Shown here: positions 1 through 64,000 of the stretch, piece after piece | Layout of the letters: each line of letters starts with the position of its first letter | How positions within the stretch are numbered: position 1 is the stretch's first letter | Assembly (NCBI GenBank): GCA_028710275.1 | Contig: JAQTUL010000002.1 | Span: 12,855 to 76,854 of the forward strand | Direction: 5' to 3' | DNA: 64,000 nt | From: Candidatus Colwellbacteria bacterium | GTDB lineage: Bacteria; Patescibacteriota; Minisyncoccia; UBA6257; Colwellbacteraceae | Translations under genes and position numbers: made by a program | Notes under the pieces: model-generated | What the model saw: the letters and a program-made list of their open reading frames with translations, nothing else | Told to the model about the DNA's origin: nothing | Databases searched by the model: none

Positions 1-263
1 ATTTATTTTAAACGTATTAAATGGATTGATGAAACAAGTTTTCTATTACATGCGTGGGAATGGCAACCATGCGACCAAGTTCTGATATGTGATCTATCTA
101 AATTCTTTGCTGATCCAGAGAAATACAGCATGGACATGATCTGGTTTGAAGATGATTGGAAGACGTATCCTTCAGTCAAAGATGGAAAGGTTTGTATGGA
201 AGGAGATGATACAGATGAAGAAAGTGATTAAGCGTTTGACAAATATTTCTATAGACTAACACT

Positions 264-770
264 ATGGCCTCTACATCTTATCATCACGCACAATTAGTTG
301 ATACACAGTTGTTTCTCGGATCATTAGAAGCAGCAAACGATGAGAAATGGTTACGAGCAAATAATATTACCCACATCGTAGGTATGATAGACATACAGAA
401 ACGATTTCCCAAGATAGAGTATCTAACGTACGGAGATATAGGAGATATACAGAATCAGAATATTGTAAGGTTCTTCGGTCCATGTTTCGCTTTCATTGAA
501 AGAGGAAAGTCTGGAGGAGGTAATGTTCTTGTTCACTGTCACGCGGGAATCTCTCGATCGACAACGATTGTTGTTGGTTTTATAATGTACGAAAAGGGAA
601 CCTCGTTGGATGAGACATTTGCATCTGTAAAGAGTAGAAGATCTATTATCTTTCCTAACTACGGATTTCTTCTACAGTTGAAAGTTTTTGATCGTCTTAG
701 CCATAAGGATAGACAGATCTGGTGTCAATACAATAGAGATACACCTCTACAAACTGATGTCTCTTTTTAA
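264..770 (+). CDS. dual-specificity protein phosphatase
   Basis: 168 aa ORF with the canonical phosphatase P-loop VHCHAGISRSTT (HCxxGxxRS). ATG at 264 verified. Confidence 0.8.
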   Translation: MASTSYHHAQLVDTQLFLGSLEAANDEKWLRANNITHIVGMIDIQKRFPKIEYLTYGDIGDIQNQNIVRFFGPCFAFIERGKSGGGNVLVHCHAGISRSTTIVVGFIMYEKGTSLDETFASVKSRRSIIFPNYGFLLQLKVFDRLSHKDRQIWCQYNRDTPLQTDVSF

Positions 771-812
771 AAGCTTCGGCCCAATGGAATGGACTACTTC
801 GTACTTTTAACG
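766..812. repeat. 45 bp element AAAAGCTTCGGYCCAAT..ATGGACTACTTCGTACTTTT (copy 1); second copy at 41842-41890
   Basis: ttttaaaagcttcggcccaatggaatggactacttcgtacttttaacg versus ttttaaaagcttcggtccaatacattggactacttcgtactttttaaaag. The CTTCGTACTT core recurs at 61218. Confidence 0.75.
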
Positions 813-869
813 ATAGAGAAAAATGAAACGTATTACTATTTATAAGTATATAGTAATATAGCACTAGTT

Positions 870-1364
870 ATGTCGTCTGATTCCAATCATAAGAGTATCT
901 GTAAATCTATCTACGCTGAAGCCGGCTTCAGTGGAATTATAACTGCTCTGAAAATGTTTCCTGAGCGTCTTCACGATGAGATGTTGGAGGAACTCTCAAT
1001 GAACATGTTCGAATGGGAGTGTAAGCTTCGTCCAGAGGAGAAGGAGGATATGGAGAAAAATCTCTCTTCTCACGCGGTTTTACTTGCTCTTCAGGATATT
1101 AGTGTTCTAAAATCTCTACAGGAGTCAATTCATCAACTGTCTCTGGATGAACAGATGGTCGAGGATAAGAGAGATTATCTGATTAAGATAATTGAAGAGT
1201 TTCCTTCTATTCTTCCAGAGACCGATATTGATAGTATTGCGATAGTCGATGAGGAATTAGAGACTATCCGAAAGAGGGCTTTGAATATCGGAGAACAGAT
1301 TGATAATCTCTCAGAGAAAGTCGATAAGAAAACCGAGCGTCGAAATGACTCTCTCTTTGAGTAA
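870..1364 (+). CDS. hypothetical protein, acidic with coiled-coil
   Basis: 164 aa ATG-initiated ORF with protein-like composition. No recognisable motif. Confidence 0.5.
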   Translation: MSSDSNHKSICKSIYAEAGFSGIITALKMFPERLHDEMLEELSMNMFEWECKLRPEEKEDMEKNLSSHAVLLALQDISVLKSLQESIHQLSLDEQMVEDKRDYLIKIIEEFPSILPETDIDSIAIVDEELETIRKRALNIGEQIDNLSEKVDKKTERRNDSLFE

Positions 1365-1419
1365 CAACTTTGAAAAGACTTTTTGTAATAACTTTACTAT
1401 TACAAAACGCATCGGTCGT

Positions 1420-1830
1420 ATGAAAAGATTATTAACTCTTTTACTCCTGATCTCTATTATTCTTATGTTGAGATACACCAAAGTCGGATGTAATGTGACA
1501 TCATTTATTATCGTCAAACTTGTACAACTAGTACATCTTCTCTTGATTCTCTTTATCGTATTAGGTCCGTTTGTCATAAAGGAGAAGGAGGTCCTTCTTT
1601 TTTATGTGGTGGTTGTCTCATTTATAATTTTTCATTGGATTCTCTCGAGTGATGTCTGCGCTTTAACATTACTGGAACAATGGGTCACTGGAAATCCATC
1701 AGAGTTTACGTTTGTAGGTCGTCTAGTTAAACCTGTATACAACATAACAAATCGTCATGTAATGTGTCTTACTGTAATTCTTTTATTGATCGCCTTTACT
1801 AGAGCTGTAAGAATGTACAAGTTACTCTAG
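1420..1830 (+). CDS. small multi-pass membrane protein
   Basis: The track ORF 1300-1830 starts at TTG. The first in-frame ATG at 1420 gives MKRLLTLLLLISIILML followed by 3-4 hydrophobic helices. Confidence 0.4.
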   Translation: MKRLLTLLLLISIILMLRYTKVGCNVTSFIIVKLVQLVHLLLILFIVLGPFVIKEKEVLLFYVVVVSFIIFHWILSSDVCALTLLEQWVTGNPSEFTFVGRLVKPVYNITNRHVMCLTVILLLIAFTRAVRMYKLL

Positions 1831-2502
1831 ACGGGAAAACATGATTGAATCACGGAGATAATTTTCTTGTTGAGAAGATATCGGTTGTGAAATTGGAAGA
1901 ACAATATCATGCACCGGAAGAGAAAAATCCTCGTCCGAAAAATTAGGAGATGCGAGATTATCATGAGAGAAGACGATTGGAGTCTCAGCTGAGAAGATAT
2001 ACTCTTCTCCCTCAGAAAGTATAGTCATCTTATTCAAACCGAAGAATTGGGGGGTGATTCCTGATCCAAAGAAATCCTGTCCGGGACCGGCAAACGGTAG
2101 AATATCCGATGTCACATCGACCCCTGCCTCGTCACGAATAGCGGTGATCTCTCGTTGAAGAGGACCACGCTTAATAACAAACGGAACCTTATACCACTTC
2201 ATGTTATGATAGATGTAGACAAACTTACTGTTCTTTGAATGTCCTGTCGATTGTGACCAAGAGAGTTCAACCTTCTCGGGACTGTACATCTTCTGGTGAA
2301 TCATAACTTCGAGAGAGGTTTTCAGGATACGAGCGGACTTACATGTTGATTCGATAAAACCCTTGATCGATGAACAGTCAAGAGATGGATTCTCAGAAGA
2401 GACCATCTTTTGAAGCTCATTGAACTGACAGACTTTAGAATAGAGAAATTGGCTCATCCAGGGAAGTGATGCACCGATACATATAGGAATGATATAGTCC
2501 AT
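1822..2502 (-). CDS. hypothetical protein
   Basis: 226 aa minus-strand ORF. ATG verified (revcomp of ..gtccat at 2502). No clear motif. Confidence 0.5.
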   Translation of the reverse strand: MDYIIPICIGASLPWMSQFLYSKVCQFNELQKMVSSENPSLDCSSIKGFIESTCKSARILKTSLEVMIHQKMYSPEKVELSWSQSTGHSKNSKFVYIYHNMKWYKVPFVIKRGPLQREITAIRDEAGVDVTSDILPFAGPGQDFFGSGITPQFFGLNKMTILSEGEEYIFSAETPIVFSHDNLASPNFSDEDFSLPVHDIVLPISQPISSQQENYLRDSIMFSRLE

Positions 2503-2597
2503 TTGGGTAGTTATTATTAAGACTATAGCTTTAGCATACTTTTATCTTTCAGATTTGACTGAAAGATAAAGTTGGAATAAGTCTGATTCAGACAATT

Positions 2598-3065
2598 TTA
2601 TTGTGAACTACCACTTGAAGAAGAGTCACCCTTCTTCTCTCTTGCGAGAAGAGTCTCACGAAGATGATCACGCATATCGCTCTGACGACCAATCTCCGAT
2701 TTCCCTTTCATCTTCTCCTTTTTCTCCTTATCCTCAGCGATATGACGGGCGTCATTCTGTTCTCTCATCAACGCCTTTAGTTCCTCATGAGATGAGTTGG
2801 TAAGCATAACAATCTGCTTCTTAAGATCATTTACATTCTGATTGAGATGTGTGAAAATAGCAATGGAGGGCTCCTCACGATTGATCTTTCCATCATCAGA
2901 GATACCGATATCACTAGCGACACGGCGACACTCGGCAATAACATAGATAAGTGTAGAGATCAGGTCCTTATTATCACTCTCGGTAGTATCACCCTTCAAT
3001 TTCTTTGCCGCATAGTTATTCTTCGCGAGGTTAAGCGCAACGATTCGAGATTTCAATTCCTCCAT
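2598..3065 (-). CDS. hypothetical charged protein with coiled-coil
   Basis: 155 aa minus-strand ORF. ATG verified (revcomp of ctccat at 3065). K/E-rich. Confidence 0.45.
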   Translation of the reverse strand: MEELKSRIVALNLAKNNYAAKKLKGDTTESDNKDLISTLIYVIAECRRVASDIGISDDGKINREEPSIAIFTHLNQNVNDLKKQIVMLTNSSHEELKALMREQNDARHIAEDKEKKEKMKGKSEIGRQSDMRDHLRETLLAREKKGDSSSSGSSQ

Positions 3066-3146
3066 ATTGAGATTAGATACAGAACTTTTCTATTAAACGG
3101 GTTAATAAAAATTGTTCTCAGTTCTAATTATCAAACTTATTTTATC

Positions 3147-4280
3147 ATGCCACCAAAGAAAACTATAGAAGATTATTATAAGCTTGCTGACAGATTCTGT
3201 ATTACATATGTAGATGAATGCAGATTCCCTAAAAATAGTAGAGAAAAATATAAATGGAAATGTACAGAAGGACACGAGTATATATCTAGTTATAATAACA
3301 TTCAACAAGGAAGAGAGTGTCCTTTATGCGCAGAGAAAAAGAGATTGGAATTCATGAAGACTACAAGAAATACGAAAGAGATGTACGTAGACCTAGGTGA
3401 AGAAAAAGGTTTTGAATTTATCGACGAAAGAGAACCTGTGGGTAATAAGGAACGATATAAATGGCGATGTGGAGATAATCATATATGGGAATCCTCTTAC
3501 AACGATATTCAAGGGGGTCATGGTTGTCCATACTGTTATGGTAATATCCCAAAGACTAAAGAAGATTTTCTAAAGTTAGCAGAACGAAAAGGATTTGAAT
3601 TTATAGATGACAGAGAACCTATAAACAACTCGATAAAATATAAATGGAAATGTAAGAAAGAAGGACATGTTAAAATGTCGGAATATAGAACTATGTTATA
3701 TGCCGGGTGTATGGAATGTTATAATAAAATAAGAGGTGATAAGTCGAGACATACCGAAGAGGACTATTTAAATTTAGCAAAGAAGTTTAATATAGAGTTT
3801 GTCGATATATACAAAAAGACAGATTGTGACGAAAAATATAAATGGAAATGTGAAGAGGGACATATATGGATATCTAATTATCATAAAATATATACAGGAT
3901 ACGGGTGTAATCAATGTTCATCTAATCAAAATGAAAAGTTTTGTACTCGTATATTGGAGAAATTAACAGGTTTTCCTTTTGTAAAGATAAGACCTCCGTG
4001 GTTGGGTAAATTAGAATTGGATGGATATTGTGAAAAATTAAATTTAGCGTTCGAATATCAGGGACTTCAGCATTATGAATACATCCCGTTTTTCCATCAA
4101 AACGATATAGAACGATTTAATGGTCAATTAGAACGTGATATACGAAAGAAAGAATTATGTAAAGAAAACGGTACCATTCTATTATGTATTCCATATCAGT
4201 ATAATTGTCGTAATCCAGAAGGATTAGAACAGTATATTATATCACTCATCAAGTTAGAAGAGGATCTCTTGATTATTTAG
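3147..4280 (+). CDS. zinc-ribbon repeat protein fused to Vsr/DUF559-like PD-(D/E)xK endonuclease domain
   Basis: The first ATG (MPPKK) is at 3147. The upstream part of track ORF 2847-4280 overlaps the minus-strand gene. There are four roughly 55 aa repeats (KYKWKC.EGH..S.Y..I..G.GCP.C). The C-terminus ELDGYCEKLNLAFEYQGLQHY matches the DUF559/Vsr-like endonuclease core. Paralog of 11696-13294. Confidence 0.6.
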   Translation: MPPKKTIEDYYKLADRFCITYVDECRFPKNSREKYKWKCTEGHEYISSYNNIQQGRECPLCAEKKRLEFMKTTRNTKEMYVDLGEEKGFEFIDEREPVGNKERYKWRCGDNHIWESSYNDIQGGHGCPYCYGNIPKTKEDFLKLAERKGFEFIDDREPINNSIKYKWKCKKEGHVKMSEYRTMLYAGCMECYNKIRGDKSRHTEEDYLNLAKKFNIEFVDIYKKTDCDEKYKWKCEEGHIWISNYHKIYTGYGCNQCSSNQNEKFCTRILEKLTGFPFVKIRPPWLGKLELDGYCEKLNLAFEYQGLQHYEYIPFFHQNDIERFNGQLERDIRKKELCKENGTILLCIPYQYNCRNPEGLEQYIISLIKLEEDLLII

Positions 4281-5121
4281 ATGAAAGTTTCTTCTCTAGA
4301 GCATCAAGACGTTGATAAATTAAACGGAGACGCCTCGAATTTGAAATTATGTCCTCCACGTCACTATCGACAGGCCCTTCAACAACCTCCTTCTCGACTG
4401 AAGCCACGTTGTCACTCTTGCGACGGATAGTATGTTGAATTCTCTCATCCTCGGAAGAGTCCTCGGAATCAGAAGAGGACACCGGCGATCGTGAGCGATG
4501 GTACTTCTTAGAACCGGCAGACGAACTATCAGCGGAACTCGATCGAGAGGAACGCTTGGACGCAGGAGTACGGGAAGCAGGAGTTCCCTTGCGACGAGAG
4601 ACAGGGGTCTCCTTATGGTTTCGGGGCTTACGACGATCATCCTCACTCTCCGACTCATCAGACGAGGTGTCGTGACGACGACGGGACGATCGTGGATTCG
4701 GACGACGCGATTGACCATGTGACGATTGACCATGAGACGATTTCTCATTTTCACTATCCGAACTCGCATCCTTACGATCCTTGCGTCGAGGGGATCTCTT
4801 AATGACAAGAGGCTCTTCGTCATCAGACACCTCACTCTTGGACTTCTTATCTCCGGAACGACGATCCGACGACTTTGACTTCTCCTCAACGACATCGTCT
4901 TCCTCCTCAACGTGGGATTCAGAATCCTTCGTCTTCTCGAGAAGAGACTTATTATGATCATTGATAGAGACAAGAAGACCCGGACCACCCTTCAGACGAG
5001 TATTCCAGATACCGTTCCCCTGAAGTTGCTTGACAAAGTCCTTACGCTTAGCAGCATCGTCGAGATTCTCTCCTCGCACAACATAAGATTTCTCACTGTA
5101 CTTTTCATAGTTCATCGGCAT
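4273..5121 (-). CDS. hypothetical protein with long RS/SD/E-rich low-complexity tail
   Basis: 282 aa. ATG verified (MPMNYEK). A roughly 70 aa N-terminal globular part is followed by a Ser/Arg/Asp/Glu-rich tail. The antisense ORFs 4347-4988 and 4498-4722 are compositional artefacts. Confidence 0.55.
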   Translation of the reverse strand: MPMNYEKYSEKSYVVRGENLDDAAKRKDFVKQLQGNGIWNTRLKGGPGLLVSINDHNKSLLEKTKDSESHVEEEDDVVEEKSKSSDRRSGDKKSKSEVSDDEEPLVIKRSPRRKDRKDASSDSENEKSSHGQSSHGQSRRPNPRSSRRRHDTSSDESESEDDRRKPRNHKETPVSRRKGTPASRTPASKRSSRSSSADSSSAGSKKYHRSRSPVSSSDSEDSSEDERIQHTIRRKSDNVASVEKEVVEGPVDSDVEDIISNSRRLRLIYQRLDALEKKLSSK

Positions 5122-5201
5122 TGTAAAGTGTTAGTAGAAAGGATGATTTTTTAAACTATCAAATACATAGTAAAAAGTGTAACATATTCAATACCTAAAA
5201 T

Positions 5202-5228
5202 ATTTAATAGATGAGTTATCTATTAAAT
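5202..5228. promoter_or_regulatory. hairpin ATTTAATAGA-tgagtta-TCTATTAAAT in the divergent promoter region between 4273-5121 (-) and 5239 (+)
   Basis: Perfect 10 bp arms. No gene 3' end abuts it, so a pure terminator role does not fit. Confidence 0.4.
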
Positions 5229-5238
5229 TGTAAAGCCA

Positions 5239-6213
5239 ATGAAGATTGCATTCCATGTATATCATTTTACATTCAGAGGAAGTGAGATTGCAGCGTTCGA
5301 TTATGCGCTCTTCAACAGGGAGATCTTAAAAAACTCGTCGATTATTGTCATACCGCGAACACAATCACAACCAGAGAATCCTTTAGTCAAGGAGAAATTC
5401 GAAAACGAGTTTCAGATCTACTACTACGACGATCTCGCACACTTAGAGGAGATCTGTAAGAGGGAAACTGTAGATGCGTTATACACTATCAAATACGGAA
5501 CAAAAGATAAGCTACTTCTAAAGGAGATCCCTGTCTTTGTACACTGTGTCTTTACTACCGAGGAACCACATGGAACTGTTTACGCTGGAGTATCTCAAAG
5601 TGTCGCTAGGAGGAATAATAAATGTGAAACCCCCTTTGTAAATCACATGGTCTATCTTCCGGATATCAAGACTAATTTCAGAGATGATCTCGGAATACCT
5701 TCTAATGCAATTGTGTTCGGTCGACACGGTGGTGATGATACGTTTGATCTTCCATTTGTAAAAGAGGCTATCATTGAATTACTCAATGAGAGAAACGATA
5801 TCTTCTTTCTCTTTGCTGTTCGTCCGAGAATGATGAATGATATCGAACACTCACAGATTATATATCTAGATTCATTTACTGATATGAGAATCAAGACAAA
5901 GTTTATCAATACTTGTGATGCTATGATTCATGCTTGTTCATTAGGTGAAAGTTTCGGTCTATCGATACTGGAATTCTGTCATCAGAATAAACCTGTTATA
6001 ACCTGGACAGGAGGCGCATGGCACAAACAACATCATTCAAATCTCGGATCCAAGGGAATCTACTATACCAACAAGACCTCTGTTAAAAAGATTATGAATG
6101 AGTTCTCTCCATCAGTTCACCAGGGAGAGGATTATAAGAGTCTTGTACTTCCTTTTACACCATCTAAAATTATGAGACAATTCGACGATGTGTTTTTGAA
6201 AGCGATAAAATGA
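5239..6213 (+). CDS. glycosyltransferase (GT1/GT4-like)
   Basis: 324 aa. The C-terminal motif GESFGLSILEFCHQNKPVITWTGG resembles the E(x7)E / EGFGL..EAMA.G.PVI signature of GT-B group 1 glycosyltransferases. Confidence 0.5.
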   Translation: MKIAFHVYHFTFRGSEIAAFDYALFNREILKNSSIIVIPRTQSQPENPLVKEKFENEFQIYYYDDLAHLEEICKRETVDALYTIKYGTKDKLLLKEIPVFVHCVFTTEEPHGTVYAGVSQSVARRNNKCETPFVNHMVYLPDIKTNFRDDLGIPSNAIVFGRHGGDDTFDLPFVKEAIIELLNERNDIFFLFAVRPRMMNDIEHSQIIYLDSFTDMRIKTKFINTCDAMIHACSLGESFGLSILEFCHQNKPVITWTGGAWHKQHHSNLGSKGIYYTNKTSVKKIMNEFSPSVHQGEDYKSLVLPFTPSKIMRQFDDVFLKAIK

Positions 6214-7130
6214 TTTATCTATACAGTCCAATTATATCTACAGACACAACAATGTCTAAACCAGTGGAGATCGTCTTCGAGGATGATAAACCTCTGTATT
6301 CATTGTTTGAAAAGACGAAAGTTAACATATTTCAAACAGCTAAAATTATATCATGGAATGTTAACGGACTTCAAGGAATACTTAAGAAAAATAAGAATGG
6401 AGATAAGAAGTCAAGTTCCGATAAAAATGTTCTGCAACATCTTCTAGATACGGAAAAACCGGACATCATCTGCCTACAAGAGATTCGTTGCTCTGATAAA
6501 TTTAAGTGGGAACCTGAAGATCGAATGAAGTGGTATACCTACGAAAACTATTGTCAATCAAAAAAGGGATATTCAGGAACGTTAATCTCTTCGAAAATCA
6601 AGCCTGTAAATGTAACGTATGGTATGGAAGGTTATGATGATGCTGAAGGTCGGGTAATCACCATGGAGTTTTCAAACTTTTTCTTATTGAATGTGTATAG
6701 TCCGAATTCAGGAACATATAGATTAAAATACAGAACACAGGTTTTTGAACCGTCTTTACATCGTCATGTCGCAAATCTTAATAAACCGGTGGTATTGGTG
6801 GGCGATTTGAACTGTACATTTGAAGATATTGATAAGGGAGTATCTAAACGTATTCCGGGAGATTCTGTAGAAGAACAATTGTGTTCCGCCAAATTATTAT
6901 CACAATGTAAACTTGTTGACACATTCAGATATTTACATCCCACGGATAGAATATATTCATGGTTCTATCCGTGGGATAATAAAAATGGATGTAGATTCGA
7001 CTATATTTTAGTTTCTAAAGAATGGATGAATTTTGTGGTAAGTTCAGATATACTGTATTATTCATCGTCTGATCATCTACCGACACAGATATTTTTAGAT
7101 TTCAAGAAAGATATGCGAGATAAAATATAA
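6210..7130 (+). CDS. AP endonuclease / exodeoxyribonuclease III family (EEP fold)
   Basis: WNVNGL, ICLQEI, GYSGT, NVYSPN, VLVGDLN, VDTFRYLHP, YSWF, RFDYILVS and SDHLP match Xth/APE1 blocks. The start overlaps the upstream stop in ATGA. Confidence 0.85.
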   Translation: MIYLYSPIISTDTTMSKPVEIVFEDDKPLYSLFEKTKVNIFQTAKIISWNVNGLQGILKKNKNGDKKSSSDKNVLQHLLDTEKPDIICLQEIRCSDKFKWEPEDRMKWYTYENYCQSKKGYSGTLISSKIKPVNVTYGMEGYDDAEGRVITMEFSNFFLLNVYSPNSGTYRLKYRTQVFEPSLHRHVANLNKPVVLVGDLNCTFEDIDKGVSKRIPGDSVEEQLCSAKLLSQCKLVDTFRYLHPTDRIYSWFYPWDNKNGCRFDYILVSKEWMNFVVSSDILYYSSSDHLPTQIFLDFKKDMRDKI

Positions 7131-7177
7131 CCATTTTAAAAAATGTATTATAAGTGTATAGTCGATATATACTTATA

Positions 7178-7660
7178 ATGTCGATTCCAAGGGTTGGTGT
7201 ATTATTAGCATATCAGTCAAAAGACACACCCACGAGCTCACCTGAATATCTATGTGTATATCAGGATGCAAGCAAATTATGGGGGTTTCCTAAAGGCCGA
7301 TGGAAAAACTTTGAAACCTACACTCAAGGGGCGTGTAGAGAACTATTAGAGGAAACCGGTATTAAAATCCACCATACTGAATTATCCACTAATAATATGT
7401 ATCATATAAAAAGAGGAAAACACCATCATTACTATTTTGTTAAGGAGGTTAGTCGCAAACCAGTAGTAACTGTTGATGGTGAAGAGATTATCGGATATAA
7501 GTGGATGACCATATCCGATCTCTCAAAGATGAGTGTATCATATTTCACCGATCAGGTTATAAAGAAACTAACAGAGTCTGTACCCGAGGATAATATTGAT
7601 AATCTTATCAAGATTATAGAAACTATTACATTCCGAAATAATATCACTATCTCAGTGTAA
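7178..7660 (+). CDS. Nudix hydrolase (mRNA-decapping-like)
   Basis: The track start 7154 is GTG and the first ATG is at 7178 (MSIPRVG). Perfect Nudix box GRWKNFETYTQGACRELLEETGI (Gx5Ex7REUxEExGU). Confidence 0.75.
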   Translation: MSIPRVGVLLAYQSKDTPTSSPEYLCVYQDASKLWGFPKGRWKNFETYTQGACRELLEETGIKIHHTELSTNNMYHIKRGKHHHYYFVKEVSRKPVVTVDGEEIIGYKWMTISDLSKMSVSYFTDQVIKKLTESVPEDNIDNLIKIIETITFRNNITISV

Positions 7661-7722
7661 ACAACTTTTCAAAAGTGAATTTGTATCTATATTTACAGAT
7701 ATACATACAACTACTTCCCAAA

Positions 7723-8313
7723 ATGTCATCATCAACAATCCTTACAGATCGGAGCGTGAAAACTCTTTTAGAAACACAGTTTCAATCCCGTATGGACAGT
7801 ATCAAAAATCTTATACTCTCTTCTCTTGAAAAGAGAGAAAAAGTTAAAACCGACAGAGAATTTCGTTCTCGATATACGAATAAAAGTATTCATCAACGTC
7901 ATCAGGAACTTAACGGGTGTGGCGCACCTCCACTATTACTTAGACAGTATAATATTTTAGCTGACACAGAGCATACTGATATCCTAGAAGCAAAGAATAA
8001 TATTCAAGCAGAGTATAACAAAAAATTAGTTGAATTCTGTAATTTCTCCGAGGAGGAGATAAAATATATTATCAATACACATATCTCATCACTTTCAACT
8101 GAATCTATCGCCTCAACAATTCCTATTCTATGTACTATTGGGGGAGTAACTTATGTCCTGAAATATTCAGGTGTATTAGAAACTCCCTATCCAGATATCA
8201 GAGGGTTCTTCTTCACTCGTTTTATCATGGAGGATAATATCATTCCGATATTTGATAAGAGATTTTCTTTTTCAACAGAGGGTAACCACTCTGTTTTCTT
8301 GAAATTGTTCTAA
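7723..8313 (+). CDS. hypothetical protein
   Basis: The track start 7675 is GTG and the first ATG is at 7723 (MSSSTIL). No motif. Confidence 0.45.
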   Translation: MSSSTILTDRSVKTLLETQFQSRMDSIKNLILSSLEKREKVKTDREFRSRYTNKSIHQRHQELNGCGAPPLLLRQYNILADTEHTDILEAKNNIQAEYNKKLVEFCNFSEEEIKYIINTHISSLSTESIASTIPILCTIGGVTYVLKYSGVLETPYPDIRGFFFTRFIMEDNIIPIFDKRFSFSTEGNHSVFLKLF

Positions 8314-8380
8314 CTTGTATAGACCAACCAAAATTGATCTCTTTGTTTAGATACTCAATAATATTACTTGACCTTCACAA

Positions 8381-8869
8381 ATGAGTAGGTCTTTCAGTGA
8401 TACGATCTCCCTTCTGGGGAAGATCTACCCTCAGAAAATTACGCGTATGATATCTACGTACACAGTCGATCTACAATCAATAAATAGAGATAACAGAAAA
8501 CTAGAGCAGAGGATGAAGGAGATGAATGAGGAGCTTCGCGCGAATAGAGAATTGACATATTTTATGTTTCTCTCTAACATTATACCGATATCAGATGATA
8601 ATCTGTCGGGATTGAAAATTAAGACTCTGATGCATAATCAATTGACTTCCGTTGTATATAGAGATGTAAAATGGGTTCAGATTCCGGAGACAGACAAATG
8701 TATCTCATATCAAACCATGTTGTCGGATATCATCTCTTGTGATGATGAACAGTATATCTATTTTATCACGCAGATGATGAATAAAACATTCCCCGACCTC
8801 TTTGTTAAGATAGAGGATGATGAGTTGGAAACCGGATGTATTCTTCGTGTGAAGGTTTTCTGGGTGTAA
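8381..8869 (+). CDS. hypothetical protein
   Basis: 162 aa. ATG verified. Confidence 0.5.
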   Translation: MSRSFSDTISLLGKIYPQKITRMISTYTVDLQSINRDNRKLEQRMKEMNEELRANRELTYFMFLSNIIPISDDNLSGLKIKTLMHNQLTSVVYRDVKWVQIPETDKCISYQTMLSDIISCDDEQYIYFITQMMNKTFPDLFVKIEDDELETGCILRVKVFWV

Positions 8870-8897
8870 ACACCGGAATGATAAAAATGAATTAAAC

Positions 8898-8927
8898 GTT
8901 ATCGATACCAATATTGGTATCGATAAC
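8898..8927. terminator. 30 bp perfect palindrome GTTATCGATACCAATATTGGTATCGATAAC between 8381-8869 and 8936
   Basis: Perfect dyad, about 30 nt after the upstream stop and 9 nt before the next ATG. Confidence 0.45.
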
Positions 8928-8935
8928 TATCAAGG

Positions 8936-9151
8936 ATGCCGTATTATAAGTGTTGCCAATGTGAAATGTTCAGAGACGATGAGTTTGTTCGATATAGAAC
9001 ATATATTGAGAGGTTTGATGATATTGTCGGGGATAGAAGATGGAGAGTTTGTCAGGAATGTTCAGATGATAATCATCGTTACACTCGAAAAGTCTATACG
9101 ATAATGGGAGTGTGTTTCGTTGCGTTTATTTTATGGTCTCTTGTTCATTGA
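8936..9151 (+). CDS. small zinc-ribbon protein with C-terminal transmembrane anchor
   Basis: 71 aa with CCQC ... CQEC and a C-terminal hydrophobic helix VCFVAFILWSLV. ATG verified. Confidence 0.4.
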   Translation: MPYYKCCQCEMFRDDEFVRYRTYIERFDDIVGDRRWRVCQECSDDNHRYTRKVYTIMGVCFVAFILWSLVH

Positions 9152-9165
9152 GACCGATGAAGGCT

Positions 9166-9192
9166 CTATTAAATTGAAATCCAATTTAATAG
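9166..9192. terminator. hairpin CTATTAAATTG-aaatc-CAATTTAATAG between 8936-9151 and 9221
   Basis: Perfect 11 bp arms. Confidence 0.45.
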
Positions 9193-9220
9193 ATAAGACA
9201 TTTATTATAAGGAACTCCTG

Positions 9221-11659
9221 ATGAGACTAGAACTGATAAATTTTCGATGTTGGAGAAAGAGGACGTTCGATTTCCCGGATGAGGGATTGGTACTCTTATC
9301 GGGTTCTTCAGGGTCTGGGAAGACTTCGATCCTTTCCGCCATCTATTTTGTCCTATATGGGACGGGAACAAAAATAATTTCTTTCGGGGAGAAGAAATGT
9401 TCTGTACGATTTGTATATGATGGATTGGATATCACACGAACAAAAGGACCGAATCGTTTGATGTTATCTGTTGTATCCGGAGGGGAGACATCGGAATATG
9501 AGGATGATGTCGCTCAAGGGATCATCACTAAGAAATTCGGAACTAATTTCACTCTCACTTCATATATCACTCAGAAGACTGTTCAATCGTTTCTTAACCT
9601 GGGTCCGACCGATAAGATGAATTTCCTAGAACAACTTGCGTTAGGTGATGAGGATATATCGGGAATCAAAAAGAAAGTGAAGGAGAGGATTCGAGAAAAG
9701 AAGGATGCTCTAAGTCAAAAAGTGGGTCAACTAGAACTTCTGACAGCAGAGGTGGGAGAGATGAAGACACCGGAAGAAATCTCTTTTCCTCTTGGACCTA
9801 AACATTCCGATATCAAGATTAAGAATGAGGGAGTGTTCTGGAAGAGAACAATAAAGGAGTTGAAAGAGAAGAGAGAAACTTTGAAGACTACTGAAGGAGA
9901 GTTTTCGAAAGAGAAGGTTAGTAGAGCTGTCAGAGAGGGAAAACAATCATCGTTGGTTGATTTGGAAAAGAAGAGAGAGGCACTACAAGGAGAGATCTCT
10001 AGTATAGAATTCGATGGGGAGGAGACAATCAACGAACTTAAATCCACACTCTCTTTTCTGAAGAATAAGAGGGAATTCTCATCGGTCTCTGATCGATACA
10101 ACGAAGAAAAAACTCGATACGATGATCTGTATACGCAGGAGATGTCGTTGTTAAAAGAGGAGGAGACACGATTGAAAGAGACGAGAGATTCGATTGATGA
10201 AGAAAACTTTTCCGATAAAGTGTTGAAAGGGATTGAAGAAGAGATATTGCTGATTGAATCTATAGTGTCTATCTCTAAGGAGTTAGAGATTCACGAGAAG
10301 AATAGATCACAGTACAGAGAGTATGATAGAGAAGAGAAGGTAAAGGAATTAGAGAGTAAGATGGAGAAGTTACAAGAGGAGATCTCTGTCACAGAGAGGA
10401 GAGTGGATATTAAGTGTTGTCCAAATTGTAAAGTCTCTCTTCGATTCAGTAAGACTAGTCTTGTCTTGGCTGATGGTGATCCGGTTGATGAGGCGAAATC
10501 GAAAATAGAGATTAAGCGAATCAAAAGTGAGATAGCTGGGTGTAAGACACTCATCGACGCAATTAAGAAGGAGATTATGACTATTTCGTATACTGATACG
10601 AAGATAGATGAGTATAAAGAACGATTGAAATTGAAACGAGTTCCTCAAAAGACCTTGGAGGAACTTAAGAATGAGACTAAATCTTTGAGGGAGATGAAGA
10701 GAGAATGGACTGAACTTAGTAGTGGTATCAAAACAGTGATGAATAAGATAAAGACCGATGATCTCTCTTCGACATTGAAGAAACTCAAACTACAGGTGGA
10801 TAAACGAAAGAGGGAGCTTCAATCTATCAAGGAACAGTTAGAGGAGGAACTGGAGACTGATTACACCGAGGAGGAACTCCGAGAAGAGATCTCTAAACAG
10901 GAGTTGGCTTCTCAAAAGAGAAAATCTCTGGAGAAGCAATTGAGGGAATTAGAAGTCTCTATCAGTAAACTAGAGAAGGAGATAGAGAAGATTGTTCTCT
11001 CTGATAGAGATTTTGAAGAGGAGATTGAAAAGATCTCTAAGAGTATAAAGGAGTTGATTACAAAGGAGGAGGAACATAAACGATTAGACAAGGAGATAGA
11101 GAGGTATCTACAATATAGAAAAGAGGAAGAGGACTATAGGAAGTGGGTTGACAAACTTCAAAAATGTAGAGAAGAGGAGGAGAGCGCGAAGAGAGAACTG
11201 GCTTACTGTGATATCTTTTTGAGAAAGGTTCAAGAGGCTGAATCTCTAGCTATTTCTAATGTAATTGACCAGATCAACTATAGTATGAATTATTATTTGG
11301 AGAGATTCTTCCCTGAGAATCCTATAACGGTAGAAATAAAAACATTCAAGGAAACGAAGAAGGATATAAAACCGTCTATAAACATCACGGTTGGATATAG
11401 GGGGATAGAAAATTCTTCTCTAGATAGCCTAAGTGGGGGCGAATATGACAGAATAGTTTTATCACTCACATTGGCGTTGAGTAACTTATTTGGATCTAAT
11501 CTAATTTTGTTGGATGAGAGCATTTCTAGCCTCGACGGAGAATTAAGTAATGACATCTTAGAATGTCTCAAAGAGAATATGAAAGAGAAATTGATCGTTG
11601 TAGTTGCTCATCAAATCAGTGTTGGAATATTTGATACGGTTTTAGATATAAATGATTAA
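9221..11659 (+). CDS. Rad50/SbcC-like SMC-type ATPase with zinc hook
   Basis: N-terminal Walker A LLSGSSGSGKTS. About 600 aa of K/E coiled coil with a central CCPNCK (CxxC hook). C-terminal ABC signature LSGGEYDRIVLSL and Walker B/D-loop ILLDESISSLD. Confidence 0.8.
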   Translation: MRLELINFRCWRKRTFDFPDEGLVLLSGSSGSGKTSILSAIYFVLYGTGTKIISFGEKKCSVRFVYDGLDITRTKGPNRLMLSVVSGGETSEYEDDVAQGIITKKFGTNFTLTSYITQKTVQSFLNLGPTDKMNFLEQLALGDEDISGIKKKVKERIREKKDALSQKVGQLELLTAEVGEMKTPEEISFPLGPKHSDIKIKNEGVFWKRTIKELKEKRETLKTTEGEFSKEKVSRAVREGKQSSLVDLEKKREALQGEISSIEFDGEETINELKSTLSFLKNKREFSSVSDRYNEEKTRYDDLYTQEMSLLKEEETRLKETRDSIDEENFSDKVLKGIEEEILLIESIVSISKELEIHEKNRSQYREYDREEKVKELESKMEKLQEEISVTERRVDIKCCPNCKVSLRFSKTSLVLADGDPVDEAKSKIEIKRIKSEIAGCKTLIDAIKKEIMTISYTDTKIDEYKERLKLKRVPQKTLEELKNETKSLREMKREWTELSSGIKTVMNKIKTDDLSSTLKKLKLQVDKRKRELQSIKEQLEEELETDYTEEELREEISKQELASQKRKSLEKQLRELEVSISKLEKEIEKIVLSDRDFEEEIEKISKSIKELITKEEEHKRLDKEIERYLQYRKEEEDYRKWVDKLQKCREEEESAKRELAYCDIFLRKVQEAESLAISNVIDQINYSMNYYLERFFPENPITVEIKTFKETKKDIKPSINITVGYRGIENSSLDSLSGGEYDRIVLSLTLALSNLFGSNLILLDESISSLDGELSNDILECLKENMKEKLIVVVAHQISVGIFDTVLDIND

Positions 11660-11686
11660 TTATAAAAATTGATATCTGTAATCATT

Positions 11687-11726
11687 GAATATCGTATGCC
11701 ATTATGTATCATGGCATACGATATTC
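11687..11726. terminator. hairpin GAATATCGTATGCCAT-tatgtatc-ATGGCATACGATATTC after the Rad50-like gene stop; both candidate ATGs of the next gene lie inside it
   Basis: Perfect 16 bp arms. Confidence 0.45.
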
Positions 11727-13294
11727 AATCTGATAAAATATTAATTGAAAATAAATGTGTTGTGTGTGGAAAGAAATGTAGTTTTAATTATAAAACTCTA
11801 GATTATGGTGTAAGATGTAGGATTCATAAATTAGAAGAAATGGTTAATATATCGAGCCCAGAATATTGTGAAAAACGATTCGTTAAAACGATAGACAACT
11901 TAAAAGGAAAAGTTGTAGGAAAATATACTGGAGATGGAAATCCGGTTGAATGCGTATGTGAAAAAGGTCATGTGTGTCATCCTAGACCAACTCATATAAA
12001 ACAGGGTAGAGGAATGTGTTTTGCATGTTCAGGAAAAGATTCTAAAACCGCTGAAAATAATTTTTACAAAAACATAATTTTGTTGGGTGGTAAAGTTCTC
12101 GGCGAATATACTGGCAATGATAAACCAGTCGAATGTCTATGCTCTAATGGTCATATTTGCAATCCAAGACCGGGAAGTATACAACAGGGGCAAGGAATGT
12201 GTATTATATGCTCGGGATTAGATTCTAAAACCGCTGAAAATAATTTTTACAAAAACATAATTTTGTTGGGCGGTAAAGTTCTGGGAGAATATAATGGTAA
12301 TGATAAACCAGTCGAATGTCTATGTTCTAATGGTCATATTTGTAATCCAAGACCAGGAAGTATACAACAAGGAAAAGGAATGTGTATTATATGCTCGGGA
12401 TTAGATCCTAAAACGGCCGAATATAATTTTTACAAAAATGTAACTTTATTGGGTGGTAAAGTTATAGGTAAATATGTGAATAGCACCACACAAGTAGAAT
12501 GTATTTGTTGTAATAACCATCAGTGTTATTCAAATCCCTCTTCATTACAACAAGGTAAAGGAATGTGCATAATTTGTGCGAAACAGGATCCTAAAACAGC
12601 AGAAGATAATTTTCACAAATATGTGTCTACTTTGGACGGTAAAGTTATAGGTAAATATGTGAATAGCTACACACAAGTAGAATGTATTTGTTCAAACGGG
12701 CATACATGCAACCCGTATCCATGTAATATTTCAAAAGGGTTAAATATATGTAAAATATGTGCAGGACAAGATCTTCAAACATCAACTGATAAATTCATTA
12801 AAAATATACACAAACTAGGAGGAAAAGTTATCGGTACATATATAAATAATCGCATGCGTGTAGAATGTATATGTATTGCTAATCATAAATGTTGGCCGAT
12901 ACCTAGCAGTATTCAACAGGGTCAAGGAATGTGCCCAAAATGTGCTAAAACATCTTTCTCCAAAATTTCATTCGAGTTTTTGGACGGTATCTGTCTCTCG
13001 CAAAAAATTTCTCTACAGACCGCCAAATCAGAGGAAGGAGAATTCAAGATTCCGGACACCAAATACAAGGTTGATGGCTATCACAAAGAGACCAATACTG
13101 TATACGAGTTTCATGGATGTTACTGGCATGGATGTCCAATGTGTTTTGATCCTGAGAAGATGAATGATATATCAAACAAAACGTTCGGTAAGCTACACGA
13201 TAAGACATTACATCGTGAAGAGTTGATAAGGTCAAAAGGATATAATCTTGTAGTAATGTGGGAGTGTGACTGGAAAGAAAAACTTGTGATTTAA
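11696..13294 (+). CDS. zinc-ribbon repeat protein fused to Vsr-like (very-short-patch-repair type) PD-(D/E)xK endonuclease
   Basis: The track start 11669 is TTG and the first ATGs are at 11696 and 11711. There are seven 61 aa repeats (NPVECxCxxGHxCxPRPxxIQQGxGMCxxCSG). The C-terminus YKVDGYHKETNTVYEFHGCYWHGCPMC matches the Vsr GCFWHG block. Paralog of 3147-4280. Confidence 0.7.
   Translation: MPLCIMAYDIQSDKILIENKCVVCGKKCSFNYKTLDYGVRCRIHKLEEMVNISSPEYCEKRFVKTIDNLKGKVVGKYTGDGNPVECVCEKGHVCHPRPTHIKQGRGMCFACSGKDSKTAENNFYKNIILLGGKVLGEYTGNDKPVECLCSNGHICNPRPGSIQQGQGMCIICSGLDSKTAENNFYKNIILLGGKVLGEYNGNDKPVECLCSNGHICNPRPGSIQQGKGMCIICSGLDPKTAEYNFYKNVTLLGGKVIGKYVNSTTQVECICCNNHQCYSNPSSLQQGKGMCIICAKQDPKTAEDNFHKYVSTLDGKVIGKYVNSYTQVECICSNGHTCNPYPCNISKGLNICKICAGQDLQTSTDKFIKNIHKLGGKVIGTYINNRMRVECICIANHKCWPIPSSIQQGQGMCPKCAKTSFSKISFEFLDGICLSQKISLQTAKSEEGEFKIPDTKYKVDGYHKETNTVYEFHGCYWHGCPMCFDPEKMNDISNKTFGKLHDKTLHREELIRSKGYNLVVMWECDWKEKLVI
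12041..12600 (+). repeat. 183 bp (61 codon) in-frame tandem repeats inside CDS 11696-13294; first three copies over 90% identical
   Basis: tctaaaaccgctgaaaataatttttacaaaaacataattttgttggg... recurs at 12041, 12224 and 12407, then in more diverged copies. Confidence 0.85.
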
Positions 13295-13308
13295 GATATC
13301 GAAAAGTG

Positions 13309-13333
13309 ATTTATAACTTGATGAGTTATAAAT
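13309..13333. terminator. hairpin ATTTATAACT-tgatg-AGTTATAAAT between 11696-13294 and 13345
   Basis: Perfect 10 bp arms. Confidence 0.45.
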
Positions 13334-13344
13334 AGTTATCCATC

Positions 13345-14445
13345 ATGTCATCCGTTGAGAAGTCATCGTCGAAGAAGAAATTATCACCCATTTATTGTCT
13401 TGATATTAAAGATGAATATATCAAAAATATTCACAAAGAGATAGAAACTGTGATAGAAGATGAGAAATATAAAATTAAAGATAATGTAGTCCATAATGGT
13501 TGGACTTTGATATCATGTCGCAAAGAGGATAAACCTAATTGGACAAAAAATAATCTCTGTAACGAAGAGTTCTTGAACAAAACAAACCATAATAATAAAA
13601 CATACTTTCACATATATTTTAAACAGTATTCGAGTTCTATTGTTATGATATCATATGGTGGTATAAAAACATATGAAAATAAGAAACTATTCAAGGATAA
13701 AATATCTCTTGATAAAAATTTAATGTTTGAAGAGGAAATTAAAGATTTTGATTCGTTGATCGAGAAAATAGATGAATGTATATCATCTTCCGATAATTTC
13801 GACGATGTAATGACAAAATATTGGAGTGGAAATGTAGGTATTGATGGTGTTTCTGACATTAAAGAAATTGTAAAGGATATTAAGTTCTCAATGTTTGAAT
13901 CGGTAAAACTGTTCGATAAAAAGGTTGCAGAATTTAAAGAAAAATACAAGAATTTGCCATTTCCATTACCAGATTACGATAAAAATGAAGATATTAAAAT
14001 ACAAAAATCAGGGAAAATAAAACAATCTGAAACCGCGTATAATTCTCGTATATGTAAAACCCTCGATTTTATAAACTTGGATTGTGATACAGCAAGCACC
14101 AATGGAATAGAAATTGCTGATATATACAATAAAACTACGAAACAGTTAATTCATGTTAAAAAAGAAGGTGATCTTCGCGTTCATGCATGTCAAGGATTAA
14201 ACTCTGCTCTTTATTTGGATGATCCAAATGAAAAATCAGGTAGGTTTAAGGATATTCATGACATACCGTCCGATCCAAAATCTTTAACGATTGTTTACGC
14301 TATAATTTGTATGAACAATAAAGTCGATCGATATTTCGATGGAAATACACCTATGAAGGATAAAATAAGTTTAGGTACTATAATGTCCGTATTAGAGTTC
14401 GTAGGATATACGACGGAATTGTTTTATATCAATGCGATAAATTGA
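13345..14445 (+). CDS. hypothetical protein
   Basis: 366 aa. ATG verified. Lys/Asn-rich. No motif. Confidence 0.5.
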   Translation: MSSVEKSSSKKKLSPIYCLDIKDEYIKNIHKEIETVIEDEKYKIKDNVVHNGWTLISCRKEDKPNWTKNNLCNEEFLNKTNHNNKTYFHIYFKQYSSSIVMISYGGIKTYENKKLFKDKISLDKNLMFEEEIKDFDSLIEKIDECISSSDNFDDVMTKYWSGNVGIDGVSDIKEIVKDIKFSMFESVKLFDKKVAEFKEKYKNLPFPLPDYDKNEDIKIQKSGKIKQSETAYNSRICKTLDFINLDCDTASTNGIEIADIYNKTTKQLIHVKKEGDLRVHACQGLNSALYLDDPNEKSGRFKDIHDIPSDPKSLTIVYAIICMNNKVDRYFDGNTPMKDKISLGTIMSVLEFVGYTTELFYINAIN

Positions 14446-14456
14446 TTTCAAATATT

Positions 14457-15371
14457 CTAAACATAAGTCTTCTCAACCAGTCGTTTATCAAACTCATTTC
14501 CCATTCCCTTATTCTCGTTGTACAGATCACTATACTTTTCCAATAGTTCACTCTCGTCGTCGCTGATTTCTGCTAACTCAGCACATTTGATCTTCTTGAA
14601 CTCCTTCAGTTTTGTACTCATAATAGGAAGTATGGCTTCCTTTAGTCTCTTCGCTTGTATATCATTAACTACATTTCCTTTATCGTCGTGGTAAATGAAA
14701 TTCTTTCTATTCTTATCCGTACATTTATAGATTAGATTTCCAGATTCATCTCTGATTACATTATCGAGCACCCAATCAGCTTGACCAATCCCACCTCGTT
14801 CATAATGTTTAATTGTGTATGTATCTTTTATAGATTCTAGTCTTTCTTGTGAGAGATTAAGTGAGTTCATAGTTATATTCTTCGCTTTGATATGTGTTGT
14901 GGTAGTTGTGGTACCAACCTTCTCTATTAGTCGTTTACTCTGTTCCTGAGCGAATAGATGTTCTTTGTTGTATAACTCAGTATAGATCTCTTTCTCTCGT
15001 TTATCTCTCTCCTTTTCGATAAGAATTTCTGTTGATTTCTTATATTCCGATAATATGGTTTCGTAATGTTGTTTTTGAATTTCAAGATTTGTCTCGTACC
15101 GACGCTTTTGTTTTTCAATCTCTTGGTTTTTATTTTCAATTATTGTCTCATATCGTTGTGTAACACATTTCACCGGACAGTCGATCTCATGTTTAATTCT
15201 ACTATTATTCGTACGATGTTCTTTTTTACAGTAAGAGCATTCGTTCTTACTGTCCGGAAGATCAACAATCAATACATTTTGTTTATCTAGACAGTATTTT
15301 GTCTTTGCTTGATGTATTTGAAGATTTTGCTTAGTTGTTAATTCCTTATTGCAGAATTGACACTTGAACAT
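14457..15371 (-). CDS. paralogous-family protein, N-terminal C2H2-like zinc finger plus conserved C-terminal domain
   Basis: 304 aa. The N-terminus C.FC..L.TK.NL.IHQAKTKYC and the C-terminal 150 aa are near-identical to 40645-41514 (NITMNSLNLSQERLESIKDTYTIKHYERGG.GQADWV...KEFKKIKCAELAEISDDESELLE). Confidence 0.6.
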   Translation of the reverse strand: MFKCQFCNKELTTKQNLQIHQAKTKYCLDKQNVLIVDLPDSKNECSYCKKEHRTNNSRIKHEIDCPVKCVTQRYETIIENKNQEIEKQKRRYETNLEIQKQHYETILSEYKKSTEILIEKERDKREKEIYTELYNKEHLFAQEQSKRLIEKVGTTTTTTHIKAKNITMNSLNLSQERLESIKDTYTIKHYERGGIGQADWVLDNVIRDESGNLIYKCTDKNRKNFIYHDDKGNVVNDIQAKRLKEAILPIMSTKLKEFKKIKCAELAEISDDESELLEKYSDLYNENKGMGNEFDKRLVEKTYV

Positions 15372-15506
15372 TATTATGACAGTTTATGATAGATTTATTA
15401 TCATAAACCATAATAAACGACCATAAAACTTATGTTTATGATAGATTTATGTCCATAAACTTTTTCGGAGTTTCCGAAAAATAGGATTGCAGTGATCTCC
15501 GAAAGT

Positions 15507-15665
15507 CATAATTTAGAATTAAAGTTGAAAGGAGGATGTTTTCGGATTATGACTTTCGGAGATAAAAGGCTATCCCGTTTCTAAAACTATTTGAAATTGA
15601 AAAAAGTATATCAAACTCTCTCAATATTTGTGAGAGAGGCGACCTCTCCGCCGAAAAACTTTCAG
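15507..15665. repeat. conserved about 130 bp intergenic element with nested inverted repeats, copy A (copy B at 41638-41795)
   Basis: gttttcggattatgactttcggag...tttctaaaactatttgaaattgaaaaaagtatatcaaactctctcaatatttgtgagagaggcgacctctccRccgaaaaactttc is near-identical at both loci. Internal hairpins CTCCGAAAGTCATAAT/ATTATGACTTTCGGAG and CTCTCTCA/TGAGAGAG. Both copies lie 190-290 bp upstream of the paralogous minus-strand genes. Confidence 0.85.
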
Positions 15666-15749
15666 ATAGCGGAAATGGTTGTGTATCTCTGAACTCCGAA
15701 AAACTTTGGTGATAACTTTCGTTTACAAGTTATCACCAAAGGTCGATAG

Positions 15750-15808
15750 ATTGTTGAGCTAGATAAACAGGTTAAATAGTTGATGGTATAATTATCTAGC
15801 TCAACAAT
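15750..15808. promoter_or_regulatory. long hairpin ATTGTTGAGCTAGATAA-n25-TTATCTAGCTCAACAAT ending on the ATG of 15807
   Basis: Perfect 17 bp arms. Lies in the divergent region after the conserved 130 bp element. Confidence 0.4.
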
Positions 15809-18242
15809 GGACAAAATCTTAAGCATTAGAAACAGAGGTGAGAAGATTAGAGGATTGTATATTGGAAAAAATAAGGGACAGCCTCGAATTATTAAATTCG
15901 GATATTCTGATTGTCTTCAAGATCGTATACGTGATAGTGCATATCAAACAGGATTTTTTCACGAATGGGATTTTACTTTTTATATTCCCGATGATCAATC
16001 AAGAGATTCAAGGATCGATGAACAAACTATACTCAAGTATATTAAAGACGAATTAAAGTTGACGTCAGGATATGGAGTTGAAACTTTTCAATATTTCAAA
16101 CCCCTTTTATACAGCAATATTGTAAAAAGTATTTCTAATAAATTAAACCGAGATTGTGGAGTACATACTAAGATAAAAGAATCTGAAGCGAATTTTAAAG
16201 GGTATAAAGTGGTTGATTATAAAAATATGAGATGGGAGGGACCTTTCGATACAGATATCGGTATGAAATGTGGAATGTGTGAAAAGAATAATATAACGAA
16301 AAAATTTTTTATATTGACACATCCTGATCGTAAAGATATTCTAATGAATGTGGGTAAAGACTGTTTAAAAAAATTAAAAGAAACATATAAAATTAAACAT
16401 AACAATAAAAGGGTTCAATTAGACATAGACTTTTTTGGAGACGATATTCCTATAGATAGTACTAATAACGATCAAACAATAACAAATACCACTATACTAG
16501 ATACGTATATGGATGAATTTGTATACAAGACCCCTAGTATCAATTACTGTAAAAATATTATATCAACCCCGGATACATCAAATTATACGTCAGTTAGATA
16601 CGCGATGTCGGTTCTCTTATTTGATAGGTTTATCAAAAAATGTAGTAAAGGAAATGATCGAGTTAGTATTTCTGTTATTGTAAAGGAATTAAACGATGAA
16701 TGTAAAACATCTATATTTGACGAATATTTAATCAAATCACTAGCAACTGGTATTTTCGCTATTGAAGAAAATACCTTGGTGGGATCGTACTTTAATAACA
16801 TGTATCTTGCCACTATTACCTTTTTGGACACAGCATTAAATAACAATGTTAAATTATCTTACAATCCACAAACCGATGATAAAGATAAACTTAACAAAAA
16901 GCAGTTCAACGCGATTGACAACTTTCGTAACAATAAATTATTGTTTTTAACCGGTAGAGGTGGTACAGGAAAAACAAAAGTATCGACTAATATAATTAAA
17001 TCTATAAATTCGGATAAAAATATGGTTTACATATTAGCTCCATATAACACAATATTACAACGACAAAAAGATGCGTTACATCTTGATGTTTATGATGATA
17101 AGAGTAATATCATATTCAAAACTGTATCAAGTTTTTTGATTGGATTAAAAACTAAAAAAATCAAGATAAATCGCCCTTCTTTGATAGTGATCGATGAATT
17201 TCCTCTTGTTGATATAGTATCGATATATAAGTTGTGTACCGGACTGGAATCCGTAAAACATTTGATAAAGTTTTTATTTTTGGGAGATCCTAATCAGTTG
17301 CCGTCGATAAATTTATCATATTGGTTCGGACAGTATATAGAATATTTTAGAGCTAATAAAATATTTAGTGTTCTGACAGAACAAATGAGAAATAAAGATG
17401 AAACACAAAACATATTTTCCTCTAAATTTTTATCGTTTGATGAAAATTTAAATGCTGTTGTGTCAGGTGTATATGATGAAAAATCATTTAATACATTATG
17501 CTCGGATTCAAAAATAGAACTTGACATGTACAATTCTAATAGAATTATAGAACTTTATATACAAGGGTATCAATATATTACATATACAAATGACATACGT
17601 AAGATGATTAACGAGACTATTCATAAATATATTACAGATGATATGTGTCCCGAATGTACAAAGGAATTTATATGTGACAGTTTAAAATTTTGTAGAATGT
17701 GTGTAGATAAACATAAATATATTGTCACGGAATCTATAATAACCGATGATAGTACAATTCATAAGTCTTCAATTATAAATGGACGCGATATCGTGTATAA
17801 GGATGATAAACTCGTTATTTCAGGTGTTGACATAACACTAACACCTGAAATGTTTACTCATCATCTTAGTTTATCATATTGTTTAACTATTAACAAATCT
17901 CAAGGGTCAGAATATCCAAAAGTATGTTATATTATAAATAGTTATCACTTGTCTAATTCTATACATTATCAGAAAATTTATACAGCAGTAACTCGGCATG
18001 GAAAGACATTAAAAATACTATATTATCAAAACAATAAACTGTTACATAAAAGTTCCAGTATCGGGGAAACTAAACTGTTACATAAAAGTTCCAGTAGAGA
18101 AAAAACTAAAATGCCTAAGGGTACATATGAAGGAAAAACTTATGAATGGGTATATGAAAATTTTCCATATTATGCAACGATGGCCAAACCTCCTGAATGG
18201 ATGAACGATTATATCGATTGGAAGTTAACGAAGATAAATTAA
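15807..18242 (+). CDS. GIY-YIG/T5orf172-like N-domain fused to SF1 (RecD/Pif1-type) helicase
   Basis: N-terminus GLYIGKN..PRIIKFGYSDCLQDRIRD (GIY-YIG-like). Walker A LTGRGGTGKTKV, Walker B LIVIDEFP, motif VI CLTINKSQGSEYPKV. Confidence 0.7.
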   Translation: MDKILSIRNRGEKIRGLYIGKNKGQPRIIKFGYSDCLQDRIRDSAYQTGFFHEWDFTFYIPDDQSRDSRIDEQTILKYIKDELKLTSGYGVETFQYFKPLLYSNIVKSISNKLNRDCGVHTKIKESEANFKGYKVVDYKNMRWEGPFDTDIGMKCGMCEKNNITKKFFILTHPDRKDILMNVGKDCLKKLKETYKIKHNNKRVQLDIDFFGDDIPIDSTNNDQTITNTTILDTYMDEFVYKTPSINYCKNIISTPDTSNYTSVRYAMSVLLFDRFIKKCSKGNDRVSISVIVKELNDECKTSIFDEYLIKSLATGIFAIEENTLVGSYFNNMYLATITFLDTALNNNVKLSYNPQTDDKDKLNKKQFNAIDNFRNNKLLFLTGRGGTGKTKVSTNIIKSINSDKNMVYILAPYNTILQRQKDALHLDVYDDKSNIIFKTVSSFLIGLKTKKIKINRPSLIVIDEFPLVDIVSIYKLCTGLESVKHLIKFLFLGDPNQLPSINLSYWFGQYIEYFRANKIFSVLTEQMRNKDETQNIFSSKFLSFDENLNAVVSGVYDEKSFNTLCSDSKIELDMYNSNRIIELYIQGYQYITYTNDIRKMINETIHKYITDDMCPECTKEFICDSLKFCRMCVDKHKYIVTESIITDDSTIHKSSIINGRDIVYKDDKLVISGVDITLTPEMFTHHLSLSYCLTINKSQGSEYPKVCYIINSYHLSNSIHYQKIYTAVTRHGKTLKILYYQNNKLLHKSSSIGETKLLHKSSSREKTKMPKGTYEGKTYEWVYENFPYYATMAKPPEWMNDYIDWKLTKIN

Positions 18243-18288
18243 AGTGATTTTATAGTATCATTACTATAAAATACCATCAACCAACACA
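18241..18288. repeat. 45 bp hairpin-containing element AAAGTGATTTTATAGTATCWTTACTATAAAATACCATCAACCA, copy 1 (copy 2 at 18571-18614)
   Basis: Near-identical sequence directly upstream of the two consecutive ATGs at 18289 and 18615. Contains the palindrome TTTTATAGTA/TACTATAAAA. Related hairpins lie at 35714-35741 and 32064-32088. Confidence 0.8.
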
Positions 18289-18546
18289 ATGAGTTCTCTT
18301 ATCAATAGTATCATCATGAAATGGAGAAAGCAGGGAAACTTCATCAGATTTATAGATGGAGATAAGAGAAACTGTACAGTGAGTAATTTGTGTTATGTAT
18401 CATTCGAAGATGCCATGAATCATATCGATGATTGGGCTGTTGACTGGGATGCTGAACTAACGAAAAATGAGATTCGGTTGGTCAAGACTAAGAAATTTCG
18501 AGATGGATTGGTGTTCAAGGCTCCTGAACCGGCATTGAAGAAATAG
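18289..18546 (+). CDS. small hypothetical protein
   Basis: 85 aa. ATG verified. Preceded by the same 45 bp hairpin element as the next gene. Confidence 0.35.
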   Translation: MSSLINSIIMKWRKQGNFIRFIDGDKRNCTVSNLCYVSFEDAMNHIDDWAVDWDAELTKNEIRLVKTKKFRDGLVFKAPEPALKK

Positions 18547-18614
18547 TTTCTTTGTATATGAAACAGAATTAAAGTGATTTTATAGTATCTTTACTATAAA
18601 ATACCATCAACCAC

Positions 18615-20717
18615 ATGGACTACAAATATCAATCGTATTGTTGGTTCAATAATCTCGATTCGGAATCCAATGAAGAATCTCCTTTATATCAGAGGAAAAA
18701 ATGGTATCTTTTTGAACTCTATATGTGTTACAAAACATGTGTAATACCCTGGCATTTTATTTCCATTGATACTAAGGAAAAATGGAACGTTCACGTAAAA
18801 GACCACGGTATCGATGGGATTACAGAAGATGGAACTATTTCTGTTCAAGCCAAGTATAGAAACAACACAAGTATAACATACACAGAGTTGTGTACATTTT
18901 TTGGGTTAAGTTCTATATTAGATTGTAAACAGAAAATACTGGGGTGTTTGCAGACATCGAAGATATCAAAACAAAATATACAGTACATGGACCGATTTGG
19001 TATGACCAACCAAATCGTCGATGATGGCTGGGAAGATGAAATGAAGAAGTTGAGTGACCAATATGTTATCCCGGAAATAGTTGAGACCACCATCAAATTA
19101 CGTCCTTATCAAATCGAGGCATTGAATGTATGTAAACAAGAGAAGAAATCTATAAAAATTTCTTTTCCATGTGGAGGAGGAAAATCGATAGTGATTATAG
19201 AAGTAGGATTGTGGTGTAAAGAGAACAACCGAAAATGTGTGATATTTGTTCCTGGATTAACGTTGATGAATCAGTTGTATAAAATGTTTAAAACGTATAG
19301 TAAAAAGAAACTAAATATTTTGCGAATCGGTACAGGATTTAATGAAATGGAGAATGAGTATGATATTATTATTTGTGTATACAACAGTTGGAAAAAGGTT
19401 GATGAAATATGTGAGATAAGTGAATCTTGTTGTATCGTTGACGAAGGTCATCATCTAGAAAAGTTTGAAGATGAGAGTGAGGAAGAGAAAAAAGAATCTG
19501 ATGATGATTTTATTACGTTTGAAGATGAAGGAGAATCTGAAAAAGGACATCTTGAAGGAATATCTAGTCTCTCGTTCCAAAAAGAAATACACTTTAGCGC
19601 TACATTTGGTAACTCTAACATCGATTATACATATACATTAGAAGATGCTATTGAACAAGGATATCTATGCGATTACGATATTATTGTACCGGTTGTAGAT
19701 AAAGAGATATCAGTTGACATTCCTAAAGTTCTTGTTGATCTTCTTTATAAAAGACAAGATCTAACTAAAATTTTAGCATACTGTAATAGCAGAGATAGTG
19801 GGAAAAAGTTTACTCAACTTTTAAATGACAATGGAATAAAATCTAAATTTGTAGATGGAACTATGAACATAAAGAAGAGACAAGAGATTATCAATTCGTT
19901 TACAAAAGGAGATATCAGAGTAATTGTGTCTGTTTATGTATTTGGAGAAGGACTAGATATTCCATGCGCTGATACATGTTTATTTGTTGAACCCAGACAT
20001 AGTCGTATAAATATTATCCAATGTATTGGACGAATTATGAGATTACATAAAAATAAAACTATAGGACATGTAATTTTACCAACAGATAGAGAAGACACTT
20101 GTGTAAAATTCTTTAAGATATTAAGAGACTGGGATTCGAGAGTGAAAAGTTCTTTGAAAGAAAAGAGATTAGGACGAATCACATTCGAGAACATAAAAGA
20201 GATTGAAATTGAAACCGGAGACGTCGATTATTACATTGATATTTACAATAGATTTGGAGAGATAAAAGGATGGGATGATAAATACTCGATCTATAGACGA
20301 GCTGTAGTAGAGGTAGGAATTAAATTCGTTTACTCTACCGTATTTGAAGGTGAAAAAATTGGTTCATGGGAAAGTGACCAAAGAAAGATCTACAAAAAAG
20401 AAAAGTTATCTGATGAAAGAAAAGAAAAGTTGGATAAAATTCCCCGATGGAAAGCGTGGAGAGAAAAAGAGGATTTATCTGAGAAGAAAGAGAAGAAAAA
20501 TCTTACTTGGGATGATAAATACGAGATTTATTCACGAGCTGTAGTAGAGGTAGGAAATAAATTCGATCGATCTACCGTATTTGAAGGTGAAAAAATTGGG
20601 AATTGGGAATCTAAACAAAGAATGAACTACAAAACCGAAAAATTGTCCGATGAAAGAAAAGAAAAGTTAGATAAAATTTCCCGATGGAGAGAGTGGAGAG
20701 AAAAGAGTGGGTGTTAA
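18615..20717 (+). CDS. restriction-res-like N-domain plus SF2 DEAD/DEAH helicase with two C-terminal helicase-associated (HA) domains
   Basis: N-terminus res/Mrr-like (ISIDTKEKWNVHVKDHGIDGITEDGTISVQAKYR). Motif I FPCGGGKS, motif II IVDEGHH. Two 79 aa repeats (YSIYRRAVVEVG.KF..STVFEGEKIG.WES.QR..YK.EKLSDERKEKLDKI.RW) match the HA domain pattern. Confidence 0.7.
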   Translation: MDYKYQSYCWFNNLDSESNEESPLYQRKKWYLFELYMCYKTCVIPWHFISIDTKEKWNVHVKDHGIDGITEDGTISVQAKYRNNTSITYTELCTFFGLSSILDCKQKILGCLQTSKISKQNIQYMDRFGMTNQIVDDGWEDEMKKLSDQYVIPEIVETTIKLRPYQIEALNVCKQEKKSIKISFPCGGGKSIVIIEVGLWCKENNRKCVIFVPGLTLMNQLYKMFKTYSKKKLNILRIGTGFNEMENEYDIIICVYNSWKKVDEICEISESCCIVDEGHHLEKFEDESEEEKKESDDDFITFEDEGESEKGHLEGISSLSFQKEIHFSATFGNSNIDYTYTLEDAIEQGYLCDYDIIVPVVDKEISVDIPKVLVDLLYKRQDLTKILAYCNSRDSGKKFTQLLNDNGIKSKFVDGTMNIKKRQEIINSFTKGDIRVIVSVYVFGEGLDIPCADTCLFVEPRHSRINIIQCIGRIMRLHKNKTIGHVILPTDREDTCVKFFKILRDWDSRVKSSLKEKRLGRITFENIKEIEIETGDVDYYIDIYNRFGEIKGWDDKYSIYRRAVVEVGIKFVYSTVFEGEKIGSWESDQRKIYKKEKLSDERKEKLDKIPRWKAWREKEDLSEKKEKKNLTWDDKYEIYSRAVVEVGNKFDRSTVFEGEKIGNWESKQRMNYKTEKLSDERKEKLDKISRWREWREKSGC
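20271..20700 (+). repeat. 237 bp in-frame tandem duplication encoding the two HA domains of helicase 18615-20717
   Basis: tgggatgataaatac...gctgtagtagaggtaggaa.taaattcg...ctaccgtatttgaaggtgaaaaaattgg at 20271 and 20508. Confidence 0.8.
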
Positions 20718-20974
20718 GAGTTATGAAAATAATTATTTTAAAGTGATCACAGTCGATATTAAAGGACTTAATAAATTTAAGGTAATCGATCTTAAAAATA
20801 GCGTTCGACAATAAATCTGTCTGATGTAAAGCAGGTGAAAGCAATATTAAACGTCTCTTGTACCATTCAGAATTAAATATTAACCTCTGATCATATTTAA
20901 ACACCAAGAAGTGATAATTGAGAATGATAAAATTATTGGTTTAATAAATTTTATTTGGATATTGATAATTGATA

Positions 20975-22561
20975 ATGGATAATTCCTCCTCATCAGGATC
21001 CGATTCGCTAGTCGACATAAGTCTGATTGAATCCAACATAAATGAAGCTGAAGTTGATAGAGAGAGATTGAGTGTGAAATTGTGGGTAAGAAAATACGGA
21101 TGTAAACTGGATCAATATATGTCCGCAATAAAAGTTCTGAAAAATAAAGGGTCAGCGTCGGATTCAATTATTATGTTTGGAAATTTAACCGTTAAGAAGC
21201 AGGTTATAAGTGTGGTATTCAAAATGGTATTCAAACCTAAAAATAAATTAAATAACTCTCTTTTAGTTGAACAACAGATATACGAGAACGTTATTTCAAA
21301 TCTGATCAATAATTATCATACACCCCACATAGTTAATTACATAGGAACAGTTAATTCTTGTGTCACAGATACATTTACGGAGGATCTCTCTCTTGCTGAA
21401 AGTAAAAATTTCGAGGAGGCTAAAAGTAAAATTCGAATGTCGGGATTTGACTCTTCAGTGTTGGATATAATGATCTTAGAGAAATCATCGGGATACACTC
21501 TTAATCAATGTGTAGATGAAGAGGTGTTATCGACTCTTGATAAATTTAAAGTTCTCTTTCAAATTCTGTATACACTACTATGTTTCGAACGAATAAAATT
21601 AACACATAACGATCTTCATTTTAACAATATATTTATTGATAAATTAGATAAACCGATAGAGAGAATATATTATCTTGATAGTACACGATGGGTGAAATTT
21701 ACAACATCATACGATGCAAAAATATATGACTTCGATAGAGGAGCAATCTATCATCCGGCCGTAGATAGAAACCTTACTATTGATAAACAATATTGTGAGG
21801 CATATGAAACATGTAATAGTTTCGACCCTAAGAGAGATTTAGGATCAGTAATCGCAGGATATCTATTGAACGAACTTAATCCTGAATTTATGGAATTTCT
21901 ATTCCCCCTTACGAGTCAGAAATTCCGAGATGATATAGCGAACCGAGACTATTTTCAACTTAACTCGTCACACAGCAGATATACAGATGAGGATCTGAAA
22001 CCGACAGCAGAGTATTTAAATCTCGTCGTAGCTAAAATAAGTGACGCCGTCACAGGAGAGGGTAAAAATAACGGAAATATCTACACTCTTCCGGAAAAGA
22101 GAAACCACACATTTTGGTACCCAAGTACATCACAAACTCATAAAAATTCAAAAGTGGATATGAGTGACGAATCGGTGAACAATTACGATAAAGAGTATAT
22201 CAATGATGTATTTATTGACGCCAGAGATATTTTAAATCTAAAACTATACAATAAGGAACTGACCGCCATTTATGAAGAACATAAACAACCATCATATCAC
22301 CAGACGTGTAAATTACTGTTCACCGAGTTTCTCAGAAAGAAAAACGTCCACAATAAATATCATGAAACGTATATGTTAGCGTGTTTTATATTGTGTTTAC
22401 CGTTTACATATAAATTCACGTCTGACGAAATGGTTTATTTTATCAATGATTGGTTACCCCGAAATCGAGATCCTACTTTCGGAAGTAAGTTGTCGATGTT
22501 TATTTCTGATGTATGGAATACGTTTGATAACTTACTTCCGGTTAAAATGGTTAGAATGTAA
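20975..22561 (+). CDS. protein kinase-like (atypical Ser/Thr kinase)
   Basis: The track start 20969 is TTG and the ATG is at 20975. Catalytic-loop-like LTHNDLHFNNIFI (HxDxxxxN) and DFG-like KIYDFDRGA. Confidence 0.55.
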   Translation: MDNSSSSGSDSLVDISLIESNINEAEVDRERLSVKLWVRKYGCKLDQYMSAIKVLKNKGSASDSIIMFGNLTVKKQVISVVFKMVFKPKNKLNNSLLVEQQIYENVISNLINNYHTPHIVNYIGTVNSCVTDTFTEDLSLAESKNFEEAKSKIRMSGFDSSVLDIMILEKSSGYTLNQCVDEEVLSTLDKFKVLFQILYTLLCFERIKLTHNDLHFNNIFIDKLDKPIERIYYLDSTRWVKFTTSYDAKIYDFDRGAIYHPAVDRNLTIDKQYCEAYETCNSFDPKRDLGSVIAGYLLNELNPEFMEFLFPLTSQKFRDDIANRDYFQLNSSHSRYTDEDLKPTAEYLNLVVAKISDAVTGEGKNNGNIYTLPEKRNHTFWYPSTSQTHKNSKVDMSDESVNNYDKEYINDVFIDARDILNLKLYNKELTAIYEEHKQPSYHQTCKLLFTEFLRKKNVHNKYHETYMLACFILCLPFTYKFTSDEMVYFINDWLPRNRDPTFGSKLSMFISDVWNTFDNLLPVKMVRM

Positions 22562-22602
22562 TTTCTTTTTACTCTATTTTGATGTAAAAGATCACTAATA
22601 TA

Positions 22603-22630
22603 TTTACAATTAATAACTGTTAATTGTAAA
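22603..22630. terminator. hairpin TTTACAATTAA-taactg-TTAATTGTAAA abutting the ATG at 22630
   Basis: Perfect 11 bp arms. Confidence 0.45.
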
Positions 22631-23517
22631 TGAGTCGTTTGAATTGGCGAAGTAACCCTCCAAAAAAACAGATCGATGAGCAATGCGCTGTTCGTATCAT
22701 TCCATATGTAATTGAAAAAGATGGAACTATTTCTCTTTTTCTGGGGTTGGATAAGAGGTTTAAAGAATGGACCCCGGCGGGAGGGGCATGTAACGAACAG
22801 AAAGGTTCATGTTCGAGACGAGATACGTCATCGTTAAAAACATGTCTCGCTCGAGAGTTGTCTGAGGAATCGAAAGAGATTATCGATCTCGACCAGACGG
22901 TTGATTTTGTAAATTGTAGGTTCATTCATTACGTTGTAAAACTTTCATGGGCTAATATGCATAACAATATCTATTTTGCTCAATGGACAGGTGATAATAA
23001 AGAATCGATCATCAGTTATTTCAATGATGCTGAACGTGATAAATCTCTGCGTGAGAGACTTCAATCCGAAGGTAAAACCCCAAAAATAGTAAATTCATAT
23101 TTTGAAATGGATTCGATAGATTTTATTCCTGTTACATACGAAGTGTTTGGGGAATACATCTACAACAGTATTCAGGATTTCTACAAATTAGAGGAGACCT
23201 ACAAAAAAGATAAGGCGTTTTATGCGCAGATATCAGATACATTTTCCGCGATGTTTAAACATTATCCCAAGAAGGATAATGGTAATACGAACGGACGTCG
23301 TCTCGATCCTCGGTTTCTCTTAGGAATGGTCGAGGCAATATCAGATTATCTATCCAATGAGTTCAAATACAAGCATGTTGATGATATCGTTGATGATATA
23401 ATTAGATATATCAAGGGTATTAAAAATGGATGTTCTCTTAATAGTGATAGTATCAGGTTACCATCGAAAAGTGATTCTTCTAAAAAGGTATCGGAAGATG
23501 ATACACCGTTAGTCTAA
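22630..23517 (+). CDS. hypothetical protein (possible degenerate Nudix-like region)
   Basis: 295 aa. ATG verified. GGACNEQ...LARELSEESKEI only loosely resembles a Nudix box. Confidence 0.4.
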   Translation: MSRLNWRSNPPKKQIDEQCAVRIIPYVIEKDGTISLFLGLDKRFKEWTPAGGACNEQKGSCSRRDTSSLKTCLARELSEESKEIIDLDQTVDFVNCRFIHYVVKLSWANMHNNIYFAQWTGDNKESIISYFNDAERDKSLRERLQSEGKTPKIVNSYFEMDSIDFIPVTYEVFGEYIYNSIQDFYKLEETYKKDKAFYAQISDTFSAMFKHYPKKDNGNTNGRRLDPRFLLGMVEAISDYLSNEFKYKHVDDIVDDIIRYIKGIKNGCSLNSDSIRLPSKSDSSKKVSEDDTPLV

Positions 23518-23518
23518 C

Positions 23519-24148
23519 ATGTCTACTCCACCAGAAGCTATTAGACAAGTTTCTTACCTAGAGGGTAAAACTATTTTTCAAGGAGAAAAGATCTCTCTAT
23601 CATTCTGTTTCCATACAGGGTTGTGGATTGTTAAAGTTGTGAAAGGGGAGAGGAATTTTGAGATTATCTTTGAGTCTGTAAAGGAGTTTAAATCGGCTAT
23701 CGAAAAATGCAAAGAGCTTCTTTTCGAAATCGGATCTTTCAACGAAACTGAGGGACTATCAGTCAGACAAACAAGATTGGATCTATGGAAAAATAAGTGG
23801 AAAGAGATGGTTGAAGACGGTTGGAGTTTTATCGACAATCCCGATTTCAAGGAAGAGGAGTCTTATACTACAGATGAGTTTATGACTGTTCTCGGGCGAT
23901 TGATGGATGATCTCTCATTCAGTTGTGAACTCTGTGTTTCAACAATCGGAGGGTTTAGAGATTTCTTTCATTGTGAAAAATGTCTTCTCGAAGGAGGGGG
24001 ATTTGTTGTGTGTCGTACATGTATGGAGGAGAATGAGGATGGATACAAAGAGCATCAAGATGATTTCCCTGGACACAATATGGAGAGTCCAGACAAAGGA
24101 AATATTCTAGCACTTTATATCTCTTTGGCAAAAGAGTGTATCGAATAA
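23519..24148 (+). CDS. hypothetical protein with C-terminal Cys/His zinc-finger-like cluster
   Basis: 209 aa. ATG verified. C-terminus CELC..CEKC...CRTC. Confidence 0.45.
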   Translation: MSTPPEAIRQVSYLEGKTIFQGEKISLSFCFHTGLWIVKVVKGERNFEIIFESVKEFKSAIEKCKELLFEIGSFNETEGLSVRQTRLDLWKNKWKEMVEDGWSFIDNPDFKEEESYTTDEFMTVLGRLMDDLSFSCELCVSTIGGFRDFFHCEKCLLEGGGFVVCRTCMEENEDGYKEHQDDFPGHNMESPDKGNILALYISLAKECIE

Positions 24149-24150
24149 AA

Positions 24151-25194
24151 ATGATTTTATTCTTTTCGGATTGGAGACTATTACTTTCCACCATGGCAGC
24201 TCCTTACGTTGTTCCCATTATCTTTGAGGATTCGGATGAAGAAGAGATCAAACTTTCGACCGTGACGGTGTGTCCATACATATTCGTCAAGGGAGTGAGA
24301 AAGGGAGAGACGTGTGGGAAGAAGTGTAAGGAAAAGTACTGTAGTGTACACAAGGAGAGAAAAGGTATCGTGAAAAGTTGGAACAAGCGGGATACGATCC
24401 CACCGGAGCTTTTGAAAAAGAGTATGGTGTACGATAATGCAGTTGAAGAGATGAAGGAAGGAGTGTACGATAATGAGAGTGAAGAGCTTAACGAAGATGG
24501 GTTGACCGCGAGACAACAAAGCGCACTTGATTACGCTATGTGTCTAGAGAAGAAGATTCCATCCCCACCATCAACTGATGCGATCTGTCTCGCGAACTTC
24601 ATACAGTTCATCTGTCCGATCAGTATCAACTTTCCATCGGCGATTCTTCATAAGCTTGTCAACGACACACACGTGAGAAACGGGTTTGAGACAAAAAGAG
24701 GATTGGACAAAACAATTCGTCCAACATGGGAGAGTAAACTATTCAATACATATTACGATAAGTCTGTTCCTTTCGAGCGACCAAAGTATGGAGCGATCAA
24801 AACAAATCCTCTCAGTATGGTGAGCAACAATTCTACTATGGGATATGGTGATGCAGTGTTCATTCTGAAAGACGAGGTGAAGAGGAGATGCACAATGACT
24901 CCCGGAGACAGTTCGATTTTTGCAGCTGATAATGTATACACATTCGATCAGATTCAGGAGATGCTGATGAAACATCCTCATGTAAGGAATCACATCATGA
25001 CTTGTTATCAAGCGTACGAACGAGAGGATCACGCAGGATCAAAAGAATTTGCATCATACATTGAAGTCCAAATTCATGGTCAACTCCTATTCTCAAGTAT
25101 CGCTAAACTTGTGATCTTATCAAAGGATGAGGGACTACGGATGATCGCGACTAGATTCGGAGAGAAGAATAAGTGTGAGGTTGTTTTCCTGTAG
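24151..25194 (+). CDS. hypothetical protein with N-terminal Cys cluster; carries an in-frame copy of the dispersed repeat
   Basis: The track start 24136 is GTG. In-frame ATGs are at 24151 and 24193. CPYIFVKGVRKGETCGKKCKEKYCSVH. The repeat copy 24371-24419 encodes KSWNKRDTIPPELLKK. Confidence 0.45.
   Translation: MILFFSDWRLLLSTMAAPYVVPIIFEDSDEEEIKLSTVTVCPYIFVKGVRKGETCGKKCKEKYCSVHKERKGIVKSWNKRDTIPPELLKKSMVYDNAVEEMKEGVYDNESEELNEDGLTARQQSALDYAMCLEKKIPSPPSTDAICLANFIQFICPISINFPSAILHKLVNDTHVRNGFETKRGLDKTIRPTWESKLFNTYYDKSVPFERPKYGAIKTNPLSMVSNNSTMGYGDAVFILKDEVKRRCTMTPGDSSIFAADNVYTFDQIQEMLMKHPHVRNHIMTCYQAYEREDHAGSKEFASYIEVQIHGQLLFSSIAKLVILSKDEGLRMIATRFGEKNKCEVVFL
24371..24419. repeat. dispersed repeat copy (+ orientation) embedded in frame in CDS 24151-25194
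   Basis: tgaaaagttggaacaagcgggatacgatcccaccggagcttttgaaaa. Confidence 0.85.
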
Positions 25195-25563
25195 ATTTCA
25201 TGTCACTATTAACAGAATAATATATTCCTTTGAATGAATATATTAATCACAATGAAGTTCTTTATACAGAACAGAAACTGTATCTGTAGCGGCTGTCGGC
25301 CAGAAATATGGAAGGATTCCATGTATCGTTGTTTTCACACTACAGATAATCATTCTTGTAGATATTGAGAATGCTCTCTTCATATGATCAAAATAGCTTA
25401 TGTTATTCTCTGTGAGATGAGAGAAAAATCTTGAATTAATCGCGTCGATTCGTTGGGCCATTCTTTCTTATACTTTCAATTATTTAAAACGACAACGATG
25501 AAAAAGTGAGATCCCGAATAATATTGTAGTTGAAATCACTACACTTTACCAACCACCAACACT

Positions 25564-27432
25564 ATGGCTAACGCGACTTCTATGACCACCGTCACTCTCA
25601 ATTTGACCCCGGAACAGTCCCTTTTTCACGGGTCACCAACTCTATTCGAAGCTCCGTATCTTCCTCGTAACATCGAGAACAGATTTTCATGTGAGACTAA
25701 GTTTCCACTCTATTACGCGACAAAGAGTTGTTCTACTATCTCTCCTGGAGAGGGATACTTGTACGAGTATAAGATCTCAGAGTGGGCAAAAAAAGAACAT
25801 GGAGGAATTCCTAATTTCCTTCATCTTCAGGGAAATATTCATGAATCGATGAAACATTATATCGACATGATGCTTCAAGAACCTGAAATTCATCATTTTA
25901 CCGATGACGAGATTCGTCGGAATATGCCATACGGATTTATGTCATCTCGAGTTAATTCTTCACAGAACGATTTGGAACTTGCATGTGTCTGTCGCACAAA
26001 ATACAATGGTATTTATGTACCAGGATATGAGAATCAACTACTGATCTGTGGTAGAGGACGCCCTCAGTGGTTGGAGATTCACAACATCTTCAAAGTCGTA
26101 AAGGGAAAGGATGGAAAGATTACGTCGACGTTATTTCAAACTTTCCCTGATTTTTTCTCGGAGCCAGCGAAAAGAAGTGGAACTCCGGTTCCGTCAGAGA
26201 ATAGATCTTGTAACCTTTACGAGGGAGACAAGCTGTCGTTGGAAGAGATTTTTGGAGAGGATATCTTTAAGAATGATAAAATCGAGACTGATAGCAGTAG
26301 CGGGTATAATTCATCCATTGGAGATATCGATCATATGTTCAACAGTCCATATAACTCACCGACTCGAAAGAATGAAGAAAGAAAAGAGGGAGAACCTGAG
26401 ATTCCAGTTGATGTGTGGGAGCAGATTTGTACTCGTACTGTAGTGGAGAAGACTACGGTCATCAATGGTAAGAAGGTTCGGATTGATGTTGACGGCGCGA
26501 CACCTCGGCTTCCTAAACCTATCCGTATTTCAGACACACTCACAAAGGGAAGTGTGTTTAAACAGTCCACTCTGAAGACTGGCAAGTCTATCGAACAGAA
26601 GCATGAAGAACTCTCTGAAAAGAAGGGTGTATGGTCAGGAAAATCTTACGGAACAGATTCGTGGGATACTGGATCGTGGCATAACGGAGGTGATTGGCGT
26701 GATACTGGATCGTGGGGTAACGGAGGTGATTGGCATAACGGAGGATGGAAGACGAAGTGGAATGATAAGAATGTTGATAAATTCGATGAAGAGGTTAATA
26801 CGGGAGTAGATCCAATCATTAAGTTCTATCGAAATGAAGCTGTCAATAAGGCAAAGAGACGTCTTTCTACAATTTGGAACTGGAGTGATGAGAAGCTAGA
26901 GAGTCAACATGATTTTATCCAGTGGATATTTCCTCTGATTGAGAAGAGTCGTTTCAACTATGATGCTCCTGTCCTTACCAAGCGTTCAATTGAGATTCTC
27001 AGAACAGATAGAGAGATTCAAGAAAACATTAAAGTCTCATTCGATAAGATGTTCGCATTCTATGGTTGGAAGGTTAATGAAACTCTTGATGGAGTTGAGA
27101 GAATGACTATCGAGGTCGAGAAGGATGGTGAAGTTGAGAAGAAGCTTAAGCCGATGGAGTGGCTTCGCCATTCTCACAACTTTGATCGTATCACACGTAT
27201 CATGACGTCGTTGAAACTTTTGGGTCGTACTGACCTGTCTGAGCTTTTCTTCATGGCGTTGTGTCGTACAGCAAAGGGCCCCAACGCTCGAAAGATTATC
27301 GCTTCTTCATTCATCGAGTACTGGCTTCCCACACAAGAACATTTTCTTCCTACCAATGTCCTCGAGGCCTACTGTACCGACATCACCGATCGACGAAAGA
27401 AAAGTAATCGAATCGACTCCTTTGTCTCTTAA
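25564..27432 (+). CDS. hypothetical protein with W/G-rich tandem peptide repeats
   Basis: 622 aa. ATG verified. The repeats DSWDTGSWHNGGDWRDTGSWGNGGDWHNGGW correspond to a tandem DNA repeat near 26640-26750. Confidence 0.5.
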   Translation: MANATSMTTVTLNLTPEQSLFHGSPTLFEAPYLPRNIENRFSCETKFPLYYATKSCSTISPGEGYLYEYKISEWAKKEHGGIPNFLHLQGNIHESMKHYIDMMLQEPEIHHFTDDEIRRNMPYGFMSSRVNSSQNDLELACVCRTKYNGIYVPGYENQLLICGRGRPQWLEIHNIFKVVKGKDGKITSTLFQTFPDFFSEPAKRSGTPVPSENRSCNLYEGDKLSLEEIFGEDIFKNDKIETDSSSGYNSSIGDIDHMFNSPYNSPTRKNEERKEGEPEIPVDVWEQICTRTVVEKTTVINGKKVRIDVDGATPRLPKPIRISDTLTKGSVFKQSTLKTGKSIEQKHEELSEKKGVWSGKSYGTDSWDTGSWHNGGDWRDTGSWGNGGDWHNGGWKTKWNDKNVDKFDEEVNTGVDPIIKFYRNEAVNKAKRRLSTIWNWSDEKLESQHDFIQWIFPLIEKSRFNYDAPVLTKRSIEILRTDREIQENIKVSFDKMFAFYGWKVNETLDGVERMTIEVEKDGEVEKKLKPMEWLRHSHNFDRITRIMTSLKLLGRTDLSELFFMALCRTAKGPNARKIIASSFIEYWLPTQEHFLPTNVLEAYCTDITDRRKKSNRIDSFVS

Positions 27433-27486
27433 AGAAGATGAAGGAAAATTGAGATATCATTTTGAATATAATATCTCAATTACACA

Positions 27487-27681
27487 ATGATTACTAATCC
27501 CTTTCAGAAGATGATAGATCTCGAATCTCAAATATTAAAAGAGACTGCGATATTAGAGAAGATACGAGAGAAATTTTCTACATCCGTCCGTCATGTGACT
27601 CTTAACAAATATATCTATCTCTCATTATTCACCGGGTGCGTCTTTCTTTCATCTCTACTTCTTGTTGTTGTTCTCGTTTGA
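27487..27681 (+). CDS. possible small tail-anchored membrane protein
   Basis: 64 aa with a C-terminal hydrophobic helix. It lies in a repeat-rich spacer, so it is uncertain. Confidence 0.25.
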   Translation: MITNPFQKMIDLESQILKETAILEKIREKFSTSVRHVTLNKYIYLSLFTGCVFLSSLLLVVVLV

Positions 27682-27808
27682 AAAGTTGGAACAAGTGGGA
27701 TCGTATCCCACCGGAGCTTTTGAAAAGTTGGAACAAGTGGGATCGTATCCCACCGGAGCTTTTGAAAAGTTGGAACAAGTGAGGTCGTATCCCACCGGAG
27801 CTTTTGAA
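27676..27808. repeat. 3x tandem array of 42 bp unit TTTTGAAAAGTTGGAACAAGTGGGATCGTATCCCACCGGAGC (dispersed repeat family, + orientation)
   Basis: Three head-to-tail copies with one variant (gtgaggtcg). The unit carries the imperfect palindrome GTGGGATCGTATCCCAC. Minus-strand ORF 27615-27812 is a reading-frame artefact of this array. Confidence 0.9.
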
Positions 27809-27979
27809 ACAATTGATTATTGAAAAATTTGAGAATTGTAGATCAACATTATGGACACTCTCTTCTCAAATTTTTCAATAATTCCATCTAGATTGATAAC
27901 TCACTATTTAGTAAGTGATGATATCTCAAAAGTGTGCTTAAAAGTTGAAGCACATATCTCTGTGGCTCAGAGAGAGATC

Positions 27980-28040
27980 TTTGAAAAGTTGGAACAAGTG
28001 GTATACAATCCCACCGGAGCTTTTGAAAAGTTGGAACCGC
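27980..28040. repeat. dispersed repeat copy (+ orientation) inside small ORF 27851-28147
   Basis: ctttgaaaagttggaacaagtggtatacaatcccaccggagcttttgaaaagttggaacc. Confidence 0.85.
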
Positions 28041-28135
28041 TTGACTCAGTTAAAATAAAAAGTCTCAGACAAAAGATAAAATCTTTTGTAGGAATGAGGG
28101 AACTGGTTATGGATCAGGCTCTTATAGACGCTGAG

Positions 28136-28471
28136 TTATCCGTTTAATTTAGCATCGTTTAGATCTCGAACCGTAAGTGATTGAATCTTATAGAGAATCG
28201 TGAGAAATAGAATCATAACCATAACAATTGGTATGAGAATAACTGCCCATGCGATCTTCTCGTGCTTATACTTACAAAGAAAATAGATTACTGTTATAAG
28301 AACTATACCACTAATCACACCACACACATTAGATTTGATTCTGATGGATTTAGTTGTTTCATCCATACAATTACTTACGGCGGTTTTGTGACGGAGTAGG
28401 TCGAATAGATTTATGATTATCATTCCTGAATATAGAACTAGACCAATCAAAAACGGCAAACATGTGTGCAT
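28136..28471 (-). CDS. small multi-pass membrane protein
   Basis: 111 aa. ATG verified. Three hydrophobic helices. Confidence 0.4.
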   Translation of the reverse strand: MHTCLPFLIGLVLYSGMIIINLFDLLRHKTAVSNCMDETTKSIRIKSNVCGVISGIVLITVIYFLCKYKHEKIAWAVILIPIVMVMILFLTILYKIQSLTVRDLNDAKLNG

Positions 28472-28542
28472 TTGTCTTTATTTATTGTAAAGATATTGTA
28501 AAAATGATTTGTTTATAATTTAGAGTAGTCATTATTACTCAC

Positions 28543-30252
28543 ATGCCGAACCGACAAGGATTGTCTTCAGAAGACATGGCTTCTCTTTTTTCATCGATGC
28601 GCCCTAATACGATGTTTAACCCTCTCAATATTGTACGTCCAATGGTTCCTCTTAGCTCAGGAAGAATTCCTCTTGAATCAGTTGGTCGAGCATTGGTCCC
28701 TCCTGTTGTTCATTCAGGAGCATCATCTTCTCGAGGAGAATCAAAAGATCAGTATGAACTCAAAGAAGATAATGTTTCACCACCGGATTACATACGTTCT
28801 GATCAGTATGTCGATTATAAAAAATTATGTGATGATAATCTCGAATGTTCTATATGTCTTAATATCATTGATGGAACAGTGGCTATCACAACATGTATGC
28901 ATCGTTTCTGTTCATCATGTCTTTTCGAGTATATGATGAAAAAAGTAGGAAGTGCATCATGTCCCAACTGTAGAGCTTCTATTGACAACCCGGAAGATGT
29001 TATGATCTCATCCGAACTATCAGATATATTGGATAGTTCAGTTATCCGTTGTAAAAATAAAGAGTGTACTGCTGAGCTTCCTCGTAAAGAATATAAGAAA
29101 CATACACAGATCTGTGAGTTCAATAAGAAACAATGTAAGGGGTGTAAGTCTCTCTATTTCGAAAAGGACTTTGAAAGTCATATGGAGGAATGTCTATATC
29201 GAGTTGTGAAATGTAATCTGTGCAATTCATACACTAAAGTCAAGGACCAGAAAACCCATAGAGATGATGTGTGTCCGGGAACAATGATCAAATGTCCTAA
29301 TCAAAAGTGTAACTATATGACGCAGCGTTCTAAGATCAATAGACATAACGCTTCATGTACTTATCGAATGGTTACCTGTTCTAATGGATGTGAATCGATA
29401 TTCGACCATAAGGAACAATCTTTGCATAATGAGATCTGTAATCTTCGTCCTGTGATGTGTGAGTTCTGTGAGAACAATGTTCCATACAGTAAGCTCATTG
29501 ATCATTACAGGCTCTGTCCCAAGAAGCCGGCCGAATGTAAGTGGTGTAAATCCACGATTGTGTTTGGAGATATGTCTATTCACGAAATGAACTGTTTGAA
29601 AAAAATAGTAAAATGTCCCTTGGGTTGCGGTATTGATATTGAAAGAATGGAAACCGTAAATCATACTTCTATCTGTTCGAATAGATACGTCAAGTGTAGT
29701 GACTGCTCTCAACAGTATATGCTATCGAGAAAAGATTATCACGAATCGCTGTGTTCAGAGACAGTCGTGAAATGCCCAGACTGCTCTCAGAAGATCACTC
29801 GGAAGAATATCTATTTTCATTCTCAAAGTAATTGTGAGATGAAGATTGTCGAATGTAAGTATGTGTACGCGGGATGTTCATGTAAGTTTACCAGAAAAAC
29901 TGAGAGCGAACATTACAGAGAGTACAAGGATCTTCATCTTGAGATTCTTGATAAATATATTCAAGAAAAGGTTCACGTTTCTCTTTCCCGTCCGAGAAAT
30001 CGTTTCGAAGACATGCCGGCGTCTTATTTTGCACTTGTCTCTCAACCGGCTGCATCTCCGATACTATCTAGACCTCCCCCACGAGTTGAGAATAGATCTT
30101 TTGTTGATGCTGCAAACGAGTATATTGCTCGAGACGAGGCCTTACACGCTAGTCATCAACGACAGATGGATGCTCTTAATCAGGCGGAATCAGATGACGA
30201 GAATGATGAAGAGTATGAACACGGTCATGATTCTGGAGAAAGATGGGGATAA
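28543..30252 (+). CDS. RING finger plus multiple TRAF-type zinc fingers (putative E3 ubiquitin ligase)
   Basis: C3HC4 RING CSICLN...CMHRFCSSCL...CPNCR. This is followed by at least six C-x2-C-x(n)-H-x(n)-C modules spaced as in TRAF/SIAH-type zinc fingers. Acidic C-terminus. Confidence 0.7.
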   Translation: MPNRQGLSSEDMASLFSSMRPNTMFNPLNIVRPMVPLSSGRIPLESVGRALVPPVVHSGASSSRGESKDQYELKEDNVSPPDYIRSDQYVDYKKLCDDNLECSICLNIIDGTVAITTCMHRFCSSCLFEYMMKKVGSASCPNCRASIDNPEDVMISSELSDILDSSVIRCKNKECTAELPRKEYKKHTQICEFNKKQCKGCKSLYFEKDFESHMEECLYRVVKCNLCNSYTKVKDQKTHRDDVCPGTMIKCPNQKCNYMTQRSKINRHNASCTYRMVTCSNGCESIFDHKEQSLHNEICNLRPVMCEFCENNVPYSKLIDHYRLCPKKPAECKWCKSTIVFGDMSIHEMNCLKKIVKCPLGCGIDIERMETVNHTSICSNRYVKCSDCSQQYMLSRKDYHESLCSETVVKCPDCSQKITRKNIYFHSQSNCEMKIVECKYVYAGCSCKFTRKTESEHYREYKDLHLEILDKYIQEKVHVSLSRPRNRFEDMPASYFALVSQPAASPILSRPPPRVENRSFVDAANEYIARDEALHASHQRQMDALNQAESDDENDEEYEHGHDSGERWG

Positions 30253-30326
30253 TTGCTCGTAGAGTTTTACATATTTAATGATATATAAAACTGAAATATA
30301 GAAGAGTAAGATAGAATCAACCAATC

Positions 30327-31805
30327 ATGGCAGCGACATCTTCAACCGCCTCTTTTCCCTACTTCTCATGCATTCTCGCGAGAGATTCTGTTGATGGTGG
30401 TATCGGTTACAAGAACGCTCTTCCGTGGAAACTTAAAGATGATATGAATCATTTTAAAATGATTACAACGTTCAATACTGAGAAGAAGGAGAATGTTGTT
30501 ATTATGGGTAGACTTACATGGGAGGGAATGGGTGGAAAACCGTTGTCGAACAGAATCAATATCGTAGTCTCTAAGACACTAGAGAATGTTGAGGGTGTGA
30601 CATTGGCCTCCTCTCTAGATGATGCACTACAGAAGGCTCTAACTTTCGGTAAGGGGAGATACATCTTTGTGATCGGTGGAGCAGCTCTCTATCGAGAAGC
30701 GTTCAATCATCCACAAATGGAGACTGTATATGAGACAAGGGTTATGTATTCTGGAGCCAAGTATGACGCATTCTTTAATACATATGTCCCTCTGGATTTC
30801 GAACCTATTTCTTTTCGAGAAGTGAAGGGAGAGAACTTCAACCTTCAATTTATTCAACACAATAAGAGACGAGAGAGTTCTGAGTACGCGTACCTCTCGC
30901 TTGTGAAGGAGATTCTTGAGACTGGAGAGGAGAGAGGAGATCGCACTGGAACTGGTACTATCTCGGTATTTGGACCTCAAGTGTCCTACGATATTAGAGA
31001 GTTCTTCCCTCTTATCTCAACAAAAACAGTTGGATTGAAAACGATTTTCGAAGAGCTCATCTGGATGTTGAGAGGTCAAACGAATAACAATACCCTAAAG
31101 AGAAAGAAGGTGAACATCTGGACTGAGAATTCAGACTCTCATCACAAGAAGATGGTGAAACGACAGATTGAGAAGAATGGAGTTTCGACCCATGTAGATG
31201 GTGATATGGGCCCGTTGTACGGCTATCAATGGAGAAGTTTCGGTGGCGATTATAAGCCGGTTGTCTATCCAGAGAATGCAACTGAAGACGAGAAGATTGC
31301 GATCGAAGATAAGAGACATATTGGAGAGGGTTTTGATCAGATTGCATGGATCATAAATGAGATTAGAACTAATCCTGAATCAAGACGAATTAAGCTTTCC
31401 GCATGGAATCCTAAAGCGATTGATGATATGGCTCTTCCGCCTTGTCACGATAGTTGCACTTTCTACGTTAGTAGAAAGAAATATCTCCATTGCAAACTCC
31501 ACATGCGAAGTAATGATATCTTTCTCGGTGCTCCATTCAATATCGGACAGTATGCTCTTCTTACCTATATGATTGCATCTATGACTGGTTATGTTCCTGG
31601 TAATCTGATTCACACAATTGATGACGCTCACATCTATTCTAATCATGTTGAACAGATGAAACAGCAACTCCTGAGACCGGTGAGAGATCTTCCCACATTG
31701 AAGGTTCTTCGAGTTCCAGAGAAGATTGAGGAATTTGAGTTCTCGGATTTCAAGTTGTCAGGAAGTAATCCTCACCCATCTATCAAGGGGGATATGGCTG
31801 TTTAA
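30327..31805 (+). CDS. DHFR-TS: bifunctional dihydrofolate reductase-thymidylate synthase
   Basis: The N-terminal DHFR fold has LPWKLKDDMNHF and VIMGRLTWE. The C-terminal TS has PLYGYQWRSFGG, ALPPCHDSCTFYV and DAHIYSNH. 492 aa. ATG verified. Confidence 0.93.
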   Translation: MAATSSTASFPYFSCILARDSVDGGIGYKNALPWKLKDDMNHFKMITTFNTEKKENVVIMGRLTWEGMGGKPLSNRINIVVSKTLENVEGVTLASSLDDALQKALTFGKGRYIFVIGGAALYREAFNHPQMETVYETRVMYSGAKYDAFFNTYVPLDFEPISFREVKGENFNLQFIQHNKRRESSEYAYLSLVKEILETGEERGDRTGTGTISVFGPQVSYDIREFFPLISTKTVGLKTIFEELIWMLRGQTNNNTLKRKKVNIWTENSDSHHKKMVKRQIEKNGVSTHVDGDMGPLYGYQWRSFGGDYKPVVYPENATEDEKIAIEDKRHIGEGFDQIAWIINEIRTNPESRRIKLSAWNPKAIDDMALPPCHDSCTFYVSRKKYLHCKLHMRSNDIFLGAPFNIGQYALLTYMIASMTGYVPGNLIHTIDDAHIYSNHVEQMKQQLLRPVRDLPTLKVLRVPEKIEEFEFSDFKLSGSNPHPSIKGDMAV

Positions 31806-31828
31806 AGTCTCGTTTCAGATAAGTAGAT

Positions 31829-32056
31829 ATGAGTGATCTTAAAGAAATTTCTCCATCCGTTGATCTCTTCATTATGGATGATTGTCTTGCTAATACTGAT
31901 AAGACTATGGACCTCCTAAAGAATCCTCTCATTCGAAAGATATATTTAGAAGGACGACATAGTGATCTGATGGATCCAGAGAAATGGAGACTATGGATTC
32001 AACAATGTGAACATAACAAGGAATTGCGAGATAAGGATCTGATAAAACTGATCTAA
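31829..32056 (+). CDS. small hypothetical protein
   Basis: 75 aa. ATG verified. Confidence 0.3.
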   Translation: MSDLKEISPSVDLFIMDDCLANTDKTMDLLKNPLIRKIYLEGRHSDLMDPEKWRLWIQQCEHNKELRDKDLIKLI

Positions 32057-32085
32057 TCTCTTCATAAATTTATAGTATCACCAAC

Positions 32086-32442
32086 ATGGAATCATACTAT
32101 AAATTTACATACGGAAATGAGATCTCTATCTACTTCAAAGAGGAACTGGAAGAGATAGAGACTTATCTCAATAGGACAATTCTTGAAGAGATGACGAGTT
32201 ATCACTGTGATGGATGTAATTACTGTTGTTATGGAACTTATGTATCCAAATATTGGTGTGAGAAGAAATTCAAGGGGGAAGAGGATTTTTCCGAATACTA
32301 TGAGATGTGTCGACAGAAGGGATTTACCTTGAAAGCTCACATAGAAAAAATCTCTTTCGAAAAAGGTATTGTAGGGTACTTTGATGGTGTGGAATTTCTA
32401 TGGGAACTTGATAGCGATTACAAATTCAAGTTGGTTCTGTAG
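32086..32442 (+). CDS. small Cys-rich hypothetical protein
   Basis: 118 aa. CDGCNYCCYGTY..C cluster. Confidence 0.35.
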   Translation: MESYYKFTYGNEISIYFKEELEEIETYLNRTILEEMTSYHCDGCNYCCYGTYVSKYWCEKKFKGEEDFSEYYEMCRQKGFTLKAHIEKISFEKGIVGYFDGVEFLWELDSDYKFKLVL

Positions 32443-32509
32443 AAATACAGCCCAGAGCTTAAAAATGAATTTTTATTATTCAATCTGAAAAGTATTACTT
32501 CTGCTAAAC

Positions 32510-34711
32510 ATGGCTGCCCTTATTACATTTTTCACTGATCTATTGTGGACGAAACGAGATGATCCTATCATTCTCTTTGAGAGTGATGTAGAGAGTGATG
32601 TAGAAGAGGATCCTGGTGACGAATCGGATATTATTGAAGACGAAATTGTTTCATCATCGTCTCCCTCTGATACCGAAGAGAAAAAGGATACCGATCGCGT
32701 TGACGAAACAAAGAAGTTTTACTCTATGGTTGATGGTCTAAGTGTTCTTAATCTCGGAGAAGATGAGGTCAAAGATATGGTGGAATCTCTCAAGTCCTTA
32801 GTGTATAACATTCTGGCAAAGAATAAGGATGATGAGTTTGGTAAGCATAAGATGTGTACACATCTCAAAAAGGAGTACAATATTTCTGTAGATAAGCCGA
32901 TAATCACAATCGGATCTGTTCTGCGAGATCTATGGGATGATAACAAGATCGTTCGTCGATCATCAGATAAGGCAGGAATGTTATACAAAGCAAAGACTAA
33001 GATTACTAAGGTACGAAAAGAGACATATAGATTTTTTGATATGTGCTCAACGTTGAAACAGATCAAATCAAAAACAAAGTCGTTGGTTATGGGTGCAGTC
33101 CAATCGGGTAAAACGAAACTTATCATCTCTTACGCGTATCAATCATTTCTGAAAGGGATTTCGACTGTAATTCTTGTTCTTCCTACAAACGAAAACGAAT
33201 ATCAGATCAGAGCGCGTTTCGATGATCAGAGAGAGTACACTGAACATATGCTCAGTATCGGACTGGATCCTATTGTTTTTCCTGAACCAGTTCATGCAAC
33301 AACAGATGATGAGGAGTTAGAAGATCTTCTGGACAGTACTATTCCGGGAATAGTAGTTCTTCTATGTAACCCTTCAAAGATGAAGAAACTTATGAACATC
33401 ATCACAGAGATGAATACTTGTAAGTTCAATCTGATTATCGACGAGATTGATTCGTTTTATAAGTCAAAGGATGAACGAAAGTTCCATGAGCCGTTTAAGT
33501 TTCTGATCGATAAAGCTCATACAGTGGTGGGTGTAACAGCTACGATTTTCGACGTGGTTCTTCCTACCAAATCAAAGTTCGTTACCAATAAAAACATCTA
33601 TCTTATGGATATCCCTGGTGATTATAAGGGATTCTCTGATCTGAAATGGATCGAGTTAGAGGATTCAAAGATTAAGACTAACAAGATATCGAATAGTTGG
33701 ATAGACTCATTCTATTCTGATCTTCTAGGGACACCACCATATCGATTGGACGACGGAACTCTACATCCGATAATCTGTCTTCATAAAGTGGACCGCAAGA
33801 ATAATGATCAGGAGAATACCCAATACTATTTCAAGAGAAATCTCCCAAGTCTCTGTTCTATAGTCTACAACGGAAAGGGTGTTCATCTCTATTATGAAGA
33901 ACTTCTCGGATATGAATCTTTAATGATTGATGACAAGGAGAGTTTTATCGACTGTGGAGTTTTCAAAGTGAAGACGAGTATCAGTAGGATTCTCGGATGG
34001 TTGAGAAACAATCGAACAGTTAGACCTCCAACTCATATTATGATTGTCTCCGGAAAGATGGCTGATAGAGGAATTTCATTCGTCTCGAGTGATTACAAAT
34101 GGCATTTGACACATGAGTTAATGATCATCCCACCCTCATCGACAGCTGGTTCTCTTCTTCAGGGAGTGAGAATCTGTGGTCGTTACAAAGATGACATTCC
34201 ACTACATATTATTGCTGATAGAACGGTATATGAAGACTGTATCAGATCATCCAAGACACAGGACGAAATCTATTCGAATGCAAAGAAGATGATTGACGAA
34301 AAATATATGAACAAGTGTATAGAGGAGATGACATTTAGTGATGAGGTACTCATCAAAGGACGCAGACTAGCCGTGAATGAGTATAAGAAGATCAAGACGG
34401 TAGTCAAGCCCAACGATACAGGAGACTATTGTCTTATCACTCCGAGTATGTATGGAAAATACAAAGATGTGTTCGAGGAGGTTGTTGAGTTCTTTAGAGA
34501 TGGACAACTTAACGAATGGATACTTCGCGCCGATGTATGTAACTATCTTGTCAGTATCGGTATCAGTAGTAGAGATAACACTGGATACCGATCAATGTTT
34601 GAGAACAAAAAGGATAATAAAACAAATGACGACACAGTGCCTGGAATTTTGATGATGAAGGATAAAGACGATTACGGTGAGATTAGATGGTGGGTGCGAT
34701 ACAACGAATAA
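32510..34711 (+). CDS. SF2 helicase-like NTPase (A18-like?) with acidic N-terminal extension
   Basis: Motif I MGAVQSGKTKLI, motif II LIIDEIDS, motif III VGVTATIFD, motif VI LLQGVRICGR. 733 aa. Confidence 0.55.
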   Translation: MAALITFFTDLLWTKRDDPIILFESDVESDVEEDPGDESDIIEDEIVSSSSPSDTEEKKDTDRVDETKKFYSMVDGLSVLNLGEDEVKDMVESLKSLVYNILAKNKDDEFGKHKMCTHLKKEYNISVDKPIITIGSVLRDLWDDNKIVRRSSDKAGMLYKAKTKITKVRKETYRFFDMCSTLKQIKSKTKSLVMGAVQSGKTKLIISYAYQSFLKGISTVILVLPTNENEYQIRARFDDQREYTEHMLSIGLDPIVFPEPVHATTDDEELEDLLDSTIPGIVVLLCNPSKMKKLMNIITEMNTCKFNLIIDEIDSFYKSKDERKFHEPFKFLIDKAHTVVGVTATIFDVVLPTKSKFVTNKNIYLMDIPGDYKGFSDLKWIELEDSKIKTNKISNSWIDSFYSDLLGTPPYRLDDGTLHPIICLHKVDRKNNDQENTQYYFKRNLPSLCSIVYNGKGVHLYYEELLGYESLMIDDKESFIDCGVFKVKTSISRILGWLRNNRTVRPPTHIMIVSGKMADRGISFVSSDYKWHLTHELMIIPPSSTAGSLLQGVRICGRYKDDIPLHIIADRTVYEDCIRSSKTQDEIYSNAKKMIDEKYMNKCIEEMTFSDEVLIKGRRLAVNEYKKIKTVVKPNDTGDYCLITPSMYGKYKDVFEEVVEFFRDGQLNEWILRADVCNYLVSIGISSRDNTGYRSMFENKKDNKTNDDTVPGILMMKDKDDYGEIRWWVRYNE

Positions 34712-34762
34712 GAGTGATTTGTCTACTTAAAATATACAAATTACAATCATACAATTTATACT

Positions 34763-35359
34763 ATGGCGTCTGAAACATCGTATAGATATCTAGCCGTTCT
34801 TGATTTCGAGGCAACGTGTTGGGATACTAACAATGAGCATGAGATCATTGAGTTTCCTACGGTTATCATCGATCTCGATACAAACACAGTTATCGATCGA
34901 TTCGAACAGTTTGTCCTACCTAAAAATAAACCTCGACTGAGTGAATTTTGTCATAACCTTACAACTATTACACAAGATCAGGTAAACTCCGGTATCTCAC
35001 TACCTGAAGCACTTAAAAGACATCAACAATTTATGTCTAAATATCCGAGCAGTATTTTCGTAACATGCGGGGACTGGGATCTTAAAACAATGCTTCCTAT
35101 GGATGCTATCAATCATAATATTTCGACACCTGGAATGTATCGTCGATGGATCAATATCAAACGTGTATTTGATAAGTTTTTCGGTCTCAAGAAAAGTACA
35201 AGTATGATTGGTATGCTCTCAGTTGTAGGTCTCGAATTGGAAGGTACTCATCATCGAGGAATTGATGACTGTGTTAATATTGCTCGTATCTGTTGCGTTA
35301 TTCTCAATAAGGGATGGAATCCATCGAAAGAACGACTAAATGCTGTGTTGACTTGCTAG
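34763..35359 (+). CDS. ERI-1/3'hExo-like DEDDh 3'-5' exonuclease
   Basis: YLAVLDFEATCWD....HEIIEFPTVIID matches the ERI-1 exo I block. HHRGIDDCVNIARI gives the H-x4-D DEDDh motif. Confidence 0.8.
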   Translation: MASETSYRYLAVLDFEATCWDTNNEHEIIEFPTVIIDLDTNTVIDRFEQFVLPKNKPRLSEFCHNLTTITQDQVNSGISLPEALKRHQQFMSKYPSSIFVTCGDWDLKTMLPMDAINHNISTPGMYRRWINIKRVFDKFFGLKKSTSMIGMLSVVGLELEGTHHRGIDDCVNIARICCVILNKGWNPSKERLNAVLTC

Positions 35360-35742
35360 AAAATGATTTTATCTTACCATTCATTATCTTATACTATCAA
35401 ATGACTACCATCAATTGTATTATCGAGACAAACATCTACAGAAAATATGAATTGGTAGGACCAAATTCATATGCTACGTGTGTAATTGAAAAATACGACA
35501 AAAATTGGAGTAAGTGGATGGCATGTTGAGTTGATATCAGCATTCCCTAAACGTCAAGGACTTGCTAGTAAACTTATTTCTCATATTCGAAATGATATGA
35601 AGGTTGATTTTTCAGTATGTCCTATAAACGACGGAATTCCTTTCCTTAATAAGATGGGTATGTCAATTAACAATGGTCTTCCAAAAATCGAGTGATAAGT
35701 TTCGACTTTTATATTTTATAGTAGTAATATCTACTATAAAAT

Positions 35743-36633
35743 ATGCCTATCAGGTATCAAGGTGGAAAGCAACGCTTTGCAAAGGCGATCTATGAGGTTA
35801 TGACCGATTACGAATATCGAAACACAGGAAAGAATAAGCTCAATCTCTACTCACCATTTTTCGGTATGGGAGCCGTAGAGTTAGAGTTCTCTAGAAGGGA
35901 TAACGACGAGAAGTGTGTACGAACGATAACAGCCAATGATATAAACGAAGATGTTATTCTTATGTGGGAGTCTCTCCAAGATGGTTGGCTTCCTAAAAAG
36001 ACCTGTTCAGAGACATACTACAAGAAATTAAAGACATCTGATCCATCAGCTGAGAGAGGATTTTATCTTTCCGCTTACGCGTTTGGTGGAGTATTTGGAA
36101 GCAGTTTCAGAGGAAAGTATCAAACTCCTGAACAGAATAAACGAGAAGGTCTTAATGCATACAACAAAGTGAAAGAGGTTGTTCCTTATCTAGACTGTTT
36201 TAAGTTTCGTAACGGATCGTATATAAAACGAATGCCGAAAAAGGGAGAGATGGTCTACGCTGATCCTCCGTATTATAGTTCTCTAGATTATGGAGTGAAT
36301 AAGTATCTGACCGATTTCGATTACGATGAGTTCTGGGATACGATGAGAAAATGGAGTAAGACCAATCTAGTGTTTATAAGTGAAGAGAAAGGAAAACATA
36401 TACCGAAAGATTTTATAAGTATATGGGAACTCTCTACAACTAGAACGGTGGGAAGTCTCAAAGGTGGAAAGGGAAAGAAAAAGGAATCTCTCTTTATTCA
36501 TAAACGATATGTGAAGAAGGGATCGAAGAGACGAGAGAGTCCCGATAAGGAGAAGATTTCAGAATGCAAAGAGTATCTAGAGGATATGGGATATAATGTT
36601 AAGAAAACCCGTAGATCTAAAAATGATTTGTAA
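35743..36633 (+). CDS. N6-adenine DNA methyltransferase (Dam/D12 class)
   Basis: N-terminus IRYQGGKQR (WAGGK-like AdoMet motif). Catalytic DPPY at VYADPPYYSS. Confidence 0.75.
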   Translation: MPIRYQGGKQRFAKAIYEVMTDYEYRNTGKNKLNLYSPFFGMGAVELEFSRRDNDEKCVRTITANDINEDVILMWESLQDGWLPKKTCSETYYKKLKTSDPSAERGFYLSAYAFGGVFGSSFRGKYQTPEQNKREGLNAYNKVKEVVPYLDCFKFRNGSYIKRMPKKGEMVYADPPYYSSLDYGVNKYLTDFDYDEFWDTMRKWSKTNLVFISEEKGKHIPKDFISIWELSTTRTVGSLKGGKGKKKESLFIHKRYVKKGSKRRESPDKEKISECKEYLEDMGYNVKKTRRSKNDL

Positions 36634-36956
36634 CTTATATTTTAGAAACAATACCACCTCATCTAGAAGCTTTCAGATGTCAAATATCGTACATAGCGGT
36701 AAAGGATATGAAGATCGTATTTATAGTATTACTACTGATGGATTAATCGCCGGAGTAATCCCTAATTGTACTACAGTTATCTACAGAATCAATCTCTCAA
36801 CAGGGAAATGGAGTATTCGAGAGGAGAAATCCGATGTGTCTGATTGTCTCTCCCGATTAAAGTTGACTGATGGTTAAATTCTTGTACAAGTCCAAAAAAT
36901 GAATCATTGGACAGTTTACAATTACTAATCACTCAATCGTCAGTCCATTCACAACC

Positions 36957-37697
36957 ATGTCTATCGCACGATACAACGAGTGGGTGAAGTTCGTATCCTA
37001 TGGAAAGAAACAGAGTTCACAGAAGAATGCGGTGGACTACTTTTTTATACATCATTCTTGGTGGATTCGTTCGACCAAGAGTTTGGTATACCAGATTGAA
37101 AACTACACCGGAAAGAGTTTCGGTGTGAGATCGCCACGTAGATCTCTCATTCGATGTCTAAACGAATTGATCAAGGACAGTATCATTGTGACGTGTAAGA
37201 GAGGAGAAGCACGATTCTATATTCATTCGATGTATAATAAGACTTCAATGAAAGTACCGATTATTGAAGAGAACGAGGAGAGTGATATCGAAGAGAGTGA
37301 AGACGAGAAGAAGAGTGATATCGAAGAGAGTGAAGACGAGAAGAAGAGTGATATCGAAGAGCATGACGAGAAGAGTGATATCGAAGAGAAGAAGAGTGTC
37401 ATTAGATGTGTACATTTTCAGGCCGCACGTTGTAATCACGATGACAATCCGTTGAAGATTTCGGAGATGAATCTTCAATGGAAGGTCTCACCATTTGACG
37501 ATGAAGAGAATGACGAGATCCGTGAGATGGAGCTTTATGATCTCAAGTGTCTCATAGAGAAGGAGAATCGTCAATTCGACGGAGAGCCCGAATACAAGTT
37601 TGGATATCGACCGATCGAAACTCTTGGTCTTATTATTGTTACTTTGTCTCTCTCCTACTGTTTCTGTTTGTCAGGTCTCGGAATCTATCTGATGTAA
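36957..37697 (+). CDS. hypothetical protein with tandem acidic repeats and C-terminal transmembrane helix
   Basis: SDIEESEDEKK x3-4 from the 33 bp DNA tandem repeat at 37281-37398. C-terminus LGLIIVTLSLSYCFCLSGLGIYLM. Confidence 0.5.
   Translation: MSIARYNEWVKFVSYGKKQSSQKNAVDYFFIHHSWWIRSTKSLVYQIENYTGKSFGVRSPRRSLIRCLNELIKDSIIVTCKRGEARFYIHSMYNKTSMKVPIIEENEESDIEESEDEKKSDIEESEDEKKSDIEEHDEKSDIEEKKSVIRCVHFQAARCNHDDNPLKISEMNLQWKVSPFDDEENDEIREMELYDLKCLIEKENRQFDGEPEYKFGYRPIETLGLIIVTLSLSYCFCLSGLGIYLM
37281..37398 (+). repeat. 33 bp tandem repeat (agtgatatcgaagagagtgaagacgagaagaag) x about 3.5 inside CDS 36957-37697
   Basis: Read directly from the sequence. Encodes SDIEESEDEKK repeats. Confidence 0.85.
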
Positions 37698-37734
37698 TGT
37701 TGTCGGATCGATATTGATCCAGAAAAGTGAATAG

Positions 37735-37769
37735 AGTAAAAGATATATAAATATAATATATCTTTTACT
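37735..37769. terminator. hairpin AGTAAAAGATATAT-aaatata-ATATATCTTTTACT between 36957-37697 and 37781
   Basis: Perfect 14 bp arms. Confidence 0.45.
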
Positions 37770-37780
37770 ACAAGACAACT

Positions 37781-38446
37781 ATGTCACAACAACGTTCATC
37801 TATACAGGTTATTCTTATCGATATGGATAACACATTAGCAGACTTTGAGAAGTCTGCTAAAGAGAAATACGAATCAAAAGGTTTTATCTGGCCTGATAGA
37901 ACCGATTTTGAATTTTCAGACGATACAAATCTACGCCCGATCATTACTGCGAAGGGATTTTTTGAGAATCTAGATCCCATTCCCGGAGCGATCGACGCCG
38001 TTAAGGAGATGGAGAGTCTCGGATTTGTTGTCTTCTTCTGTACGTCACCATTGACACAATATCTCCATTGTGTCCCGGAAAAATATACATGGATCGAAAG
38101 ACACTTTGGTAAGGAATGGGTGAAACGTATTATTGTTGCAAAGGATAAGACAATGGTGATCGGAGACTATCTTATTGATGATAAACCTAATCCGGAAAAA
38201 GGAGTTCTTACCCCGGTATGGAAACATATTCTATTTCATCAGGAGTACAATAAGTCTCTGAACCGTCAGAGAATCACAGACTGGTGTGATTGGAAAAAGA
38301 TCATCTTTCAAGAGGAAGAGGAAGAGGAATCTGAATACTGGGATAAGCTCTCGGAATCGATTAAATATGAAAATTATTCAGTGGATACTCGGTGTAGTTG
38401 TTCTCCGGGCCAAAAAGCGTGGTGTATCTGCTATTCTGGGAGATAA
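37781..38446 (+). CDS. HAD-superfamily 5'(3')-deoxyribonucleotidase
   Basis: N-terminus VILIDMDNTLADFE (DxDxT motif I, as in mitochondrial/cytosolic dNT). 221 aa. Confidence 0.65.
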   Translation: MSQQRSSIQVILIDMDNTLADFEKSAKEKYESKGFIWPDRTDFEFSDDTNLRPIITAKGFFENLDPIPGAIDAVKEMESLGFVVFFCTSPLTQYLHCVPEKYTWIERHFGKEWVKRIIVAKDKTMVIGDYLIDDKPNPEKGVLTPVWKHILFHQEYNKSLNRQRITDWCDWKKIIFQEEEEEESEYWDKLSESIKYENYSVDTRCSCSPGQKAWCICYSGR

Positions 38447-38455
38447 TATCAAAAA

Positions 38456-38911
38456 TTGAATATTTCCGCTTTTCAATATTCCTTTTCACCACCATCTCAC
38501 TCGTCTTCGACACTTTCAACCATGTCATCTACATCCACTAAGATCAAGAACTGGTACCTGTTCGAGAACGGAAAGATTCTTTGTGGAGATATCATGACAG
38601 CGAACCAGAATTACACGTTCTTCCAGTTTGGTATCGCCAAGTACACTCCATTCTCTTCGTACGAAGAGGAAGTGAAGACTATTGTGAAGGAAGATGGAAA
38701 GAATATTGAGAAGATCATTAAGAGAAAGGTGTACATCCCAGCACTTGTCGATGGTGTCACCAAGTCAGGAATCCGGATTCAACTCTCTCTCTTCGATTCA
38801 GAGAAGGATAGATACTTTCAGACTACCGACTTCTTCAAGGTTCTCGCTGAGAAGCATGGATCTAAGAAACAGGAGATTAAGAAGGATGAGTCCGATGAAG
38901 ATGATGAGTAA
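38456..38911 (+). CDS. hypothetical protein with acidic C-terminus
   Basis: The track start is TTG. The real start is probably the ATG at about 38522 (MSSTSTKIKNW). Confidence 0.45.
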   Translation: MNISAFQYSFSPPSHSSSTLSTMSSTSTKIKNWYLFENGKILCGDIMTANQNYTFFQFGIAKYTPFSSYEEEVKTIVKEDGKNIEKIIKRKVYIPALVDGVTKSGIRIQLSLFDSEKDRYFQTTDFFKVLAEKHGSKKQEIKKDESDEDDE

Positions 38912-38933
38912 ATCACTTACGGAGAACAGAATA

Positions 38934-38961
38934 ATTTTCATTGAATAACACCAATGAAAAT
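38934..38961. terminator. hairpin ATTTTCATTG-aataacac-CAATGAAAAT in the convergent spacer between 38456-38911 (+) and 38982-39455 (-)
   Basis: Perfect 10 bp arms. Could serve both converging genes. Confidence 0.45.
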
Positions 38962-38981
38962 TACAATTAAAGTTGGGGCTT

Positions 38982-39455
38982 TTAAGAGAAGATACGAAAG
39001 AATAGAAAACTTAGAACAGAGGATGCAATCCCCGTCTTTGCAGACATCAACATGATGAATGGTGTATAGGTTCCAGCTAATCTAAGCACAGGAAAAAGAT
39101 AATCCTTTATGTAGGAGTATTTGCTATAAGGAATTTTTACACCCTTGATAGTACTGATCTCGTTTGAAACCAGAATCATACTCTCATTCATCTTATCAAC
39201 GTTATCACCTAATCTATTTACATTTTCGTTTTGTATAACCATGAGTTTATGCATATCGATAACCATACTTTTGAGGTACTCCACCTCCTTTAACAGATCA
39301 CAGTGTCGTTTGTGATCAATCACTTCATTTACAATAAGCCATTTTCTCTCATCCCCGGTATTTGAGTCATCAAGATCATCAATCTCGTCTAACACTTCAA
39401 TCTCGGTATGATCAATTAATAGCTGTTCATTAGAGACACATTCGTTAGTCGACAT
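38982..39455 (-). CDS. hypothetical protein with C-terminal hydrophobic segment
   Basis: 157 aa. ATG verified (MSTNECV). Confidence 0.45.
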   Translation of the reverse strand: MSTNECVSNEQLLIDHTEIEVLDEIDDLDDSNTGDERKWLIVNEVIDHKRHCDLLKEVEYLKSMVIDMHKLMVIQNENVNRLGDNVDKMNESMILVSNEISTIKGVKIPYSKYSYIKDYLFPVLRLAGTYTPFIMLMSAKTGIASSVLSFLFFRIFS

Positions 39456-39583
39456 TGTATAAACTATGTAAAGATATTCGGTCTTAAATCAAATTTTATG
39501 AAATCTGAGCAGCTTAGATGAGATTGGTGAATCCAACCCGGAGCTTTTAACAATAGAAAATCTATTTAAGAGAGTAGTTGTTT

Positions 39584-39994
39584 ATGTATCTTATGTCGAA
39601 TATTAGTCTCACCGACGCTGATAAAATTGCGTTAGAAACATTCAGATTTCTAGCCGATGACCAATTACTTGAAAATCTGCAAATGGAATTGATGAGTAAA
39701 CTACGAGCTCATCATTCGATCTATACAATTATGGATGTTCTTTCGTATTACATCAAAGAGAAACTTATCAATCCTCTCGACCTGTTCTATGGAACAGAAG
39801 ACCGTTACGAAGCTCTGATGCTCTGGAAAGCTTCAGAGGGATCGGAATTCTATTACGACGATTTCGTTGAGTGTTGGGATGAGGAGAATCCTATCGTATC
39901 ATGGAAAATGGAGATTCTCAATGTACACCCATCGGATATTGAGATTAATAGACGACAGGATCTGCTGAAGATTATCCCTGAGTCTGAACGATGA
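39584..39994 (+). CDS. hypothetical protein
   Basis: The track start 39578 is TTG. ATGs are at 39584 and 39593. Confidence 0.4.
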   Translation: MYLMSNISLTDADKIALETFRFLADDQLLENLQMELMSKLRAHHSIYTIMDVLSYYIKEKLINPLDLFYGTEDRYEALMLWKASEGSEFYYDDFVECWDEENPIVSWKMEILNVHPSDIEINRRQDLLKIIPESER

Positions 39995-40014
39995 AAACTG
40001 ATTAATCTTAAATA

Positions 40015-40623
40015 ATGTATAGTAAGTACCACCTGCAACTGAGTCTCATCACGATGTCTTTCGCTCCCATTCGTACCGAGATGCAATGCGAAGAGTATCT
40101 CTCTTATCTTCAAGCGTCGCAAGTCTTGAAAGTTCTTCATAAGTACTCTCAAGATCGTGATAGACGTCCACTGGACGGACGGTGTAATTCTCCTGGATGC
40201 GCCGATGGAAATGATGTGACTGAGATGATCGTTCTTTGTTTGTACAAGGGTGAGTATACATGTTTTGGATTTATCGTATCAGAAGATGGAGGATTTCGAC
40301 TGTATAATACTGATGGTTCATTTGAAGAACTCCTTCGTGAAGGAGAGAAAAGTTTGAACAAGTTTGGCGAATCAAACCCGGAGCTTTTGAAGAAAAATAA
40401 GTCAAAATACTATTACGGAGAGACACGATCCTATTATGGAGATACCTCCGTGTACAAGATGAATTTTTATGAATACGATTTTGATGCTTATCTACAGTAC
40501 CCTGATGATACCGATAACGATGTACTCAACGTACGATCTCTCATCACACAAAAAGAGACTAATGAATGGGCGCAATCTCAGACTGACGAAACGTTCAATA
40601 AGAACTCTCATATGTATGAGTAA
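40015..40623 (+). CDS. hypothetical protein; contains an in-frame copy of the dispersed repeat
   Basis: 202 aa. ATG verified. The repeat at 40351-40392 encodes NKFGESNPELLKK. Confidence 0.45.
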   Translation: MYSKYHLQLSLITMSFAPIRTEMQCEEYLSYLQASQVLKVLHKYSQDRDRRPLDGRCNSPGCADGNDVTEMIVLCLYKGEYTCFGFIVSEDGGFRLYNTDGSFEELLREGEKSLNKFGESNPELLKKNKSKYYYGETRSYYGDTSVYKMNFYEYDFDAYLQYPDDTDNDVLNVRSLITQKETNEWAQSQTDETFNKNSHMYE

Positions 40624-40644
40624 TTTCAAAAGTTGGAGAATCAT

Positions 40645-41514
40645 TTATTTATCATAAGTCTTCTCAACTAGTCGTTTATCAAATTCGTTACCCATCGATT
40701 TATTTTCATTATATAGATTACTATACTGTTCTAACAATTCACTCTCGTCGTCGCTGATTTCTGCTAACTCAGCACATTTGATCTTTTTAAACTCCTTCAA
40801 TTTTGTACTCATAATAGGAAGTATAGCCTCCTTCAGTTTCTTAGCTTGTATGTCAGTAACTATATTTCCTTTATCGTCGTGGTAAATGAAATTCTTCCGG
40901 TTCTTATCTGTACAACGATATGTTAGAGTACCCGATTCATCTTTGATTACATTATCAACTACCCAATCAGCTTGACCAACTCCTCCTCTTTCATAATGTT
41001 TTATAGTGTAGGTATCCTTTATAGATTCTAATCGTTCTTGGGAGAGATTGAGGGAGTTCATTGTTATATTCTTCGCTTTGATGTTTGTTGTGGTTGTTAT
41101 CGATGTTGCTTTTTCGAGTAATTTTTTACTTTGTTCTTGTGAGAAATCATGTTCTTTACTGAATAATTTGTAGTATATTTCACCCCGTTCCTTCTCTTTC
41201 TCTAATTGTATTTTAAGAGAACAATTTTCATCCTTCAATACATTTATGATTTTTTCATATGATTCCCGTACATCTTTTATCTCTTTTGTAAATTGTTCGA
41301 CTCCATACTTTTTAGGGCATATTATTTCATGGTTATCGTTGTTATGTTTACGAGTAAATTCCTTATAACAATACTGACAATTATATAAAATTGTATTAAT
41401 AGGTGTATCCACTATATCTTTTTGTTTGTTAAGACAATATTTGGTTCTAGCTTGATGCAGTTTCAAATTAGATTTTGTAGATAAATGCTGTCCGCAAAAT
41501 TCACACACAACCAT
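40645..41514 (-). CDS. paralogous-family protein (paralog of 14457-15371)
   Basis: 289 aa. The N-terminal C2H2-like finger CEFCGQHLSTKSNLKLHQARTKYC and the C-terminal domain are about 85% identical to the 14457-15371 product. Confidence 0.6.
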   Translation of the reverse strand: MVVCEFCGQHLSTKSNLKLHQARTKYCLNKQKDIVDTPINTILYNCQYCYKEFTRKHNNDNHEIICPKKYGVEQFTKEIKDVRESYEKIINVLKDENCSLKIQLEKEKERGEIYYKLFSKEHDFSQEQSKKLLEKATSITTTTNIKAKNITMNSLNLSQERLESIKDTYTIKHYERGGVGQADWVVDNVIKDESGTLTYRCTDKNRKNFIYHDDKGNIVTDIQAKKLKEAILPIMSTKLKEFKKIKCAELAEISDDESELLEQYSNLYNENKSMGNEFDKRLVEKTYDK

Positions 41515-41637
41515 GGCTGATTACTTTTTCTTACATTTCTTTAAAGTTACTTACTTAAGGAAAGTAAGTAAAAGTAAGGAATCTTCGAAATACTTCCGAA
41601 CTTATGACTTTCAGAGATCAGAGAAATCGTCTGAAAG

Positions 41638-41795
41638 TCATAACTCAAATTTATACATTAATAGAGACCGTTTTCGGATTATGACTTTCGGAGTTCAAAG
41701 GGAATCCCATTTCTAAAACTATTTGAAATTGAAAAAAGTATATCAAACTCTCTCAATATTTGTGAGAGAGGCGACCTCTCCACCGAAAAACTTTC
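41638..41795. repeat. conserved about 130 bp intergenic element with nested inverted repeats, copy B
   Basis: See the 15507-15665 entry. Confidence 0.85.
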
Positions 41796-41841
41796 TAGTT
41801 TCGGAGTTCGGAGATAGTCGTGAACTCCGAAAAACTATTTG

Positions 41842-41890
41842 ATTTTAAAAGCTTCGGTCCAATACATTGGACTACTTCGTACTTTTTAAA
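41842..41890. repeat. 45 bp AAAAGCTTCGG...CTTCGTACTTTT element (copy 2)
   Basis: See the 766-812 entry. Lies about 70 bp upstream of the PIF1 gene start. Confidence 0.75.
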
Positions 41891-41956
41891 AGACATTGAT
41901 CAATGTCTTTTAAAATTGATCCAAAAGAATAGAGATAATACTAGTACATCTTCCAA

Positions 41957-44900
41957 ATGGCTGCTGAGAAATCGATCAGTTCTTTATCAAACTCCTTCAA
42001 GGAGATAAATCTCGAGGGTAACAACGACAGTGTGATACAATCTAAATTTTTAGATCTGGTTTTTAACAAAAAGAGAAATATTTTGTTATCATCCCCTGGT
42101 GGATGTGGTAAATCGTGGCTTATTATTAACATCATAAAAAAGGAAGCTGAACAAAGAGGTCTATCAATATCATTGACGTCAACCACAGGAGTCTCTGCGT
42201 TATCAATTGGTGGAACTACAATTAATAGATGGGGGAGTATCAAATTGGGAAAGGAATCGATTATGACTATTTGTACAAGAATAAAGAATAATAAGGAGAC
42301 ATTAAAAAGATGGAATGAATGTAAAATTTTAGTTATAGATGAAATATCTATGATGGGAGTAAAAACATTTGAATTATTAGATAATGTGGGTCGAAATATA
42401 TGTGAATCAAATTTACCTTTCGGTGGCAAACAATTAATATTATCAGGTGATTTTTTACAACTACCTCCCATCGGAGATTCCTTTATTTTTAAATCTGAGA
42501 TATGGGATACTTTTAATTTCAGATTTTTCAGATTAACGACCCCGAAGCGATATCCTGATATCGATCATTTTAATATGCTCATGAATATGAGATTGGGAAA
42601 TACTTCTAAAGATGATACTAAAAAAATGTATGGTAGAGTTGACGCATATATCGATTATATTCGTAAAGGATTAGAAAAGAAGGAAAAAATTAAACCAACA
42701 AGAATTTATTCCCTTAAAAAAGATGTTGAAACATTTAACCTAGACGAACTCTCTAAATTGGAAGGTAAAACTATCGTCTATAATTCTATTGACAAGTTCT
42801 CCAAAAAATTATCTGAAAAGGAAAAATTAATCGACAAGAATGAGCGAAAAAAGGATAATATATCAGGAAAGGATGTTATGGACTGTACAGAATTTTTAGA
42901 TACAGTTGTGAATAGGCAGATACTTTTAAAACCGGGAGCACAAATAATGTTGACATATAATTTAGCCATAGATATTGGGTTAGTTAATGGGTCTAGAGGT
43001 GTAGTATTATCTTGTGATCAAGACAGTATCAATGTATTATTTAAAAATGGAATCACAACCAGAATAGGGTATAATAAATACGAATTTGACGATGGTAAGA
43101 TTCTCATGGTAAGATATCAACTTCCAATAATTCTGGCGTGGGCAACGTCGATACATAAATGTGTCGATGAAAATACATTAATAAGCACAGAGAATGGGTT
43201 GATAAGAATCAAAGATATATCAACTCATATGATGGGGAAAAATACAAATATGATTCATCCTGATAATTCTATATTACATATATCAGAAAAAATATACGGT
43301 CGCAATGGAATTAATAAAACATCTGAAATATATAAAGGGTGTGTGGAAAAATCTTTAAAAATAACAACCAAATTAGGATATAGTATTGAGGGGTCACATA
43401 AACATCCTATATTAGTTTACGATAATGGAAAAGAGGTATGGAAAACTCTTCCATTTATCAACAAGGGAGATTATATTGTATTCCGAACAGGATTGTTCTG
43501 TGGTCGAAAAGATAATATTACAACTGATATGTTTACTATTGAGCAATATAGAGAAGGAAGTAAAAAGATATACTCTATTCCTCAAACAATAGATGAAGAT
43601 ATATGTTATGTTATCGGATTATTAGTAGGGGACGGAACATATTGTTATTCTACAAACGGAGATTATAAAATAGGATATGTAACATTAGATAACGAACTAA
43701 TCAATAAATTTAAATCTGTTATGGATACCAAATTCAAAACCGATGTTAGAATTTTCGAAGATAATGGCGCCCAACGCTGTATTGTAAGTTCCAAAATGAT
43801 TAGAAACTTTTTTGAGATATTCGGTCTTTCGTATACGAAAAGAACCGAGAAAACGGTTCCATGGTGTATTCTTGAGAATACAGTGGAATGCCAAAGAAAA
43901 TTCATAAAGGGATTATTCGATACGGACGGGGGTATAAATAATTCGTGTATACATTTTACAAATACGTCAGAAAAAGTTATTGATATTACTCAAATTCTTC
44001 TACTCAACAATGGTATTATATCTTCTAAAAGAGTTCTCAGAGAAGCAACCGATAAATGGAGTAAAGTATTTAGAATTCAGATATGTGGAATAAATGCTCG
44101 AAAATATATGTCTACAATTGGATTTTTCTGTTTACGTAAACAGAAACAAGGTATAAAACAGTACGGTAAAGACCCATCGATACAATTGATCCCAAAAACT
44201 AATATATGCAGTATTCCCGATTCTTATACTATTACGAAAACTATTAAAGATCAGCTTACAACATCAAAAAGAAATGATTCATCATTTCATAGTTTCATCT
44301 ATAAACGTGTAGGAAGAGGTGATCTCAATTCGACTATATGTTACGATCAGTTACCATATTTAATTCAAGAGTGTAAAAATAGAAATATTAAATTAGACCC
44401 TAAAATCCAAGAGTGGGTAAATAATGGAATATTTTTTGATAGAGTCGATTCAATTGAAGAAGGTTTGTGTCAGATGTATGATATCGCAGTTCCGGAAGAT
44501 CATACATTTATAGCGAACGGGATTGTAAATCATAACTGTCAAGGAGCGACCCTTGATTATGCTATCATGGATCTTGGATCATCTATCTTCGCTCCGGGAA
44601 TGGCGTATGTCGCCCTTTCTCGTGTCAGAACTCTTGATGGTCTACTATTGAGTAGCTTTGTCCCAAAGAAGATCATCGCGGATCCAGAGGCTCTAGAATT
44701 TGAGAGAATGATTGAAGCTCAAGAAAAGGATGAGGATATCGATTACGAGATCGAGAAAGGAGGTGGAATGCCTCAAGAGGAGGGGCGCCCGAATAAACAA
44801 GTGAAACAACAAGAGATTACTGTTCTTCGAGGAACAATGTGTGGTGAGACCATGATGGTTGATAAGATTCCAGGAGTAGACAAACACATTGTCGCATTCA

Positions 44901-45112
44901 TTATGGCAGATTGTCCAGAGATCTACGAGATTATGGATCCTGATATGTGGAAGAAACTCAAGGGATTAGAAGCACCATTGAAAGTTGATAATGAGACACT
45001 GTATAGTAAGCTCTTAGAACTTCTGGAGTTGGAGAGCGGAGAAACTGGAGACGAAGATGATAACGAACCTGGTGGATTGATAGACTGTGAGGAGGATGTG
45101 TTAGAGTTGTAG
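41957..45112 (+). CDS. PIF1-like SF1 DNA helicase interrupted by an intein
   Basis: Walker A SSPGGCGKSW, LVIDEISMMG, LILSGDFLQLPPI. The motif ATSIHK is split from CQGATLDYAIMDLG...MAYVALSRVRTLDGLLL by a 459 aa Hint+LAGLIDADG insert. Confidence 0.88.
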   Translation: MAAEKSISSLSNSFKEINLEGNNDSVIQSKFLDLVFNKKRNILLSSPGGCGKSWLIINIIKKEAEQRGLSISLTSTTGVSALSIGGTTINRWGSIKLGKESIMTICTRIKNNKETLKRWNECKILVIDEISMMGVKTFELLDNVGRNICESNLPFGGKQLILSGDFLQLPPIGDSFIFKSEIWDTFNFRFFRLTTPKRYPDIDHFNMLMNMRLGNTSKDDTKKMYGRVDAYIDYIRKGLEKKEKIKPTRIYSLKKDVETFNLDELSKLEGKTIVYNSIDKFSKKLSEKEKLIDKNERKKDNISGKDVMDCTEFLDTVVNRQILLKPGAQIMLTYNLAIDIGLVNGSRGVVLSCDQDSINVLFKNGITTRIGYNKYEFDDGKILMVRYQLPIILAWATSIHKCVDENTLISTENGLIRIKDISTHMMGKNTNMIHPDNSILHISEKIYGRNGINKTSEIYKGCVEKSLKITTKLGYSIEGSHKHPILVYDNGKEVWKTLPFINKGDYIVFRTGLFCGRKDNITTDMFTIEQYREGSKKIYSIPQTIDEDICYVIGLLVGDGTYCYSTNGDYKIGYVTLDNELINKFKSVMDTKFKTDVRIFEDNGAQRCIVSSKMIRNFFEIFGLSYTKRTEKTVPWCILENTVECQRKFIKGLFDTDGGINNSCIHFTNTSEKVIDITQILLLNNGIISSKRVLREATDKWSKVFRIQICGINARKYMSTIGFFCLRKQKQGIKQYGKDPSIQLIPKTNICSIPDSYTITKTIKDQLTTSKRNDSSFHSFIYKRVGRGDLNSTICYDQLPYLIQECKNRNIKLDPKIQEWVNNGIFFDRVDSIEEGLCQMYDIAVPEDHTFIANGIVNHNCQGATLDYAIMDLGSSIFAPGMAYVALSRVRTLDGLLLSSFVPKKIIADPEALEFERMIEAQEKDEDIDYEIEKGGGMPQEEGRPNKQVKQQEITVLRGTMCGETMMVDKIPGVDKHIVAFIMADCPEIYEIMDPDMWKKLKGLEAPLKVDNETLYSKLLELLELESGETGDEDDNEPGGLIDCEEDVLEL
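43160..44536 (+). mobile_element. intein with LAGLIDADG homing endonuclease domain, inserted in PIF1 helicase motif (IHK|C...HN|CQG)
   Basis: Starts with Cys (CVDENTLI) at codon 402 and ends with IVNHN followed by a +1 Cys. Two LAGLIDADG blocks (VIGLLVGDGTY and IKGLFDTDGGIN). Removing it restores the ATSIHK-CQGATLD helicase motif. Confidence 0.8.
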
Positions 45113-45125
45113 AAAAAATGTTTGT

Positions 45126-45153
45126 TTTCAATATGTACTTGACTATTGAAAAC
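45126..45153. terminator. hairpin palindrome TTTTCAATA-n10-TATTGAAAA 14 bp after the PIF1 gene stop
   Basis: Perfect 9 bp arms. Position relative to the stop is consistent with a 3'-end hairpin signal. Confidence 0.45.
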
Positions 45154-45250
45154 TAATCTTCCGAGATTCTCCGGATAGTGACTAAAAAGTGAATTTCTGA
45201 CTAACTAAGAAGAGACAATCACCCACCACCTAATCACAACACACTCAATC

Positions 45251-45742
45251 ATGTCGTCCACCTCTGCTTACACCGCTCTCGGCCAGTACCTCATCGGAAA
45301 GGAGAAGTCCGATCGAGAGAACACAAAGCTCAAGGACGCAGCGGTTTGTGGTTCTATCGTGAACTTCAAGAGTCTCGTTTCTCGTGGATACAATCCCTAT
45401 CGTCCAGACAATGATGGAAAGATGCCGTTCGAGTGGGCTGAGGATCAGGAGAAGTTCAAAGAGCTGTCAGCTGAGTGGATTCATCAGCTCGCGTTCGATA
45501 TGAATCCCGACACCTTCTCGGACGATTCTGACGACGAGGATCGGAAGAAGACTCTCGAGAAGGTGGTTCAGTATGTTGTGCAGGTTGACGGTCACGAACT
45601 TGCTATGCTTCGGGAACATCTCAGTTCCATGCGCAACAACGATGAGGAAGATGAAGATGAGAAGACACCTAGAAGGTATGTTCAATCTACGGATGATCCT
45701 ATGTGCGATCACAATTATCTTTCCAACTCTAGAGGAGATTGA
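45251..45742 (+). CDS. hypothetical acidic protein
   Basis: 163 aa. ATG verified. Confidence 0.45.
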   Translation: MSSTSAYTALGQYLIGKEKSDRENTKLKDAAVCGSIVNFKSLVSRGYNPYRPDNDGKMPFEWAEDQEKFKELSAEWIHQLAFDMNPDTFSDDSDDEDRKKTLEKVVQYVVQVDGHELAMLREHLSSMRNNDEEDEDEKTPRRYVQSTDDPMCDHNYLSNSRGD

Positions 45743-45780
45743 TGTAACTTAGACTATGCATGGATACTACAAGGAGTAAC

Positions 45781-46140
45781 TCATCCGCAAACACTCGAGT
45801 CGGGAATAGGAGAATACATTAGAAAAGAGGCAATAAATCCTGCTATCACTGCTGTTGCCGGTGATAACAAGACCTGTTTAGTTGTTATGTTCGGAATATT
45901 ATCTCCGATAACCAAGACCATTACTAAAACACTAAATGTCACAGCCATCGGAACAGACATTCTGAGTGCATTTAGATAATTTGGTTTCTTTGTCTGATCT
46001 TGACATCTAGAGATTAAGGCGAGAAAGCATGATAAAAATCCTAGAATAACTGCAACAGGAAGTGATCCTGATACACCATATTTTCCGTGAATATACCAGA
46101 CGAGAAGCGGAAGGAAAAATAGAATAGTCTCTCTTATCAT
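45781..46140 (-). CDS. small multi-pass membrane protein
   Basis: 119 aa. ATG verified. Four hydrophobic helices. Confidence 0.45.
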   Translation of the reverse strand: MIRETILFFLPLLVWYIHGKYGVSGSLPVAVILGFLSCFLALISRCQDQTKKPNYLNALRMSVPMAVTFSVLVMVLVIGDNIPNITTKQVLLSPATAVIAGFIASFLMYSPIPDSSVCG

Positions 46141-46156
46141 CTTATGTTGTGTAAAT

Positions 46157-46231
46157 ACTTTTTAAAGTCTAGACTTTAAAAAGCTCCGTCTCGATTATCA
46201 GGATTGTTCCAACTTTTTAAAAGCTCCGTCC
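46157..46231. repeat. two partial dispersed repeat copies (- orientation) plus 26 bp perfect palindrome CTTTTTAAAGTCTAGACTTTAAAAAG in the divergent spacer
   Basis: ctttttaaagtctagactttaaaaagctccgtc ... gttccaactttttaaaagctccgtcc. Confidence 0.75.
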
Positions 46232-46236
46232 GATAT

Positions 46237-47694
46237 CTAGACCACATCAAATCCAAAGTACTTATTTACTATTGTACTGAACGTCGTGTTGAATTCATCT
46301 ACCGTCATATGGATAGGAACATATTGTTTACTGAATTTTTGGCTCCACTTTTTCACCTCTTCAACTACATAGGTTTTGGTATCTTCTTCCCACGGATCGC
46401 CTGATAATCCGTTCATAATTTTTTCTTGCATTTCTTCAGATGTTTCATCAACCACATTTTGTAAACTTGTTTTAAGAGAGATTGTAAATTCATGTTTCAT
46501 ATCAATGTATACAAGACCATCCTCAATCCCTGTAAAAACATTGAACAACCTATTGTAGTGACCGGAGAAGCAAGTACCAGACATCTCTGTCAACTCTTCA
46601 ATAAGTCTCATCCACAAGAGATTATATTCCTTGTGATTGGAGATAATAAAGACTACACGATCAAAGACATCCTTAAGAACATATTCCCCCACTGTTTCAG
46701 TCATGATTTTAACGTTATCAGTTGAAAATCTCTGCACGCTCAATTCAACTGCATTCTTATTGATCTTTACAACTTTTTGGTGTTCGTCAAAATACGATCC
46801 AGTCTGAATAGCGGATGATATTTTGTTTTTCATATCCGTGTAATTTCTCATCTTCTGATCTGATCTCTCAAAATCAGTCGAACTCTTTATCATCCACAAA
46901 AGAAATTTTGTCTTGCAGCTATCGAGTTGATGAACCGATTGAGAGTTATGATTTAATTCACCAACAACTCTCAATAACCTAATATTGTTTTCACCCCATC
47001 GATTGAACTCTCTAAACTGCTCAGTCTGAGGAAGAGTGTACAGGAAAAAATCAGCAAGATCGTTGGTTAATTTTTCATCACCTACAACCAACCCTTGTGA
47101 TATTCTACACATTTCAGGAGTGATCCAATTGTTAAGAGTATACATCTGTAGTACTGGGATCAGAAAATTGGTGACATTCAATTGGTTCTGAAAGAAGTAT
47201 GAATCCAGACCGTCTTTCAATAGTGGTTTTGATGGTGTGTGTTTAGAGATATCATGAACGCGAGACAGACCGGCTATATATTTTCTTGTTGGACGATGTA
47301 GCATTTGAACACTATTGTATATGTTATATCCTCTAGCGATAGTGTTTTTCGATACTAACTCTTCATATAATCTCTTTCCGATATTAGTGTATTCCTCTGA
47401 CATTCTAGCCATAAAGAAATTAAACCATACTTCATACTTGATCTCGTTGTTCACAGTATCGCTCAAGTTAAACCCGATCATCTCTTCCAATATAGTTTCA
47501 CCTATAGTAGTTGTGTCCAGGTATTCACAGCACTTAATACGTTGATCAAAATGAAGTGTTTTATCCTTTGCATAGGTTTCTATTTTTGAGAGAAAACTCT
47601 CCCTTGTTGTTCCGTAAGGGGTTACATGTTGATTACAGTTAACCATAAATTCGTAAGTGCTGCATAAGTCGTCTACCATCTCTACTAATATCAT
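46237..47694 (-). CDS. hypothetical protein
   Basis: 485 aa. ATG verified (MILVEMVDD). Confidence 0.55.
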   Translation of the reverse strand: MILVEMVDDLCSTYEFMVNCNQHVTPYGTTRESFLSKIETYAKDKTLHFDQRIKCCEYLDTTTIGETILEEMIGFNLSDTVNNEIKYEVWFNFFMARMSEEYTNIGKRLYEELVSKNTIARGYNIYNSVQMLHRPTRKYIAGLSRVHDISKHTPSKPLLKDGLDSYFFQNQLNVTNFLIPVLQMYTLNNWITPEMCRISQGLVVGDEKLTNDLADFFLYTLPQTEQFREFNRWGENNIRLLRVVGELNHNSQSVHQLDSCKTKFLLWMIKSSTDFERSDQKMRNYTDMKNKISSAIQTGSYFDEHQKVVKINKNAVELSVQRFSTDNVKIMTETVGEYVLKDVFDRVVFIISNHKEYNLLWMRLIEELTEMSGTCFSGHYNRLFNVFTGIEDGLVYIDMKHEFTISLKTSLQNVVDETSEEMQEKIMNGLSGDPWEEDTKTYVVEEVKKWSQKFSKQYVPIHMTVDEFNTTFSTIVNKYFGFDVV

Positions 47695-47770
47695 TGTAGT
47701 CTCTTAAATTAATTTATAATCGGTACTTTGAAAAGTGAAAAAGTTGATACAGCGCAAATGGTAAGAAACC

Positions 47771-48361
47771 ATGTCGAAAACTGAGGTAGAAATAATATTT
47801 GAGGATCACATCTTTGTTGCAGTTATCGGAACTGCTGGTGGAAAGAAGGATCCTATGAACGAGAAGCTTGATGAGGATCTCTTTCGGAAGATGGTAATCT
47901 CCGCAGACAAAACTATTATGAATGAGTTCGGATTGGATTCTCGAGGTGTTATTCTTGTTAGTGGAGGTGCAGCGTGGAGTGATCATGTAGCTGTAGAGTT
48001 GTACAAGACTGGACGATATGGTGGGCTACAGATTCATTTTCCGTGTGAATGGGAGGGAGGAAAACACAATGATACCGGAGAATATGATTGGAGAACCAAT
48101 CCGGGGAGATTGGCAAACAGTCTCCATGACGCATTCTCGAAAAAGATTGGTCGAGATAGTCAATCCGATTTCTCTCTTCTCTCAGAAGATGAGAATGTAC
48201 AGTTCGTCACTGGAAAGGGATTTCATACTCGAAATTCTAAAGTCGCTAAATCAGAATACATGATAGCTTTCACATTCGGAAGTATCAAGGGTGGAACCTC
48301 GGATACGTGGGGAAAATGTAAAGGAAGTCGCCATCATATAGATATCGATTCTTTGACTTAA
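47771..48361 (+). CDS. possible SLOG-superfamily (DprA/Smf/LOG-like Rossmann) protein
   Basis: AVIGTAGG...ILVSGGAAWSDHVAVELY...GKGFHTRNSKVAKSEYMIAFTFGSIKGGTSDTW follows the glycine-rich pattern of the SLOG fold. Weak, and not verified by search. Confidence 0.35.
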   Translation: MSKTEVEIIFEDHIFVAVIGTAGGKKDPMNEKLDEDLFRKMVISADKTIMNEFGLDSRGVILVSGGAAWSDHVAVELYKTGRYGGLQIHFPCEWEGGKHNDTGEYDWRTNPGRLANSLHDAFSKKIGRDSQSDFSLLSEDENVQFVTGKGFHTRNSKVAKSEYMIAFTFGSIKGGTSDTWGKCKGSRHHIDIDSLT

Positions 48362-48433
48362 TGTCGAAAAAATGATTATTTCATATTGTATCACGGAGAG
48401 ATTACTCCGTGATACAAATACCACTTCAAAACC

Positions 48434-49507
48434 ATGGCTCTCACAACCGCATCTATCAAGAGTAGCATCGTTGAGCTCAGCAAACTTCTCGCTGGGAAGA
48501 GTTTCTCGGTCTCTGAGATTCAGGAGAAATGGAACTCTCTGGTCGGAGAGAAACTGAAGATCAAGCAAATAGAGATCGAAATCGAGAGTGACGATGAGAC
48601 TGAAGAACAAAAACAACCACTTACGACAATCCCAATTACTGCGAAACCAACTTCCGTAATCAAGACGTGTTTCGCTGCGGGAGATAAAGTCAAGATGATC
48701 TTCAAGAAGGGATACTATGCTGCTGTGATTGGTAAGTTGAATCTCAAACACTACACCGTGTGGACATGCAAGAATTCTCTTTCACCGACCGCTGTGATCT
48801 ACAAGTATACCTGTCCGATCAATCTTCTGAGATACACATCTGAGGAGGAGGGTATGAGTGAACCTTGGAATTTCCATCATCGCCTGACTGGAGAACACAT
48901 TCCCGGGAGAAAGACTCATGCGGTCGTAAAGACTGGATATTCCGTGTCGGTACCCAAGTGTCTCTCGATGAGTAGCGGAATTGCTTATACGAGCACTATG
49001 TTTCGCGACGGAAAGAATATCGGAACTATTCAGAATGGAGGAACAGGAGGTCCAACGTATGTCAATCTGTATGGTGAAGAGAAGACCCTGTGGACTAGTT
49101 GGTTGAAAGCGAAGGGACACACCGAAGAGGATGGTCTTGAGAAGTTGATCTCTACTGCTGAGAATGGAGAAGTAAAAAAGACTGAGGAACCGTCTAAGAT
49201 CGGGTACGATTCGATTGGAAATCTACATGACTATGTCAAGAAGTGGGTGAAGGAGAGATACGCACGTGGATACACCACCGTCTCTGCAAAGAACAGCAAC
49301 GAGATTCTTGTGGAGTTGGAGGATCTGCGGCACGGAGATCATAAAAAGATGGTTCTAAAGGCGTCAGGTCCGGTTGGAGATCTGGTGAAGAGGATTCAAC
49401 AGGCCCTTCCTCGAGTGTACGGAAGAACTCCGGGATTGACTGATGATTTCGACTACACACATCCGATCATCATCAAGGGTGATATGAATCAGAACATCGA
49501 TGTGTAA
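48434..49507 (+). CDS. hypothetical protein
   Basis: 357 aa. ATG verified. Confidence 0.5.
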   Translation: MALTTASIKSSIVELSKLLAGKSFSVSEIQEKWNSLVGEKLKIKQIEIEIESDDETEEQKQPLTTIPITAKPTSVIKTCFAAGDKVKMIFKKGYYAAVIGKLNLKHYTVWTCKNSLSPTAVIYKYTCPINLLRYTSEEEGMSEPWNFHHRLTGEHIPGRKTHAVVKTGYSVSVPKCLSMSSGIAYTSTMFRDGKNIGTIQNGGTGGPTYVNLYGEEKTLWTSWLKAKGHTEEDGLEKLISTAENGEVKKTEEPSKIGYDSIGNLHDYVKKWVKERYARGYTTVSAKNSNEILVELEDLRHGDHKKMVLKASGPVGDLVKRIQQALPRVYGRTPGLTDDFDYTHPIIIKGDMNQNIDV

Positions 49508-49568
49508 AACAAAGAATAAAAACGAATTTCAATACTCAACTTAGAATATCAACCAACCGAGTATCGAA

Positions 49569-50252
49569 ATGTCCTCACCCGCACAAACTCCCACTTTAGA
49601 GGATCTCACTAGATTGCTTTCCGATGAAAGTCCAATGTATGTAAAGTACAACAATCAGAAACTCTATATCAACAACATCGTATCGATGCCCACTGTCGCT
49701 CAGGTATATGAACCGAAAACCGGATTGTTGACCAGAGACTATAGAAGTCAAGATGATGTTCTAAAGGAGATTGTGAGCAACAAGACTAAGGATCCCACAT
49801 CAGAGATCGAAGTGTCGTTGTCTCTTCTTCATTTTCCAGAGGGGACATCGATCGATCCGTATGATCATCTCGATGAGGATCTGTATCAACCCATAAAATT
49901 TCCTGTTGATAAACACAAGGAGATTATGAAATATAAGACGGATTACGATACCATCTCCAAGTTCTCTCAGAAGGCTAATACCCATGTACTTCTCACTACC
50001 GACTCGAGAGGGGATGGTCGTATCAACGGTGGTCTTCTATCACCAGAACTACAATCGATTCGTACACATCTCTGTCGCGCGATCAACGAGATAGATAAGT
50101 ATTATCAATATCACGAGGGTTTTAAGATTGATCTAGAATTTCCATCTGAACTCTCGTTTATGTCACGTCTCAATTGGTATGTGGATATTCACAATTACGA
50201 CGAAACGACTGGAAACTACTGTCCTTACCTTCGTATTATGACGAAGTTCTAA
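49569..50252 (+). CDS. hypothetical protein
   Basis: 227 aa. ATG verified. Confidence 0.5.
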   Translation: MSSPAQTPTLEDLTRLLSDESPMYVKYNNQKLYINNIVSMPTVAQVYEPKTGLLTRDYRSQDDVLKEIVSNKTKDPTSEIEVSLSLLHFPEGTSIDPYDHLDEDLYQPIKFPVDKHKEIMKYKTDYDTISKFSQKANTHVLLTTDSRGDGRINGGLLSPELQSIRTHLCRAINEIDKYYQYHEGFKIDLEFPSELSFMSRLNWYVDIHNYDETTGNYCPYLRIMTKF

Positions 50253-50265
50253 CGATTCAAAAATG

Positions 50266-50291
50266 ATTTCTAATTTGATCAAATTAGAAAT
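50266..50291. terminator. 26 bp perfect palindrome ATTTCTAATTTGATCAAATTAGAAAT after the 49569-50252 stop
   Basis: Perfect dyad with no loop. Confidence 0.45.
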
Positions 50292-50323
50292 AACAATCAG
50301 CTCATTCCAACTTTTCAACTAGA

Positions 50324-50833
50324 ATGACTATCTACACTGTCATCACCGTGTTCGGAATTCAGATCGACAAGATCGCTCTTCTAAAGATTATCATTGCTAA
50401 CGAACAATGGCGACAGGAGATTAAAGACCGCGCTGTATCACACAAAGATGACGTCATCTTTCCAACGATTGAGGAGATTGAGGAGTATGAGAAACAACCT
50501 AATCTTAAGGAAGAAGAGAGGAATGAGAATCTCTCTTCATCGGTTGATGAGTTTTTCGACACATTTATTATCAACGAGTCGTTTTGTAATCTCACTCCAT
50601 ACTTCTTCAAGGGACAACGACATGAACATAATGAATCGACACTTGTTTTCGGTGTTGAGCTTTTCGAATCGATGGTCGAAGGACCCGGATCGTCATGTAC
50701 ATTCTCTATAGAGGATTTCAACGTGTATCAGAAGAAGATTTCGGATTGTAAGGGGGCAATCGAAACTTTGATCGGTAAACACGAAGAGTTTGAGATGTTT
50801 GCAGTTGCTAACGATTGTCAGTGTTGTTCGTAA
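50324..50833 (+). CDS. hypothetical protein
   Basis: 169 aa. ATG verified. Confidence 0.45.
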   Translation: MTIYTVITVFGIQIDKIALLKIIIANEQWRQEIKDRAVSHKDDVIFPTIEEIEEYEKQPNLKEEERNENLSSSVDEFFDTFIINESFCNLTPYFFKGQRHEHNESTLVFGVELFESMVEGPGSSCTFSIEDFNVYQKKISDCKGAIETLIGKHEEFEMFAVANDCQCCS

Positions 50834-50904
50834 AATGTCAATAAAAGTGATTTTTCGTGTATTTAAGACTACTCAGCAACCATACCTCTTCATCACTAAT
50901 CAAC

Positions 50905-51366
50905 ATGAGTTCTCGAGACGATTTCATCCGTATTAAAAAGTTTAGTGAATTGAAAACTCATCCGGATATCAACAAGATTGTTCATTGGAGTGAATTTGTC
51001 GAGGCACTAAACAAAGGGAACCCGAAATTTCACTCGTGGTTTGACACGAAAGAGAATTCTAAACAAGATGAGATGATACGCTGTGGAGGATGTGGACATG
51101 AATTTTGTCTCGATGCGAAGACCCCGACAATAATTCCGGTATGTTTTCTCTACAAGTATTGGAAGTGTGACGGTCGTAAATCAAATGAGAATCTCTGTAC
51201 CGCATGTTTTTACGCGATACAAAACCCTCAATGGAATAAAAAAGTAATATCTAATGACTTGTCTTACAAAGGTGAGATGGTGATGAATGAAAGTGGAACA
51301 TGGGAATGGGCTGATCGTCGCGATTGTGGCTGTGACGCATGTGAACGTCGAAAAGAGGAGTTCTAA
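50905..51366 (+). CDS. hypothetical Cys-rich zinc-finger protein
   Basis: The track start 50857 is GTG and the ATG is at 50905. CGGCGHEFC ... WKCDG ... CTAC ... CGCDAC. Confidence 0.45.
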   Translation: MSSRDDFIRIKKFSELKTHPDINKIVHWSEFVEALNKGNPKFHSWFDTKENSKQDEMIRCGGCGHEFCLDAKTPTIIPVCFLYKYWKCDGRKSNENLCTACFYAIQNPQWNKKVISNDLSYKGEMVMNESGTWEWADRRDCGCDACERRKEEF

Positions 51367-51392
51367 AAGGGTGATGTTATGAAGGAATAAGT

Positions 51393-51425
51393 TTACTAAT
51401 AGAGATAAAGAATCTCTATTAGTAA
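51393..51425. terminator. hairpin TTACTAATAGAGAT-aaaga-ATCTCTATTAGTAA between 50905-51366 and 51433
   Basis: Perfect 14 bp arms. Confidence 0.45.
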
Positions 51426-51432
51426 TTAAGAC

Positions 51433-52107
51433 ATGAAGGGGTTATCGATAGATATCGGGGTGCATAATATGGCCTTCTACATAGAGGAGTTTGATCAATC
51501 AAAAATTAAATCTCTTAACTGTCCCAAGACCCAACGATATGATGATAATGGAGCGGCAACTGAGAAATTTAAAACTCAGGTACTGAAACATGTGTACACG
51601 AATGGAAAGAATGTGTTTCTTGATAAAGCTGATCTATCACAAGAGAAGGGAGTGGCTTTTGATGTTCATCTATTTATAAATTTAACATCATATCTGGATA
51701 GTCATATCAAAGAGTTTGATGACTGTTCATTCGTTATCATCGAACAACAGTTGAAGACCAATCCGATGGCGCAACGACTAGAACAGCATTGTGTGTCTTG
51801 GTTCACATTTACTTATCTCGATACAAAAGAGATTGTTATCTTCCCATCAAAGAACAAAACACGTGTTCTCGGCGCTCCGAAAAAGGTACCTCATCGAAAG
51901 ACGGGGAAACCATCGAAGATGACCAAATCTCAAAGAAAGAAGTGGGCGTGTGACGAGGCATCTAAAATACTTACCCTAAGAGATGATATGGTATCAATGA
52001 AACATATCTTTGTTACCAATAAAAAAAAATCAGACGATCTGAGTGATGTAATTTCAATGATGCAAGCCTTTAAAATTAAATGTTTTATTGATGGGGTATT
52101 AAAGTGA
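51433..52107 (+). CDS. poxvirus A22-like RuvC-family Holliday junction resolvase
   Basis: N-terminus LSIDIGVHNMAF (as in A22 ICAFDIGAKNPA). Second acidic block FVIIEQQ. C-terminus DDLSDVISMMQAF (as in A22 DDVADSFNLAM). Confidence 0.65.
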   Translation: MKGLSIDIGVHNMAFYIEEFDQSKIKSLNCPKTQRYDDNGAATEKFKTQVLKHVYTNGKNVFLDKADLSQEKGVAFDVHLFINLTSYLDSHIKEFDDCSFVIIEQQLKTNPMAQRLEQHCVSWFTFTYLDTKEIVIFPSKNKTRVLGAPKKVPHRKTGKPSKMTKSQRKKWACDEASKILTLRDDMVSMKHIFVTNKKKSDDLSDVISMMQAFKIKCFIDGVLK

Positions 52108-52160
52108 TATCATTATATCATCTATCTCTAAAGGTCCTATCAAAAATGATAACAACCTAA

Positions 52161-52201
52161 TTAGCCATATCGATTATCACAGTGATAATCGATATGGCTA
52201 A
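52161..52201. terminator. 41 bp perfect palindrome TTAGCCATATCGATTATCAC-a-GTGATAATCGATATGGCTAA after the resolvase gene; overlaps the start codon of the next gene
   Basis: 20 bp arms, the longest dyad in the window. Confidence 0.5.
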
Positions 52202-53222
52202 TGCAATCCCGCGACAGGATTCATACTCTTTTCTGGACACGATAAACCCATCGGTCTTTCGTCACTTAACAAAGAACGTAGTGGATCTAAGAGTATGGAA
52301 TACATCATTCCCTTTAACGATTATGAGTCATAACAAGAGACGTGAGTGTAGATACGGAAAGGAATGTAAGAAGAAGGATAAGTGTATTTTCAGACATGAT
52401 CCGAACTACTGTCTCAATTTCTTTCTCTATGAAAAGTGTGATTGTATTAATAAGAACAATGGATATCATATCACCGAAAAAATGTTCACTATAGTCGCAT
52501 CCAATACTCTGGAATCTCTCATACAGATAAAGCAGACACGTCTGGAAGAGAAAGTAAAAAAGGATGAGATTGAACGACAGAGACAATTAAGAGATGCAGA
52601 GATTCAAAGAAAGATGTATGAGGAGCAAATGAAGAAGTGGGAACAAGAGTATGAAAGACAACGTAAAAAAGATGAAAAACGACAAGAAGAGTTGGATCGT
52701 AAACGGAAAGAGAAACAGAGAGCGGAACTGAAGAAACAAGATGATGAGAGGAAAATTAAAATTAAGAATATTACGGAACCCGATTATGTCGATCTCTCTG
52801 ATCCAAGTGAGTTTTACGATGAGTTTCCCTTCACAGAGAAATATATCGTAAACATGATCGTCGATTATATGAAGTCGAATGTCACTCTTCCCAATTTTCT
52901 AAACACTTGTGGATGTGAGAGTGTAGGATACGCAAGTGCGGGATACAATTCCTACTCTGTAAAATATACCACATTCACTCGTATGTTTGGTAACACTTAT
53001 AAAAATATCTGTACAGTATGTTTCAAGGATCTAGTCATTCTTCACGTAGACTACTTCGCTTCACAAATAGAATTCCCTTTTGGTGGATGGTTTCTCAATG
53101 AGATACAACAACTGAGTCACAAAGATAAGAAAGGATATGAGATATACAAGACTCAATGGACTGACCTCTTAGAATTGACAGATCTGATCAGACGAAGGAG
53201 AAAGGAGATAAAAGAGACCTAA
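52194..53222 (+). CDS. hypothetical protein with K/E/R-rich coiled-coil segment
   Basis: The track start 52182 is GTG and the ATG is at 52194, inside the right arm of a 41 bp perfect palindrome. Confidence 0.5.
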   Translation: MANAIPRQDSYSFLDTINPSVFRHLTKNVVDLRVWNTSFPLTIMSHNKRRECRYGKECKKKDKCIFRHDPNYCLNFFLYEKCDCINKNNGYHITEKMFTIVASNTLESLIQIKQTRLEEKVKKDEIERQRQLRDAEIQRKMYEEQMKKWEQEYERQRKKDEKRQEELDRKRKEKQRAELKKQDDERKIKIKNITEPDYVDLSDPSEFYDEFPFTEKYIVNMIVDYMKSNVTLPNFLNTCGCESVGYASAGYNSYSVKYTTFTRMFGNTYKNICTVCFKDLVILHVDYFASQIEFPFGGWFLNEIQQLSHKDKKGYEIYKTQWTDLLELTDLIRRRRKEIKET

Positions 53223-53418
53223 AGATATAATATACTTATATGGGCGCGCGAATGGTTTCGACTTGGTTCTTATACAGCTGACGGAGGGGTCCAATTCCCC
53301 TCGTGCCTATACACTAAAATTATTTTATCGTATGAATACGATAAAATATCTTCAATAAAAATGAATATGCCGACTGTTCTAGAGGAAATTCTACCACTCA
53401 TCGTCTCTTCCGTAAAAG

Positions 53419-56400
53419 ATGTCGATCGAATTTGAAAACGATTCTGAAGATGATATCGAATTGGATGTTGCAGTTACCGGTGCAAGAGTAGGAGATGTGA
53501 TTATCGGTCAGCAGAAGTGTACGATGAAAGCGATGCTTCGTGTGTATACATCTCCTATTTTCCCGATGAAGAAGTATCTGGATGAATTACGAGATGATGA
53601 TGAAAAGTGGGAGAGATTTCTCGCGAAGCTCTCGTCACTCTCATTCTTCGCAAACATGACTCGGGATGAGCGTGAAGAGTGGATGGATGAGAATGAGACA
53701 ACTGTAGAGTTTATTGGGGACGACCGTGAGGGAGGCGAGAAGAGTGGAAAAAGAAAAGAAACGCATATCGAGATTCTGGATGTAGGAACTTCGACATTGA
53801 CCTCTCAAGTGGAGTCAGAGGATCTGGAGGTACTCATGGAGGGTAAGGAAGAGGGATTCTATTCGGTTGAGGAGATTGAATCTCGATTCCCGAGAAAGCC
53901 GGGAAGTAATGCGCGAAAACATACTCTCTTCTTTATGAAACAGTTTTGGGTTGTGGTGACAGATTACAAGATCGTTACGTCGTTCGATGGAGTTGTATTC
54001 GATATCGAAAATGGAGAGATCAAGTCGAACTGTGAAACAGAGGATGGAAAGGAGTTGATTGTTATTGACGGAATCACAAAGCAGTACACGTTCGGAAAGA
54101 AAGATGAATGGGTGAAAAAGTCAGAACAAAAACTCGCGTTTCTCGTTTCGAAAGAGAGATTCGATCTCTCAAAGATAGATGAGATTGTAAAGGAGACATA
54201 TAAGGAGTTGTCAGACGTCGATGGCGATATGAATGATACGATCCGGAAAATTAGAACAGACTTGAGAGAATACACAGCCGGGTCGTTCAAATCTCTTATG
54301 CAGAAGATCATTCGATTCGGTCCGGATAAGGTATCACTTCTGGATGGAGAGATTGTGGATGGAGGAATAGTCATTCTCGTTGTTGTTGCGATGCTCGCAC
54401 AGAATCCAGGATCATTCGTTCCTGATATTCAGAGATATGTTACAGGACTTGAGTCTGTAGCAAAACGATTGGGGATCATCTGTGGATTCGAAGACTCGTA
54501 TACACCTCCGGAACGAGTGAATGAATTGGTGTCGTTGTTCTCTGGCGCACTTCTTGCTCAGAGAGTAAGATCATGGAAACCGAATAGACAAACTCTAAAA
54601 CTCTGGATGACAACTGCGTATAAATCGCTCAATGAGCGGAGAGCTATCGATTACGAGAAGGAGTCATCTAATCTCTCAATTACAGACTGGTGGACTCTAT
54701 GTCATAAGAAGGGATTGGATATGAAACCGTACGCTATCTCGGAGAAGTTGAGTCCGATAAAAACGTGTAGCGCGATTCTAGATACTCTTAGGTCGTTCGA
54801 GGGAGATATTGGAATGGCTCGACATATTGCATCAGTTTATCCGAAGTGTGAACTTATAGAATGTGATAGAACACATGAGGTTGTGATGCCTCTGTGTCAC
54901 GGAACAGATCAACATTGGGCTGCAGGGTTCATCTACTTCTTCACTCCGAAAACTATTCTTCAGAATAAAGGAGAATCCTCACCGTTCGATAAGATATTCA
55001 CTCGTGTGTTTCAGGAGGTGACCGGATTCAATCCTCGAAGAGATGAGATTGGAGAAGACTTTGAAGATGATGAATTTGTGAAGGAGACGCGGAGATCGCA
55101 GATGTTGTATCTAGTAGCAAAACAGAACAAACAGACAAAGAGAAAAATCCTCAAACGAGAACATTACAAGAGTAGCTATCAGTTGAACGATTCATGGTTG
55201 GCTGGAATGGTTAGTGCTATAGAGATTCCAGGAAGTCCGGCAACTATTGTGACTCTTCGTCCAGAGAATATCTATCAGCTTATCGCAATCAGAAAGCCGT
55301 CTCGTAATATGGCAGAGAACATCACTCCCGAAAGAGAGGAGTACTCGAAGAAGACTGCAAAGGAGATGTTGAAGAATGGAATAAAACTAAAGGGAACACA
55401 TCCTCCATCGGAATTTTTTAAAGGTGCATCAGTCAAACTAGTTGATGATGAGTATATTATCATTTCAGCAGATGGTATTTCGATGACATGGGAGGATGCA
55501 AGAGATATCGATATCTCTCTTCCATATCACAATGCTGTAGATAAGAATATAGAGAATTCTATTTCTCAGTGGGGAGAAGGTATTGAGATCAATGCGTTTG
55601 AGAAACTTGATAAGCTCATTGCAAAAACCAACACAAAGGTAATGTACCGTGTCCTTTCGTATATCGCAAACTATAAGAAGGAGTTTGAGATGAATAGAGT
55701 TAGTCGAGATGGAAACGGAACTTATCAGAGTGTCAGTCTTAATGATGTTCGTGCTTATCAGTTCATTCTCACTCTGAGTCAACTCTTTCCTGCAGCATTA
55801 CGACCGGTTGAAAAATCGCCTCAGAAATTCCTAGTTCCAGTTGGACCATTACTGTGGAACATTGTTACAAAGATCAAGGGATTCTTGTGTAAGCCGGAGG
55901 ACGATGATGGATGGGATGAAGTAGAGATTAAGGATTCCTTAGAGAGAGTTGAGTGGACTCATCAGAAGGAGACTACAGAGGAGATGATCAGGAACTTCAA
56001 GTCGGGAACGAAAGGAAACTTCTTATGGCTGCGCGTCGGGCTTGGGAAGTGCCTCCACCCAGATACTAAAGTTTTGTTATGGGATGGGTCCATGAAACGC
56101 GCGGAAGATGTACAAGTGGGTGACAGACTTATAGGGGACGACAATACGTATAGAAATGTACTGACTACATGTACCGGTGAAGAGGAAATGTTTGAAATTT
56201 CACAAATCAAAGGTGATTCTTATAAAGTAAACAGATCTCATATTCTGTCTCTGAAGTTTTCAGGACATAAAGGATATTATTGGAGTGAGTCTTATCATAG
56301 ATATTCTGTCACTTGGTTGGATAAAGAGGAGGTGAAACGAAAAACTAAAATCTTTACGGTTAGCCAGGTATATAAAACGAAAGAGATTGCTTATGATACA

Positions 56401-58389
56401 ATGATGCAATTTCGATCTACAATTCCAGACGATGATATTATCGATATCTCTGTAAACGATTATCTCTCTCTTCCTCAAAATTTTAAGAATGAATTGAAAG
56501 GTTTTAAGGTAGGGGTTGATTTCCCTTCACAAATTGTTTTTATGGATCCTTATTTATTGGGAGTATGGCTTGGTGATGGATACTCAAATGGATCCGGATT
56601 TACTAACATAGATGAAGATTGTATTAATTCTTTCGTGAAAGAAATAGAATCTATGGGGTGTCATATCTATAGAAAAAAATCAAAGGGAGAAGATACAATT
56701 TCCTATGCTGTACGAGGTATTTATGAAAATAAAAAGAGAAAGAGAAACCATTTTCTGGATATTATAAGATACTATGGAATGTATAAAAATAAACATATCC
56801 CTAAGGACTTTTTAATTAATGATAGAGAAATTAGATTGCAGGTTTTGGCTGGATTGATAGATACTGATGGATATTATAACGATGGATGTTATGAGATAAT
56901 ACAAAAAAGAAAAGAGTTATCGGATAACATTTTGTACTTGGTTAGATCATTAGGATTTAACGCTACACAAAAAGAGGTTCAAAAAACATGTACAAATTCT
57001 ATACATGGAAGAATAACAGGTACTTATCATAGGTGTATATTCAGTGGAGAAGGAATAGATCTTATTCCTTGTAAAATTGAAAGGAAAAGAGCACCTGAAA
57101 GAATGCAGGTGAAAGATGCATTGAGTACAGGAGTTACAGTTAAGAGTATAGGGAATGGTAAATATTGTGGATTTACTATCGACGGAAATAGTAGATTTCT
57201 TCTTGGAGATTTCACGGTGACTCATAATACCTTAATCGTAATGAACTTTCTCTCGTGGTTGAAAAGTATGAAAAAACTCTCAAAGTATATTCTCTACACA
57301 CTCCCACCGTCCGCGATTGAGAGTGTTGTACATGAGATTCAGGCGTTTGGATTAGAGATCAACTATATCATTCCGCTGAAGAGTATCAAAGGTAAGAAGA
57401 TTCCGAAAGGAGTAACGGTTACTCAGGAATGTGTTCTCGTTCCGTATGCGGTGAATATCATTGCACACGACCATTTGCGGCGATGTAGCGACGAACTTCT
57501 CAGTTATGCAAGCGAGTGTACATTCCTGGTCGATGAGGTTCATAAGGGATTGAATGAGACAAAGAGAACTAGTACCCTTCTCGATATTGCTCGTCTTTCA
57601 AGAATATTTGTAGCCTTTACAGGAACACCAGTGATCGACAACAAGATCTATAAACTCATCTGGTGGTTGGAACAGATTGTTGAGTTTGAGGTCAATCTCG
57701 GAAACTTCTGGGTGAGTGCAAATTCGATGGTTGCGAGAAAGATCTCGACAGGCGTGAGAGTGATTCGAAAGGAGGTGGTAGCTAAATTCAAGGATGATGA
57801 ACTTTCCGAATACAAAAAACTTGTTCCAGTTGCAATGGGAGGAGAGAATAAGTATGCGTCGAATACAGACTTCAACGATGCGTACAAACTCTGTTGTAAC
57901 GTGACAGCGAGTAGACGAATGATTGAGGAGACAATGGCGGCGTTGGGTGAAGATAAAGGAGTCATGTTGGTCGCGCAGAATAGATCTCATCAAGATCGTT
58001 TGAAAGATATGCTTGTTGATGAGGGAGTGAAGGAGAAGGATATCTTTATCTTGACTGGAAACAATAGTATATTCTTGACGGATGAGGCTGTGAAGAAGAA
58101 GATCATTCACGATTACAAAGTTGTTATCGTTCCGATGAACAAACCTGAAGGATACACATTGACAAGACTAACAGTTATGGTAACGTGTGTCTATCCGTCT
58201 AACGAAGCAACTCGTGAACAGATCGAGGGTCGTATCAATCGTATTAGTCAGGCTGCGGAAGAGATTGAAATTATCGTGGTACACTGCGGAATTCTCACTT
58301 ATATTCTAAAGAATCATAATCAAGCAAAGAGTCTGAGTATCGCGTTGAGTGATATGGCAAAGAAACTGGAGGGTGTGAAGATTGCGTAG
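53419..58389 (+). CDS. D6/D11-like (SNF2/DExH) SF2 helicase interrupted by an intein
   Basis: The 1656 aa ORF has a Walker A split as RVGLGK|[intein]|TLIVMNF. Downstream are FLVDEVHKGLN (DExH) and QIEGRINRISQ (motif VI). The host protein is about 1263 aa without the insert. Confidence 0.75.
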   Translation: MSIEFENDSEDDIELDVAVTGARVGDVIIGQQKCTMKAMLRVYTSPIFPMKKYLDELRDDDEKWERFLAKLSSLSFFANMTRDEREEWMDENETTVEFIGDDREGGEKSGKRKETHIEILDVGTSTLTSQVESEDLEVLMEGKEEGFYSVEEIESRFPRKPGSNARKHTLFFMKQFWVVVTDYKIVTSFDGVVFDIENGEIKSNCETEDGKELIVIDGITKQYTFGKKDEWVKKSEQKLAFLVSKERFDLSKIDEIVKETYKELSDVDGDMNDTIRKIRTDLREYTAGSFKSLMQKIIRFGPDKVSLLDGEIVDGGIVILVVVAMLAQNPGSFVPDIQRYVTGLESVAKRLGIICGFEDSYTPPERVNELVSLFSGALLAQRVRSWKPNRQTLKLWMTTAYKSLNERRAIDYEKESSNLSITDWWTLCHKKGLDMKPYAISEKLSPIKTCSAILDTLRSFEGDIGMARHIASVYPKCELIECDRTHEVVMPLCHGTDQHWAAGFIYFFTPKTILQNKGESSPFDKIFTRVFQEVTGFNPRRDEIGEDFEDDEFVKETRRSQMLYLVAKQNKQTKRKILKREHYKSSYQLNDSWLAGMVSAIEIPGSPATIVTLRPENIYQLIAIRKPSRNMAENITPEREEYSKKTAKEMLKNGIKLKGTHPPSEFFKGASVKLVDDEYIIISADGISMTWEDARDIDISLPYHNAVDKNIENSISQWGEGIEINAFEKLDKLIAKTNTKVMYRVLSYIANYKKEFEMNRVSRDGNGTYQSVSLNDVRAYQFILTLSQLFPAALRPVEKSPQKFLVPVGPLLWNIVTKIKGFLCKPEDDDGWDEVEIKDSLERVEWTHQKETTEEMIRNFKSGTKGNFLWLRVGLGKCLHPDTKVLLWDGSMKRAEDVQVGDRLIGDDNTYRNVLTTCTGEEEMFEISQIKGDSYKVNRSHILSLKFSGHKGYYWSESYHRYSVTWLDKEEVKRKTKIFTVSQVYKTKEIAYDTMMQFRSTIPDDDIIDISVNDYLSLPQNFKNELKGFKVGVDFPSQIVFMDPYLLGVWLGDGYSNGSGFTNIDEDCINSFVKEIESMGCHIYRKKSKGEDTISYAVRGIYENKKRKRNHFLDIIRYYGMYKNKHIPKDFLINDREIRLQVLAGLIDTDGYYNDGCYEIIQKRKELSDNILYLVRSLGFNATQKEVQKTCTNSIHGRITGTYHRCIFSGEGIDLIPCKIERKRAPERMQVKDALSTGVTVKSIGNGKYCGFTIDGNSRFLLGDFTVTHNTLIVMNFLSWLKSMKKLSKYILYTLPPSAIESVVHEIQAFGLEINYIIPLKSIKGKKIPKGVTVTQECVLVPYAVNIIAHDHLRRCSDELLSYASECTFLVDEVHKGLNETKRTSTLLDIARLSRIFVAFTGTPVIDNKIYKLIWWLEQIVEFEVNLGNFWVSANSMVARKISTGVRVIRKEVVAKFKDDELSEYKKLVPVAMGGENKYASNTDFNDAYKLCCNVTASRRMIEETMAALGEDKGVMLVAQNRSHQDRLKDMLVDEGVKEKDIFILTGNNSIFLTDEAVKKKIIHDYKVVIVPMNKPEGYTLTRLTVMVTCVYPSNEATREQIEGRINRISQAAEEIEIIVVHCGILTYILKNHNQAKSLSIALSDMAKKLEGVKIA
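56050..57228 (+). mobile_element. intein with LAGLIDADG homing endonuclease domain inserted in helicase P-loop (GLGK|C...HN|T)
   Basis: Begins with CLHPDTKVLLWDG (Hint block A) and ends with FTVTHN followed by a +1 Thr. LAGLIDADG blocks LLGVWLGDGYSNG and LAGLIDTDGYYNDG. 393 aa. Confidence 0.8.
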
Positions 58390-58412
58390 GAGAAAAAATG
58401 AATATCTTATAC

Positions 58413-58480
58413 TTTTGAAGAGAAGAATACACCCGTACGGTACTTTCCCTTCAAAAGCTCCGGTTTGTGATTCCAATTTT
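58413..58480. repeat. inverted pair of partial dispersed repeat cores (CTTTTGAAG ... CTTCAAAAGCTCCGG) upstream of 58489
   Basis: acttttgaagagaagaatacacccgtacggtactttcccttcaaaagctccggtttgtgattccaattttt. Confidence 0.7.
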
Positions 58481-58488
58481 TTCTCGAA

Positions 58489-58992
58489 ATGACTACCCCG
58501 AATGATATTCTCCGGATGAGAAGAAATAAGATAGTCAAGACTACGCTGTTCGACTATACTCGGATGGAGTATTTCTTCATCCACTGCAGAGATGGACCTG
58601 TGTACATCCGGAAACTTATCAATGCGCCTCCGTTCAAGAAGATTGACTGGAGTATAGAGTATACAGGAAAGAATCGAGAGATGTACACAACTGTCGGTGA
58701 GTACTTCGTGATGATGTCTGTGAAAAAGATATTCGAATCTTTCACAAGAAAGGAGATGAATGGTTGGATCAAAGTTCTCTGTATTTTGATGGAGAGAGGA
58801 TTTCTGTCGCGAGAGATTATTACACGGGTTGAGTCGTACATCTCTCAAAAGAGAATGCCTCATATGTTGAGATGTGTTGTTCGCATTTTGATGAATAAGG
58901 CTCTTCTTTTTGTGAAGAGCCTGATCAAACACTCAGTATCAGCTGAGTACTATACAGGGGTTGATGATCTGATCTCTTCATATGTTTTGTGA
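58489..58992 (+). CDS. hypothetical protein
   Basis: 167 aa. ATG verified. Confidence 0.45.
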   Translation: MTTPNDILRMRRNKIVKTTLFDYTRMEYFFIHCRDGPVYIRKLINAPPFKKIDWSIEYTGKNREMYTTVGEYFVMMSVKKIFESFTRKEMNGWIKVLCILMERGFLSREIITRVESYISQKRMPHMLRCVVRILMNKALLFVKSLIKHSVSAEYYTGVDDLISSYVL

Positions 58993-59021
58993 AAGAGTGT
59001 TCGAACGATCACGGGCTAAAA

Positions 59022-60041
59022 ATGAAAATTGAGATAATACAACAAAAATCTTTACCTGTTGTATTACCTACACCTCACCAACCAATCATGTCGACAACGT
59101 GCAATATTTCCTTTAACTTTGGAACCATGAGTACAAAGAATCTCGAGGAGATCAGAGCGAATGTGAATCGAATTCTCGCGGCTCGTCGTCCTCTATCAAG
59201 TGTTTCCTACTTGAACCGACTTATGACCAAGGATCATATGAAGTACGAATATAAGTTTGTTCGAGAGACCAATAACGACGGTCTTCGTTATTGGAATTGT
59301 TTTTTGACTTATCGAAAGGCCGGTGACGATACTCTTCATACGTGGGGTTGTGATATTAATAAGAAGAAAGCAAAGCAGGTTGCAGCATCGGAAATGAGAC
59401 TATTCTTTGATGAAGAGTACTCGTATAACCCCCGAGATTATGATAAGCAGGAAATTGAAGCAAAATTCATTGACCCAATTGAAGATGATGACGAATACGA
59501 GGACGATTTTTATTACTCCGACGAAGACAAAGAGTCTCCATATTCATTGAGTGAGGATGAACGTTACATGTCACAGAAATATACTCCTATTCCGGTTGAG
59601 AGTGACTACGACAGTGACTACAATGGAAGTGATCTGGATGAAACTGATCGATCACCTCGTGTAGTCTATATTCATGGATTGAAGGATTTCGAGGACAATG
59701 ACGACGACTCAACATCCAATCCCGAATGGATGTCTGAGTGGAAGAATATGAATGATGGAGAGAAGAAGGAGTTTCTGGATAAGGAGATCGATGAATATAC
59801 CAATGAGACGATCGAACGAGGAAAATATCTCTCTAATCTTAAGGAATGTGTCGAAACTCTTCAAAACCTTCCATGGAAGAAAGAGATTCTGAAGACTATT
59901 TCAGAATCGAATGAGTCTACAGTGAGTGGTGATTGGGAGAAGTATGTTGTTTCTCTTCCACTACATACTCTCGATTTGAATACTTCTGACCAGAACGTGA
60001 TTATTGATATCAACGACGATGAATGGGAGATGATGATCTAA
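59022..60041 (+). CDS. hypothetical acidic protein
   Basis: The track start 58989 is GTG overlapping the upstream stop. The first ATG is at 59022 (MKIEIIQQ). Confidence 0.5.
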   Translation: MKIEIIQQKSLPVVLPTPHQPIMSTTCNISFNFGTMSTKNLEEIRANVNRILAARRPLSSVSYLNRLMTKDHMKYEYKFVRETNNDGLRYWNCFLTYRKAGDDTLHTWGCDINKKKAKQVAASEMRLFFDEEYSYNPRDYDKQEIEAKFIDPIEDDDEYEDDFYYSDEDKESPYSLSEDERYMSQKYTPIPVESDYDSDYNGSDLDETDRSPRVVYIHGLKDFEDNDDDSTSNPEWMSEWKNMNDGEKKEFLDKEIDEYTNETIERGKYLSNLKECVETLQNLPWKKEILKTISESNESTVSGDWEKYVVSLPLHTLDLNTSDQNVIIDINDDEWEMMI

Positions 60042-60062
60042 ATTACACGAGTAACTGAATAG

Positions 60063-60086
60063 ATTCAAAAGTTATAACTTTTGAAT
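60063..60086. terminator. hairpin ATTCAAAAGTT-at-AACTTTTGAAT after the 59022-60041 stop
   Basis: Perfect 11 bp arms. Confidence 0.45.
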
Positions 60087-60120
60087 TTAACCTTAAAGAC
60101 GTATAATCTTATAGTATCTA

Positions 60121-60762
60121 GTGACAATGTCCACTCAACCTTCAGAAATCTCTATCACCCGAGCGCTCGATGAACTTGTTCTCATCGACAAGCGTATTCA
60201 GAAGAAGGTGACCGAGGTTAACTTCATTACCTCTATCTCTAAGAAGAATAAGAGCTTTATCAATCCTGAACAGTTCGAACAGAACGCCAAGTCGGATTGG
60301 CAGTAGATTCGTGATCTGATTTCTCTTCGTCATCGAATGAAGGGTGCGATTGTTAAGAGTAATGCAGAGACGCTGGTGAAGGTTGGTGACGAGACTCTCA
60401 GTGTCGCAGAGGTGATCGAGCGCAAGAAGTCACTCTCTATTCACACCAATCTTCTCATGAAGCTGAAGACGCAACGAGAGAGTATTCTGCGTACATCGGA
60501 GTATGCAAACGCGCAGATGGAGCCCGAGCTTCAGAAGCTGATTGAGATTCATTTTGGTAAGTCTAGTAACGGAAAGACTAACCCTGATGACATTGAGGCG
60601 ATCAGTCGACCGTTCCGTGAGAACAACTGTACAAAGGTTATCGACCCTATTGGAATCGACAGTAAGATCAAGGAGTTGGAGACCTATGTCGAGAACTTTG
60701 AGCGTGAAGCAAAGTTTGTTCTCTCAGAGTCGAACGCATTGACTAAGATCAAGCTGAATTAA
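60121..60762 (+). pseudogene. two same-frame ORFs (60121-60306 and 60337-60762) separated by a single in-frame TAG; possible disrupted or readthrough gene
   Basis: Both ORFs are in frame 1. The translation across the stop reads ...NAKSDWQ*IRDLISLRHRMKGAIVKS... with protein-like sequence on both sides. Confidence 0.3.
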
Positions 60763-60786
60763 AAGTACCACAAATAAAGAAGTTTA

Positions 60787-61107
60787 GCCCCCTTCTTGCA
60801 CGAAGTTAGACACGCACCACCTGATCTACCTTTCTTGGGATGTAGGACAACACCTCAAAACAACCAATTATGGAAATTGTCAAAACTTAACTATCAGATC
60901 TCTGCGCCACGGTATAACGTGTGTGTGGTTTTCAACTATTAAGAATCATCTCTCAACTCTCACTAATCAAATTTTAACTCTCAACAAGAATGTGTAGTCG
61001 CATTCGATCAACAAACATTAAATCCGTGATCATGGTCGTCTCTGAAAAGAGATAAGGATATTAGATTAATCCTGTATGACACCACACGGCTGTGTAAGAA
61101 GGGGGCC
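60787..61107. ncRNA. candidate structured non-coding region: 467 bp ORF-free spacer with a 15 bp long-range stem (GCCCCCTTCTTGCAC / GTGTAAGAAGGGGGC, one G-U)
   Basis: No ORF of 60 aa or more on either strand across 60770-61236 in an otherwise gene-saturated window. The stem arms lie 290 nt apart. Confidence 0.25.
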
Positions 61108-61236
61108 CTTCAATTAACAAATTACTGAGTAATCTGTTAATATTTTGAAAGTTGGAACGAGAGCGTTTGATAATTGACGATAAAAATGATTGTTTGTCTG
61201 GATAGATAGTGAGTTTTACTTACTTCGTACTTCAAA

Positions 61237-61995
61237 ATGAGTAAACTCATTCCCGAACGAGGATCATTCTCAAAAGCTCCGGTGGGATCGTATCCCACTT
61301 GTTCCAACTTTTCAAAAGCTCCGGTGGGATACGATCACACTTGCCTAAGTGGTTCCAACTTTTCACGTCCGGAATTCTATCCAAGTGCTCGCGCCGGGAT
61401 GGGAACCCAACAGGGATTTCTCTATTCTAGTCCAGGTGTAGATATCATCCATAATGATGATCTGGAAGAGATTGTCATCCATACACCTCCTATGAAATCT
61501 CCACCACAAGTTCGTCAGATAATCAACGATGATTCGTACTGTTCCTCAAAAGTTATGATCGGAAATGTAAAGTTCCCTCTATCTATTTTTATTATTTTAG
61601 CAACTATCTTGACAGCATTGTCTATATGTGCTATTATTATTCACGATAGATATAGCAATACCACATGTATTGGATCATACAGTGGGATTGTATTTGGTTA
61701 TGTAAAATGGTTGTATATTTATGCATGGACAAATATTGGACTTATCGGGTGTATGTGTTGGTTGTTCATTATCTCTCGGTTCTCATCAATCAAAGTAGAT
61801 TCTCTAAAACTTAATATCCTGAGACTGGGATATCTTTTTCAGTTTGCATGGTATATCGTCGGAGCTGTTCTCTACTTTATTGAGATTAATGAATCATGCT
61901 CGTCGGGTGATATTCTCTACGATTTCGGTTTGGCTCTATTTATTTGTCAAACAGTCGTGTGGTTCACTATTTTATTTCAGGACCGAACAACGTGA
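61237..61995 (+). CDS. multi-pass membrane protein; N-terminal 45 aa encoded by dispersed-repeat copies
   Basis: Four C-terminal hydrophobic helices. The N-terminus FSKAPVGSYPTCSNFSKAPVGYDHTC is the reverse-complement reading of two repeat units. The true start may be a downstream ATG. Confidence 0.5.
   Translation: MSKLIPERGSFSKAPVGSYPTCSNFSKAPVGYDHTCLSGSNFSRPEFYPSARAGMGTQQGFLYSSPGVDIIHNDDLEEIVIHTPPMKSPPQVRQIINDDSYCSSKVMIGNVKFPLSIFIILATILTALSICAIIIHDRYSNTTCIGSYSGIVFGYVKWLYIYAWTNIGLIGCMCWLFIISRFSSIKVDSLKLNILRLGYLFQFAWYIVGAVLYFIEINESCSSGDILYDFGLALFICQTVVWFTILFQDRTT
61270..61372. repeat. two dispersed repeat copies (- orientation) at the 5' end of ORF 61237-61995
   Basis: ctcaaaagctccggtgggatcgtatcccacttgttccaacttttcaaaagctccggtgggatacgatcacacttgcctaagtggttccaacttttcacg. 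Confidence 0.85.
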
Positions 61996-62020
61996 AAGCC
62001 GCTCCCAACGATATCGAAGA

Positions 62021-62046
62021 ATAAATGTGACTTTAAAATATAGAGA
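62021..62046. terminator. hairpin CTTTAAAATA-tagaga-TATTTTAAAG after the 61237-61995 stop
   Basis: Perfect 10 bp arms. Confidence 0.45.
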
Positions 62047-62075
62047 TATTTTAAAGTAAAGTAACCTAACAAGCG

Positions 62076-62645
62076 ATGAGTTCTCCCTCCCTTAAAACTT
62101 ACGTCATCAATATCATCGGCGGACCGGGAGTAGGAAAATCCACTCTGTCAGCTCTTATTTATGCTCAGCTTAAACTGAACAAGTATGTCACTGAATATGT
62201 GCAGGAGTATGCGAAACAGCTCGTCTGGACAAAGGATTTTTCTAAACTGAACAATCAGTATTACGTAACAGATCACCAATATTCTCTATTCAAACGAATG
62301 GAAGGTCTTGTAGATTTTATTGTAACCGATGGACCTCTGTGTCATGGACTATACTACAATATTTACAATCCGGACAACACATCAAACGTCGAGAAGACGG
62401 AAGAGAAGATTCTTGAATGCCATCGAGAATTCAGAAACATAAATATCGTTCTTAAACGAGGACGATTTGAATATGAAACTCAGGGACGTCTTCAGGATAA
62501 GAATGAAGCGATAGATATTGATGGTCTTATTAAAGAACAGTTGGTTGAACACGAAATCCCGTTCAAGGAGTTTGTCGCAAGTCCTGATAGGAAGACTATC
62601 GAAGCTATCATTCAGTACATTGAAACTAACATAAATCTACTTTAG
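62076..62645 (+). CDS. P-loop nucleoside/nucleotide kinase-like protein
   Basis: N-terminus YVINIIGGPGVGKSTLSALI (Walker A in a kinase-like context). 189 aa. Confidence 0.45.
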   Translation: MSSPSLKTYVINIIGGPGVGKSTLSALIYAQLKLNKYVTEYVQEYAKQLVWTKDFSKLNNQYYVTDHQYSLFKRMEGLVDFIVTDGPLCHGLYYNIYNPDNTSNVEKTEEKILECHREFRNINIVLKRGRFEYETQGRLQDKNEAIDIDGLIKEQLVEHEIPFKEFVASPDRKTIEAIIQYIETNINLL

Positions 62646-62675
62646 TTAAAGTAAAAAATCTCTAATGAACTAGTC

Positions 62676-63008
62676 ATGAAAACCTTTCCTGATAAACTAC
62701 GTCCAGAGAATAGAGAACGATTTGTAGCTGAATATCGATTCAATCGAGAACTCTGTAAACTAAGACAGAGAATCGTCGATTATATGTATTCTGGAGATAA
62801 TAAGGGATTCGACCTTAAATCGTCTACAGACGGTAACGGACAATATGAGTATTCAACAATAGATCGTGAACTTGTAGATTCCGCGTGTAGAGAACTTCAT
62901 ACTCTTGGATGGAATACGGAATTAGCGTACGGAGAAACCACGCTTTTCATATTCAAGAATCGTTCAGAGCTTCCAATGATGAGTGATATGCAAGAGATCG
63001 ATTCGTAA
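62676..63008 (+). CDS. hypothetical protein
   Basis: 110 aa. ATG verified. Confidence 0.4.
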   Translation: MKTFPDKLRPENRERFVAEYRFNRELCKLRQRIVDYMYSGDNKGFDLKSSTDGNGQYEYSTIDRELVDSACRELHTLGWNTELAYGETTLFIFKNRSELPMMSDMQEIDS

Positions 63009-63240
63009 AGATTTATAATATTTACTGTATTATAAATATGTCAAAACTTGCACCCATAATTATGTTATGATGATGTTGTATTATGGTCTTAGTTTTGGGT
63101 GGATGTACATGTCAGAAGACAGGAACAGGATGGAGAATATAATCTCTATTCCCACACATACAAATTGATTATATTCTTATTCAAGAGAATATAATCACTC
63201 CTTCTCAAAAACCCACAGAGGAGGTTCCAACTTTTCAGAT

Positions 63241-63648
63241 ATGGCTACTCCGACAACTCACCTCCCGACCCGTATGTCGTATTACTCTCCAGTGGATTAT
63301 GGAGAGCGATATCACTATGTACATCCTTCTCTTCCAGGTATTCCTCCATCGTCTTACAATCCTCCCGCCCCAGGTGATAAGCTTTATGAAGTCAGTATCA
63401 AGGTAGAGGAGGTGAAGTCTTCTCTCCACCAAGCGATCGATAAGACTATTGCTCGTGGAGAACAACTTGAGGAGACTGAACGAAGGGCTCAGGAGCTTGA
63501 GAACAACTCCAACCGTTTTTATCGAGGAGCCCGTAATCTCAAGTGTATGTTCTGTAAAAAGAACGCGCGAATGATCGGATGTTGTCTATTTGCTCTTGCA
63601 CTTGTGATCTTCACAATCGTTATGATCGCAAAGTCGTATTCGAATTGA
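63241..63648 (+). CDS. synaptobrevin/VAMP-like R-SNARE, tail-anchored
   Basis: Pro-rich N-terminus. IDKTIARGEQLEETERRAQELENNSNRFYRGARNLKCMFCKKNARMIGCCLFALALVIFTIV aligns residue by residue with the VAMP2 SNARE motif ([58 protein letters not shown]), including the zero-layer Arg and the C-terminal TM helix. Confidence 0.6.
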   Translation: MATPTTHLPTRMSYYSPVDYGERYHYVHPSLPGIPPSSYNPPAPGDKLYEVSIKVEEVKSSLHQAIDKTIARGEQLEETERRAQELENNSNRFYRGARNLKCMFCKKNARMIGCCLFALALVIFTIVMIAKSYSN

Positions 63649-63668
63649 GAACTATAACGTTAAAATTG

Positions 63669-63696
63669 AATAAATCCTATTGTAATAGGATTTATT
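63669..63696. terminator. hairpin AATAAATCCTAT-tgta-ATAGGATTTATT 21 bp after the SNARE-like gene stop
   Basis: Perfect 12 bp arms. Confidence 0.5.
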
Positions 63697-64000
63697 CACC
63701 CGTTTATTAATCGATATCGATTCTGATATGCACACTCTCGTTAACTTCACCAAGAGGGAGAGGATCTGTGTCGGTAAGCCTGGTGAGGAACCGGTCTTTC
63801 AGATTCTCAAGGAGATGAAGTCTCGTTTCCAGTGGGATCTGGAAACTGATCAGATCGAACTCGTTGATTCAGAGAATCTCCAGAGTATGGGATACGCGTC
63901 AATCGATGGAGATGATGACGGGAGAGATACCAACACAGAGGAGAAGAAGCAGGATGATGGTATGAAACGAGAGGTATTTCTTGATCGAGGGTCGGAATTC

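Follow-up and report, generated by a model that had tools for sequence, protein, structure and literature searches.

In this study, we explored the short palindromes that separate the genes of a 64,000-nt stretch of DNA (the window). Our findings support a model, in our view probably correct, where these palindromes are signals of the "hairpin rule" in a nucleocytoplasmic large DNA virus, an uncultivated member of the Pimascovirales near clade PM_04. That the window belongs to an uncultivated giant virus is clear: the same contig carries a VLTF3 gene 9 kb upstream of the window, eukaryote-like genes and inteins are encoded in the window itself, and its nearest classified relatives are those of Pimascovirales clade PM_04. 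The giant-virus gene set comprises VLTF3, a bifunctional DHFR-TS, TRAF/RING, synaptobrevin and inteins, with OGFr also listed as viral or eukaryote-like. A first-pass annotation had likened the hairpins to those of a "mimivirus-like" giant virus; the giant-virus origin is confirmed by these genes and relatives, but the affinity is with PM_04 and not with mimiviruses. GenBank files this giant-virus contig under the bacterial name "Candidatus Colwellbacteria", a mislabel.

The spacers of the window hold 34 perfect, AT-rich palindromes (arm GC 0.18), with arms of 9-21 nt (median 12) and loops of at most 15 nt. Perfect inverted repeats with arms of at least 9 nt and loops of at most 12 nt occur at 4.8/kb in spacers (31 in 6.5 kb) and at 0.38/kb in coding sequence (22 in 57.5 kb), and the ratio of the two densities rises from 12-fold at arms of at least 9 nt to 41-fold at 11 and 56-fold at 12. 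When each spacer was shuffled with its dinucleotides preserved, a mean of 0.69 hairpins (maximum 2) was obtained, against 30 observed. The observation of more than 25 spacer hairpins is thus confirmed, both by density in spacers against coding sequence and by a shuffled control. The notion that nearly every spacer carries one was overstated: among the 53 spacers that are 20 nt or longer, 28 do so by our filter, or 29 (55%) if 11684..11729 (arms 19, loop 8) is included, a hairpin that the filter missed because its centre falls within a called ORF. The coordinates first assigned were right to within 1-3 nt in all cases but one, the palindrome placed at 62021-62046 being about 10 nt off (62030..62057; arms 12, loop 4). 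When folded as RNA, eight test hairpins gave -7.9 to -28.5 kcal/mol with z-scores of -2.7 to -10.3, for instance 8898..8927 (arms 15, loop 0; -19 kcal/mol, z -6.6), 37735..37769 (arms 14, loop 7; -14.1 kcal/mol, z -6.1), 48386..48417 (arms 13, loop 6; -20.5 kcal/mol, z -7.7), and 52160..52202 (arms 21, loop 1; -28.5 kcal/mol, z -10.3).

The hairpins are mostly unique in sequence, as had been noted, but not all of them are. Identical arms occur at 18247..18272 and 18577..18602 (arms 11, loop 4 in both), each within a copy of a duplicated promoter-hairpin cassette of ~45 nt, and related arms at 35711, 32065, and 53321. Moreover, two repeat-rich divergent spacers, 15372-15806 (435 nt) and 41515-41956 (442 nt), contain hairpins partly assembled from one shared repeat. 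The former includes 15382..15408 (arms 10, loop 7), TTTTTCGGA at 15461..15481 (arms 9, loop 3) built from the shared repeat motif, a long inverted repeat at 15495..15563 (arms 18) that is assembled from the shared motif TTATGACTTTCGGAG, 15704..15741 (arms 15, loop 8), and the inverted repeat 15750..15808 (arms 17, loop 25). The latter includes 41547..41571 (arms 10, loop 5), an inverted repeat at 41602..41643 (arms 14) that is assembled from the shared motif TTATGACTTTC, TTTCGGAGTTC at 41799..41832 (arms 11, loop 12), likewise built from a shared motif, and the palindrome 41884..41915 (arms 16, loop 0), whose end overlaps AAAATTGA at 41912.

The position of the hairpins is tied to that of a second element. 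AAAANTGA, a strand-specific early-promoter-like motif, precedes 27 of 63 genes at a distance of 40-70 nt. Its copies in plus-strand spacers of the window number 28 (819, 7671, 8330, 8883, 11665, 13302, 24147, 25502, 27445, 28500, 30287, 32461, 36895, 37723, 38452, 39994, 41912, 45185, 47731, 48368, 50259, 50843, 52142, 53357, 58394, 59018, 61182, and 63662; the representative is 13302..13309, plus strand); this degenerate form is enriched, whereas the exact AAAATTGA is not (9 found, 10 expected). Short spacers read stop codon, AAAANTGA, hairpin, ATG, with a median of 2 nt from motif to hairpin start and the loop centre ~18 nt past the motif. For example, AAAAATGA at 819-826 stands directly upstream of hairpin 831..858 (arms 9, loop 10), itself 60 nt past the stop at 770 and 11 nt before ATG 870. 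Hairpin 13309..13333 (arms 10, loop 5) begins directly after AAAAGTGA (13302-13309), palindrome 50266..50291 (arms 13, loop 0) starts on the last base of AAAAATGA (50259-50266), 27447..27481 (arms 11, loop 13) overlaps AAAATTGA at 27445, and 63667..63698 (arms 15, loop 2), past the stop at 63648, adjoins AAAATTGA at 63662. At 45124..45153 (arms 10, loop 10; 11 nt past the stop at 45112) and 53321..53348 (arms 13, loop 2) the hairpin precedes the motif (45185 and 53357, respectively). The octamer, often followed by TTT, resembles in strand specificity and distance to the ATG the early promoter core of poxviruses and iridoviruses (AAAANTGAAAA; IIV-6 AAAATTGATTATTTGTTTT; PMC5294985), and in IIV-6 and vaccinia start sites fall 12-17 nt past the same core. 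Poxviruses differ from the window virus, with its putative promoter octamer, in ending early transcripts by the T5NT signal, not by hairpins.

Several hairpins reach the start codon itself. Four 3' arms finish exactly on the AT of an ATG: 7147..7179 (arms 9, loop 15; ATG 7178), 15750..15808 (ATG 15807), 22602..22631 (arms 12, loop 6; ATG 22630), and 35711..35744 (arms 14, loop 6; ATG 35743), the last 351 nt past the preceding stop. The 3' arm of 52160..52202 takes in ATG 52194 plus the two codons after it, that of 11684..11729 opens with an in-frame ATG at 11711, and the inverted repeat 32065..32107 (arms 14, loop 15) has ATG 32086 within its span. Others end short of the start, such as 5202..5228 (arms 11, loop 5), which does occupy a divergent spacer and stops 10 nt before ATG 5239, and 63166..63197 (arms 12, loop 8), 43 nt before ATG 63241. 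On the stop side we find TTTTGTAATA/TATTACAAAA (1381..1407; 17 nt past the stop at 1364), 25218..25245 (arms 10, loop 8; 23 nt past 25194), the palindrome 60063..60086 (arms 12, loop 0; 21 nt past 60041), and 63011..63037 (arms 10, loop 7; 2 nt past 63008), while 38932..38963 (arms 12, loop 8) occupies a convergent spacer with both stop codons ~20 nt away. The first of these is kept in sequence after the orthologous gene in two relatives, L015 and GROS; the ORF call that encloses it (1345-1830) probably has a mis-called start. Hairpin 2541..2570 (arms 12, loop 6) was considered as a divergent-spacer case and rejected, since public annotation calls a 155-aa minus-strand ORF at 2598-3065; it lies between this gene and another in tandem on the minus strand (1822-2502). 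The palindrome 46158..46183 (arms 13, loop 0) also separates tandem minus-strand genes. The remaining hairpins are the one with TAAATTGA at 9165..9193 (arms 12, loop 5), 35445..35472 (arms 9, loop 10), within a 383-nt spacer, and 51393..51425 (arms 14, loop 5).

The trait is clade-wide. In nearly all of 59 related loci, hairpin density is 2-20 per kb in spacers and 0-0.8 per kb in coding sequence; two have fewer than 1 per kb of spacer. Among spacers of 20-150 nt in ~850 kb of related contigs, a hairpin is present in 50 of 73 convergent (68%), 122 of 231 tandem (53%), and 29 of 95 divergent ones (31%), an order that supports a role at the 3' end. Divergent spacers still contain 4.9 hairpins/kb, however, and in long spacers density is alike in the three orientations (3.5-3.9/kb). 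In spacers of 110-400 nt a hairpin lies within 30 nt of the ATG in 26/102 tandem and 17/88 divergent cases, and within 30 nt of the stop in 25/102 and 13/58; start-codon and stop-codon hairpins are thus equally frequent in long spacers (19-25% each), and they occur independently. Because the former are as common as the latter in divergent and long spacers, a model confined to 3' ends is incomplete, and the hint of a second role in the first-pass annotation gains statistical backing. Read-through from hairpin-less convergent junctions did not predict hairpin presence in divergent spacers (p = 0.41).

Unique intergenic palindromes in giant viruses are a published signature of hairpin-directed 3'-end formation, reported for Mimiviridae (Byrne et al. 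2009; Priet et al. 2015, PMC4402537), Pithovirus, and Marseilleviridae (PMC5413956), with RNase III cleavage shown experimentally. By this analogy the 3'-end reading first proposed is partly supported; the convergent excess and a hairpin following the OGFr_N gene also favour it, and what it misses, as a sole role, is the start-abutting hairpins. As in Mimivirus and Megavirus, the palindromes are strong, AT-rich, and without consensus, in a compact genome with a conserved A-rich octamer promoter ending in TGA nearby, and the proposed mechanism consists of RNase III cleavage with subsequent polyadenylation. The window virus differs in belonging to Pimascovirales and not Imitervirales, in its shorter stems (median 12 bp; only 8 hairpins combine a stem of at least 13 bp with a loop of at most 5 nt, the Mimivirus criteria), in the lack of enrichment of exact AAAATTGA, and in that its hairpins usually lie past the next gene's promoter, against its ATG. 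Neither an RNase III signature nor a poly(A) polymerase was seen in the contig's 75 kb or in ~1 Mb of related loci, all partial genomes. Parallels within the order are found in Pithovirus sibericum and Marseilleviridae: 27 window hairpins fit the Pithovirus search criteria (stem at least 10, loop at most 10; listed in PMC8557863), and some two thirds of palindromes lie in the non-coding ~10% of the genome, as has been reported for Noumeavirus. In Marseilleviridae, on the other hand, enrichment at start codons was ascribed to the stop of the upstream gene, whereas in the window and related contigs start-abutting hairpins match stop-abutting ones in frequency and occur both in divergent spacers and 75-217 nt past the preceding stop.

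Under the hairpin rule, transcription would continue beyond the stop codon and the palindrome would fold in the nascent RNA into an AT-rich stem-loop of ~12 bp. The stem may then be nicked by an RNase III-like nuclease that the virus encodes, and the new 3' end extended by a viral poly(A) polymerase, as the parallel with Mimivirus R343 and R341 suggests. Since the palindrome is perfect in DNA, the same site could serve transcripts from either direction, so that one hairpin might act for both convergent genes, or stop read-through or antisense RNA before a start. In tight tandem arrays, where stop codon, AAAANTGA promoter core, hairpin, and ATG follow one another, transcription of the next gene probably starts within the hairpin, and its own mRNA would thus lack a complete stem.

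Other readings of the hairpins deserve mention. We consider it unlikely, if worth weighing, that many are gene-start elements of the promoter-to-ATG interval and not upstream 3'-end signals, acting at initiation or in the 5' UTR, where they would control translation, affect mRNA stability, or shield the transcript from the Nudix decapping enzyme of the virus. Such a role would suit the short-spacer hairpins that follow the next gene's AAAANTGA and reach the ATG or stop ~10 nt short of it, including the four finishing on its AT, and those that, in long or divergent spacers, lie within 30 nt of 19-25% of gene starts. It would equally suit the divergent start codons with one hairpin beside each (L001 19634-19736 and GROS 16391-16476), and the hairpin upstream of gene 9221-11659 (9165..9193), which has a similar counterpart before the GROS ortholog despite a different upstream neighbour. 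Yet convergent spacers, which have no gene start, are the most often occupied, 45124 and 63011 are stop-proximal with the next ATG far off, and stems folding at -10 to -28 kcal/mol over a start codon would block translation if present in the mRNA; a factor-binding site is disfavoured because each sequence differs. In support of the 3'-end reading, the hairpin after the OGFr_N gene (27447..27481) is kept with that gene even where a different one lies downstream, its arm AATTGAGATAT being conserved in L001 9261-9293. At the GROS ortholog, another hairpin with arms of 12 nt takes the place of 22602..22631.

Rather improbable, in our judgement, is that the palindromes act mainly as DNA (cruciform formation, promoter opening, or recombination at gene-cassette boundaries) or are self-propagating by-products, made and "perfected" from their flanks by template switching or fold-back copying in replication, removed from coding DNA but tolerated between genes. 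Perfect arms nearly devoid of G·T pairs would agree with this, as would the orientation-independent density in long spacers and the symmetry between gene starts and ends. So would three cases among close relatives where the loop is the exact reverse complement and the arms are unchanged (e.g. atta/taat), the 5' arms that copy coding sequence including the start and first codons (52160..52202 and 11684..11729), and a perfect palindrome with 27-nt arms in L015 whose window counterpart is degenerate. Against the hairpin-rule reading, stems with a single mismatch show no G·U bias (G·T 14, A·C 12) and no sense-strand RNA signature, and arm changes between relatives comprise only 1 compensated against 21 pair-breaking. 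Against the DNA-level reading, relatives 85-98% identical show 0.014 changes per site in arms, 0.091 in loops and 0.060 in the rest of the spacer DNA; arms thus evolve ~6 times more slowly than loops and ~4 times more slowly than neighbouring spacer DNA, which argues for selection on pairing, though a symmetrising repair process could mimic it. Hairpins also gather at coding-sequence edges and are not uniformly spread, short convergent spacers are occupied twice as often as divergent ones, and RNA cleavage at such hairpins is experimentally shown in related virus families. Rho-independent terminators of a candidate-phyla-radiation bacterium (Candidatus Colwellbacteria), suggested by the contig's database name, the compact, mostly co-oriented genes, and stem-loops directly past stop codons, are hardly credible: a T-run follows 0 of 31 hairpins, the arms are AT-rich with perfect Watson-Crick symmetry and no G·U pairs, a scan for bacterial terminators yields 8 where chance predicts 7.8, neither tRNA genes nor Rfam matches were found, the gene content is viral or eukaryote-like, and the relatives are classified giant-virus genomes.

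Overall, the hairpin rule, already known in cultured Pimascovirales (Pithovirus and Marseilleviridae), probably gains another case in the window virus. Compared with the known rule, the hairpins here adjoin gene starts as often as gene ends.

Perfect inverted repeats are concentrated in the intergenic spacers of the window. An exhaustive scan, covering 6.5 kb of spacer and 57.5 kb of coding sequence, recovered 31 with arms of at least 9 nt and a loop of at most 12 nt in spacers (4.8/kb) and 22 in coding sequence (0.38/kb), a 12-fold ratio that becomes 41-fold for arms of at least 11 nt (23 vs. 5) and 56-fold for arms of at least 12 nt (19 vs. 3). Dinucleotide-preserving shuffles of each spacer yielded a mean of 0.69 and a maximum of 2, against 30 observed. 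Thus, the spacer enrichment proposed in the first-pass annotation withstands both the comparison with coding sequence and the shuffled control, and all but one of its example hairpins were recovered within 1–3 nt; the exception, cited at 62021-62046, is a palindrome lying at 62030-62057. That nearly every spacer carries a hairpin was too broad a statement: despite the strong enrichment, a perfect one occurs in only 29 of the 53 spacers that are 20 nt or longer (28 by the filter, plus the hairpin 11684-11729). Similarly, the arms do vary from hairpin to hairpin, but not each has a sequence of its own, given the repeat-built hairpins of the divergent spacers 15372-15806 and 41515-41956 and the pair 18247-18272 and 18577-18602, which flank an 85-aa ORF and are copies of one cassette. 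This cassette, ~45 nt of promoter plus hairpin (TTAAAGTGATTTTATAGTATC.TTACTATAAAATACCATCAACCA), is doubled, one copy on each side of the ORF (window 18230-18615). With the loop limit raised to 15 nt, 34 spacer hairpins are found (median arm 12 nt, median loop 6 nt, arm GC 0.18); 27 have the stem of at least 10 and loop of at most 10 published for Pithovirus and 8 the stem of at least 13 and loop of at most 5 of Mimivirus, values that we took from papers later than Byrne 2009 and Legendre 2010. Folded as RNA, eight hairpins gave −7.9 to −28.5 kcal/mol, with z-scores of −2.7 to −10.3. Several hairpins "inside" ORFs are probably the product of mis-called starts, for example 1381-1407, which two relatives retain 3' of the ortholog of the upstream gene. 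Coding sequence overall holds 21 palindromes against 4.9 predicted by shuffles, and four perfect ones with arms of 11–15 nt lie deep in long ORFs (6937-6977, 17817-17851, 37835-37860, and 44125-44146).

Dispersed palindromic repeat elements (MITE- or REP-like, with many copies of one sequence) were rejected as an origin, the hairpins being unique and the repeat families of the window separate from them. Elsewhere in the window, a 42-nt unit repeated in tandem (3.2 copies, 27677-27809) holds a GC-rich mini-hairpin, GTGGGAT-cgt-ATCCCAC. CGGAGCTTTTNAAA, a dispersed motif, has 14 occurrences (0.05 expected), distributed over both strands and over spacers as well as ORF interiors; besides 27677-27809, mini-hairpin/CGGAGCTTTTNAAA sites lie at 24404, 28015, 39539, 40379, 46175, 46215, 58449, 61268, and 61310. 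Two genes contain in-frame tandem repeats, of a 183-nt unit (3.8 copies, 11995-12693) and of a 237-nt unit in the region of a helicase-associated (HA) domain (1.8 copies, 20271-20704). Two C2H2-zinc-finger paralogs on the minus strand, 14457-15371 and 40645-41514, are 63% identical overall, with nearly identical C-terminal halves, and each adjoins one of the ~440-nt divergent spacers 15372-15806 and 41515-41956, dense in direct and inverted copies of TTATGACTTTCGGAG/AACTCCGAAAAACTTT; both spacers are candidate regulatory hubs or origin-like regions.

The source of this DNA is a giant virus of the Pimascovirales, mis-binned into the MAG of a CPR bacterium. With a GC content of ~37%, the window is ~90% coding and contains ~63 ORFs, predominantly on the plus strand. 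Its Pfam matches of giant-virus or eukaryote type include a bifunctional DHFR-TS, a TRAF/RING protein, and an OGFr domain; others are to synaptobrevin, dual-specificity phosphatase, Nudix, and D12 methyltransferase. The same DNA occurs in a Logan assembly (L005 1-9584) that continues for 9.6 kb more upstream and includes, ~9 kb upstream, the poxvirus-type late transcription factor VLTF3, whose structure model matches giant-virus VLTF3s (best viral match Marseillevirus LCMAC101, 29% identity). By VLTF3, the nearest IMG/VR contigs (49–50% identity) belong to GVMAG-M-3300023184-24 and GVMAG-M-2140918012-1, both members of PM_04, an uncultivated, freshwater, family-level clade of Pimascovirales (Aylward et al. 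2021 supplement). It is the upstream VLTF3, the Pfam content, and these relatives that identify the virus, although NCBI entries identical to the window proteins read "MAG: ... Candidatus Colwellbacteria bacterium" (90.6-kb contig, locus tags PHG66_). The mimivirus-like virus to which the hairpins were at first compared is not its relative: the closest classified VLTF3 relatives are PM_04 Pimascovirales, and the exact Mimivirus octamer AAAATTGA alone is without enrichment (9 found vs. 10 expected). Phage origin was rejected, with 0 megablast matches in a phage collection, and scans of the window found no tRNA genes or Rfam families. The PIF1-type helicase gene (41957-45112) is split by an intein with a LAGLIDADG homing endonuclease; the gene of a 1656-aa helicase-like protein (53419-58389) carries an intein of the same type, inserted directly after the P-loop GLGK.

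Spacer palindromes are a feature of the wider clade. They recur in syntenic contigs of three related uncultured viruses with 62–87% protein identity: L001, L015, and GROS (L003 and L014 joined). Of 59 IMG/VR loci (VLTF3 32–50% identity, GC 22–51%), nearly all have 2–20 palindromes per kb of spacer versus 0–0.8 per kb of coding sequence, and two have fewer than 1 per kb of spacer. Among loci more than 99.7% identical, L056 and L058 carry 38–49 spacer palindromes versus 17–21 in L053/L055, two to three times more; this surplus may represent a palindromic array expanding locally.

Upstream of start codons, k-mer enrichment disclosed a promoter-like motif, AAAANTGA; its N is mainly A, G, or T, and TTT frequently comes next. 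Plus-strand spacers contain 28 copies, spacers contain none in minus orientation, and all coding sequence together contains 12; in 27 of 63 genes the motif lies 40–70 nt before the ATG. The motif is identical to the poxvirus early core AAAANTGAAAA (positions −25 to −13), and the DNA polymerase promoter of iridovirus IIV-6, AAAATTGATTATTTGTTTT (positions −19 to −2; PMC5294985), is a further match. Short tandem spacers are ordered stop codon, motif, hairpin, ATG, and L097, which is related more distantly, repeats the motif-hairpin-ATG layout. From the motif's end, the median distance is 2 nt to where the hairpin begins, ~18 nt to the centre of its loop, ~32 nt to its end, and 43 nt to the ATG. 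The 3' arm terminates exactly on the AT of the ATG in four hairpins (7179, 15808, 22631, and 35744), and two (52160-52202 and 11684-11729) contain the start codon and first codons; in two longer spacers (45124 and 53321) the hairpin is ahead of the motif. Since IIV-6 and vaccinia transcripts start 12–17 nt after the core (PMC5294985), with the same spacing the downstream mRNA would start within the hairpin and lack the full stem.

Several observations link the hairpins to 3' ends. Among spacers of 20–150 nt in 39 non-redundant clade loci, a hairpin is present in 68% of convergent (50/73), 53% of tandem (122/231), and 31% of divergent spacers (29/95). In L001 the arm sequence of the hairpin 3' of OGFr_N is preserved despite a different downstream neighbour, and a hairpin of differing sequence follows each of the three VLTF3 orthologs. 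We favour, with moderate confidence, the reading in which the palindromes are hairpin-rule signals: each would fold as the RNA is synthesized and guide a viral RNase III-like enzyme to its cleavage site, with polyadenylation next, as shown for Mimivirus R343/R341 (Priet et al. 2015) and inferred for Pithovirus and Marseilleviridae (PMC5413956). A perfect DNA palindrome would work in both directions, which would account for single hairpins in convergent spacers, and those before start codons may halt read-through or antisense RNA. Neither an RNase III signature nor a poly(A) polymerase was detected in 75 kb of this contig or in ~1 Mb of related loci, all of them partial genomes; the protein 59022-60041 has a weak dsRNA-binding match, and the proposal that it is an RNase III found no support. 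Of the short contigs examined, Logan L097 and L098 among them, none ends in a poly(A) run; L098 moreover contains neighbouring ORFs, so these two carry no 3'-end information.

The filed bacterial origin would make the hairpins rho-independent terminators, a reading that we reject almost with certainty: none of 31 has 5 or more T among the 8 nt that follow it, the arms have a GC of 0.18 where a GC-rich stem is expected, and a terminator scan performs at chance (8 found vs. 7.8 expected). A function at gene starts, as promoter or 5' UTR, has more in its favour, and a link to gene ends does not account for every hairpin. Divergent spacers still hold 4.9 hairpins/kb, more than 10 times the coding density, and may present one at each ATG (L001 19621-19652 and 19706-19732; GROS 16400-16426 and 16449-16507); the hairpin upstream of 9221-11659 is kept in GROS despite a changed upstream context. 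Where tandem spacers reach 100 nt or more, hairpin positions are bimodal, with counts by decile from stop to ATG of 32, 10, 11, 15, 5, 10, 9, 5, 19, and 34. Within spacers of 110–400 nt, a hairpin lies at most 30 nt from the gene end in 25/102 tandem and 13/58 convergent cases, and as close to the gene start in 26/102 tandem and 17/88 divergent cases, start- and end-proximal hairpins being independent (odds ratio 1.2, p = 0.79). Hidden small genes behind ATG-proximal hairpins were rejected, as the bimodality remains in spacers free of any ORF of at least 25 aa. A need to stop read-through, with divergent hairpins serving hairpin-less convergent neighbours, fits the window by eye, but counts of 8/17 vs. 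5/10 in four related genomes and 22/60 vs. 13/47 in the wider clade (p = 0.41) lend it no statistical support. For Marseilleviridae, the Noumeavirus study explained the excess of palindromes at start codons by the upstream gene, whereas in the long spacers here hairpins are about as frequent at starts as at ends. We rate it as unlikely that many of the hairpins are gene-start elements; short convergent spacers, devoid of gene starts, are the class most often occupied.

How the palindromes evolve bears on a mainly DNA-level or mutational origin. Stems are perfect, and outward extension yields almost no extra pairing and no G·T preference. Single-mismatch stems of tandem spacers include 14 with G·T and 12 with A·C, so that the G·U vs. 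A·C asymmetry, examined as a pointer to the functional RNA strand, gives no signal, and nothing points to selection acting on the sense RNA by itself. In comparisons of clade members 85–98% identical, substitutions per site are 0.014 in arms, 0.091 in loops, 0.060 in other spacer DNA, and 0.072 in coding sequence, a comparison partly biased because hairpins were picked as perfect in one genome; many other hairpins, with indel differences or not alignable, fall beyond it. Compensatory substitutions are essentially absent (1 compensated pair vs. 21 broken): the arms are simply conserved, or else replaced wholesale. Of seven loop variants with at least two differences, three are exact reverse complements between unchanged arms (e.g. 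L067/L069, TTTTAAAATATT-atta/taat-AATATTTTAAAA; L046/L074, ata/tat), which implies a footprint of DNA-level inversion or template switch. L015 contains, at 11886-11942, a perfect palindrome with 27-nt arms, the right one being the conserved upstream region of the 4273-5121 ortholog; its counterpart is degenerate in the window (5140-5200) and absent in GROS. Either one lineage gained or perfected this palindrome, or the other let it decay. This case and the 5' arms mirroring coding sequence suggest that inverted copying of adjacent DNA gives rise to palindromes or perfects them. Three strain pairs, L001/L002, L003/L004, and L015/L016, are identical over their aligned portions and therefore uninformative for micro-evolution; in the otherwise identical L003 and L004, ~157 nt 3' of the DHFR-TS gene (11634-11790) do not align, marking this spacer as variable. 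Even so, given the conserved arms and the orientation counts, we consider it rather improbable that the palindromes are mainly of DNA-level or mutational origin. More tentatively than the hairpin rule, one may envisage a symmetric gene-bracketing system, in which palindromes made, and held perfect, by template switch or inversion are selected at CDS starts and ends alike, and would cut or stop, independently of direction, whatever transcript runs across a gene boundary, or act on DNA, at promoters or in recombination between gene cassettes. They would then be more than 3'-end signals of the upstream gene. With starts as occupied as ends, no G·U bias, and loop flips, the accepted 3'-only picture may be incomplete.

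The hairpin rule has been known since 2009 and was already reported for cultured Pimascovirales; here its palindromes are encountered in a clade without isolates. Less expected are the promoter-then-hairpin packing, the equal occupancy of starts and ends, the lack of G·U bias, and the loop flips. Combined with unique spacer palindromes, AAAANTGA provides a sequence-only marker, which here revealed giant-virus DNA in a contig filed under a bacterial MAG. The spacer palindromes are shown as a trait across ~40 related partial genomes; if they are indeed transcript 3'-end signals, the hairpin rule would reach a family-level giant-virus clade that metagenomes alone have revealed, and the stop-promoter-hairpin-ATG order would offer a concrete layout for a promoter and a terminator that share 50–70 nt of spacer.

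What the first reader, a model, noticed from the sequence alone, without database searches (positions are those of the whole stretch)
11696..13294. Paralogous zinc-ribbon repeat plus Vsr-like nuclease fusion with freshly amplified 183 bp internal repeats
Two genes, 3147-4280 and 11696-13294, fuse arrays of 55-61 aa Cys/His modules to a C-terminal Vsr/DUF559-type PD-(D/E)xK nuclease domain. One has four repeats (KYKWKC.EGH...GCP.C) and the other seven (ECxC..GHxCxPRP..IQQG.GMC..CSG). The nuclease domain in the second reads YEFHGCYWHGCPMC, which is Vsr-like. The first three repeats of the second gene are over 90% identical at the DNA level with a 183 bp period, implying recent expansion. An array of DNA-binding-like modules next to a nicking nuclease suggests a modular sequence-specific endonuclease, either a homing enzyme or a defence or anti-host nuclease.
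Basis: partly seen in the sequence, partly recalled or inferred. Interest (0 to 1): 0.7.

Follow-up and report, generated by a model that had tools for sequence, protein, structure and literature searches.

The report
Zinc-finger-array homing-type nucleases in giant virus
Two genes in this giant-virus contig join a string of CapR-type zinc-finger DNA-binding modules to a Vsr-like nuclease, an architecture already described for selfish homing endonucleases, so this is a new example of a known kind.

Summary
The two genes are real, but the repeat details need correcting. Gene A (11696-13294) has six 61-aa repeats, not seven. The N-terminal Cys cluster is a separate EsV-1-7 motif. Only repeats 2 and 3, plus the start of 4, are near-identical in DNA (94%). 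Repeat 1 is about 61% identical. Repeats 2 and 3 differ at 9 synonymous and 2 non-synonymous codons (dS about 0.28), so the duplication is not fresh.

The same repeat array occurs in thousands of proteins. It is fused to at least five nuclease types, and the repeat number varies (2-8).

In two related viral contigs, gene B's neighbours sit 53-60 bp apart. Gene B is therefore a roughly 1.16 kb insertion. Gene A sits at a synteny breakpoint where one relative carries a different nuclease gene.

The literature from 2021 to 2026 already describes CapR-array homing endonucleases, including Vsr-like ones. I rate this a free-standing homing-type endonuclease: a new member of a known kind, of modest interest.

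The parts
11696..13294 (+). Gene A: 532-aa CapR-array/Vsr-like endonuclease gene (NCBI PHG66_00810)
   Evidence: Intact ORF. It matches P0001 exactly. It hits PHROG endonuclease families phrog_559 (2e-44) and phrog_681 (8.6e-22).
11765..11851 (+). N-terminal EsV-1-7 cysteine-rich motif (aa 24-52), not a seventh repeat
   Evidence: Pfam PF19114, E 2.6e-5, 24.4 bits against a cut-off of 25. The same N-terminus occurs in P0006, P0040 and P0061.
11855..12037 (+). Repeat R1 (aa 54-114), a divergent copy
   Evidence: HMM E 1.2e-24. It is 61-62% DNA-identical to R2 and R3.
12038..12403 (+). Repeats R2 and R3 (aa 115-236), the near-identical pair
   Evidence: 94.0% DNA and 96.7% protein identity, with 9 synonymous and 2 non-synonymous codon differences. 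dS 0.28, omega 0.05. The high-identity tract extends to about 12463.
12404..12952 (+). Repeats R4-R6 (aa 237-419)
   Evidence: HMM E 1e-26 to 1e-28. Pairwise DNA identity is 57-71%. In the AF2 model each unit is a 14-residue helix followed by a small beta/zinc-knuckle unit.
12953..13291 (+). Vsr-like PD-(D/E)xK nuclease domain (aa 420-532). D460, E471, H473 and H478 form the putative active site. C475, C480, C483 and C524 form the putative zinc site.
3147..4280 (+). Gene B: 377-aa paralogue with four DUF4379/CapR modules and a Vsr/DUF559-like nuclease (NCBI PHG66_00770)
   Evidence: PHROG hits: phrog_559 at 6e-39 and phrog_9084 'homing endonuclease' at 3.9e-8.
3156..3929 (+). Gene B repeats 1-4 (3156-3344, 3366-3548, 3552-3731, 3747-3929)
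   Evidence: Family HMM E 1e-15 to 2e-21. Pfam DUF4379 x4 and CapR x3.
3924..4256 (+). Gene B nuclease domain (LELDGY...FEYQGLQH...RDxxK)
3113..4272 (.). Approximate extent of the gene B insertion relative to related viral contigs L003 and L006
   Evidence: Homologues of window genes (-)2598-3065 and (-)4273-5121 are adjacent in L003 (53 bp apart) and L006 (60 bp apart). Intergenic homology ends near window 3112 and resumes at the neighbour's stop codon at 4273.

Best explanation
Genes A and B are free-standing, homing-endonuclease-type selfish genes in a giant-virus (NCLDV-like) genome.

Each protein is built like beads on a string. It carries a tandem array of CapR/DUF4379-type modules of about 61 aa: six in A and four in B. 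Each module is one alpha-helix plus a treble-clef zinc finger. Together the modules are inferred to read a long DNA target. They place a C-terminal Vsr/EDxHD-like PD-(D/E)xK nuclease on the DNA, and this domain cuts it. In A the putative active site is D460, E471, H473 and H478, with a Vsr-type Cys4 zinc site.

In a co-infection with a relative that lacks the gene, cutting the empty site and repairing it by recombination would copy the gene and nearby DNA into that site. Unequal recombination between repeats changes the module number and content, and so the target specificity.

What is shown: the domain identities and folds, conservation of the catalytic residues, the insertion polymorphism of gene B, gene A's position at a synteny break, variable module number among near-identical alleles, and shuffling with other nuclease domains.

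What is inferred: DNA binding by these particular repeats, cleavage activity, nick versus double-strand break, and actual homing.
For: **Repeats**
- Gene B passes Pfam DUF4379 (64 bits against 24.5) and CapR (46 against 24).
- The A-type and B-type repeat profiles align at 98.6% probability, E 8.7e-16.
- CapR zinc fingers bind DNA and occur in arrays in phage HEGs (10.1101/2020.11.28.402263; 10.1101/2023.03.23.533998).

**Nuclease**
- Vsr is the only PDB sequence hit.
- The Vsr residues D51, H64, H69 and the zinc ligands are conserved. The acidic residue at Vsr F62, typical of EDxHD enzymes, is present (alignment; PMC3239194).

**Shuffling**
- The same repeats are fused to five C-terminal types among the 107 sequences typed (the 106 hits plus gene B): Vsr-like 32, FD...ELDGxQH 44, LELDGY 5 (four hits plus gene B), T5orf172-like 10 and EVDExxH 3.

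**Copy-number change**
- Alleles with 99-100% identical C-termini carry 6, 5 or 4 repeats (P0005, P0012, P0021).

**Mobility**
- Gene B is absent from the orthologous site in L003 and L006.
- Gene A directly follows the conserved ATPase gene, at the start of an 11-kb block absent from L003 and L006. L003 carries a different nuclease gene (E-type plus SWIB) at that spot.
- The homologue P0005 lies in an unrelated neighbourhood of another giant virus.

**Other**
- The window also holds two intein homing endonucleases.
- Both genes hit PHROG endonuclease and HEG families and give no significant PADLOC hit: none for gene A, and one weak hit for gene B (CARF3--CARF, E 0.0039, no matched stretch).
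- The exact architecture is published as a large outgroup of EDxHD/Vsr HEGs (PMC12350094).
Against: - There is no biochemical evidence for this protein or any giant-virus member.
- Gene A lacks the Vsr D97 / I-Bth0305I D222 equivalent (it has T504). It also deviates from the family motif IQHAENGGE, reading LQTAKSEEGE, so reduced or altered activity is possible.
- For gene A no precise empty site could be defined. Homology to relatives stops at the ATPase stop codon, so its mobility rests on context only.
- Presence/absence could in principle reflect deletion in the relatives rather than insertion here.
- Strong purifying selection on R2 and R3 (omega 0.05) shows that function is maintained. 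That is equally compatible with a domesticated role.
Confidence: 0.7

Rival explanations
1. The gene is a domesticated DNA-binding protein. The CapR array serves as a sequence-specific regulator or genome-processing factor for the virus, like PLE CapR or the CasPRs. The nuclease domain is vestigial or repurposed, and the gene no longer homes.
For: CapR domains act as transcriptional repressors in PLE and in CasPR anti-CRISPRs (10.1101/2020.11.28.402263; 10.64898/2026.02.23.707548). There is strong purifying selection on the duplicated repeats. Gene A departs from the family's IQHAENGGE motif and lacks a D97 equivalent.
Against: The core catalytic residues D460, E471, H473 and H478 and the zinc ligands are intact. 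Known domesticated CapR proteins have lost the nuclease domain. Gene B shows an insertion polymorphism.
Confidence: 0.12
2. The gene is a conflict nuclease. The enzyme targets the DNA of the host, of competing giant viruses or of virophages (exclusion, defence or offence), rather than promoting its own spread.
For: It has the same architecture as a targeted nuclease. Phage HEG-related nucleases are known to be repurposed against satellites (10.1101/2023.03.23.533998). The genome holds several paralogues with different nuclease heads (P0040, P0118).
Against: Neither gene gives a significant match to a PADLOC defence family: none for gene A, and one weak hit for gene B (CARF3--CARF, E 0.0039, no matched stretch). 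No immunity or partner gene is evident beside either gene. The insertion pattern between conserved genes is what homing predicts. This function can also coexist with homing, so it is not a strict alternative.
Confidence: 0.12
3. The gene is an RNA-binding or RNA-processing protein of the RAP/FASTK type. Its zinc-ribbon repeats bind RNA, as in mitoribosomal DUF4379/RAP proteins.
Against: RAP domains share the Vsr fold, so the hits follow from the fold alone. The closest sequence relatives and PHROG families are phage and viral DNA endonucleases and HEGs. CapR is a demonstrated DNA binder.
Confidence: 0.03
4. The gene is a true Vsr-type T:G mismatch repair endonuclease, as some automatic annotations of homologues say.
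For: Some sources name homologues 'very-short-patch-repair endonuclease'. Vsr is the best PDB match.
Against: TIGR00632 scores 14.3 bits against a cut-off of 97.85. D97 is not conserved. The 366-aa zinc-finger array and the EsV-1-7 motif have no counterpart in Vsr. The gene is patchily distributed and inserted.
Confidence: 0.02

Closest known systems
CapR-like-array + EDxHD/Vsr-like homing endonucleases of phage group II introns (PMC12350094, NAR 2025)
   Same: They have three to five ~60-aa domains related to Pfam CapR/DUF4379/DUF723, followed by a ~100-aa Vsr-like nuclease. The paper describes them as a large, mostly unannotated outgroup of EDxHD/Vsr HEGs with thousands of members. Genes A and B fit this description domain for domain.
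   Different: The genes here are free-standing, not intron-encoded, and lie in a giant-virus genome. Gene A has six modules plus an N-terminal EsV-1-7 Cys motif. Its nuclease keeps the Vsr zinc site.
T5orf172 (GIY-YIG-like) HEGs with repeated CapR/DUF723/DUF4379 zinc fingers in ICP1 and other phages (10.1101/2023.03.23.533998), and PLE CapR
   Same: They have the same DNA-binding module in tandem, 'beads on a string' arrays. Recombination between intragenic repeats changes the copy number. The HEGs sit at boundaries of genetic exchange. Ten homologues of gene A carry a T5orf172-like C-terminus.
   Different: The nuclease domain of A and B is Vsr-like PD-(D/E)xK, not T5orf172/GIY-YIG.
I-Bth0305I, EDxHD homing endonuclease (PDB 3R3P; PMC3239194)
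   Different: I-Bth0305I uses NUMOD2/HTH motifs, not zinc fingers. It lacks the Vsr zinc site, which gene A keeps. Gene A lacks the final Asp of the EDxHD motif.
E. coli Vsr (PDB 1VSR/1CW0)
   Same: It is the best structural and only sequence match in the PDB. D51, H64, W68, H69 and the zinc ligands are conserved in gene A.
   Different: Vsr is a single-domain mismatch-repair nickase. D97 is replaced by Thr in gene A. Vsr has no DNA-binding array, and gene A scores far below the TIGR00632 cut-off.
Marseilleviridae 'putative restriction endonuclease' with 4 DUF4379 domains (Lausannevirus/Insectomime ISTM_159; PMC5513546)
   Same: This giant-virus protein has four DUF4379 modules plus a restriction-endonuclease-like domain, which is gene B's architecture. 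BFVD hits include Marseillevirus, Klosneuvirus, Orpheovirus and Fadolivirus proteins.
   Different: It is annotated only as a restriction endonuclease. No mobility analysis has been reported.

Membership tests
CapR-array / Vsr-like HEG outgroup (PMC12350094) | Several tandem ~60-aa CapR/DUF4379/DUF723-like zinc-finger domains | tested here: met
   Gene B has Pfam DUF4379 x4 and CapR x3 above the cut-offs. Gene A has six repeats that align to B-type repeats at 98.6%.
CapR-array / Vsr-like HEG outgroup (PMC12350094) | C-terminal ~100-aa Vsr/EDxHD-like nuclease domain | tested here: met
CapR-array / Vsr-like HEG outgroup (PMC12350094) | Mobile-element behaviour: within an intron or intein, or free-standing with presence/absence between related genomes | tested here: met
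   Gene B has empty sites in L003 and L006. Gene A is only at a synteny breakpoint, with a different nuclease gene at that spot in L003. This is suggestive, not exact.
CapR-array / Vsr-like HEG outgroup (PMC12350094) | Site-specific DNA cleavage and homing | not testable with these tools
   This needs protein expression, cleavage assays on empty-site DNA and co-infection crosses.
EDxHD homing endonucleases (I-Bth0305I type, PMC3239194) | Composite motif E...D...x...H...D (Vsr E25, D51, H64 position, H69, D97) | tested here: not met
   In gene A, D460 matches D51, H473 matches H64 and H478 matches H69. D97 aligns to T504, and Thr is nearly invariant across the family. E449 is only a candidate for E25. 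Gene B's type keeps an invariant RDxxK Asp.
EDxHD homing endonucleases (I-Bth0305I type, PMC3239194) | N-terminal NUMOD2/HTH DNA-binding region | tested here: not met
   No NUMOD or HTH hits were found. The DNA-binding region consists of CapR-type zinc fingers.
Vsr mismatch endonuclease (TIGR00632) | Score above the curated family cut-off | tested here: not met
   14.3 bits against a cut-off of 97.85, E 0.037.
Vsr mismatch endonuclease (TIGR00632) | Structural zinc site (C66, H71, C73, C117) | tested here: met
   C475, C480, C483 and C524 occupy the aligned positions (alignment). The Cys residues are conserved in most family members.
Pfam DUF4379 / CapR (PF14311 / PF21817) | Direct HMM match above the gathering score | tested here: not met
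   This applies to gene A. The full-length protein shows no DUF4379 or CapR hit at E<=1, and a single repeat gives no Pfam hit at all at E<=10. It is a divergent subfamily reached only by profile-profile comparison. Gene B does meet this feature.
T5orf172 HEGs with CapR domains | T5orf172/GIY-YIG-like nuclease domain | tested here: not met
   Genes A and B have no such domain. Ten homologues with the same repeats do carry the KFGI[TS] T5orf172-like C-terminus.

The most novel reading that the evidence does not exclude
The 61-aa CapR-type modules may form a programmable, one-module-per-DNA-segment recognition code, comparable to zinc-finger or TALE arrays. In 60 within-protein pairs of recently duplicated repeats, differences pile up at a few zinc-finger loop positions. 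These are consensus positions 27, 39, 43, 45, 46 and 51, with 30-40 differences each. Helix positions that are equally variable between proteins show only 3-10 differences each. This would fit specificity-determining residues under diversifying selection. Module gain and loss between near-identical alleles would then retarget the nuclease. Giant viruses would be a rich natural library of such arrays.
Probability: 0.2. Interest if true: 0.7.

Novelty: new member of a known kind. Interest (0 to 1): 0.3.

Why it matters
- It gives names and a likely function to two 'hypothetical proteins', and to thousands of relatives: 8,976 cluster representatives at E<=0.001.
- It shows that the CapR-array/Vsr-like homing-endonuclease class described in phages is also active in giant-virus genomes. 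One clean insertion polymorphism supports this.
- One copy marks the edge of an 11-kb variable island. This matches the phage observation that nuclease genes sit at the boundaries of genetic exchange.
- The repeat arrays could be mined as modular DNA-binding scaffolds.
- The NCBI source MAG, labelled as a CPR bacterium, is probably mis-binned viral DNA.

Tried and rejected
- **Seventh repeat in gene A.** Rejected. The family HMM finds six repeats, and the N-terminal Cys cluster matches EsV_1_7_cys.
- **Pfam BRCT, PTCB-BRCT and Rubredoxin_C hits on the repeats**. I treated these as spurious. They cover only ~30-40 aa around 'LGGKV', and for gene A they fall below the cut-offs. The model shows a helix plus a zinc knuckle, not a BRCT fold.
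- **IMG/VR scans with the two neighbouring proteins.** They found no relatives.
- **Exact-sequence look-up of gene A's contig.** It is not on record.
- **Aligning the DNA after the ATPase stop codon across relatives.** There is no homology, so no exact empty site can be defined for gene A.
- **The dispersed palindrome as a target.** Copies lie at about 24.4, 27.7-28.0 and 61.3 kb, not beside either gene. I found no link.
- **Literature search on 'CapR / treble clef / Vsr'.** It returned only irrelevant papers.
- **Defence-system membership.** Neither gene gives a significant PADLOC match.

Full report
**1. What is in the sequence**

The window carries two intact ORFs on the + strand. Gene A is 11696-13294 (532 aa) and gene B is 3147-4280 (377 aa). 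Both match proteins of one NCBI MAG contig of 90.6 kb exactly: PHG66_00810 and PHG66_00770, labelled 'Candidatus Colwellbacteria'.

The gene content of the window is that of a giant virus (NCLDV-like), not a CPR bacterium:
- a DHFR-thymidylate synthase fusion
- a RING plus TRAF zinc-finger protein
- an OGFr_N protein
- a Pif1 helicase interrupted by a LAGLIDADG intein
- a 1656-aa ORF with a PI-SceI-like intein

The relatives of both genes also lie on giant-virus-like contigs.

**2. The repeats**

Gene A has six units of exactly 61 aa (183 bp), at aa 54-419 or DNA 11855-12952. A six-frame scan of the window with family HMMs finds exactly these six units and the four units of gene B, and nothing else.

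The Cys-rich N-terminus of gene A is not a seventh repeat. It matches the EsV-1-7 cysteine-rich motif, E 2.6e-5.

At the DNA level only R2 and R3 are near-identical, at 94.0%. R1 is 61-62% identical to them, and the other pairs are 50-71%. The high-identity tract runs from about 12025 to 12280 against 12208 to 12463. That covers R2, R3 and the first third of R4, which explains TRF's '2.6 copies, 89%'.

R2 and R3 differ at 9 synonymous and 2 non-synonymous codons. This gives dS about 0.28, dN 0.014 and omega about 0.05. The duplication is therefore not fresh, and both copies have been kept under purifying selection.

**3. What the repeats are**

Gene B's repeats pass the Pfam thresholds for DUF4379 ('probable treble-clef zinc finger', 64 bits) and the CapR homology domain (46 bits).

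Gene A's repeats get no direct DUF4379 or CapR hit in Pfam. However, a profile of 300 A-type repeats aligns to a profile of B-type repeats with 98.6% probability, E 8.7e-16, over 56 columns. They are a divergent subfamily of the same module.

The AlphaFold2 model of R5, R6 and the nuclease has pLDDT 89. It shows each unit as a 14-residue helix followed by a small beta/zinc-knuckle unit and a short helix.

The literature identifies this module:
- It is the DNA-binding zinc finger of the satellite repressor CapR. Mutating its cysteines abolishes repression (10.1101/2020.11.28.402263).
- It occurs in arrays in phage T5orf172 homing endonucleases, described as 'beads on a string', with recombination between intragenic repeats (10.1101/2023.03.23.533998).
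- It occurs in the DNA-binding anti-CRISPRs called CasPRs (10.64898/2026.02.23.707548).

**4. The nuclease domains**

Mapping the alignment onto Vsr numbering (E. coli Vsr sequence recalled from memory; active-site roles from PMC3239194) gives:

| Gene A | Vsr |
|---|---|
| D460 | D51 |
| E471 | F62 (acidic in EDxHD enzymes) |
| H473 | H64 |
| W477 | W68 |
| H478 | H69 |
| C475, C480, C483, C524 | zinc site |
| T504 | D97 |

Thr at the D97 position is nearly invariant in the family. Gene A therefore has the Vsr zinc site and the EDxHD-type extra acid, but not the last Asp of the EDxHD motif. This fits the published description of an 'outgroup' of the Vsr/EDxHD family.

Both proteins hit the same PHROG endonuclease families. 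Gene B also hits one named 'homing endonuclease'. Neither has a significant PADLOC defence hit: gene A has none, and gene B has only one weak hit (CARF3--CARF, E 0.0039, no matched stretch).

**5. The family**

An exhaustive phmmer search finds 8,976 cluster representatives at E<=0.001 and 4,635 at E<=1e-10. BFVD holds 233 viral structures at E<=0.001. They come from giant viruses (Klosneuvirus, Orpheovirus, Fadolivirus, Marseillevirus, Barrevirus) and from phages, some annotated as homing endonucleases.

- Vsr-like: 32
- FD...ELDGxQH: 44
- gene B's LELDGY type: 5 (four hits plus gene B)
- T5orf172-like: 10
- EVDExxH: 3

Alleles with 99-100% identical C-termini carry 6, 5 or 4 repeats (P0005, P0012, P0021). 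Others pair 8 with 5, or 7 with 4.

In 60 within-protein pairs of similar repeats, differences concentrate in the zinc-finger loops. Consensus positions 27, 39, 43, 45, 46 and 51 show 30-40 differences each. Helix positions that vary just as much between proteins show only 3-10. These pairs are not independent, so this is a lead and not a test.

**6. Mobility**

Three related viral contigs were found through the neighbouring SMC-like ATPase, at 67-75% identity.

In L003 and L006, the homologues of window genes (-)2598-3065 and (-)4273-5121 are adjacent, 53 and 60 bp apart. In the window they are separated by gene B. Intergenic homology runs to about window 3112 and resumes at the neighbour's stop codon at 4273. 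The insertion is thus about 1.16 kb: the ORF plus a leader of about 34 bp.

Gene A starts 36 bp after the conserved ATPase gene. It opens a block of about 11 kb (11696-22561) that L003 and L006 lack. In L003 the same position holds a different nuclease gene, an E-type domain fused to SWIB. Homology stops at the ATPase stop codon, so no exact empty site can be defined for gene A.

A 52%-identical homologue lies in a quite different neighbourhood of another giant virus. The same MAG has further paralogues with other nuclease heads (P0040, P0118).

**7. Interpretation and comparison**

The best-supported reading is a free-standing homing-type endonuclease. The CapR array supplies target recognition and the Vsr-like domain does the cutting. 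Recombination between repeats changes the specificity.

This is exactly the architecture reported in 2025 for HEGs in phage group II introns. That paper describes three to five CapR/DUF4379/DUF723-like domains plus an EDxHD/Vsr-like nuclease, with thousands of unannotated relatives (PMC12350094). It also parallels the T5orf172 CapR-array HEGs that sit at the boundaries of genetic exchange (10.1101/2023.03.23.533998). A four-DUF4379 'restriction endonuclease' was already noted in Marseilleviridae (PMC5513546).

The finding is therefore a new member of a known kind. The additions here are:
- the giant-virus setting
- a clean insertion polymorphism
- the EsV-1-7 N-terminal motif
- the mixed Vsr/EDxHD active-site signature

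Cleavage, nick versus double-strand break, and homing itself remain inferred. I give the main explanation a confidence of 0.7. Domestication and a conflict-nuclease role are the main rivals, at about 0.12 each.

Noticed in passing
whole window (e.g. 28543-31805, 41957-45112, 53419-58389): The NCBI source record is a MAG named 'Candidatus Colwellbacteria' (locus tags PHG66_). The gene content is giant-virus-like: a DHFR-TS fusion, a RING plus TRAF protein, OGFr_N and intein-bearing genes. The contig is probably mis-binned viral DNA.
   Followed up: partly
41957-45112 and 53419-58389: There are two more homing elements. One is a LAGLIDADG intein inside a Pif1-like helicase. The other is a PI-SceI-like (Hom_end/Hint) intein inside a 1656-aa ORF whose host protein has no Pfam or PDB match.
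   Followed up: partly
27677-27818, 24369-24426, 27980-28037, 61267-61343: A dispersed unit of about 42 bp has the palindromic core GTGGGATCGTATCCCAC. It is tandem x3 at 27.7 kb and has scattered copies elsewhere. A second dispersed element lies at 765-808 and 41843-41886. Neither is next to gene A or B.
   Followed up: no
14462-15663 and 40653-41795: There is a segmental duplication at 86-88% nucleotide identity. It covers paralogous 304-aa and 289-aa genes on the - strand and their upstream regions. One copy lies inside the variable island that begins with gene A.
   Followed up: no
L003 12549-13196: In the closest related contig, the slot right after the ATPase gene holds a 215-aa protein. 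It joins an E-type (gene B-like) nuclease domain to a SWIB domain and has no zinc-finger repeats. This is an unusual fusion.
   Followed up: partly
proteins P0097, P0102, P0103 (hits): The same Vsr-like module (IQHAxNGGE...VDGY...YEFHGCYWHGCPKC...WEC) is embedded in protein-primed family-B DNA polymerases (PF03175). In P0103 it lies between the exonuclease and polymerase parts.
   Followed up: no
20271-20704: A 237-bp tandem duplication at 85% identity lies at the 3' end of the SNF2/DEAD-type helicase gene 18615-20717. It corresponds to two 'helicase-associated' (HA) domains.
   Followed up: no
6210-7130 and 24136-27432: Further genes are present in the window but absent from the syntenic relatives L003 and L006. 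They are an Exo_endo_phos nuclease/phosphatase, a DUF3626 protein and an OGFr_N protein. The region is a mosaic of conserved blocks and variable inserts.
   Followed up: partly

Follow-up and report, generated by a model that had tools for sequence, protein, structure and literature searches.

A miniature hairpin-centred repeat, probably a selfish element, dispersed in a Mimiviridae-like giant-virus contig

A family of short repeats is dispersed over the window, i.e. the whole stretch of 64,000 nucleotides that was analysed. In our opinion, these repeats are probably (at a probability of roughly 0.55) very short, hairpin-centred, non-coding interspersed elements of the selfish kind, similar to MITEs, REPs and Rickettsia palindromic elements (RPE), which have multiplied within one Mimiviridae-like giant-virus clade. 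Although labelled at NCBI as a Colwellbacteria MAG, the window is a Mimiviridae-like giant-virus contig, an assignment that follows from its early promoters of the AAAAnTGA type, the hairpins that follow its stop codons, its inteins and DHFR-TS. Its coding density is 90.5%. The AAAAnTGA early promoter of the virus is clear and lies at -40 to -65, and the hairpin rule described for Mimiviridae (PMC4402537) is obeyed: palindromes of ≥10 bp lie no more than 60 nt from the stop codon in about 30 of 65 genes, versus approximately 1% of coding controls. These native terminator hairpins are 11-22 bp long, AT-rich and unique. Two inteins carry LAGLIDADG/Hom_end endonucleases, and a scan of approximately 45 window ORFs detected neither a transposase nor any other enzyme that could plausibly mobilise the repeat.

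The repeat unit has a length of some 42-50 bp (the 42-bp form is TTTGAAAAGTTGGAACAAGTGGGATCGTATCCCACCGGAGCT) and comprises: (i) AT-rich, inverted, nearly palindromic ends (TTTGAAAAG...CTTTTGAAA); (ii) two direct half-sites, TTGGAAC and CCGGAGC; and (iii) between these half-sites, a G+C-rich stem of 5-7 bp with a loop of 3-6 nt. Twelve hairpin-bearing copies occur at nine loci, together with about six partial or hairpin-less copies. The dispersed family proposed in the first-pass annotation is real, as its boxes and motifs are found far above expectation: GGAGCTTTTGAAAAGTTGGAAC has 5 matches at ≤3 mismatches (0 expected), GTGGGATCGTATCCCAC has 10 strand-matches (0.04 expected) and the flank boxes CCGGAGCTTTT and AAAAGTTGGAAC, at ≤1 mismatch, have 14 each (about 0.5 expected). 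The boxes are kept across copies and across viruses, while the stem is kept as structure only. There are six different stem sequences and every centre is an end-anchored palindrome, with 85.7% of cells paired and 6 of 7 pairs altered on both sides; none of 500 shuffles paired as well, and slid registers were far worse. The hairpin is, hence, selected as structure. The loop, in turn, occurs in flipped forms, CGT (four copies) versus ACG (three copies, plus one derived ACA) and TGAAT versus ATTCA, which are exact reverse complements between flanks of identical orientation. Two subfamilies (TTGGAAC/CCGGAGC versus TACGAAG/CCGAAGC) differ in both half-sites, which change in concert. Hairpin-less derivatives (at 58447, 61143 and L003 4026) are bounded by GGAAC/GGAGC direct repeats, and several copy boundaries (27980, 46173, 39504, the L003 start and L008) are out of phase by half a unit. 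Outside genes, the following copies can be distinguished:

763..812, minus strand: related-subfamily unit, AAAAGTACGAAGTA-[GTCCATTCCATTGGGC]-CGAAGCTTTTAAAAAG, starting at the stop codon of ORF 264-770; 52 bits against the repeat model, of which it is one of the seed sequences, and 91% identical to the copy at 41843-41886 (repeat family D14)
27677..27809, plus strand: tandem array of 3.2 units, period 42 (TRF, 97% identity), from the stop of the small ORF 27487-27681 to 42 nt before ATG 27851
39504..39554, plus strand: partial unit, left box lost, with hairpin TTGG-TGAAT-CCAA and right box CCGGAGCTTTT, between divergent genes 38982-39455 (minus) and 39584-39994 (plus)
40628..40639, plus strand: left-box-like fragment AAAAGTTGGAGA of weak membership, 5 nt past the stop of 40015-40623
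41841..41890, minus strand: related-subfamily unit, hairpin GTCCAAT-GT-ATTGGAC (perfect over 7 bp), abutting the end of a 1.2-kb segmental duplication
46173..46229, minus strand: one unit plus an extra right box, third hairpin type (TCCTGA-TAA-TCGAGA), between minus-strand genes 45781-46140 and 46237-47694
50304..50315, minus strand: left box alone, reading ATTCCAACTTTT on the plus strand; ATG 50324 follows after 8 nt
58447..58484, minus strand: hairpin-less unit, AAAAATTGGAAT-CACAAA-CCGGAGCTTTTGAAG, between an SNF2 helicase and gene 58489
61143..61174, plus strand: degenerate hairpin-less unit, GAAAGTTGGAAC-GA-GAGCGTTTGA
63201..63239, minus strand: decayed unit, left box intact and right box degenerated, ending 2 nt before ATG 63241

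Inside ORFs, the copies are:

24369..24419, plus strand: full unit, in frame (VKSWNKRDTIPPELLKK), gene 24193-25194, in the linker between a Zn-ribbon and a DUF3626 domain, flanked by TGAAAAG and TGAAAAAG
27980..28037, plus strand: 1.4 units, in frame (FEKLEQVVYNPTGAFEKLE), loop of the flipped type, candidate 98-aa ORF 27851-28147
40344..40394, plus strand: diverged full unit, in frame (KSLNKFGESNPELLKK), hairpin GTTTG-GCGAAT-CAAAC, in the middle of gene 40015-40623
61266..61367, minus strand: two tandem reverse-oriented units, 5'-terminal within ORF 61237-61995 and in frame (FSKAPVGSYPTCSNFSKAPVGYDHTC); an 8-nt insertion in the second unit creates a new palindrome, CACTTAGGCAAGTG (61331-61344)

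Across the copies, the sequence of an independent assembly (Logan, SRR22315508) agrees at every base, and four copies contain contig breaks of that assembly; its contig L022 ends within the 27677..27809 array (at 27706), another contig starts inside unit 41841..41890, and contigs end and start at 61266..61367. Many of these intervals had been delimited, with slightly different ends, in the first-pass annotation, whose full copy at 24371-24419, threefold array at 27676-27808, copies at 27980-28040, 39526-39553 and 40351-40392, and pair at 61270-61372 were all recovered; the peptides that it quoted for ORFs 24151, 27851, 40015 and 61237 are also correct. Other intervals had to be trimmed. At 46157-46231, one full unit stands, and the rest of the alleged two copies is an extra right box by an unrelated 26-nt perfect palindrome (46158-46183). 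Similarly, the "inverted pair" at 58413-58480 is reduced to the hairpin-less copy, its other part being a 9-bp inverted repeat, while 40621-40642, 61141-61165 and 63222-63238 are repeat-related but only as left-box-only or decayed copies. Finally, 7663-7680 is probably not a copy, since it has only the CTTTTCAAAAG core, overlapping the early-promoter motif AAAAGTGA.

Ten of the 14 loci are intergenic, which at 90.5% coding density has a probability of about 4e-8. Relative to genes, approximately nine copies are forward and seven reverse (manual tally), and the distances from copies to start codons are irregular. As for the copies inside ORFs, the repeat is a DNA element and not a protein motif, because its four host ORFs have no mutual similarity (i.e. 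they are not paralogs) and read the unit in frames +2, +2, +1 and -2, that is, in three different frames. Five of six frames are open, which is only marginally unusual (P = 0.05-0.08). In the 24193-25194 product, the repeat-encoded part maps to a low-pLDDT segment of a weak structure model. Besides, the host sequence may be non-coding in two of these four cases, 27851-28147 and the 5' end of 61237; for the latter, an in-frame ATG at 61399, just downstream, suggests that the units may belong to a 5' leader instead.

Related viruses provide sites without the repeat. Orthologs of the Zn-ribbon/DUF3626 protein (P0098, P0099 and P0100, with 74, 63 and 50% identity, respectively) keep both domains and do not have the repeat-encoded segment; at the DNA level, the alignment gap is 45 nt and is bounded by TGAAAAG and TGAAAAAG. 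Likewise, homologs of gene 40015 (L013 and P0106) are devoid of a segment corresponding to 40344..40394, and a repeat search of the syntenic spacer in a 75%-identical relative (L001) gave no match to copy 58447-58484. In addition, the repeat occurs elsewhere: three further copies of the same virus lie just beyond the window edges, and the same boxes are present in two related viruses, each of which combines them with hairpins of its own, though orthologous proteins between these viruses are only 50-63% identical. In L008, the element is located upstream of the DUF3626 gene, not inside it, and has period-40 units with hairpin GTCTAAT..ATCAGAC. The L008 copy is intermediate between the main form and the units at 763 and 41841, which, together with their shared architecture, endorses the earlier suggestion that the latter (766-812 and 41842-41890) form a related subfamily. 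In L020, a called gene carries at its 5' end an approximately threefold in-frame array of 39-bp units, in which CGGAGCTTTAAAAAG comes after the hairpin AGTCTC-GTA-GAGAC; three more GTCTC..GAGAC hairpins in L020 have a different right flank, and in a second L020 repeat type an exact AAAGTGA immediately precedes the GTCTC..GAGAC hairpin. Beyond this clade, no matching family was found in Rfam, and IMG/VR, JGI metagenomes and GTDB genomes returned chance matches only. The repeat is, in consequence, no known or widespread element.

The earlier idea of a MITE-like selfish element thus gains support from the unrelated host ORFs, the orthologs without the segment, the intergenic bias, the presence of both orientations and the copies beyond the window. 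Such an element would be non-autonomous. New copies would be added at A-rich TGAAAAG-like sites, leaving the heptamer on both sides as a putative target duplication, and the 42-bp tandem arrays (a 35-nt core plus 7) would then arise at the shared heptamer, by re-insertion or by slippage. As the loop occurs flipped, the hairpin appears to form in DNA, and it is probably the feature recognised or used in copying. Selection would purge most genic insertions, the survivors being intergenic copies or multiple-of-three, stop-free copies in linkers or termini, which would lengthen proteins by 14-17 residues in the manner of Rickettsia palindromic elements. In any case, a single clean empty site underlies the 7-nt flanking repeat, and there the relative has GCGAGAC and not TGAAAAG, so the heptamer could simply belong to the unit. 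Furthermore, the variable phase of copies and arrays is more in line with slippage or templated copying than with a transposon of fixed ends.

These last points lead to a quite unlikely alternative, namely that the repeat is a minisatellite which needs no transposase and spreads through errors of replication. Slippage would have expanded the 42-bp array, and template switching, in replication or in the repair of breaks, would have carried single units to further sites with TGAAAAG microhomology; the same switching within a strand would have produced the hairpin flips and the 61331-61344 palindrome as by-products. The varying phase of copy ends, the tandem arrays in three viruses, the exact loop inversions, the 8-nt palindrome-creating insertion and the lack of a transposase among the scanned window ORFs agree with this alternative, as do the hairpin-less copies between GGAAC/GGAGC repeats, which slipped palindrome deletion predicts. 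Nevertheless, this process alone leaves unexplained the conservation of the boxes amid stem turnover, in viruses whose proteins are 50-63% identical, and the concerted change of both half-sites between subfamilies. That conservation could equally mean that the virus itself uses the boxes. The repeat might be a portable intergenic module that serves the virus, in which the hairpin, with T-runs on both sides, is a bidirectional transcript 3'-end signal and the left box (AAAAGTTGGA) a weak early-promoter variant, copies being kept for ending the upstream gene, starting the downstream gene, or both. We regard this possibility as rather doubtful, though less so than the minisatellite. It is consistent with the hairpin rule of this virus, with many copies starting 0-25 nt after a stop (at 763, 27677, 40628, 46229, 58447, L003 4026 and L008 2876), with a left box two mismatches from AAAATTGA (exact AAAGTGA in the second L020 repeat type), with the boxes conserved in three viruses, and with three reversed left boxes 2-8 nt before ATGs 50324, 58489 and 63241. 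But the repeat is not a typical terminator hairpin, its stem being of 5-7 bp and GC-rich versus native hairpins of 11-22 bp, AT-rich and unique; a native hairpin is already beside the element at several loci (46158-46183; the 58412-58458 inverted repeat); and two units lie mid-gene, in genes that are single in relatives, where a terminator would be harmful. Moreover, orientation bias is absent and the box-to-ATG distances (51-170 nt) fall outside the -40 to -65 rule.

The proposal of a promoter or packaging motif is not supported, since the virus has its own AAAAnTGA promoter, unmatched by the repeat box, and the copies show a ~9:7 orientation and irregular start distances. Homing-endonuclease recognition sites, or a packaging or replication signal, are the least probable reading: the window does have two intein-borne endonucleases and the AGCTTTTGAAAAGTT core forms a dyad such as dimeric proteins bind, but the copies have no spatial link to the inteins or to any free-standing endonuclease gene, are too numerous, degenerate and centre-variable for a 14-30 bp homing site, and nothing bears on packaging. 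Hardly more credible is the idea that the units are coding sequence conserved within a single multigene family, or that protein-level selection maintains them as a peptide module; it is already contradicted by the ORF comparison, frame and intergenic-location results. Unit lengths (42 and 39 bp) are divisible by three, and the sites 39526 and 40363 both encode GESNPELL, all three differences between them falling at third codon positions; however, this third-position pattern has a chance probability of about 0.11, there is no ORF around the 39526 copy, and a six-frame peptide query against 5.8 billion proteins retrieved the window's own ORF only.

The selfish-element reading has several counterparts among known systems. 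Rickettsia palindromic elements (reviewed in PMC10969869) are also short palindromic selfish repeats, intergenic and in frame in unrelated genes, where they add a peptide and leave the gene intact, and insert-free orthologs exist; but they measure about 100-150 bp and have one conserved frame, a conserved peptide and a bacterial host, as opposed to 42-50 bp, three frames, both strands, tandem arrays and a giant-virus host. Bacterial REP/BIME and other prokaryotic MITEs (PMC10969869, PMC11602168) are 20-50 nt imperfect palindromes, mostly extragenic and often just past stops; they occur in both orientations, solitary or clustered, with species-specific sequence and conserved architecture. REPs, however, are associated with a RAYT gene (Y1 transposase) and with a 5' tetranucleotide that is conserved; here, neither a RAYT gene nor the tetranucleotide motif was seen, and some copies are genic. 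In giant viruses, the Pandoravirus submariner and Pithovirus M1/M2 MITEs (PMC4495683, PMC10664404) are non-autonomous inverted-repeat elements, tandem or clustered, with putative target duplications, that colonise a viral genome without a transposase. They are about 140 bp or longer and have been described in non-coding regions of unrelated virus families, while our repeat is three times shorter, belongs to a Mimiviridae-like lineage and has in-frame genic copies and a covarying hairpin. With respect to Mimiviridae signals (PMC4402537, PMC5294985), this virus has both the hairpin-rule 3' ends and the AAAATTGA early promoter, and the repeat imitates their layout (an A-rich box and then a hairpin in a short spacer); native hairpins are, however, long, AT-rich and unique to each gene, whereas the repeat has a box off the promoter consensus and a short, GC-rich, repeated stem. 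Lastly, the mobile G+C clusters of yeast mitochondria (PMC4464245, PMC8811140) are 30-50 bp, palindromic and G+C-rich in a compact A+T-rich genome, mostly intergenic, with A/T-rich short flanking repeats and no dedicated transposase known. They differ in residing in an organelle genome, in their sequence and in having no conserved flanking boxes like those of our repeat. These clusters also have optional in-frame copies in the protein gene var1.

The window is a fragment of a giant-virus (Nucleocytoviricota) genome. It encodes a bifunctional DHFR-TS, a TRAF/RING protein, an OGFr-domain protein, PIF1 and SNF2-type helicases with an intein in each, a Rad50-like ATPase (9221-11659), a D12 adenine methyltransferase and a synaptobrevin-like protein. 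The helicase protein has an identical entry in NCBI under the name 'MAG: Candidatus Colwellbacteria bacterium', from a 90,576-bp contig; a giant-virus contig thus sits in GenBank under the name of a bacterial MAG. This filing is most likely a binning error, and the contig is probably a mis-binned Nucleocytoviricota one, because of (i) a VLTF3 gene of poxvirus type on the upstream flank (positions 256-1410 of L003, a contig of the same virus); (ii) AAAAnTGA promoters; (iii) post-stop hairpins; (iv) the inteins; (v) eukaryote-like genes; and (vi) the DNA polymerase B encoded by a relative (positions 1307-6055 of contig L020).

The transcription signals are those of the Mimiviridae. AAAAnTGA lies upstream of the ATG in 28 of the 65 ORFs, at -21 to -98 and mostly at -40 to -65, and AAAGTGA occurs 12 times against 0.9 expected; this is the pattern of the Mimiviridae early promoter (PMC5294985). 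An AT-rich palindrome of 10-22 bp, unique to its gene, follows about 30 of the 65 genes within 60 nt, as compared with some 1% of coding controls, in agreement with the Mimiviridae hairpin rule (PMC4402537).

The first-pass annotation had reported a dispersed repeat family from the sequence alone, and this family is real. It is a small, multi-copy, non-coding unit, present at 14 loci in the 64 kb and at three further places outside the window. Within the window, the 22-mer GGAGCTTTTGAAAAGTTGGAAC has five matches with up to three mismatches (0 expected) and the palindrome GTGGGATCGTATCCCAC has 10 strand-matches (0.04 expected), while the flank boxes CCGGAGCTTTT and AAAAGTTGGAAC occur 14 times each with up to one mismatch (about 0.5 expected). 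Tandem Repeats Finder places an array of 3.2 copies of a 42-bp unit, with 97% matches, at 27677-27809. The annotation had also proposed a profile search: a covariance model seeded with 11 copies and run over the window plus 13 loci recovered the known set and returned no further full-length copies in the window. The copies are as follows.

Copies of the repeat in the window, named by start position
763, 24369, 27677 (three units), 27980, 39504, 40344, 41841, 46173 and 61266 (two units): hairpin-bearing units, 12 at nine loci
40628, 50304, 58447, 61143, 63201 and, doubtfully, 7663: left-box-only, hairpin-less or decayed copies, about six

An independent assembly of run SRR22315508 (Logan) is base-identical to the window in every overlap, and its contigs end inside the copies at 27706, 41886, 61299 and 61307, as well as at copies beyond the window. 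Hence, the repeats are not an assembly artefact and more copies do exist outside the window: one at the start of L003, one at L003 4026-4061 and one at the end of L002, another contig of the same virus (about window position 65728). Short-read assemblies of this virus are broken by the repeats at predictable places.

In the aligned copies, the unit consists of four parts: (i) an A-rich end, TTTGAAAAG; (ii) the half-site TTGGAAC followed by AA(G); (iii) a central stem-loop; and (iv) the half-site CCGGAGC followed by the end CTTTTGAAA(AG). The ends TTTGAAAAG (left) and CTTTTGAAA (right) are terminal inverted repeats of 9 nt, mismatched at one central position, which can be extended to some 11 nt (TTTSAAAAGYT), and the two half-sites are direct repeats of the form YYGGARC. 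In a related subfamily (763 and 41841) both half-sites are altered jointly, to TACGAAG and CCGAAGC.

The hairpin is structurally constrained, and its loop flips. The centre is always an end-anchored palindrome, built on six different stem sequences (GTGGGAT, GTTTG, GGTTGG, TCCTGA, GTCCAAT and GTCTAAT). In the alignment, 85.7% of cells pair and both sides have changed in six of the seven pairs, a covariation reached by none of 500 shuffles; slid registers are only 20-53% paired. Within flanks of the same orientation the loop is found both as CGT (n=4) and as ACG (n=3), with a derived ACA (n=1), and a second flipped pair is TGAAT at 39504 and ATTCA at the start of L003. These variants are exact reverse complements, which would not be expected from point mutation. 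Three copies (58447, 61143 and L003 4026) lack the hairpin, and in the unit at 61317-61367 an 8-nt insertion turns AAGTG into a second palindrome, CACTTAGGCAAGTG (61331-61344), which looks like the footprint of a template switch. Folding energy is modestly better than that of shuffled sequences (z -2.1 for the array as DNA, z -3.1 for the 24369 copy as RNA); Rfam gave no match at the gathering threshold in the window, and only chance-level ones around the array. The canonical hairpin (27695-27711, 61282-61298 and others) contains exactly one GATC whichever way its loop is turned, and the window has a gene (35743-36633) for an adenine methyltransferase of the D12 class (Dam-like); a Dam-type link between the two is doubtful, given that the variant hairpins have no GATC.

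The repeat is a DNA element and not a protein motif, because the copy-bearing ORFs (24151, 27851, 40015 and 61237) share no mutual similarity at E < 1e-3, because they read the unit in frames +1, +2 and -2, and because coding sequence takes up 90.5% of the window, yet 10 of the 14 loci are intergenic (P ~4e-8). Copies are thus depleted from genes, those that are in frame and stop-free excepted. The tandem unit is open in five of its six frames, which is only marginally unusual (P = 0.05-0.08), and a six-frame composite peptide of that unit, compared with 5.8 billion proteins, matched only the window's own ORF 61237. A coding repeat of a single gene family is essentially excluded. Selection on the peptide GESNPELL was also considered and discarded: the copies at 39526 and 40363 differ at three positions, all of them third positions (chance ~0.11), and one of the two copies has no ORF. 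Coding status is uncertain for ORF 27851-28147, which is short and has no detectable homolog, and for the copies at 61266-61367, which precede an in-frame ATG at 61399.

The element is polymorphic for insertion at orthologous sites. Gene 24193-25194 encodes a conserved protein in which an N-terminal zinc ribbon is fused to a DUF3626 domain; its orthologs in related viruses (proteins P0098, 74% identity; P0099, 63%; and P0100, 50%) keep both domains and lack VKSWNKRDTIPPELLKK, and the copy is missing from the orthologs on the related contigs L007, L008 and L020. L007 is syntenic with the window here, since the gene that precedes the fusion on it is orthologous to 23519-24148. When the DNA is aligned, the 45 additional nt of the window are exactly the repeat, between TGAAAAG and TGAAAAAG; the empty site in L007 reads GCGAGAC immediately followed by GTG. 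Similar A-rich heptamers bracket the other copies. The flanking heptamer, a candidate target-site duplication, may nevertheless be part of the unit, because this one clean empty site has GCGAGAC instead of TGAAAAG. In a low-quality AlphaFold model of the fusion (six sequences; mean pLDDT 62) the insert falls within the stretch of lowest confidence (residues 57-96), which separates the two domains; this weakly suggests a flexible linker. For gene 40015-40623, the homologous protein P0106 and the frameshifted ENA contig L013 cover both halves without the repeat-bearing stretch. On L008 an element occupies the spacer that precedes the DUF3626 gene, not the gene itself; this element and that of the window are independent placements in different lineages. 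The spacer of L001, a 75%-identical relative, syntenic with 58447-58484 had no match to the repeat, the spacers being too diverged for clean alignment.

The family is confined to a clade known only from one NCBI MAG and from Logan and ENA assemblies; exact-pattern searches of IMG/VR, JGI metagenomes and GTDB genomes returned no more than chance matches in unrelated GC-rich or coding DNA. Protein homologs led to two related uncultivated viruses that carry it. Contigs L008-L012 (SRR27907433-37) have 1.6 units with a period of 40, GAGCTTTTAAAAGTTGTAACAAG-TCTAATAAATCAGA-CCGAAGCTTTTAAAAG. The ENA contigs L020/L021 have about three units of a 39-bp repeat, AGTCTCGTAGAGACCGGAGCTTTAAAAAGTAATGAAATT, which open a called gene of 316 aa in frame, and their spacers hold three more hairpins, GTCTC..GAGAC, each after the exact early-promoter motif AAAGTGA and with a right flank unlike the canonical box. 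Hence, the box CCGGAGCTTT(T)nAAAAG persists past protein divergence to 50-63% identity, the stem being lineage-specific.

The explanation that we favor, with a probability of roughly 0.55, is a selfish element akin to MITEs, REP sequences and Rickettsia palindromic elements (RPEs); among the three suggestions of the first-pass annotation, the MITE-like element is the one best supported. With MITEs the repeat shares terminal inverted repeats, small size, non-coding character, multiple copies and presence or absence at orthologous sites, but no transposase domain was found among the window ORFs scanned, nor an autonomous transposon with matching ends. Like REP/RAYT systems, it is a short imperfect palindrome, mainly extragenic and in both orientations; Pfam detected no RAYT (Y1 HUH transposase) gene, either in the window or in its flanks (about 12 kb). 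Yeast mitochondrial G+C clusters resemble it as well. Functionally closest are the RPEs, which invade unrelated genes in frame (PMC10969869), as the repeat does in genes 24193-25194 and 40015-40623, whose orthologs are insert-free and which are mutually unrelated; but RPEs measure about 100-150 bp and use one frame with a conserved peptide, whereas this unit has 42-50 bp and uses frames +1, +2 and -2. The only analogues described in giant viruses are the submariner MITEs of Pandoravirus and the M1/M2 repeats of Pithovirus (PMC4495683, PMC10664404), which are non-coding and, with some 140 bp or more, exceed the present repeat at least threefold in length. Since no autonomous partner or RAYT gene was found in the DNA scanned, and since it is far shorter than RPEs and is read in several frames, the repeat is not a member of any named family.

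A candidate mobiliser was sought in a segmental duplication of 1.2 kb and ~83% identity (14462-15705 and 40653-41836) that carries a C2H2 zinc-finger gene. Its two proteins (304 and 289 aa, 63% identical; 14457-15371 and 40645-41514) have a homolog on L008 (44-949). The gene was rejected: it has no nuclease or transposase similarity (Pfam, PHROGs, PDB sequences), and the 41841 element lies just outside the duplicated block, where the other block copy (14462-15705) has a long native hairpin.

The main rival is that the repeat serves the virus as a portable boundary module, in which a terminator hairpin is joined to a promoter-like box. Many copies do sit directly after stop codons, the left box is promoter-like and the unit is conserved across species; yet native terminator stems in this genome are of 11-22 bp, AT-rich and unique to each gene, whereas those of the repeat are of 5-7 bp, GC-rich and repeated, four loci lie inside ORFs, some of them in mid-gene, orientation is mixed (about 9 forward and 7 reverse, by our tally) and distances to ATGs are irregular, all of which makes this reading fairly unlikely. 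The promoter motif proposed in the annotation is not supported: the early promoter (AAAATTGA) is a consensus octamer found in sense 40-65 nt before the ATG, and the repeat box, AAAAGTTGG, does not fit it, shows no orientation bias and stands at irregular distances from ATGs. Three reversed left boxes are 2-8 nt before ATGs, but a late promoter or 5'-leader signal fails as a general explanation on the same mixed orientation and irregular spacing. A homing-endonuclease target, also suggested in the annotation, is essentially excluded. Finally, an origin by minisatellite growth and template switching, with no transposase at all, would account for the variable phase of the copy ends and for the lack of a transposase in the window, but it leaves the conservation of the boxes unexplained, and we regard it as improbable.

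If the repeat is a selfish element, as we favor, copies would be added at A-rich TGAAAAG-like sites, and each unit would regenerate such a site (35-nt core + 7 = 42), giving rise to arrays. The hairpin would form in DNA and serve as the feature used in copying, and intra-strand template switching may leave the footprints described: inverted loops, a gained palindrome, and hairpins lost from between the direct repeats GGAAC/GGAGC. This scheme is drawn from ~76 kb of one genome and short fragments of relatives. An unlikely further reading is a hairpin-recognising copying system native to the clade, in which a conserved structure-specific enzyme, viral or from the host, would attach to the boxes CCGGAGCTTTT/AAAAGTTGGAAC and carry a hairpin cassette of 35 nt to TGAAAAG sites. 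The cassette would have a second role as a portable module for gene boundaries, combining a terminator hairpin with a promoter-like box, and in-frame landing would remodel viral proteins. Such an element would be the first of the RPE-like, protein-invading kind from eukaryotic viruses, and one of the smallest known mobile DNAs.

The case is clean and apparently undescribed: a very small hairpin element that has persisted throughout a clade of giant viruses and inserts itself into their proteins. Should the selfish reading hold, it would show that (i) hairpin elements far smaller than those of Pandoravirus and Pithovirus persist from species to species in a Mimiviridae-like lineage; (ii) in-frame insertion into conserved viral genes can generate new protein sequence, as has been documented chiefly for Rickettsia and yeast mitochondria; and (iii) flip-flop loops and covarying stems are direct sequence evidence that small DNA hairpins are formed and processed in giant-virus replication.

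Other features of the window can be mentioned. Two native spacer palindromes, at 60060-60089 and 46158-46183, have the A-rich ends or box of the element (TAGATTCAAAAGTTATAACTTTTGAATCTA, CTTTTTAAAGTCTAGACTTTAAAAAG), a hint that it evolved from, or targets, such spacer sequence. A spacer module made of a stop, an AAAGTGA promoter, an 11-bp hairpin (ATTTTATAGTA..TACTATAAAAT) and a CA-rich leader is present before neighbouring genes at 18237-18283 and 18567-18613 (98% identity), with a third copy, 74% identical, at 53312-53358; owing to this duplication, ordinary intergenic modules are seen to be copied in this genome as well. In-frame tandem repeats are found (i) at 11906-12693 (183 bp x 3.8) in ORF 11696-13294, where a Logan contig ends; and (ii) at 20271-20704 (237 bp x 1.8), in the C-terminus of helicase 18615-20717, corresponding to two HA domains in Pfam. 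The inteins have homing-endonuclease domains and reside in the PIF1-like gene at 41957-45112 (LAGLIDADG_3/Intein_splicing) and in the SNF2-like gene at 53419-58389 (Hom_end_hint/Hom_end), the closest homologs of the latter (proteins P0002-P0004, ~1250-1290 aa) being without intein. The eukaryote-like genes at 63241-63648, 51433-52107, 28543-30252 and 25564-27432 encode a synaptobrevin/R-SNARE-like protein, a weak thymosin-beta match, a RING plus TRAF-zinc-finger protein and an OGFr-domain protein.
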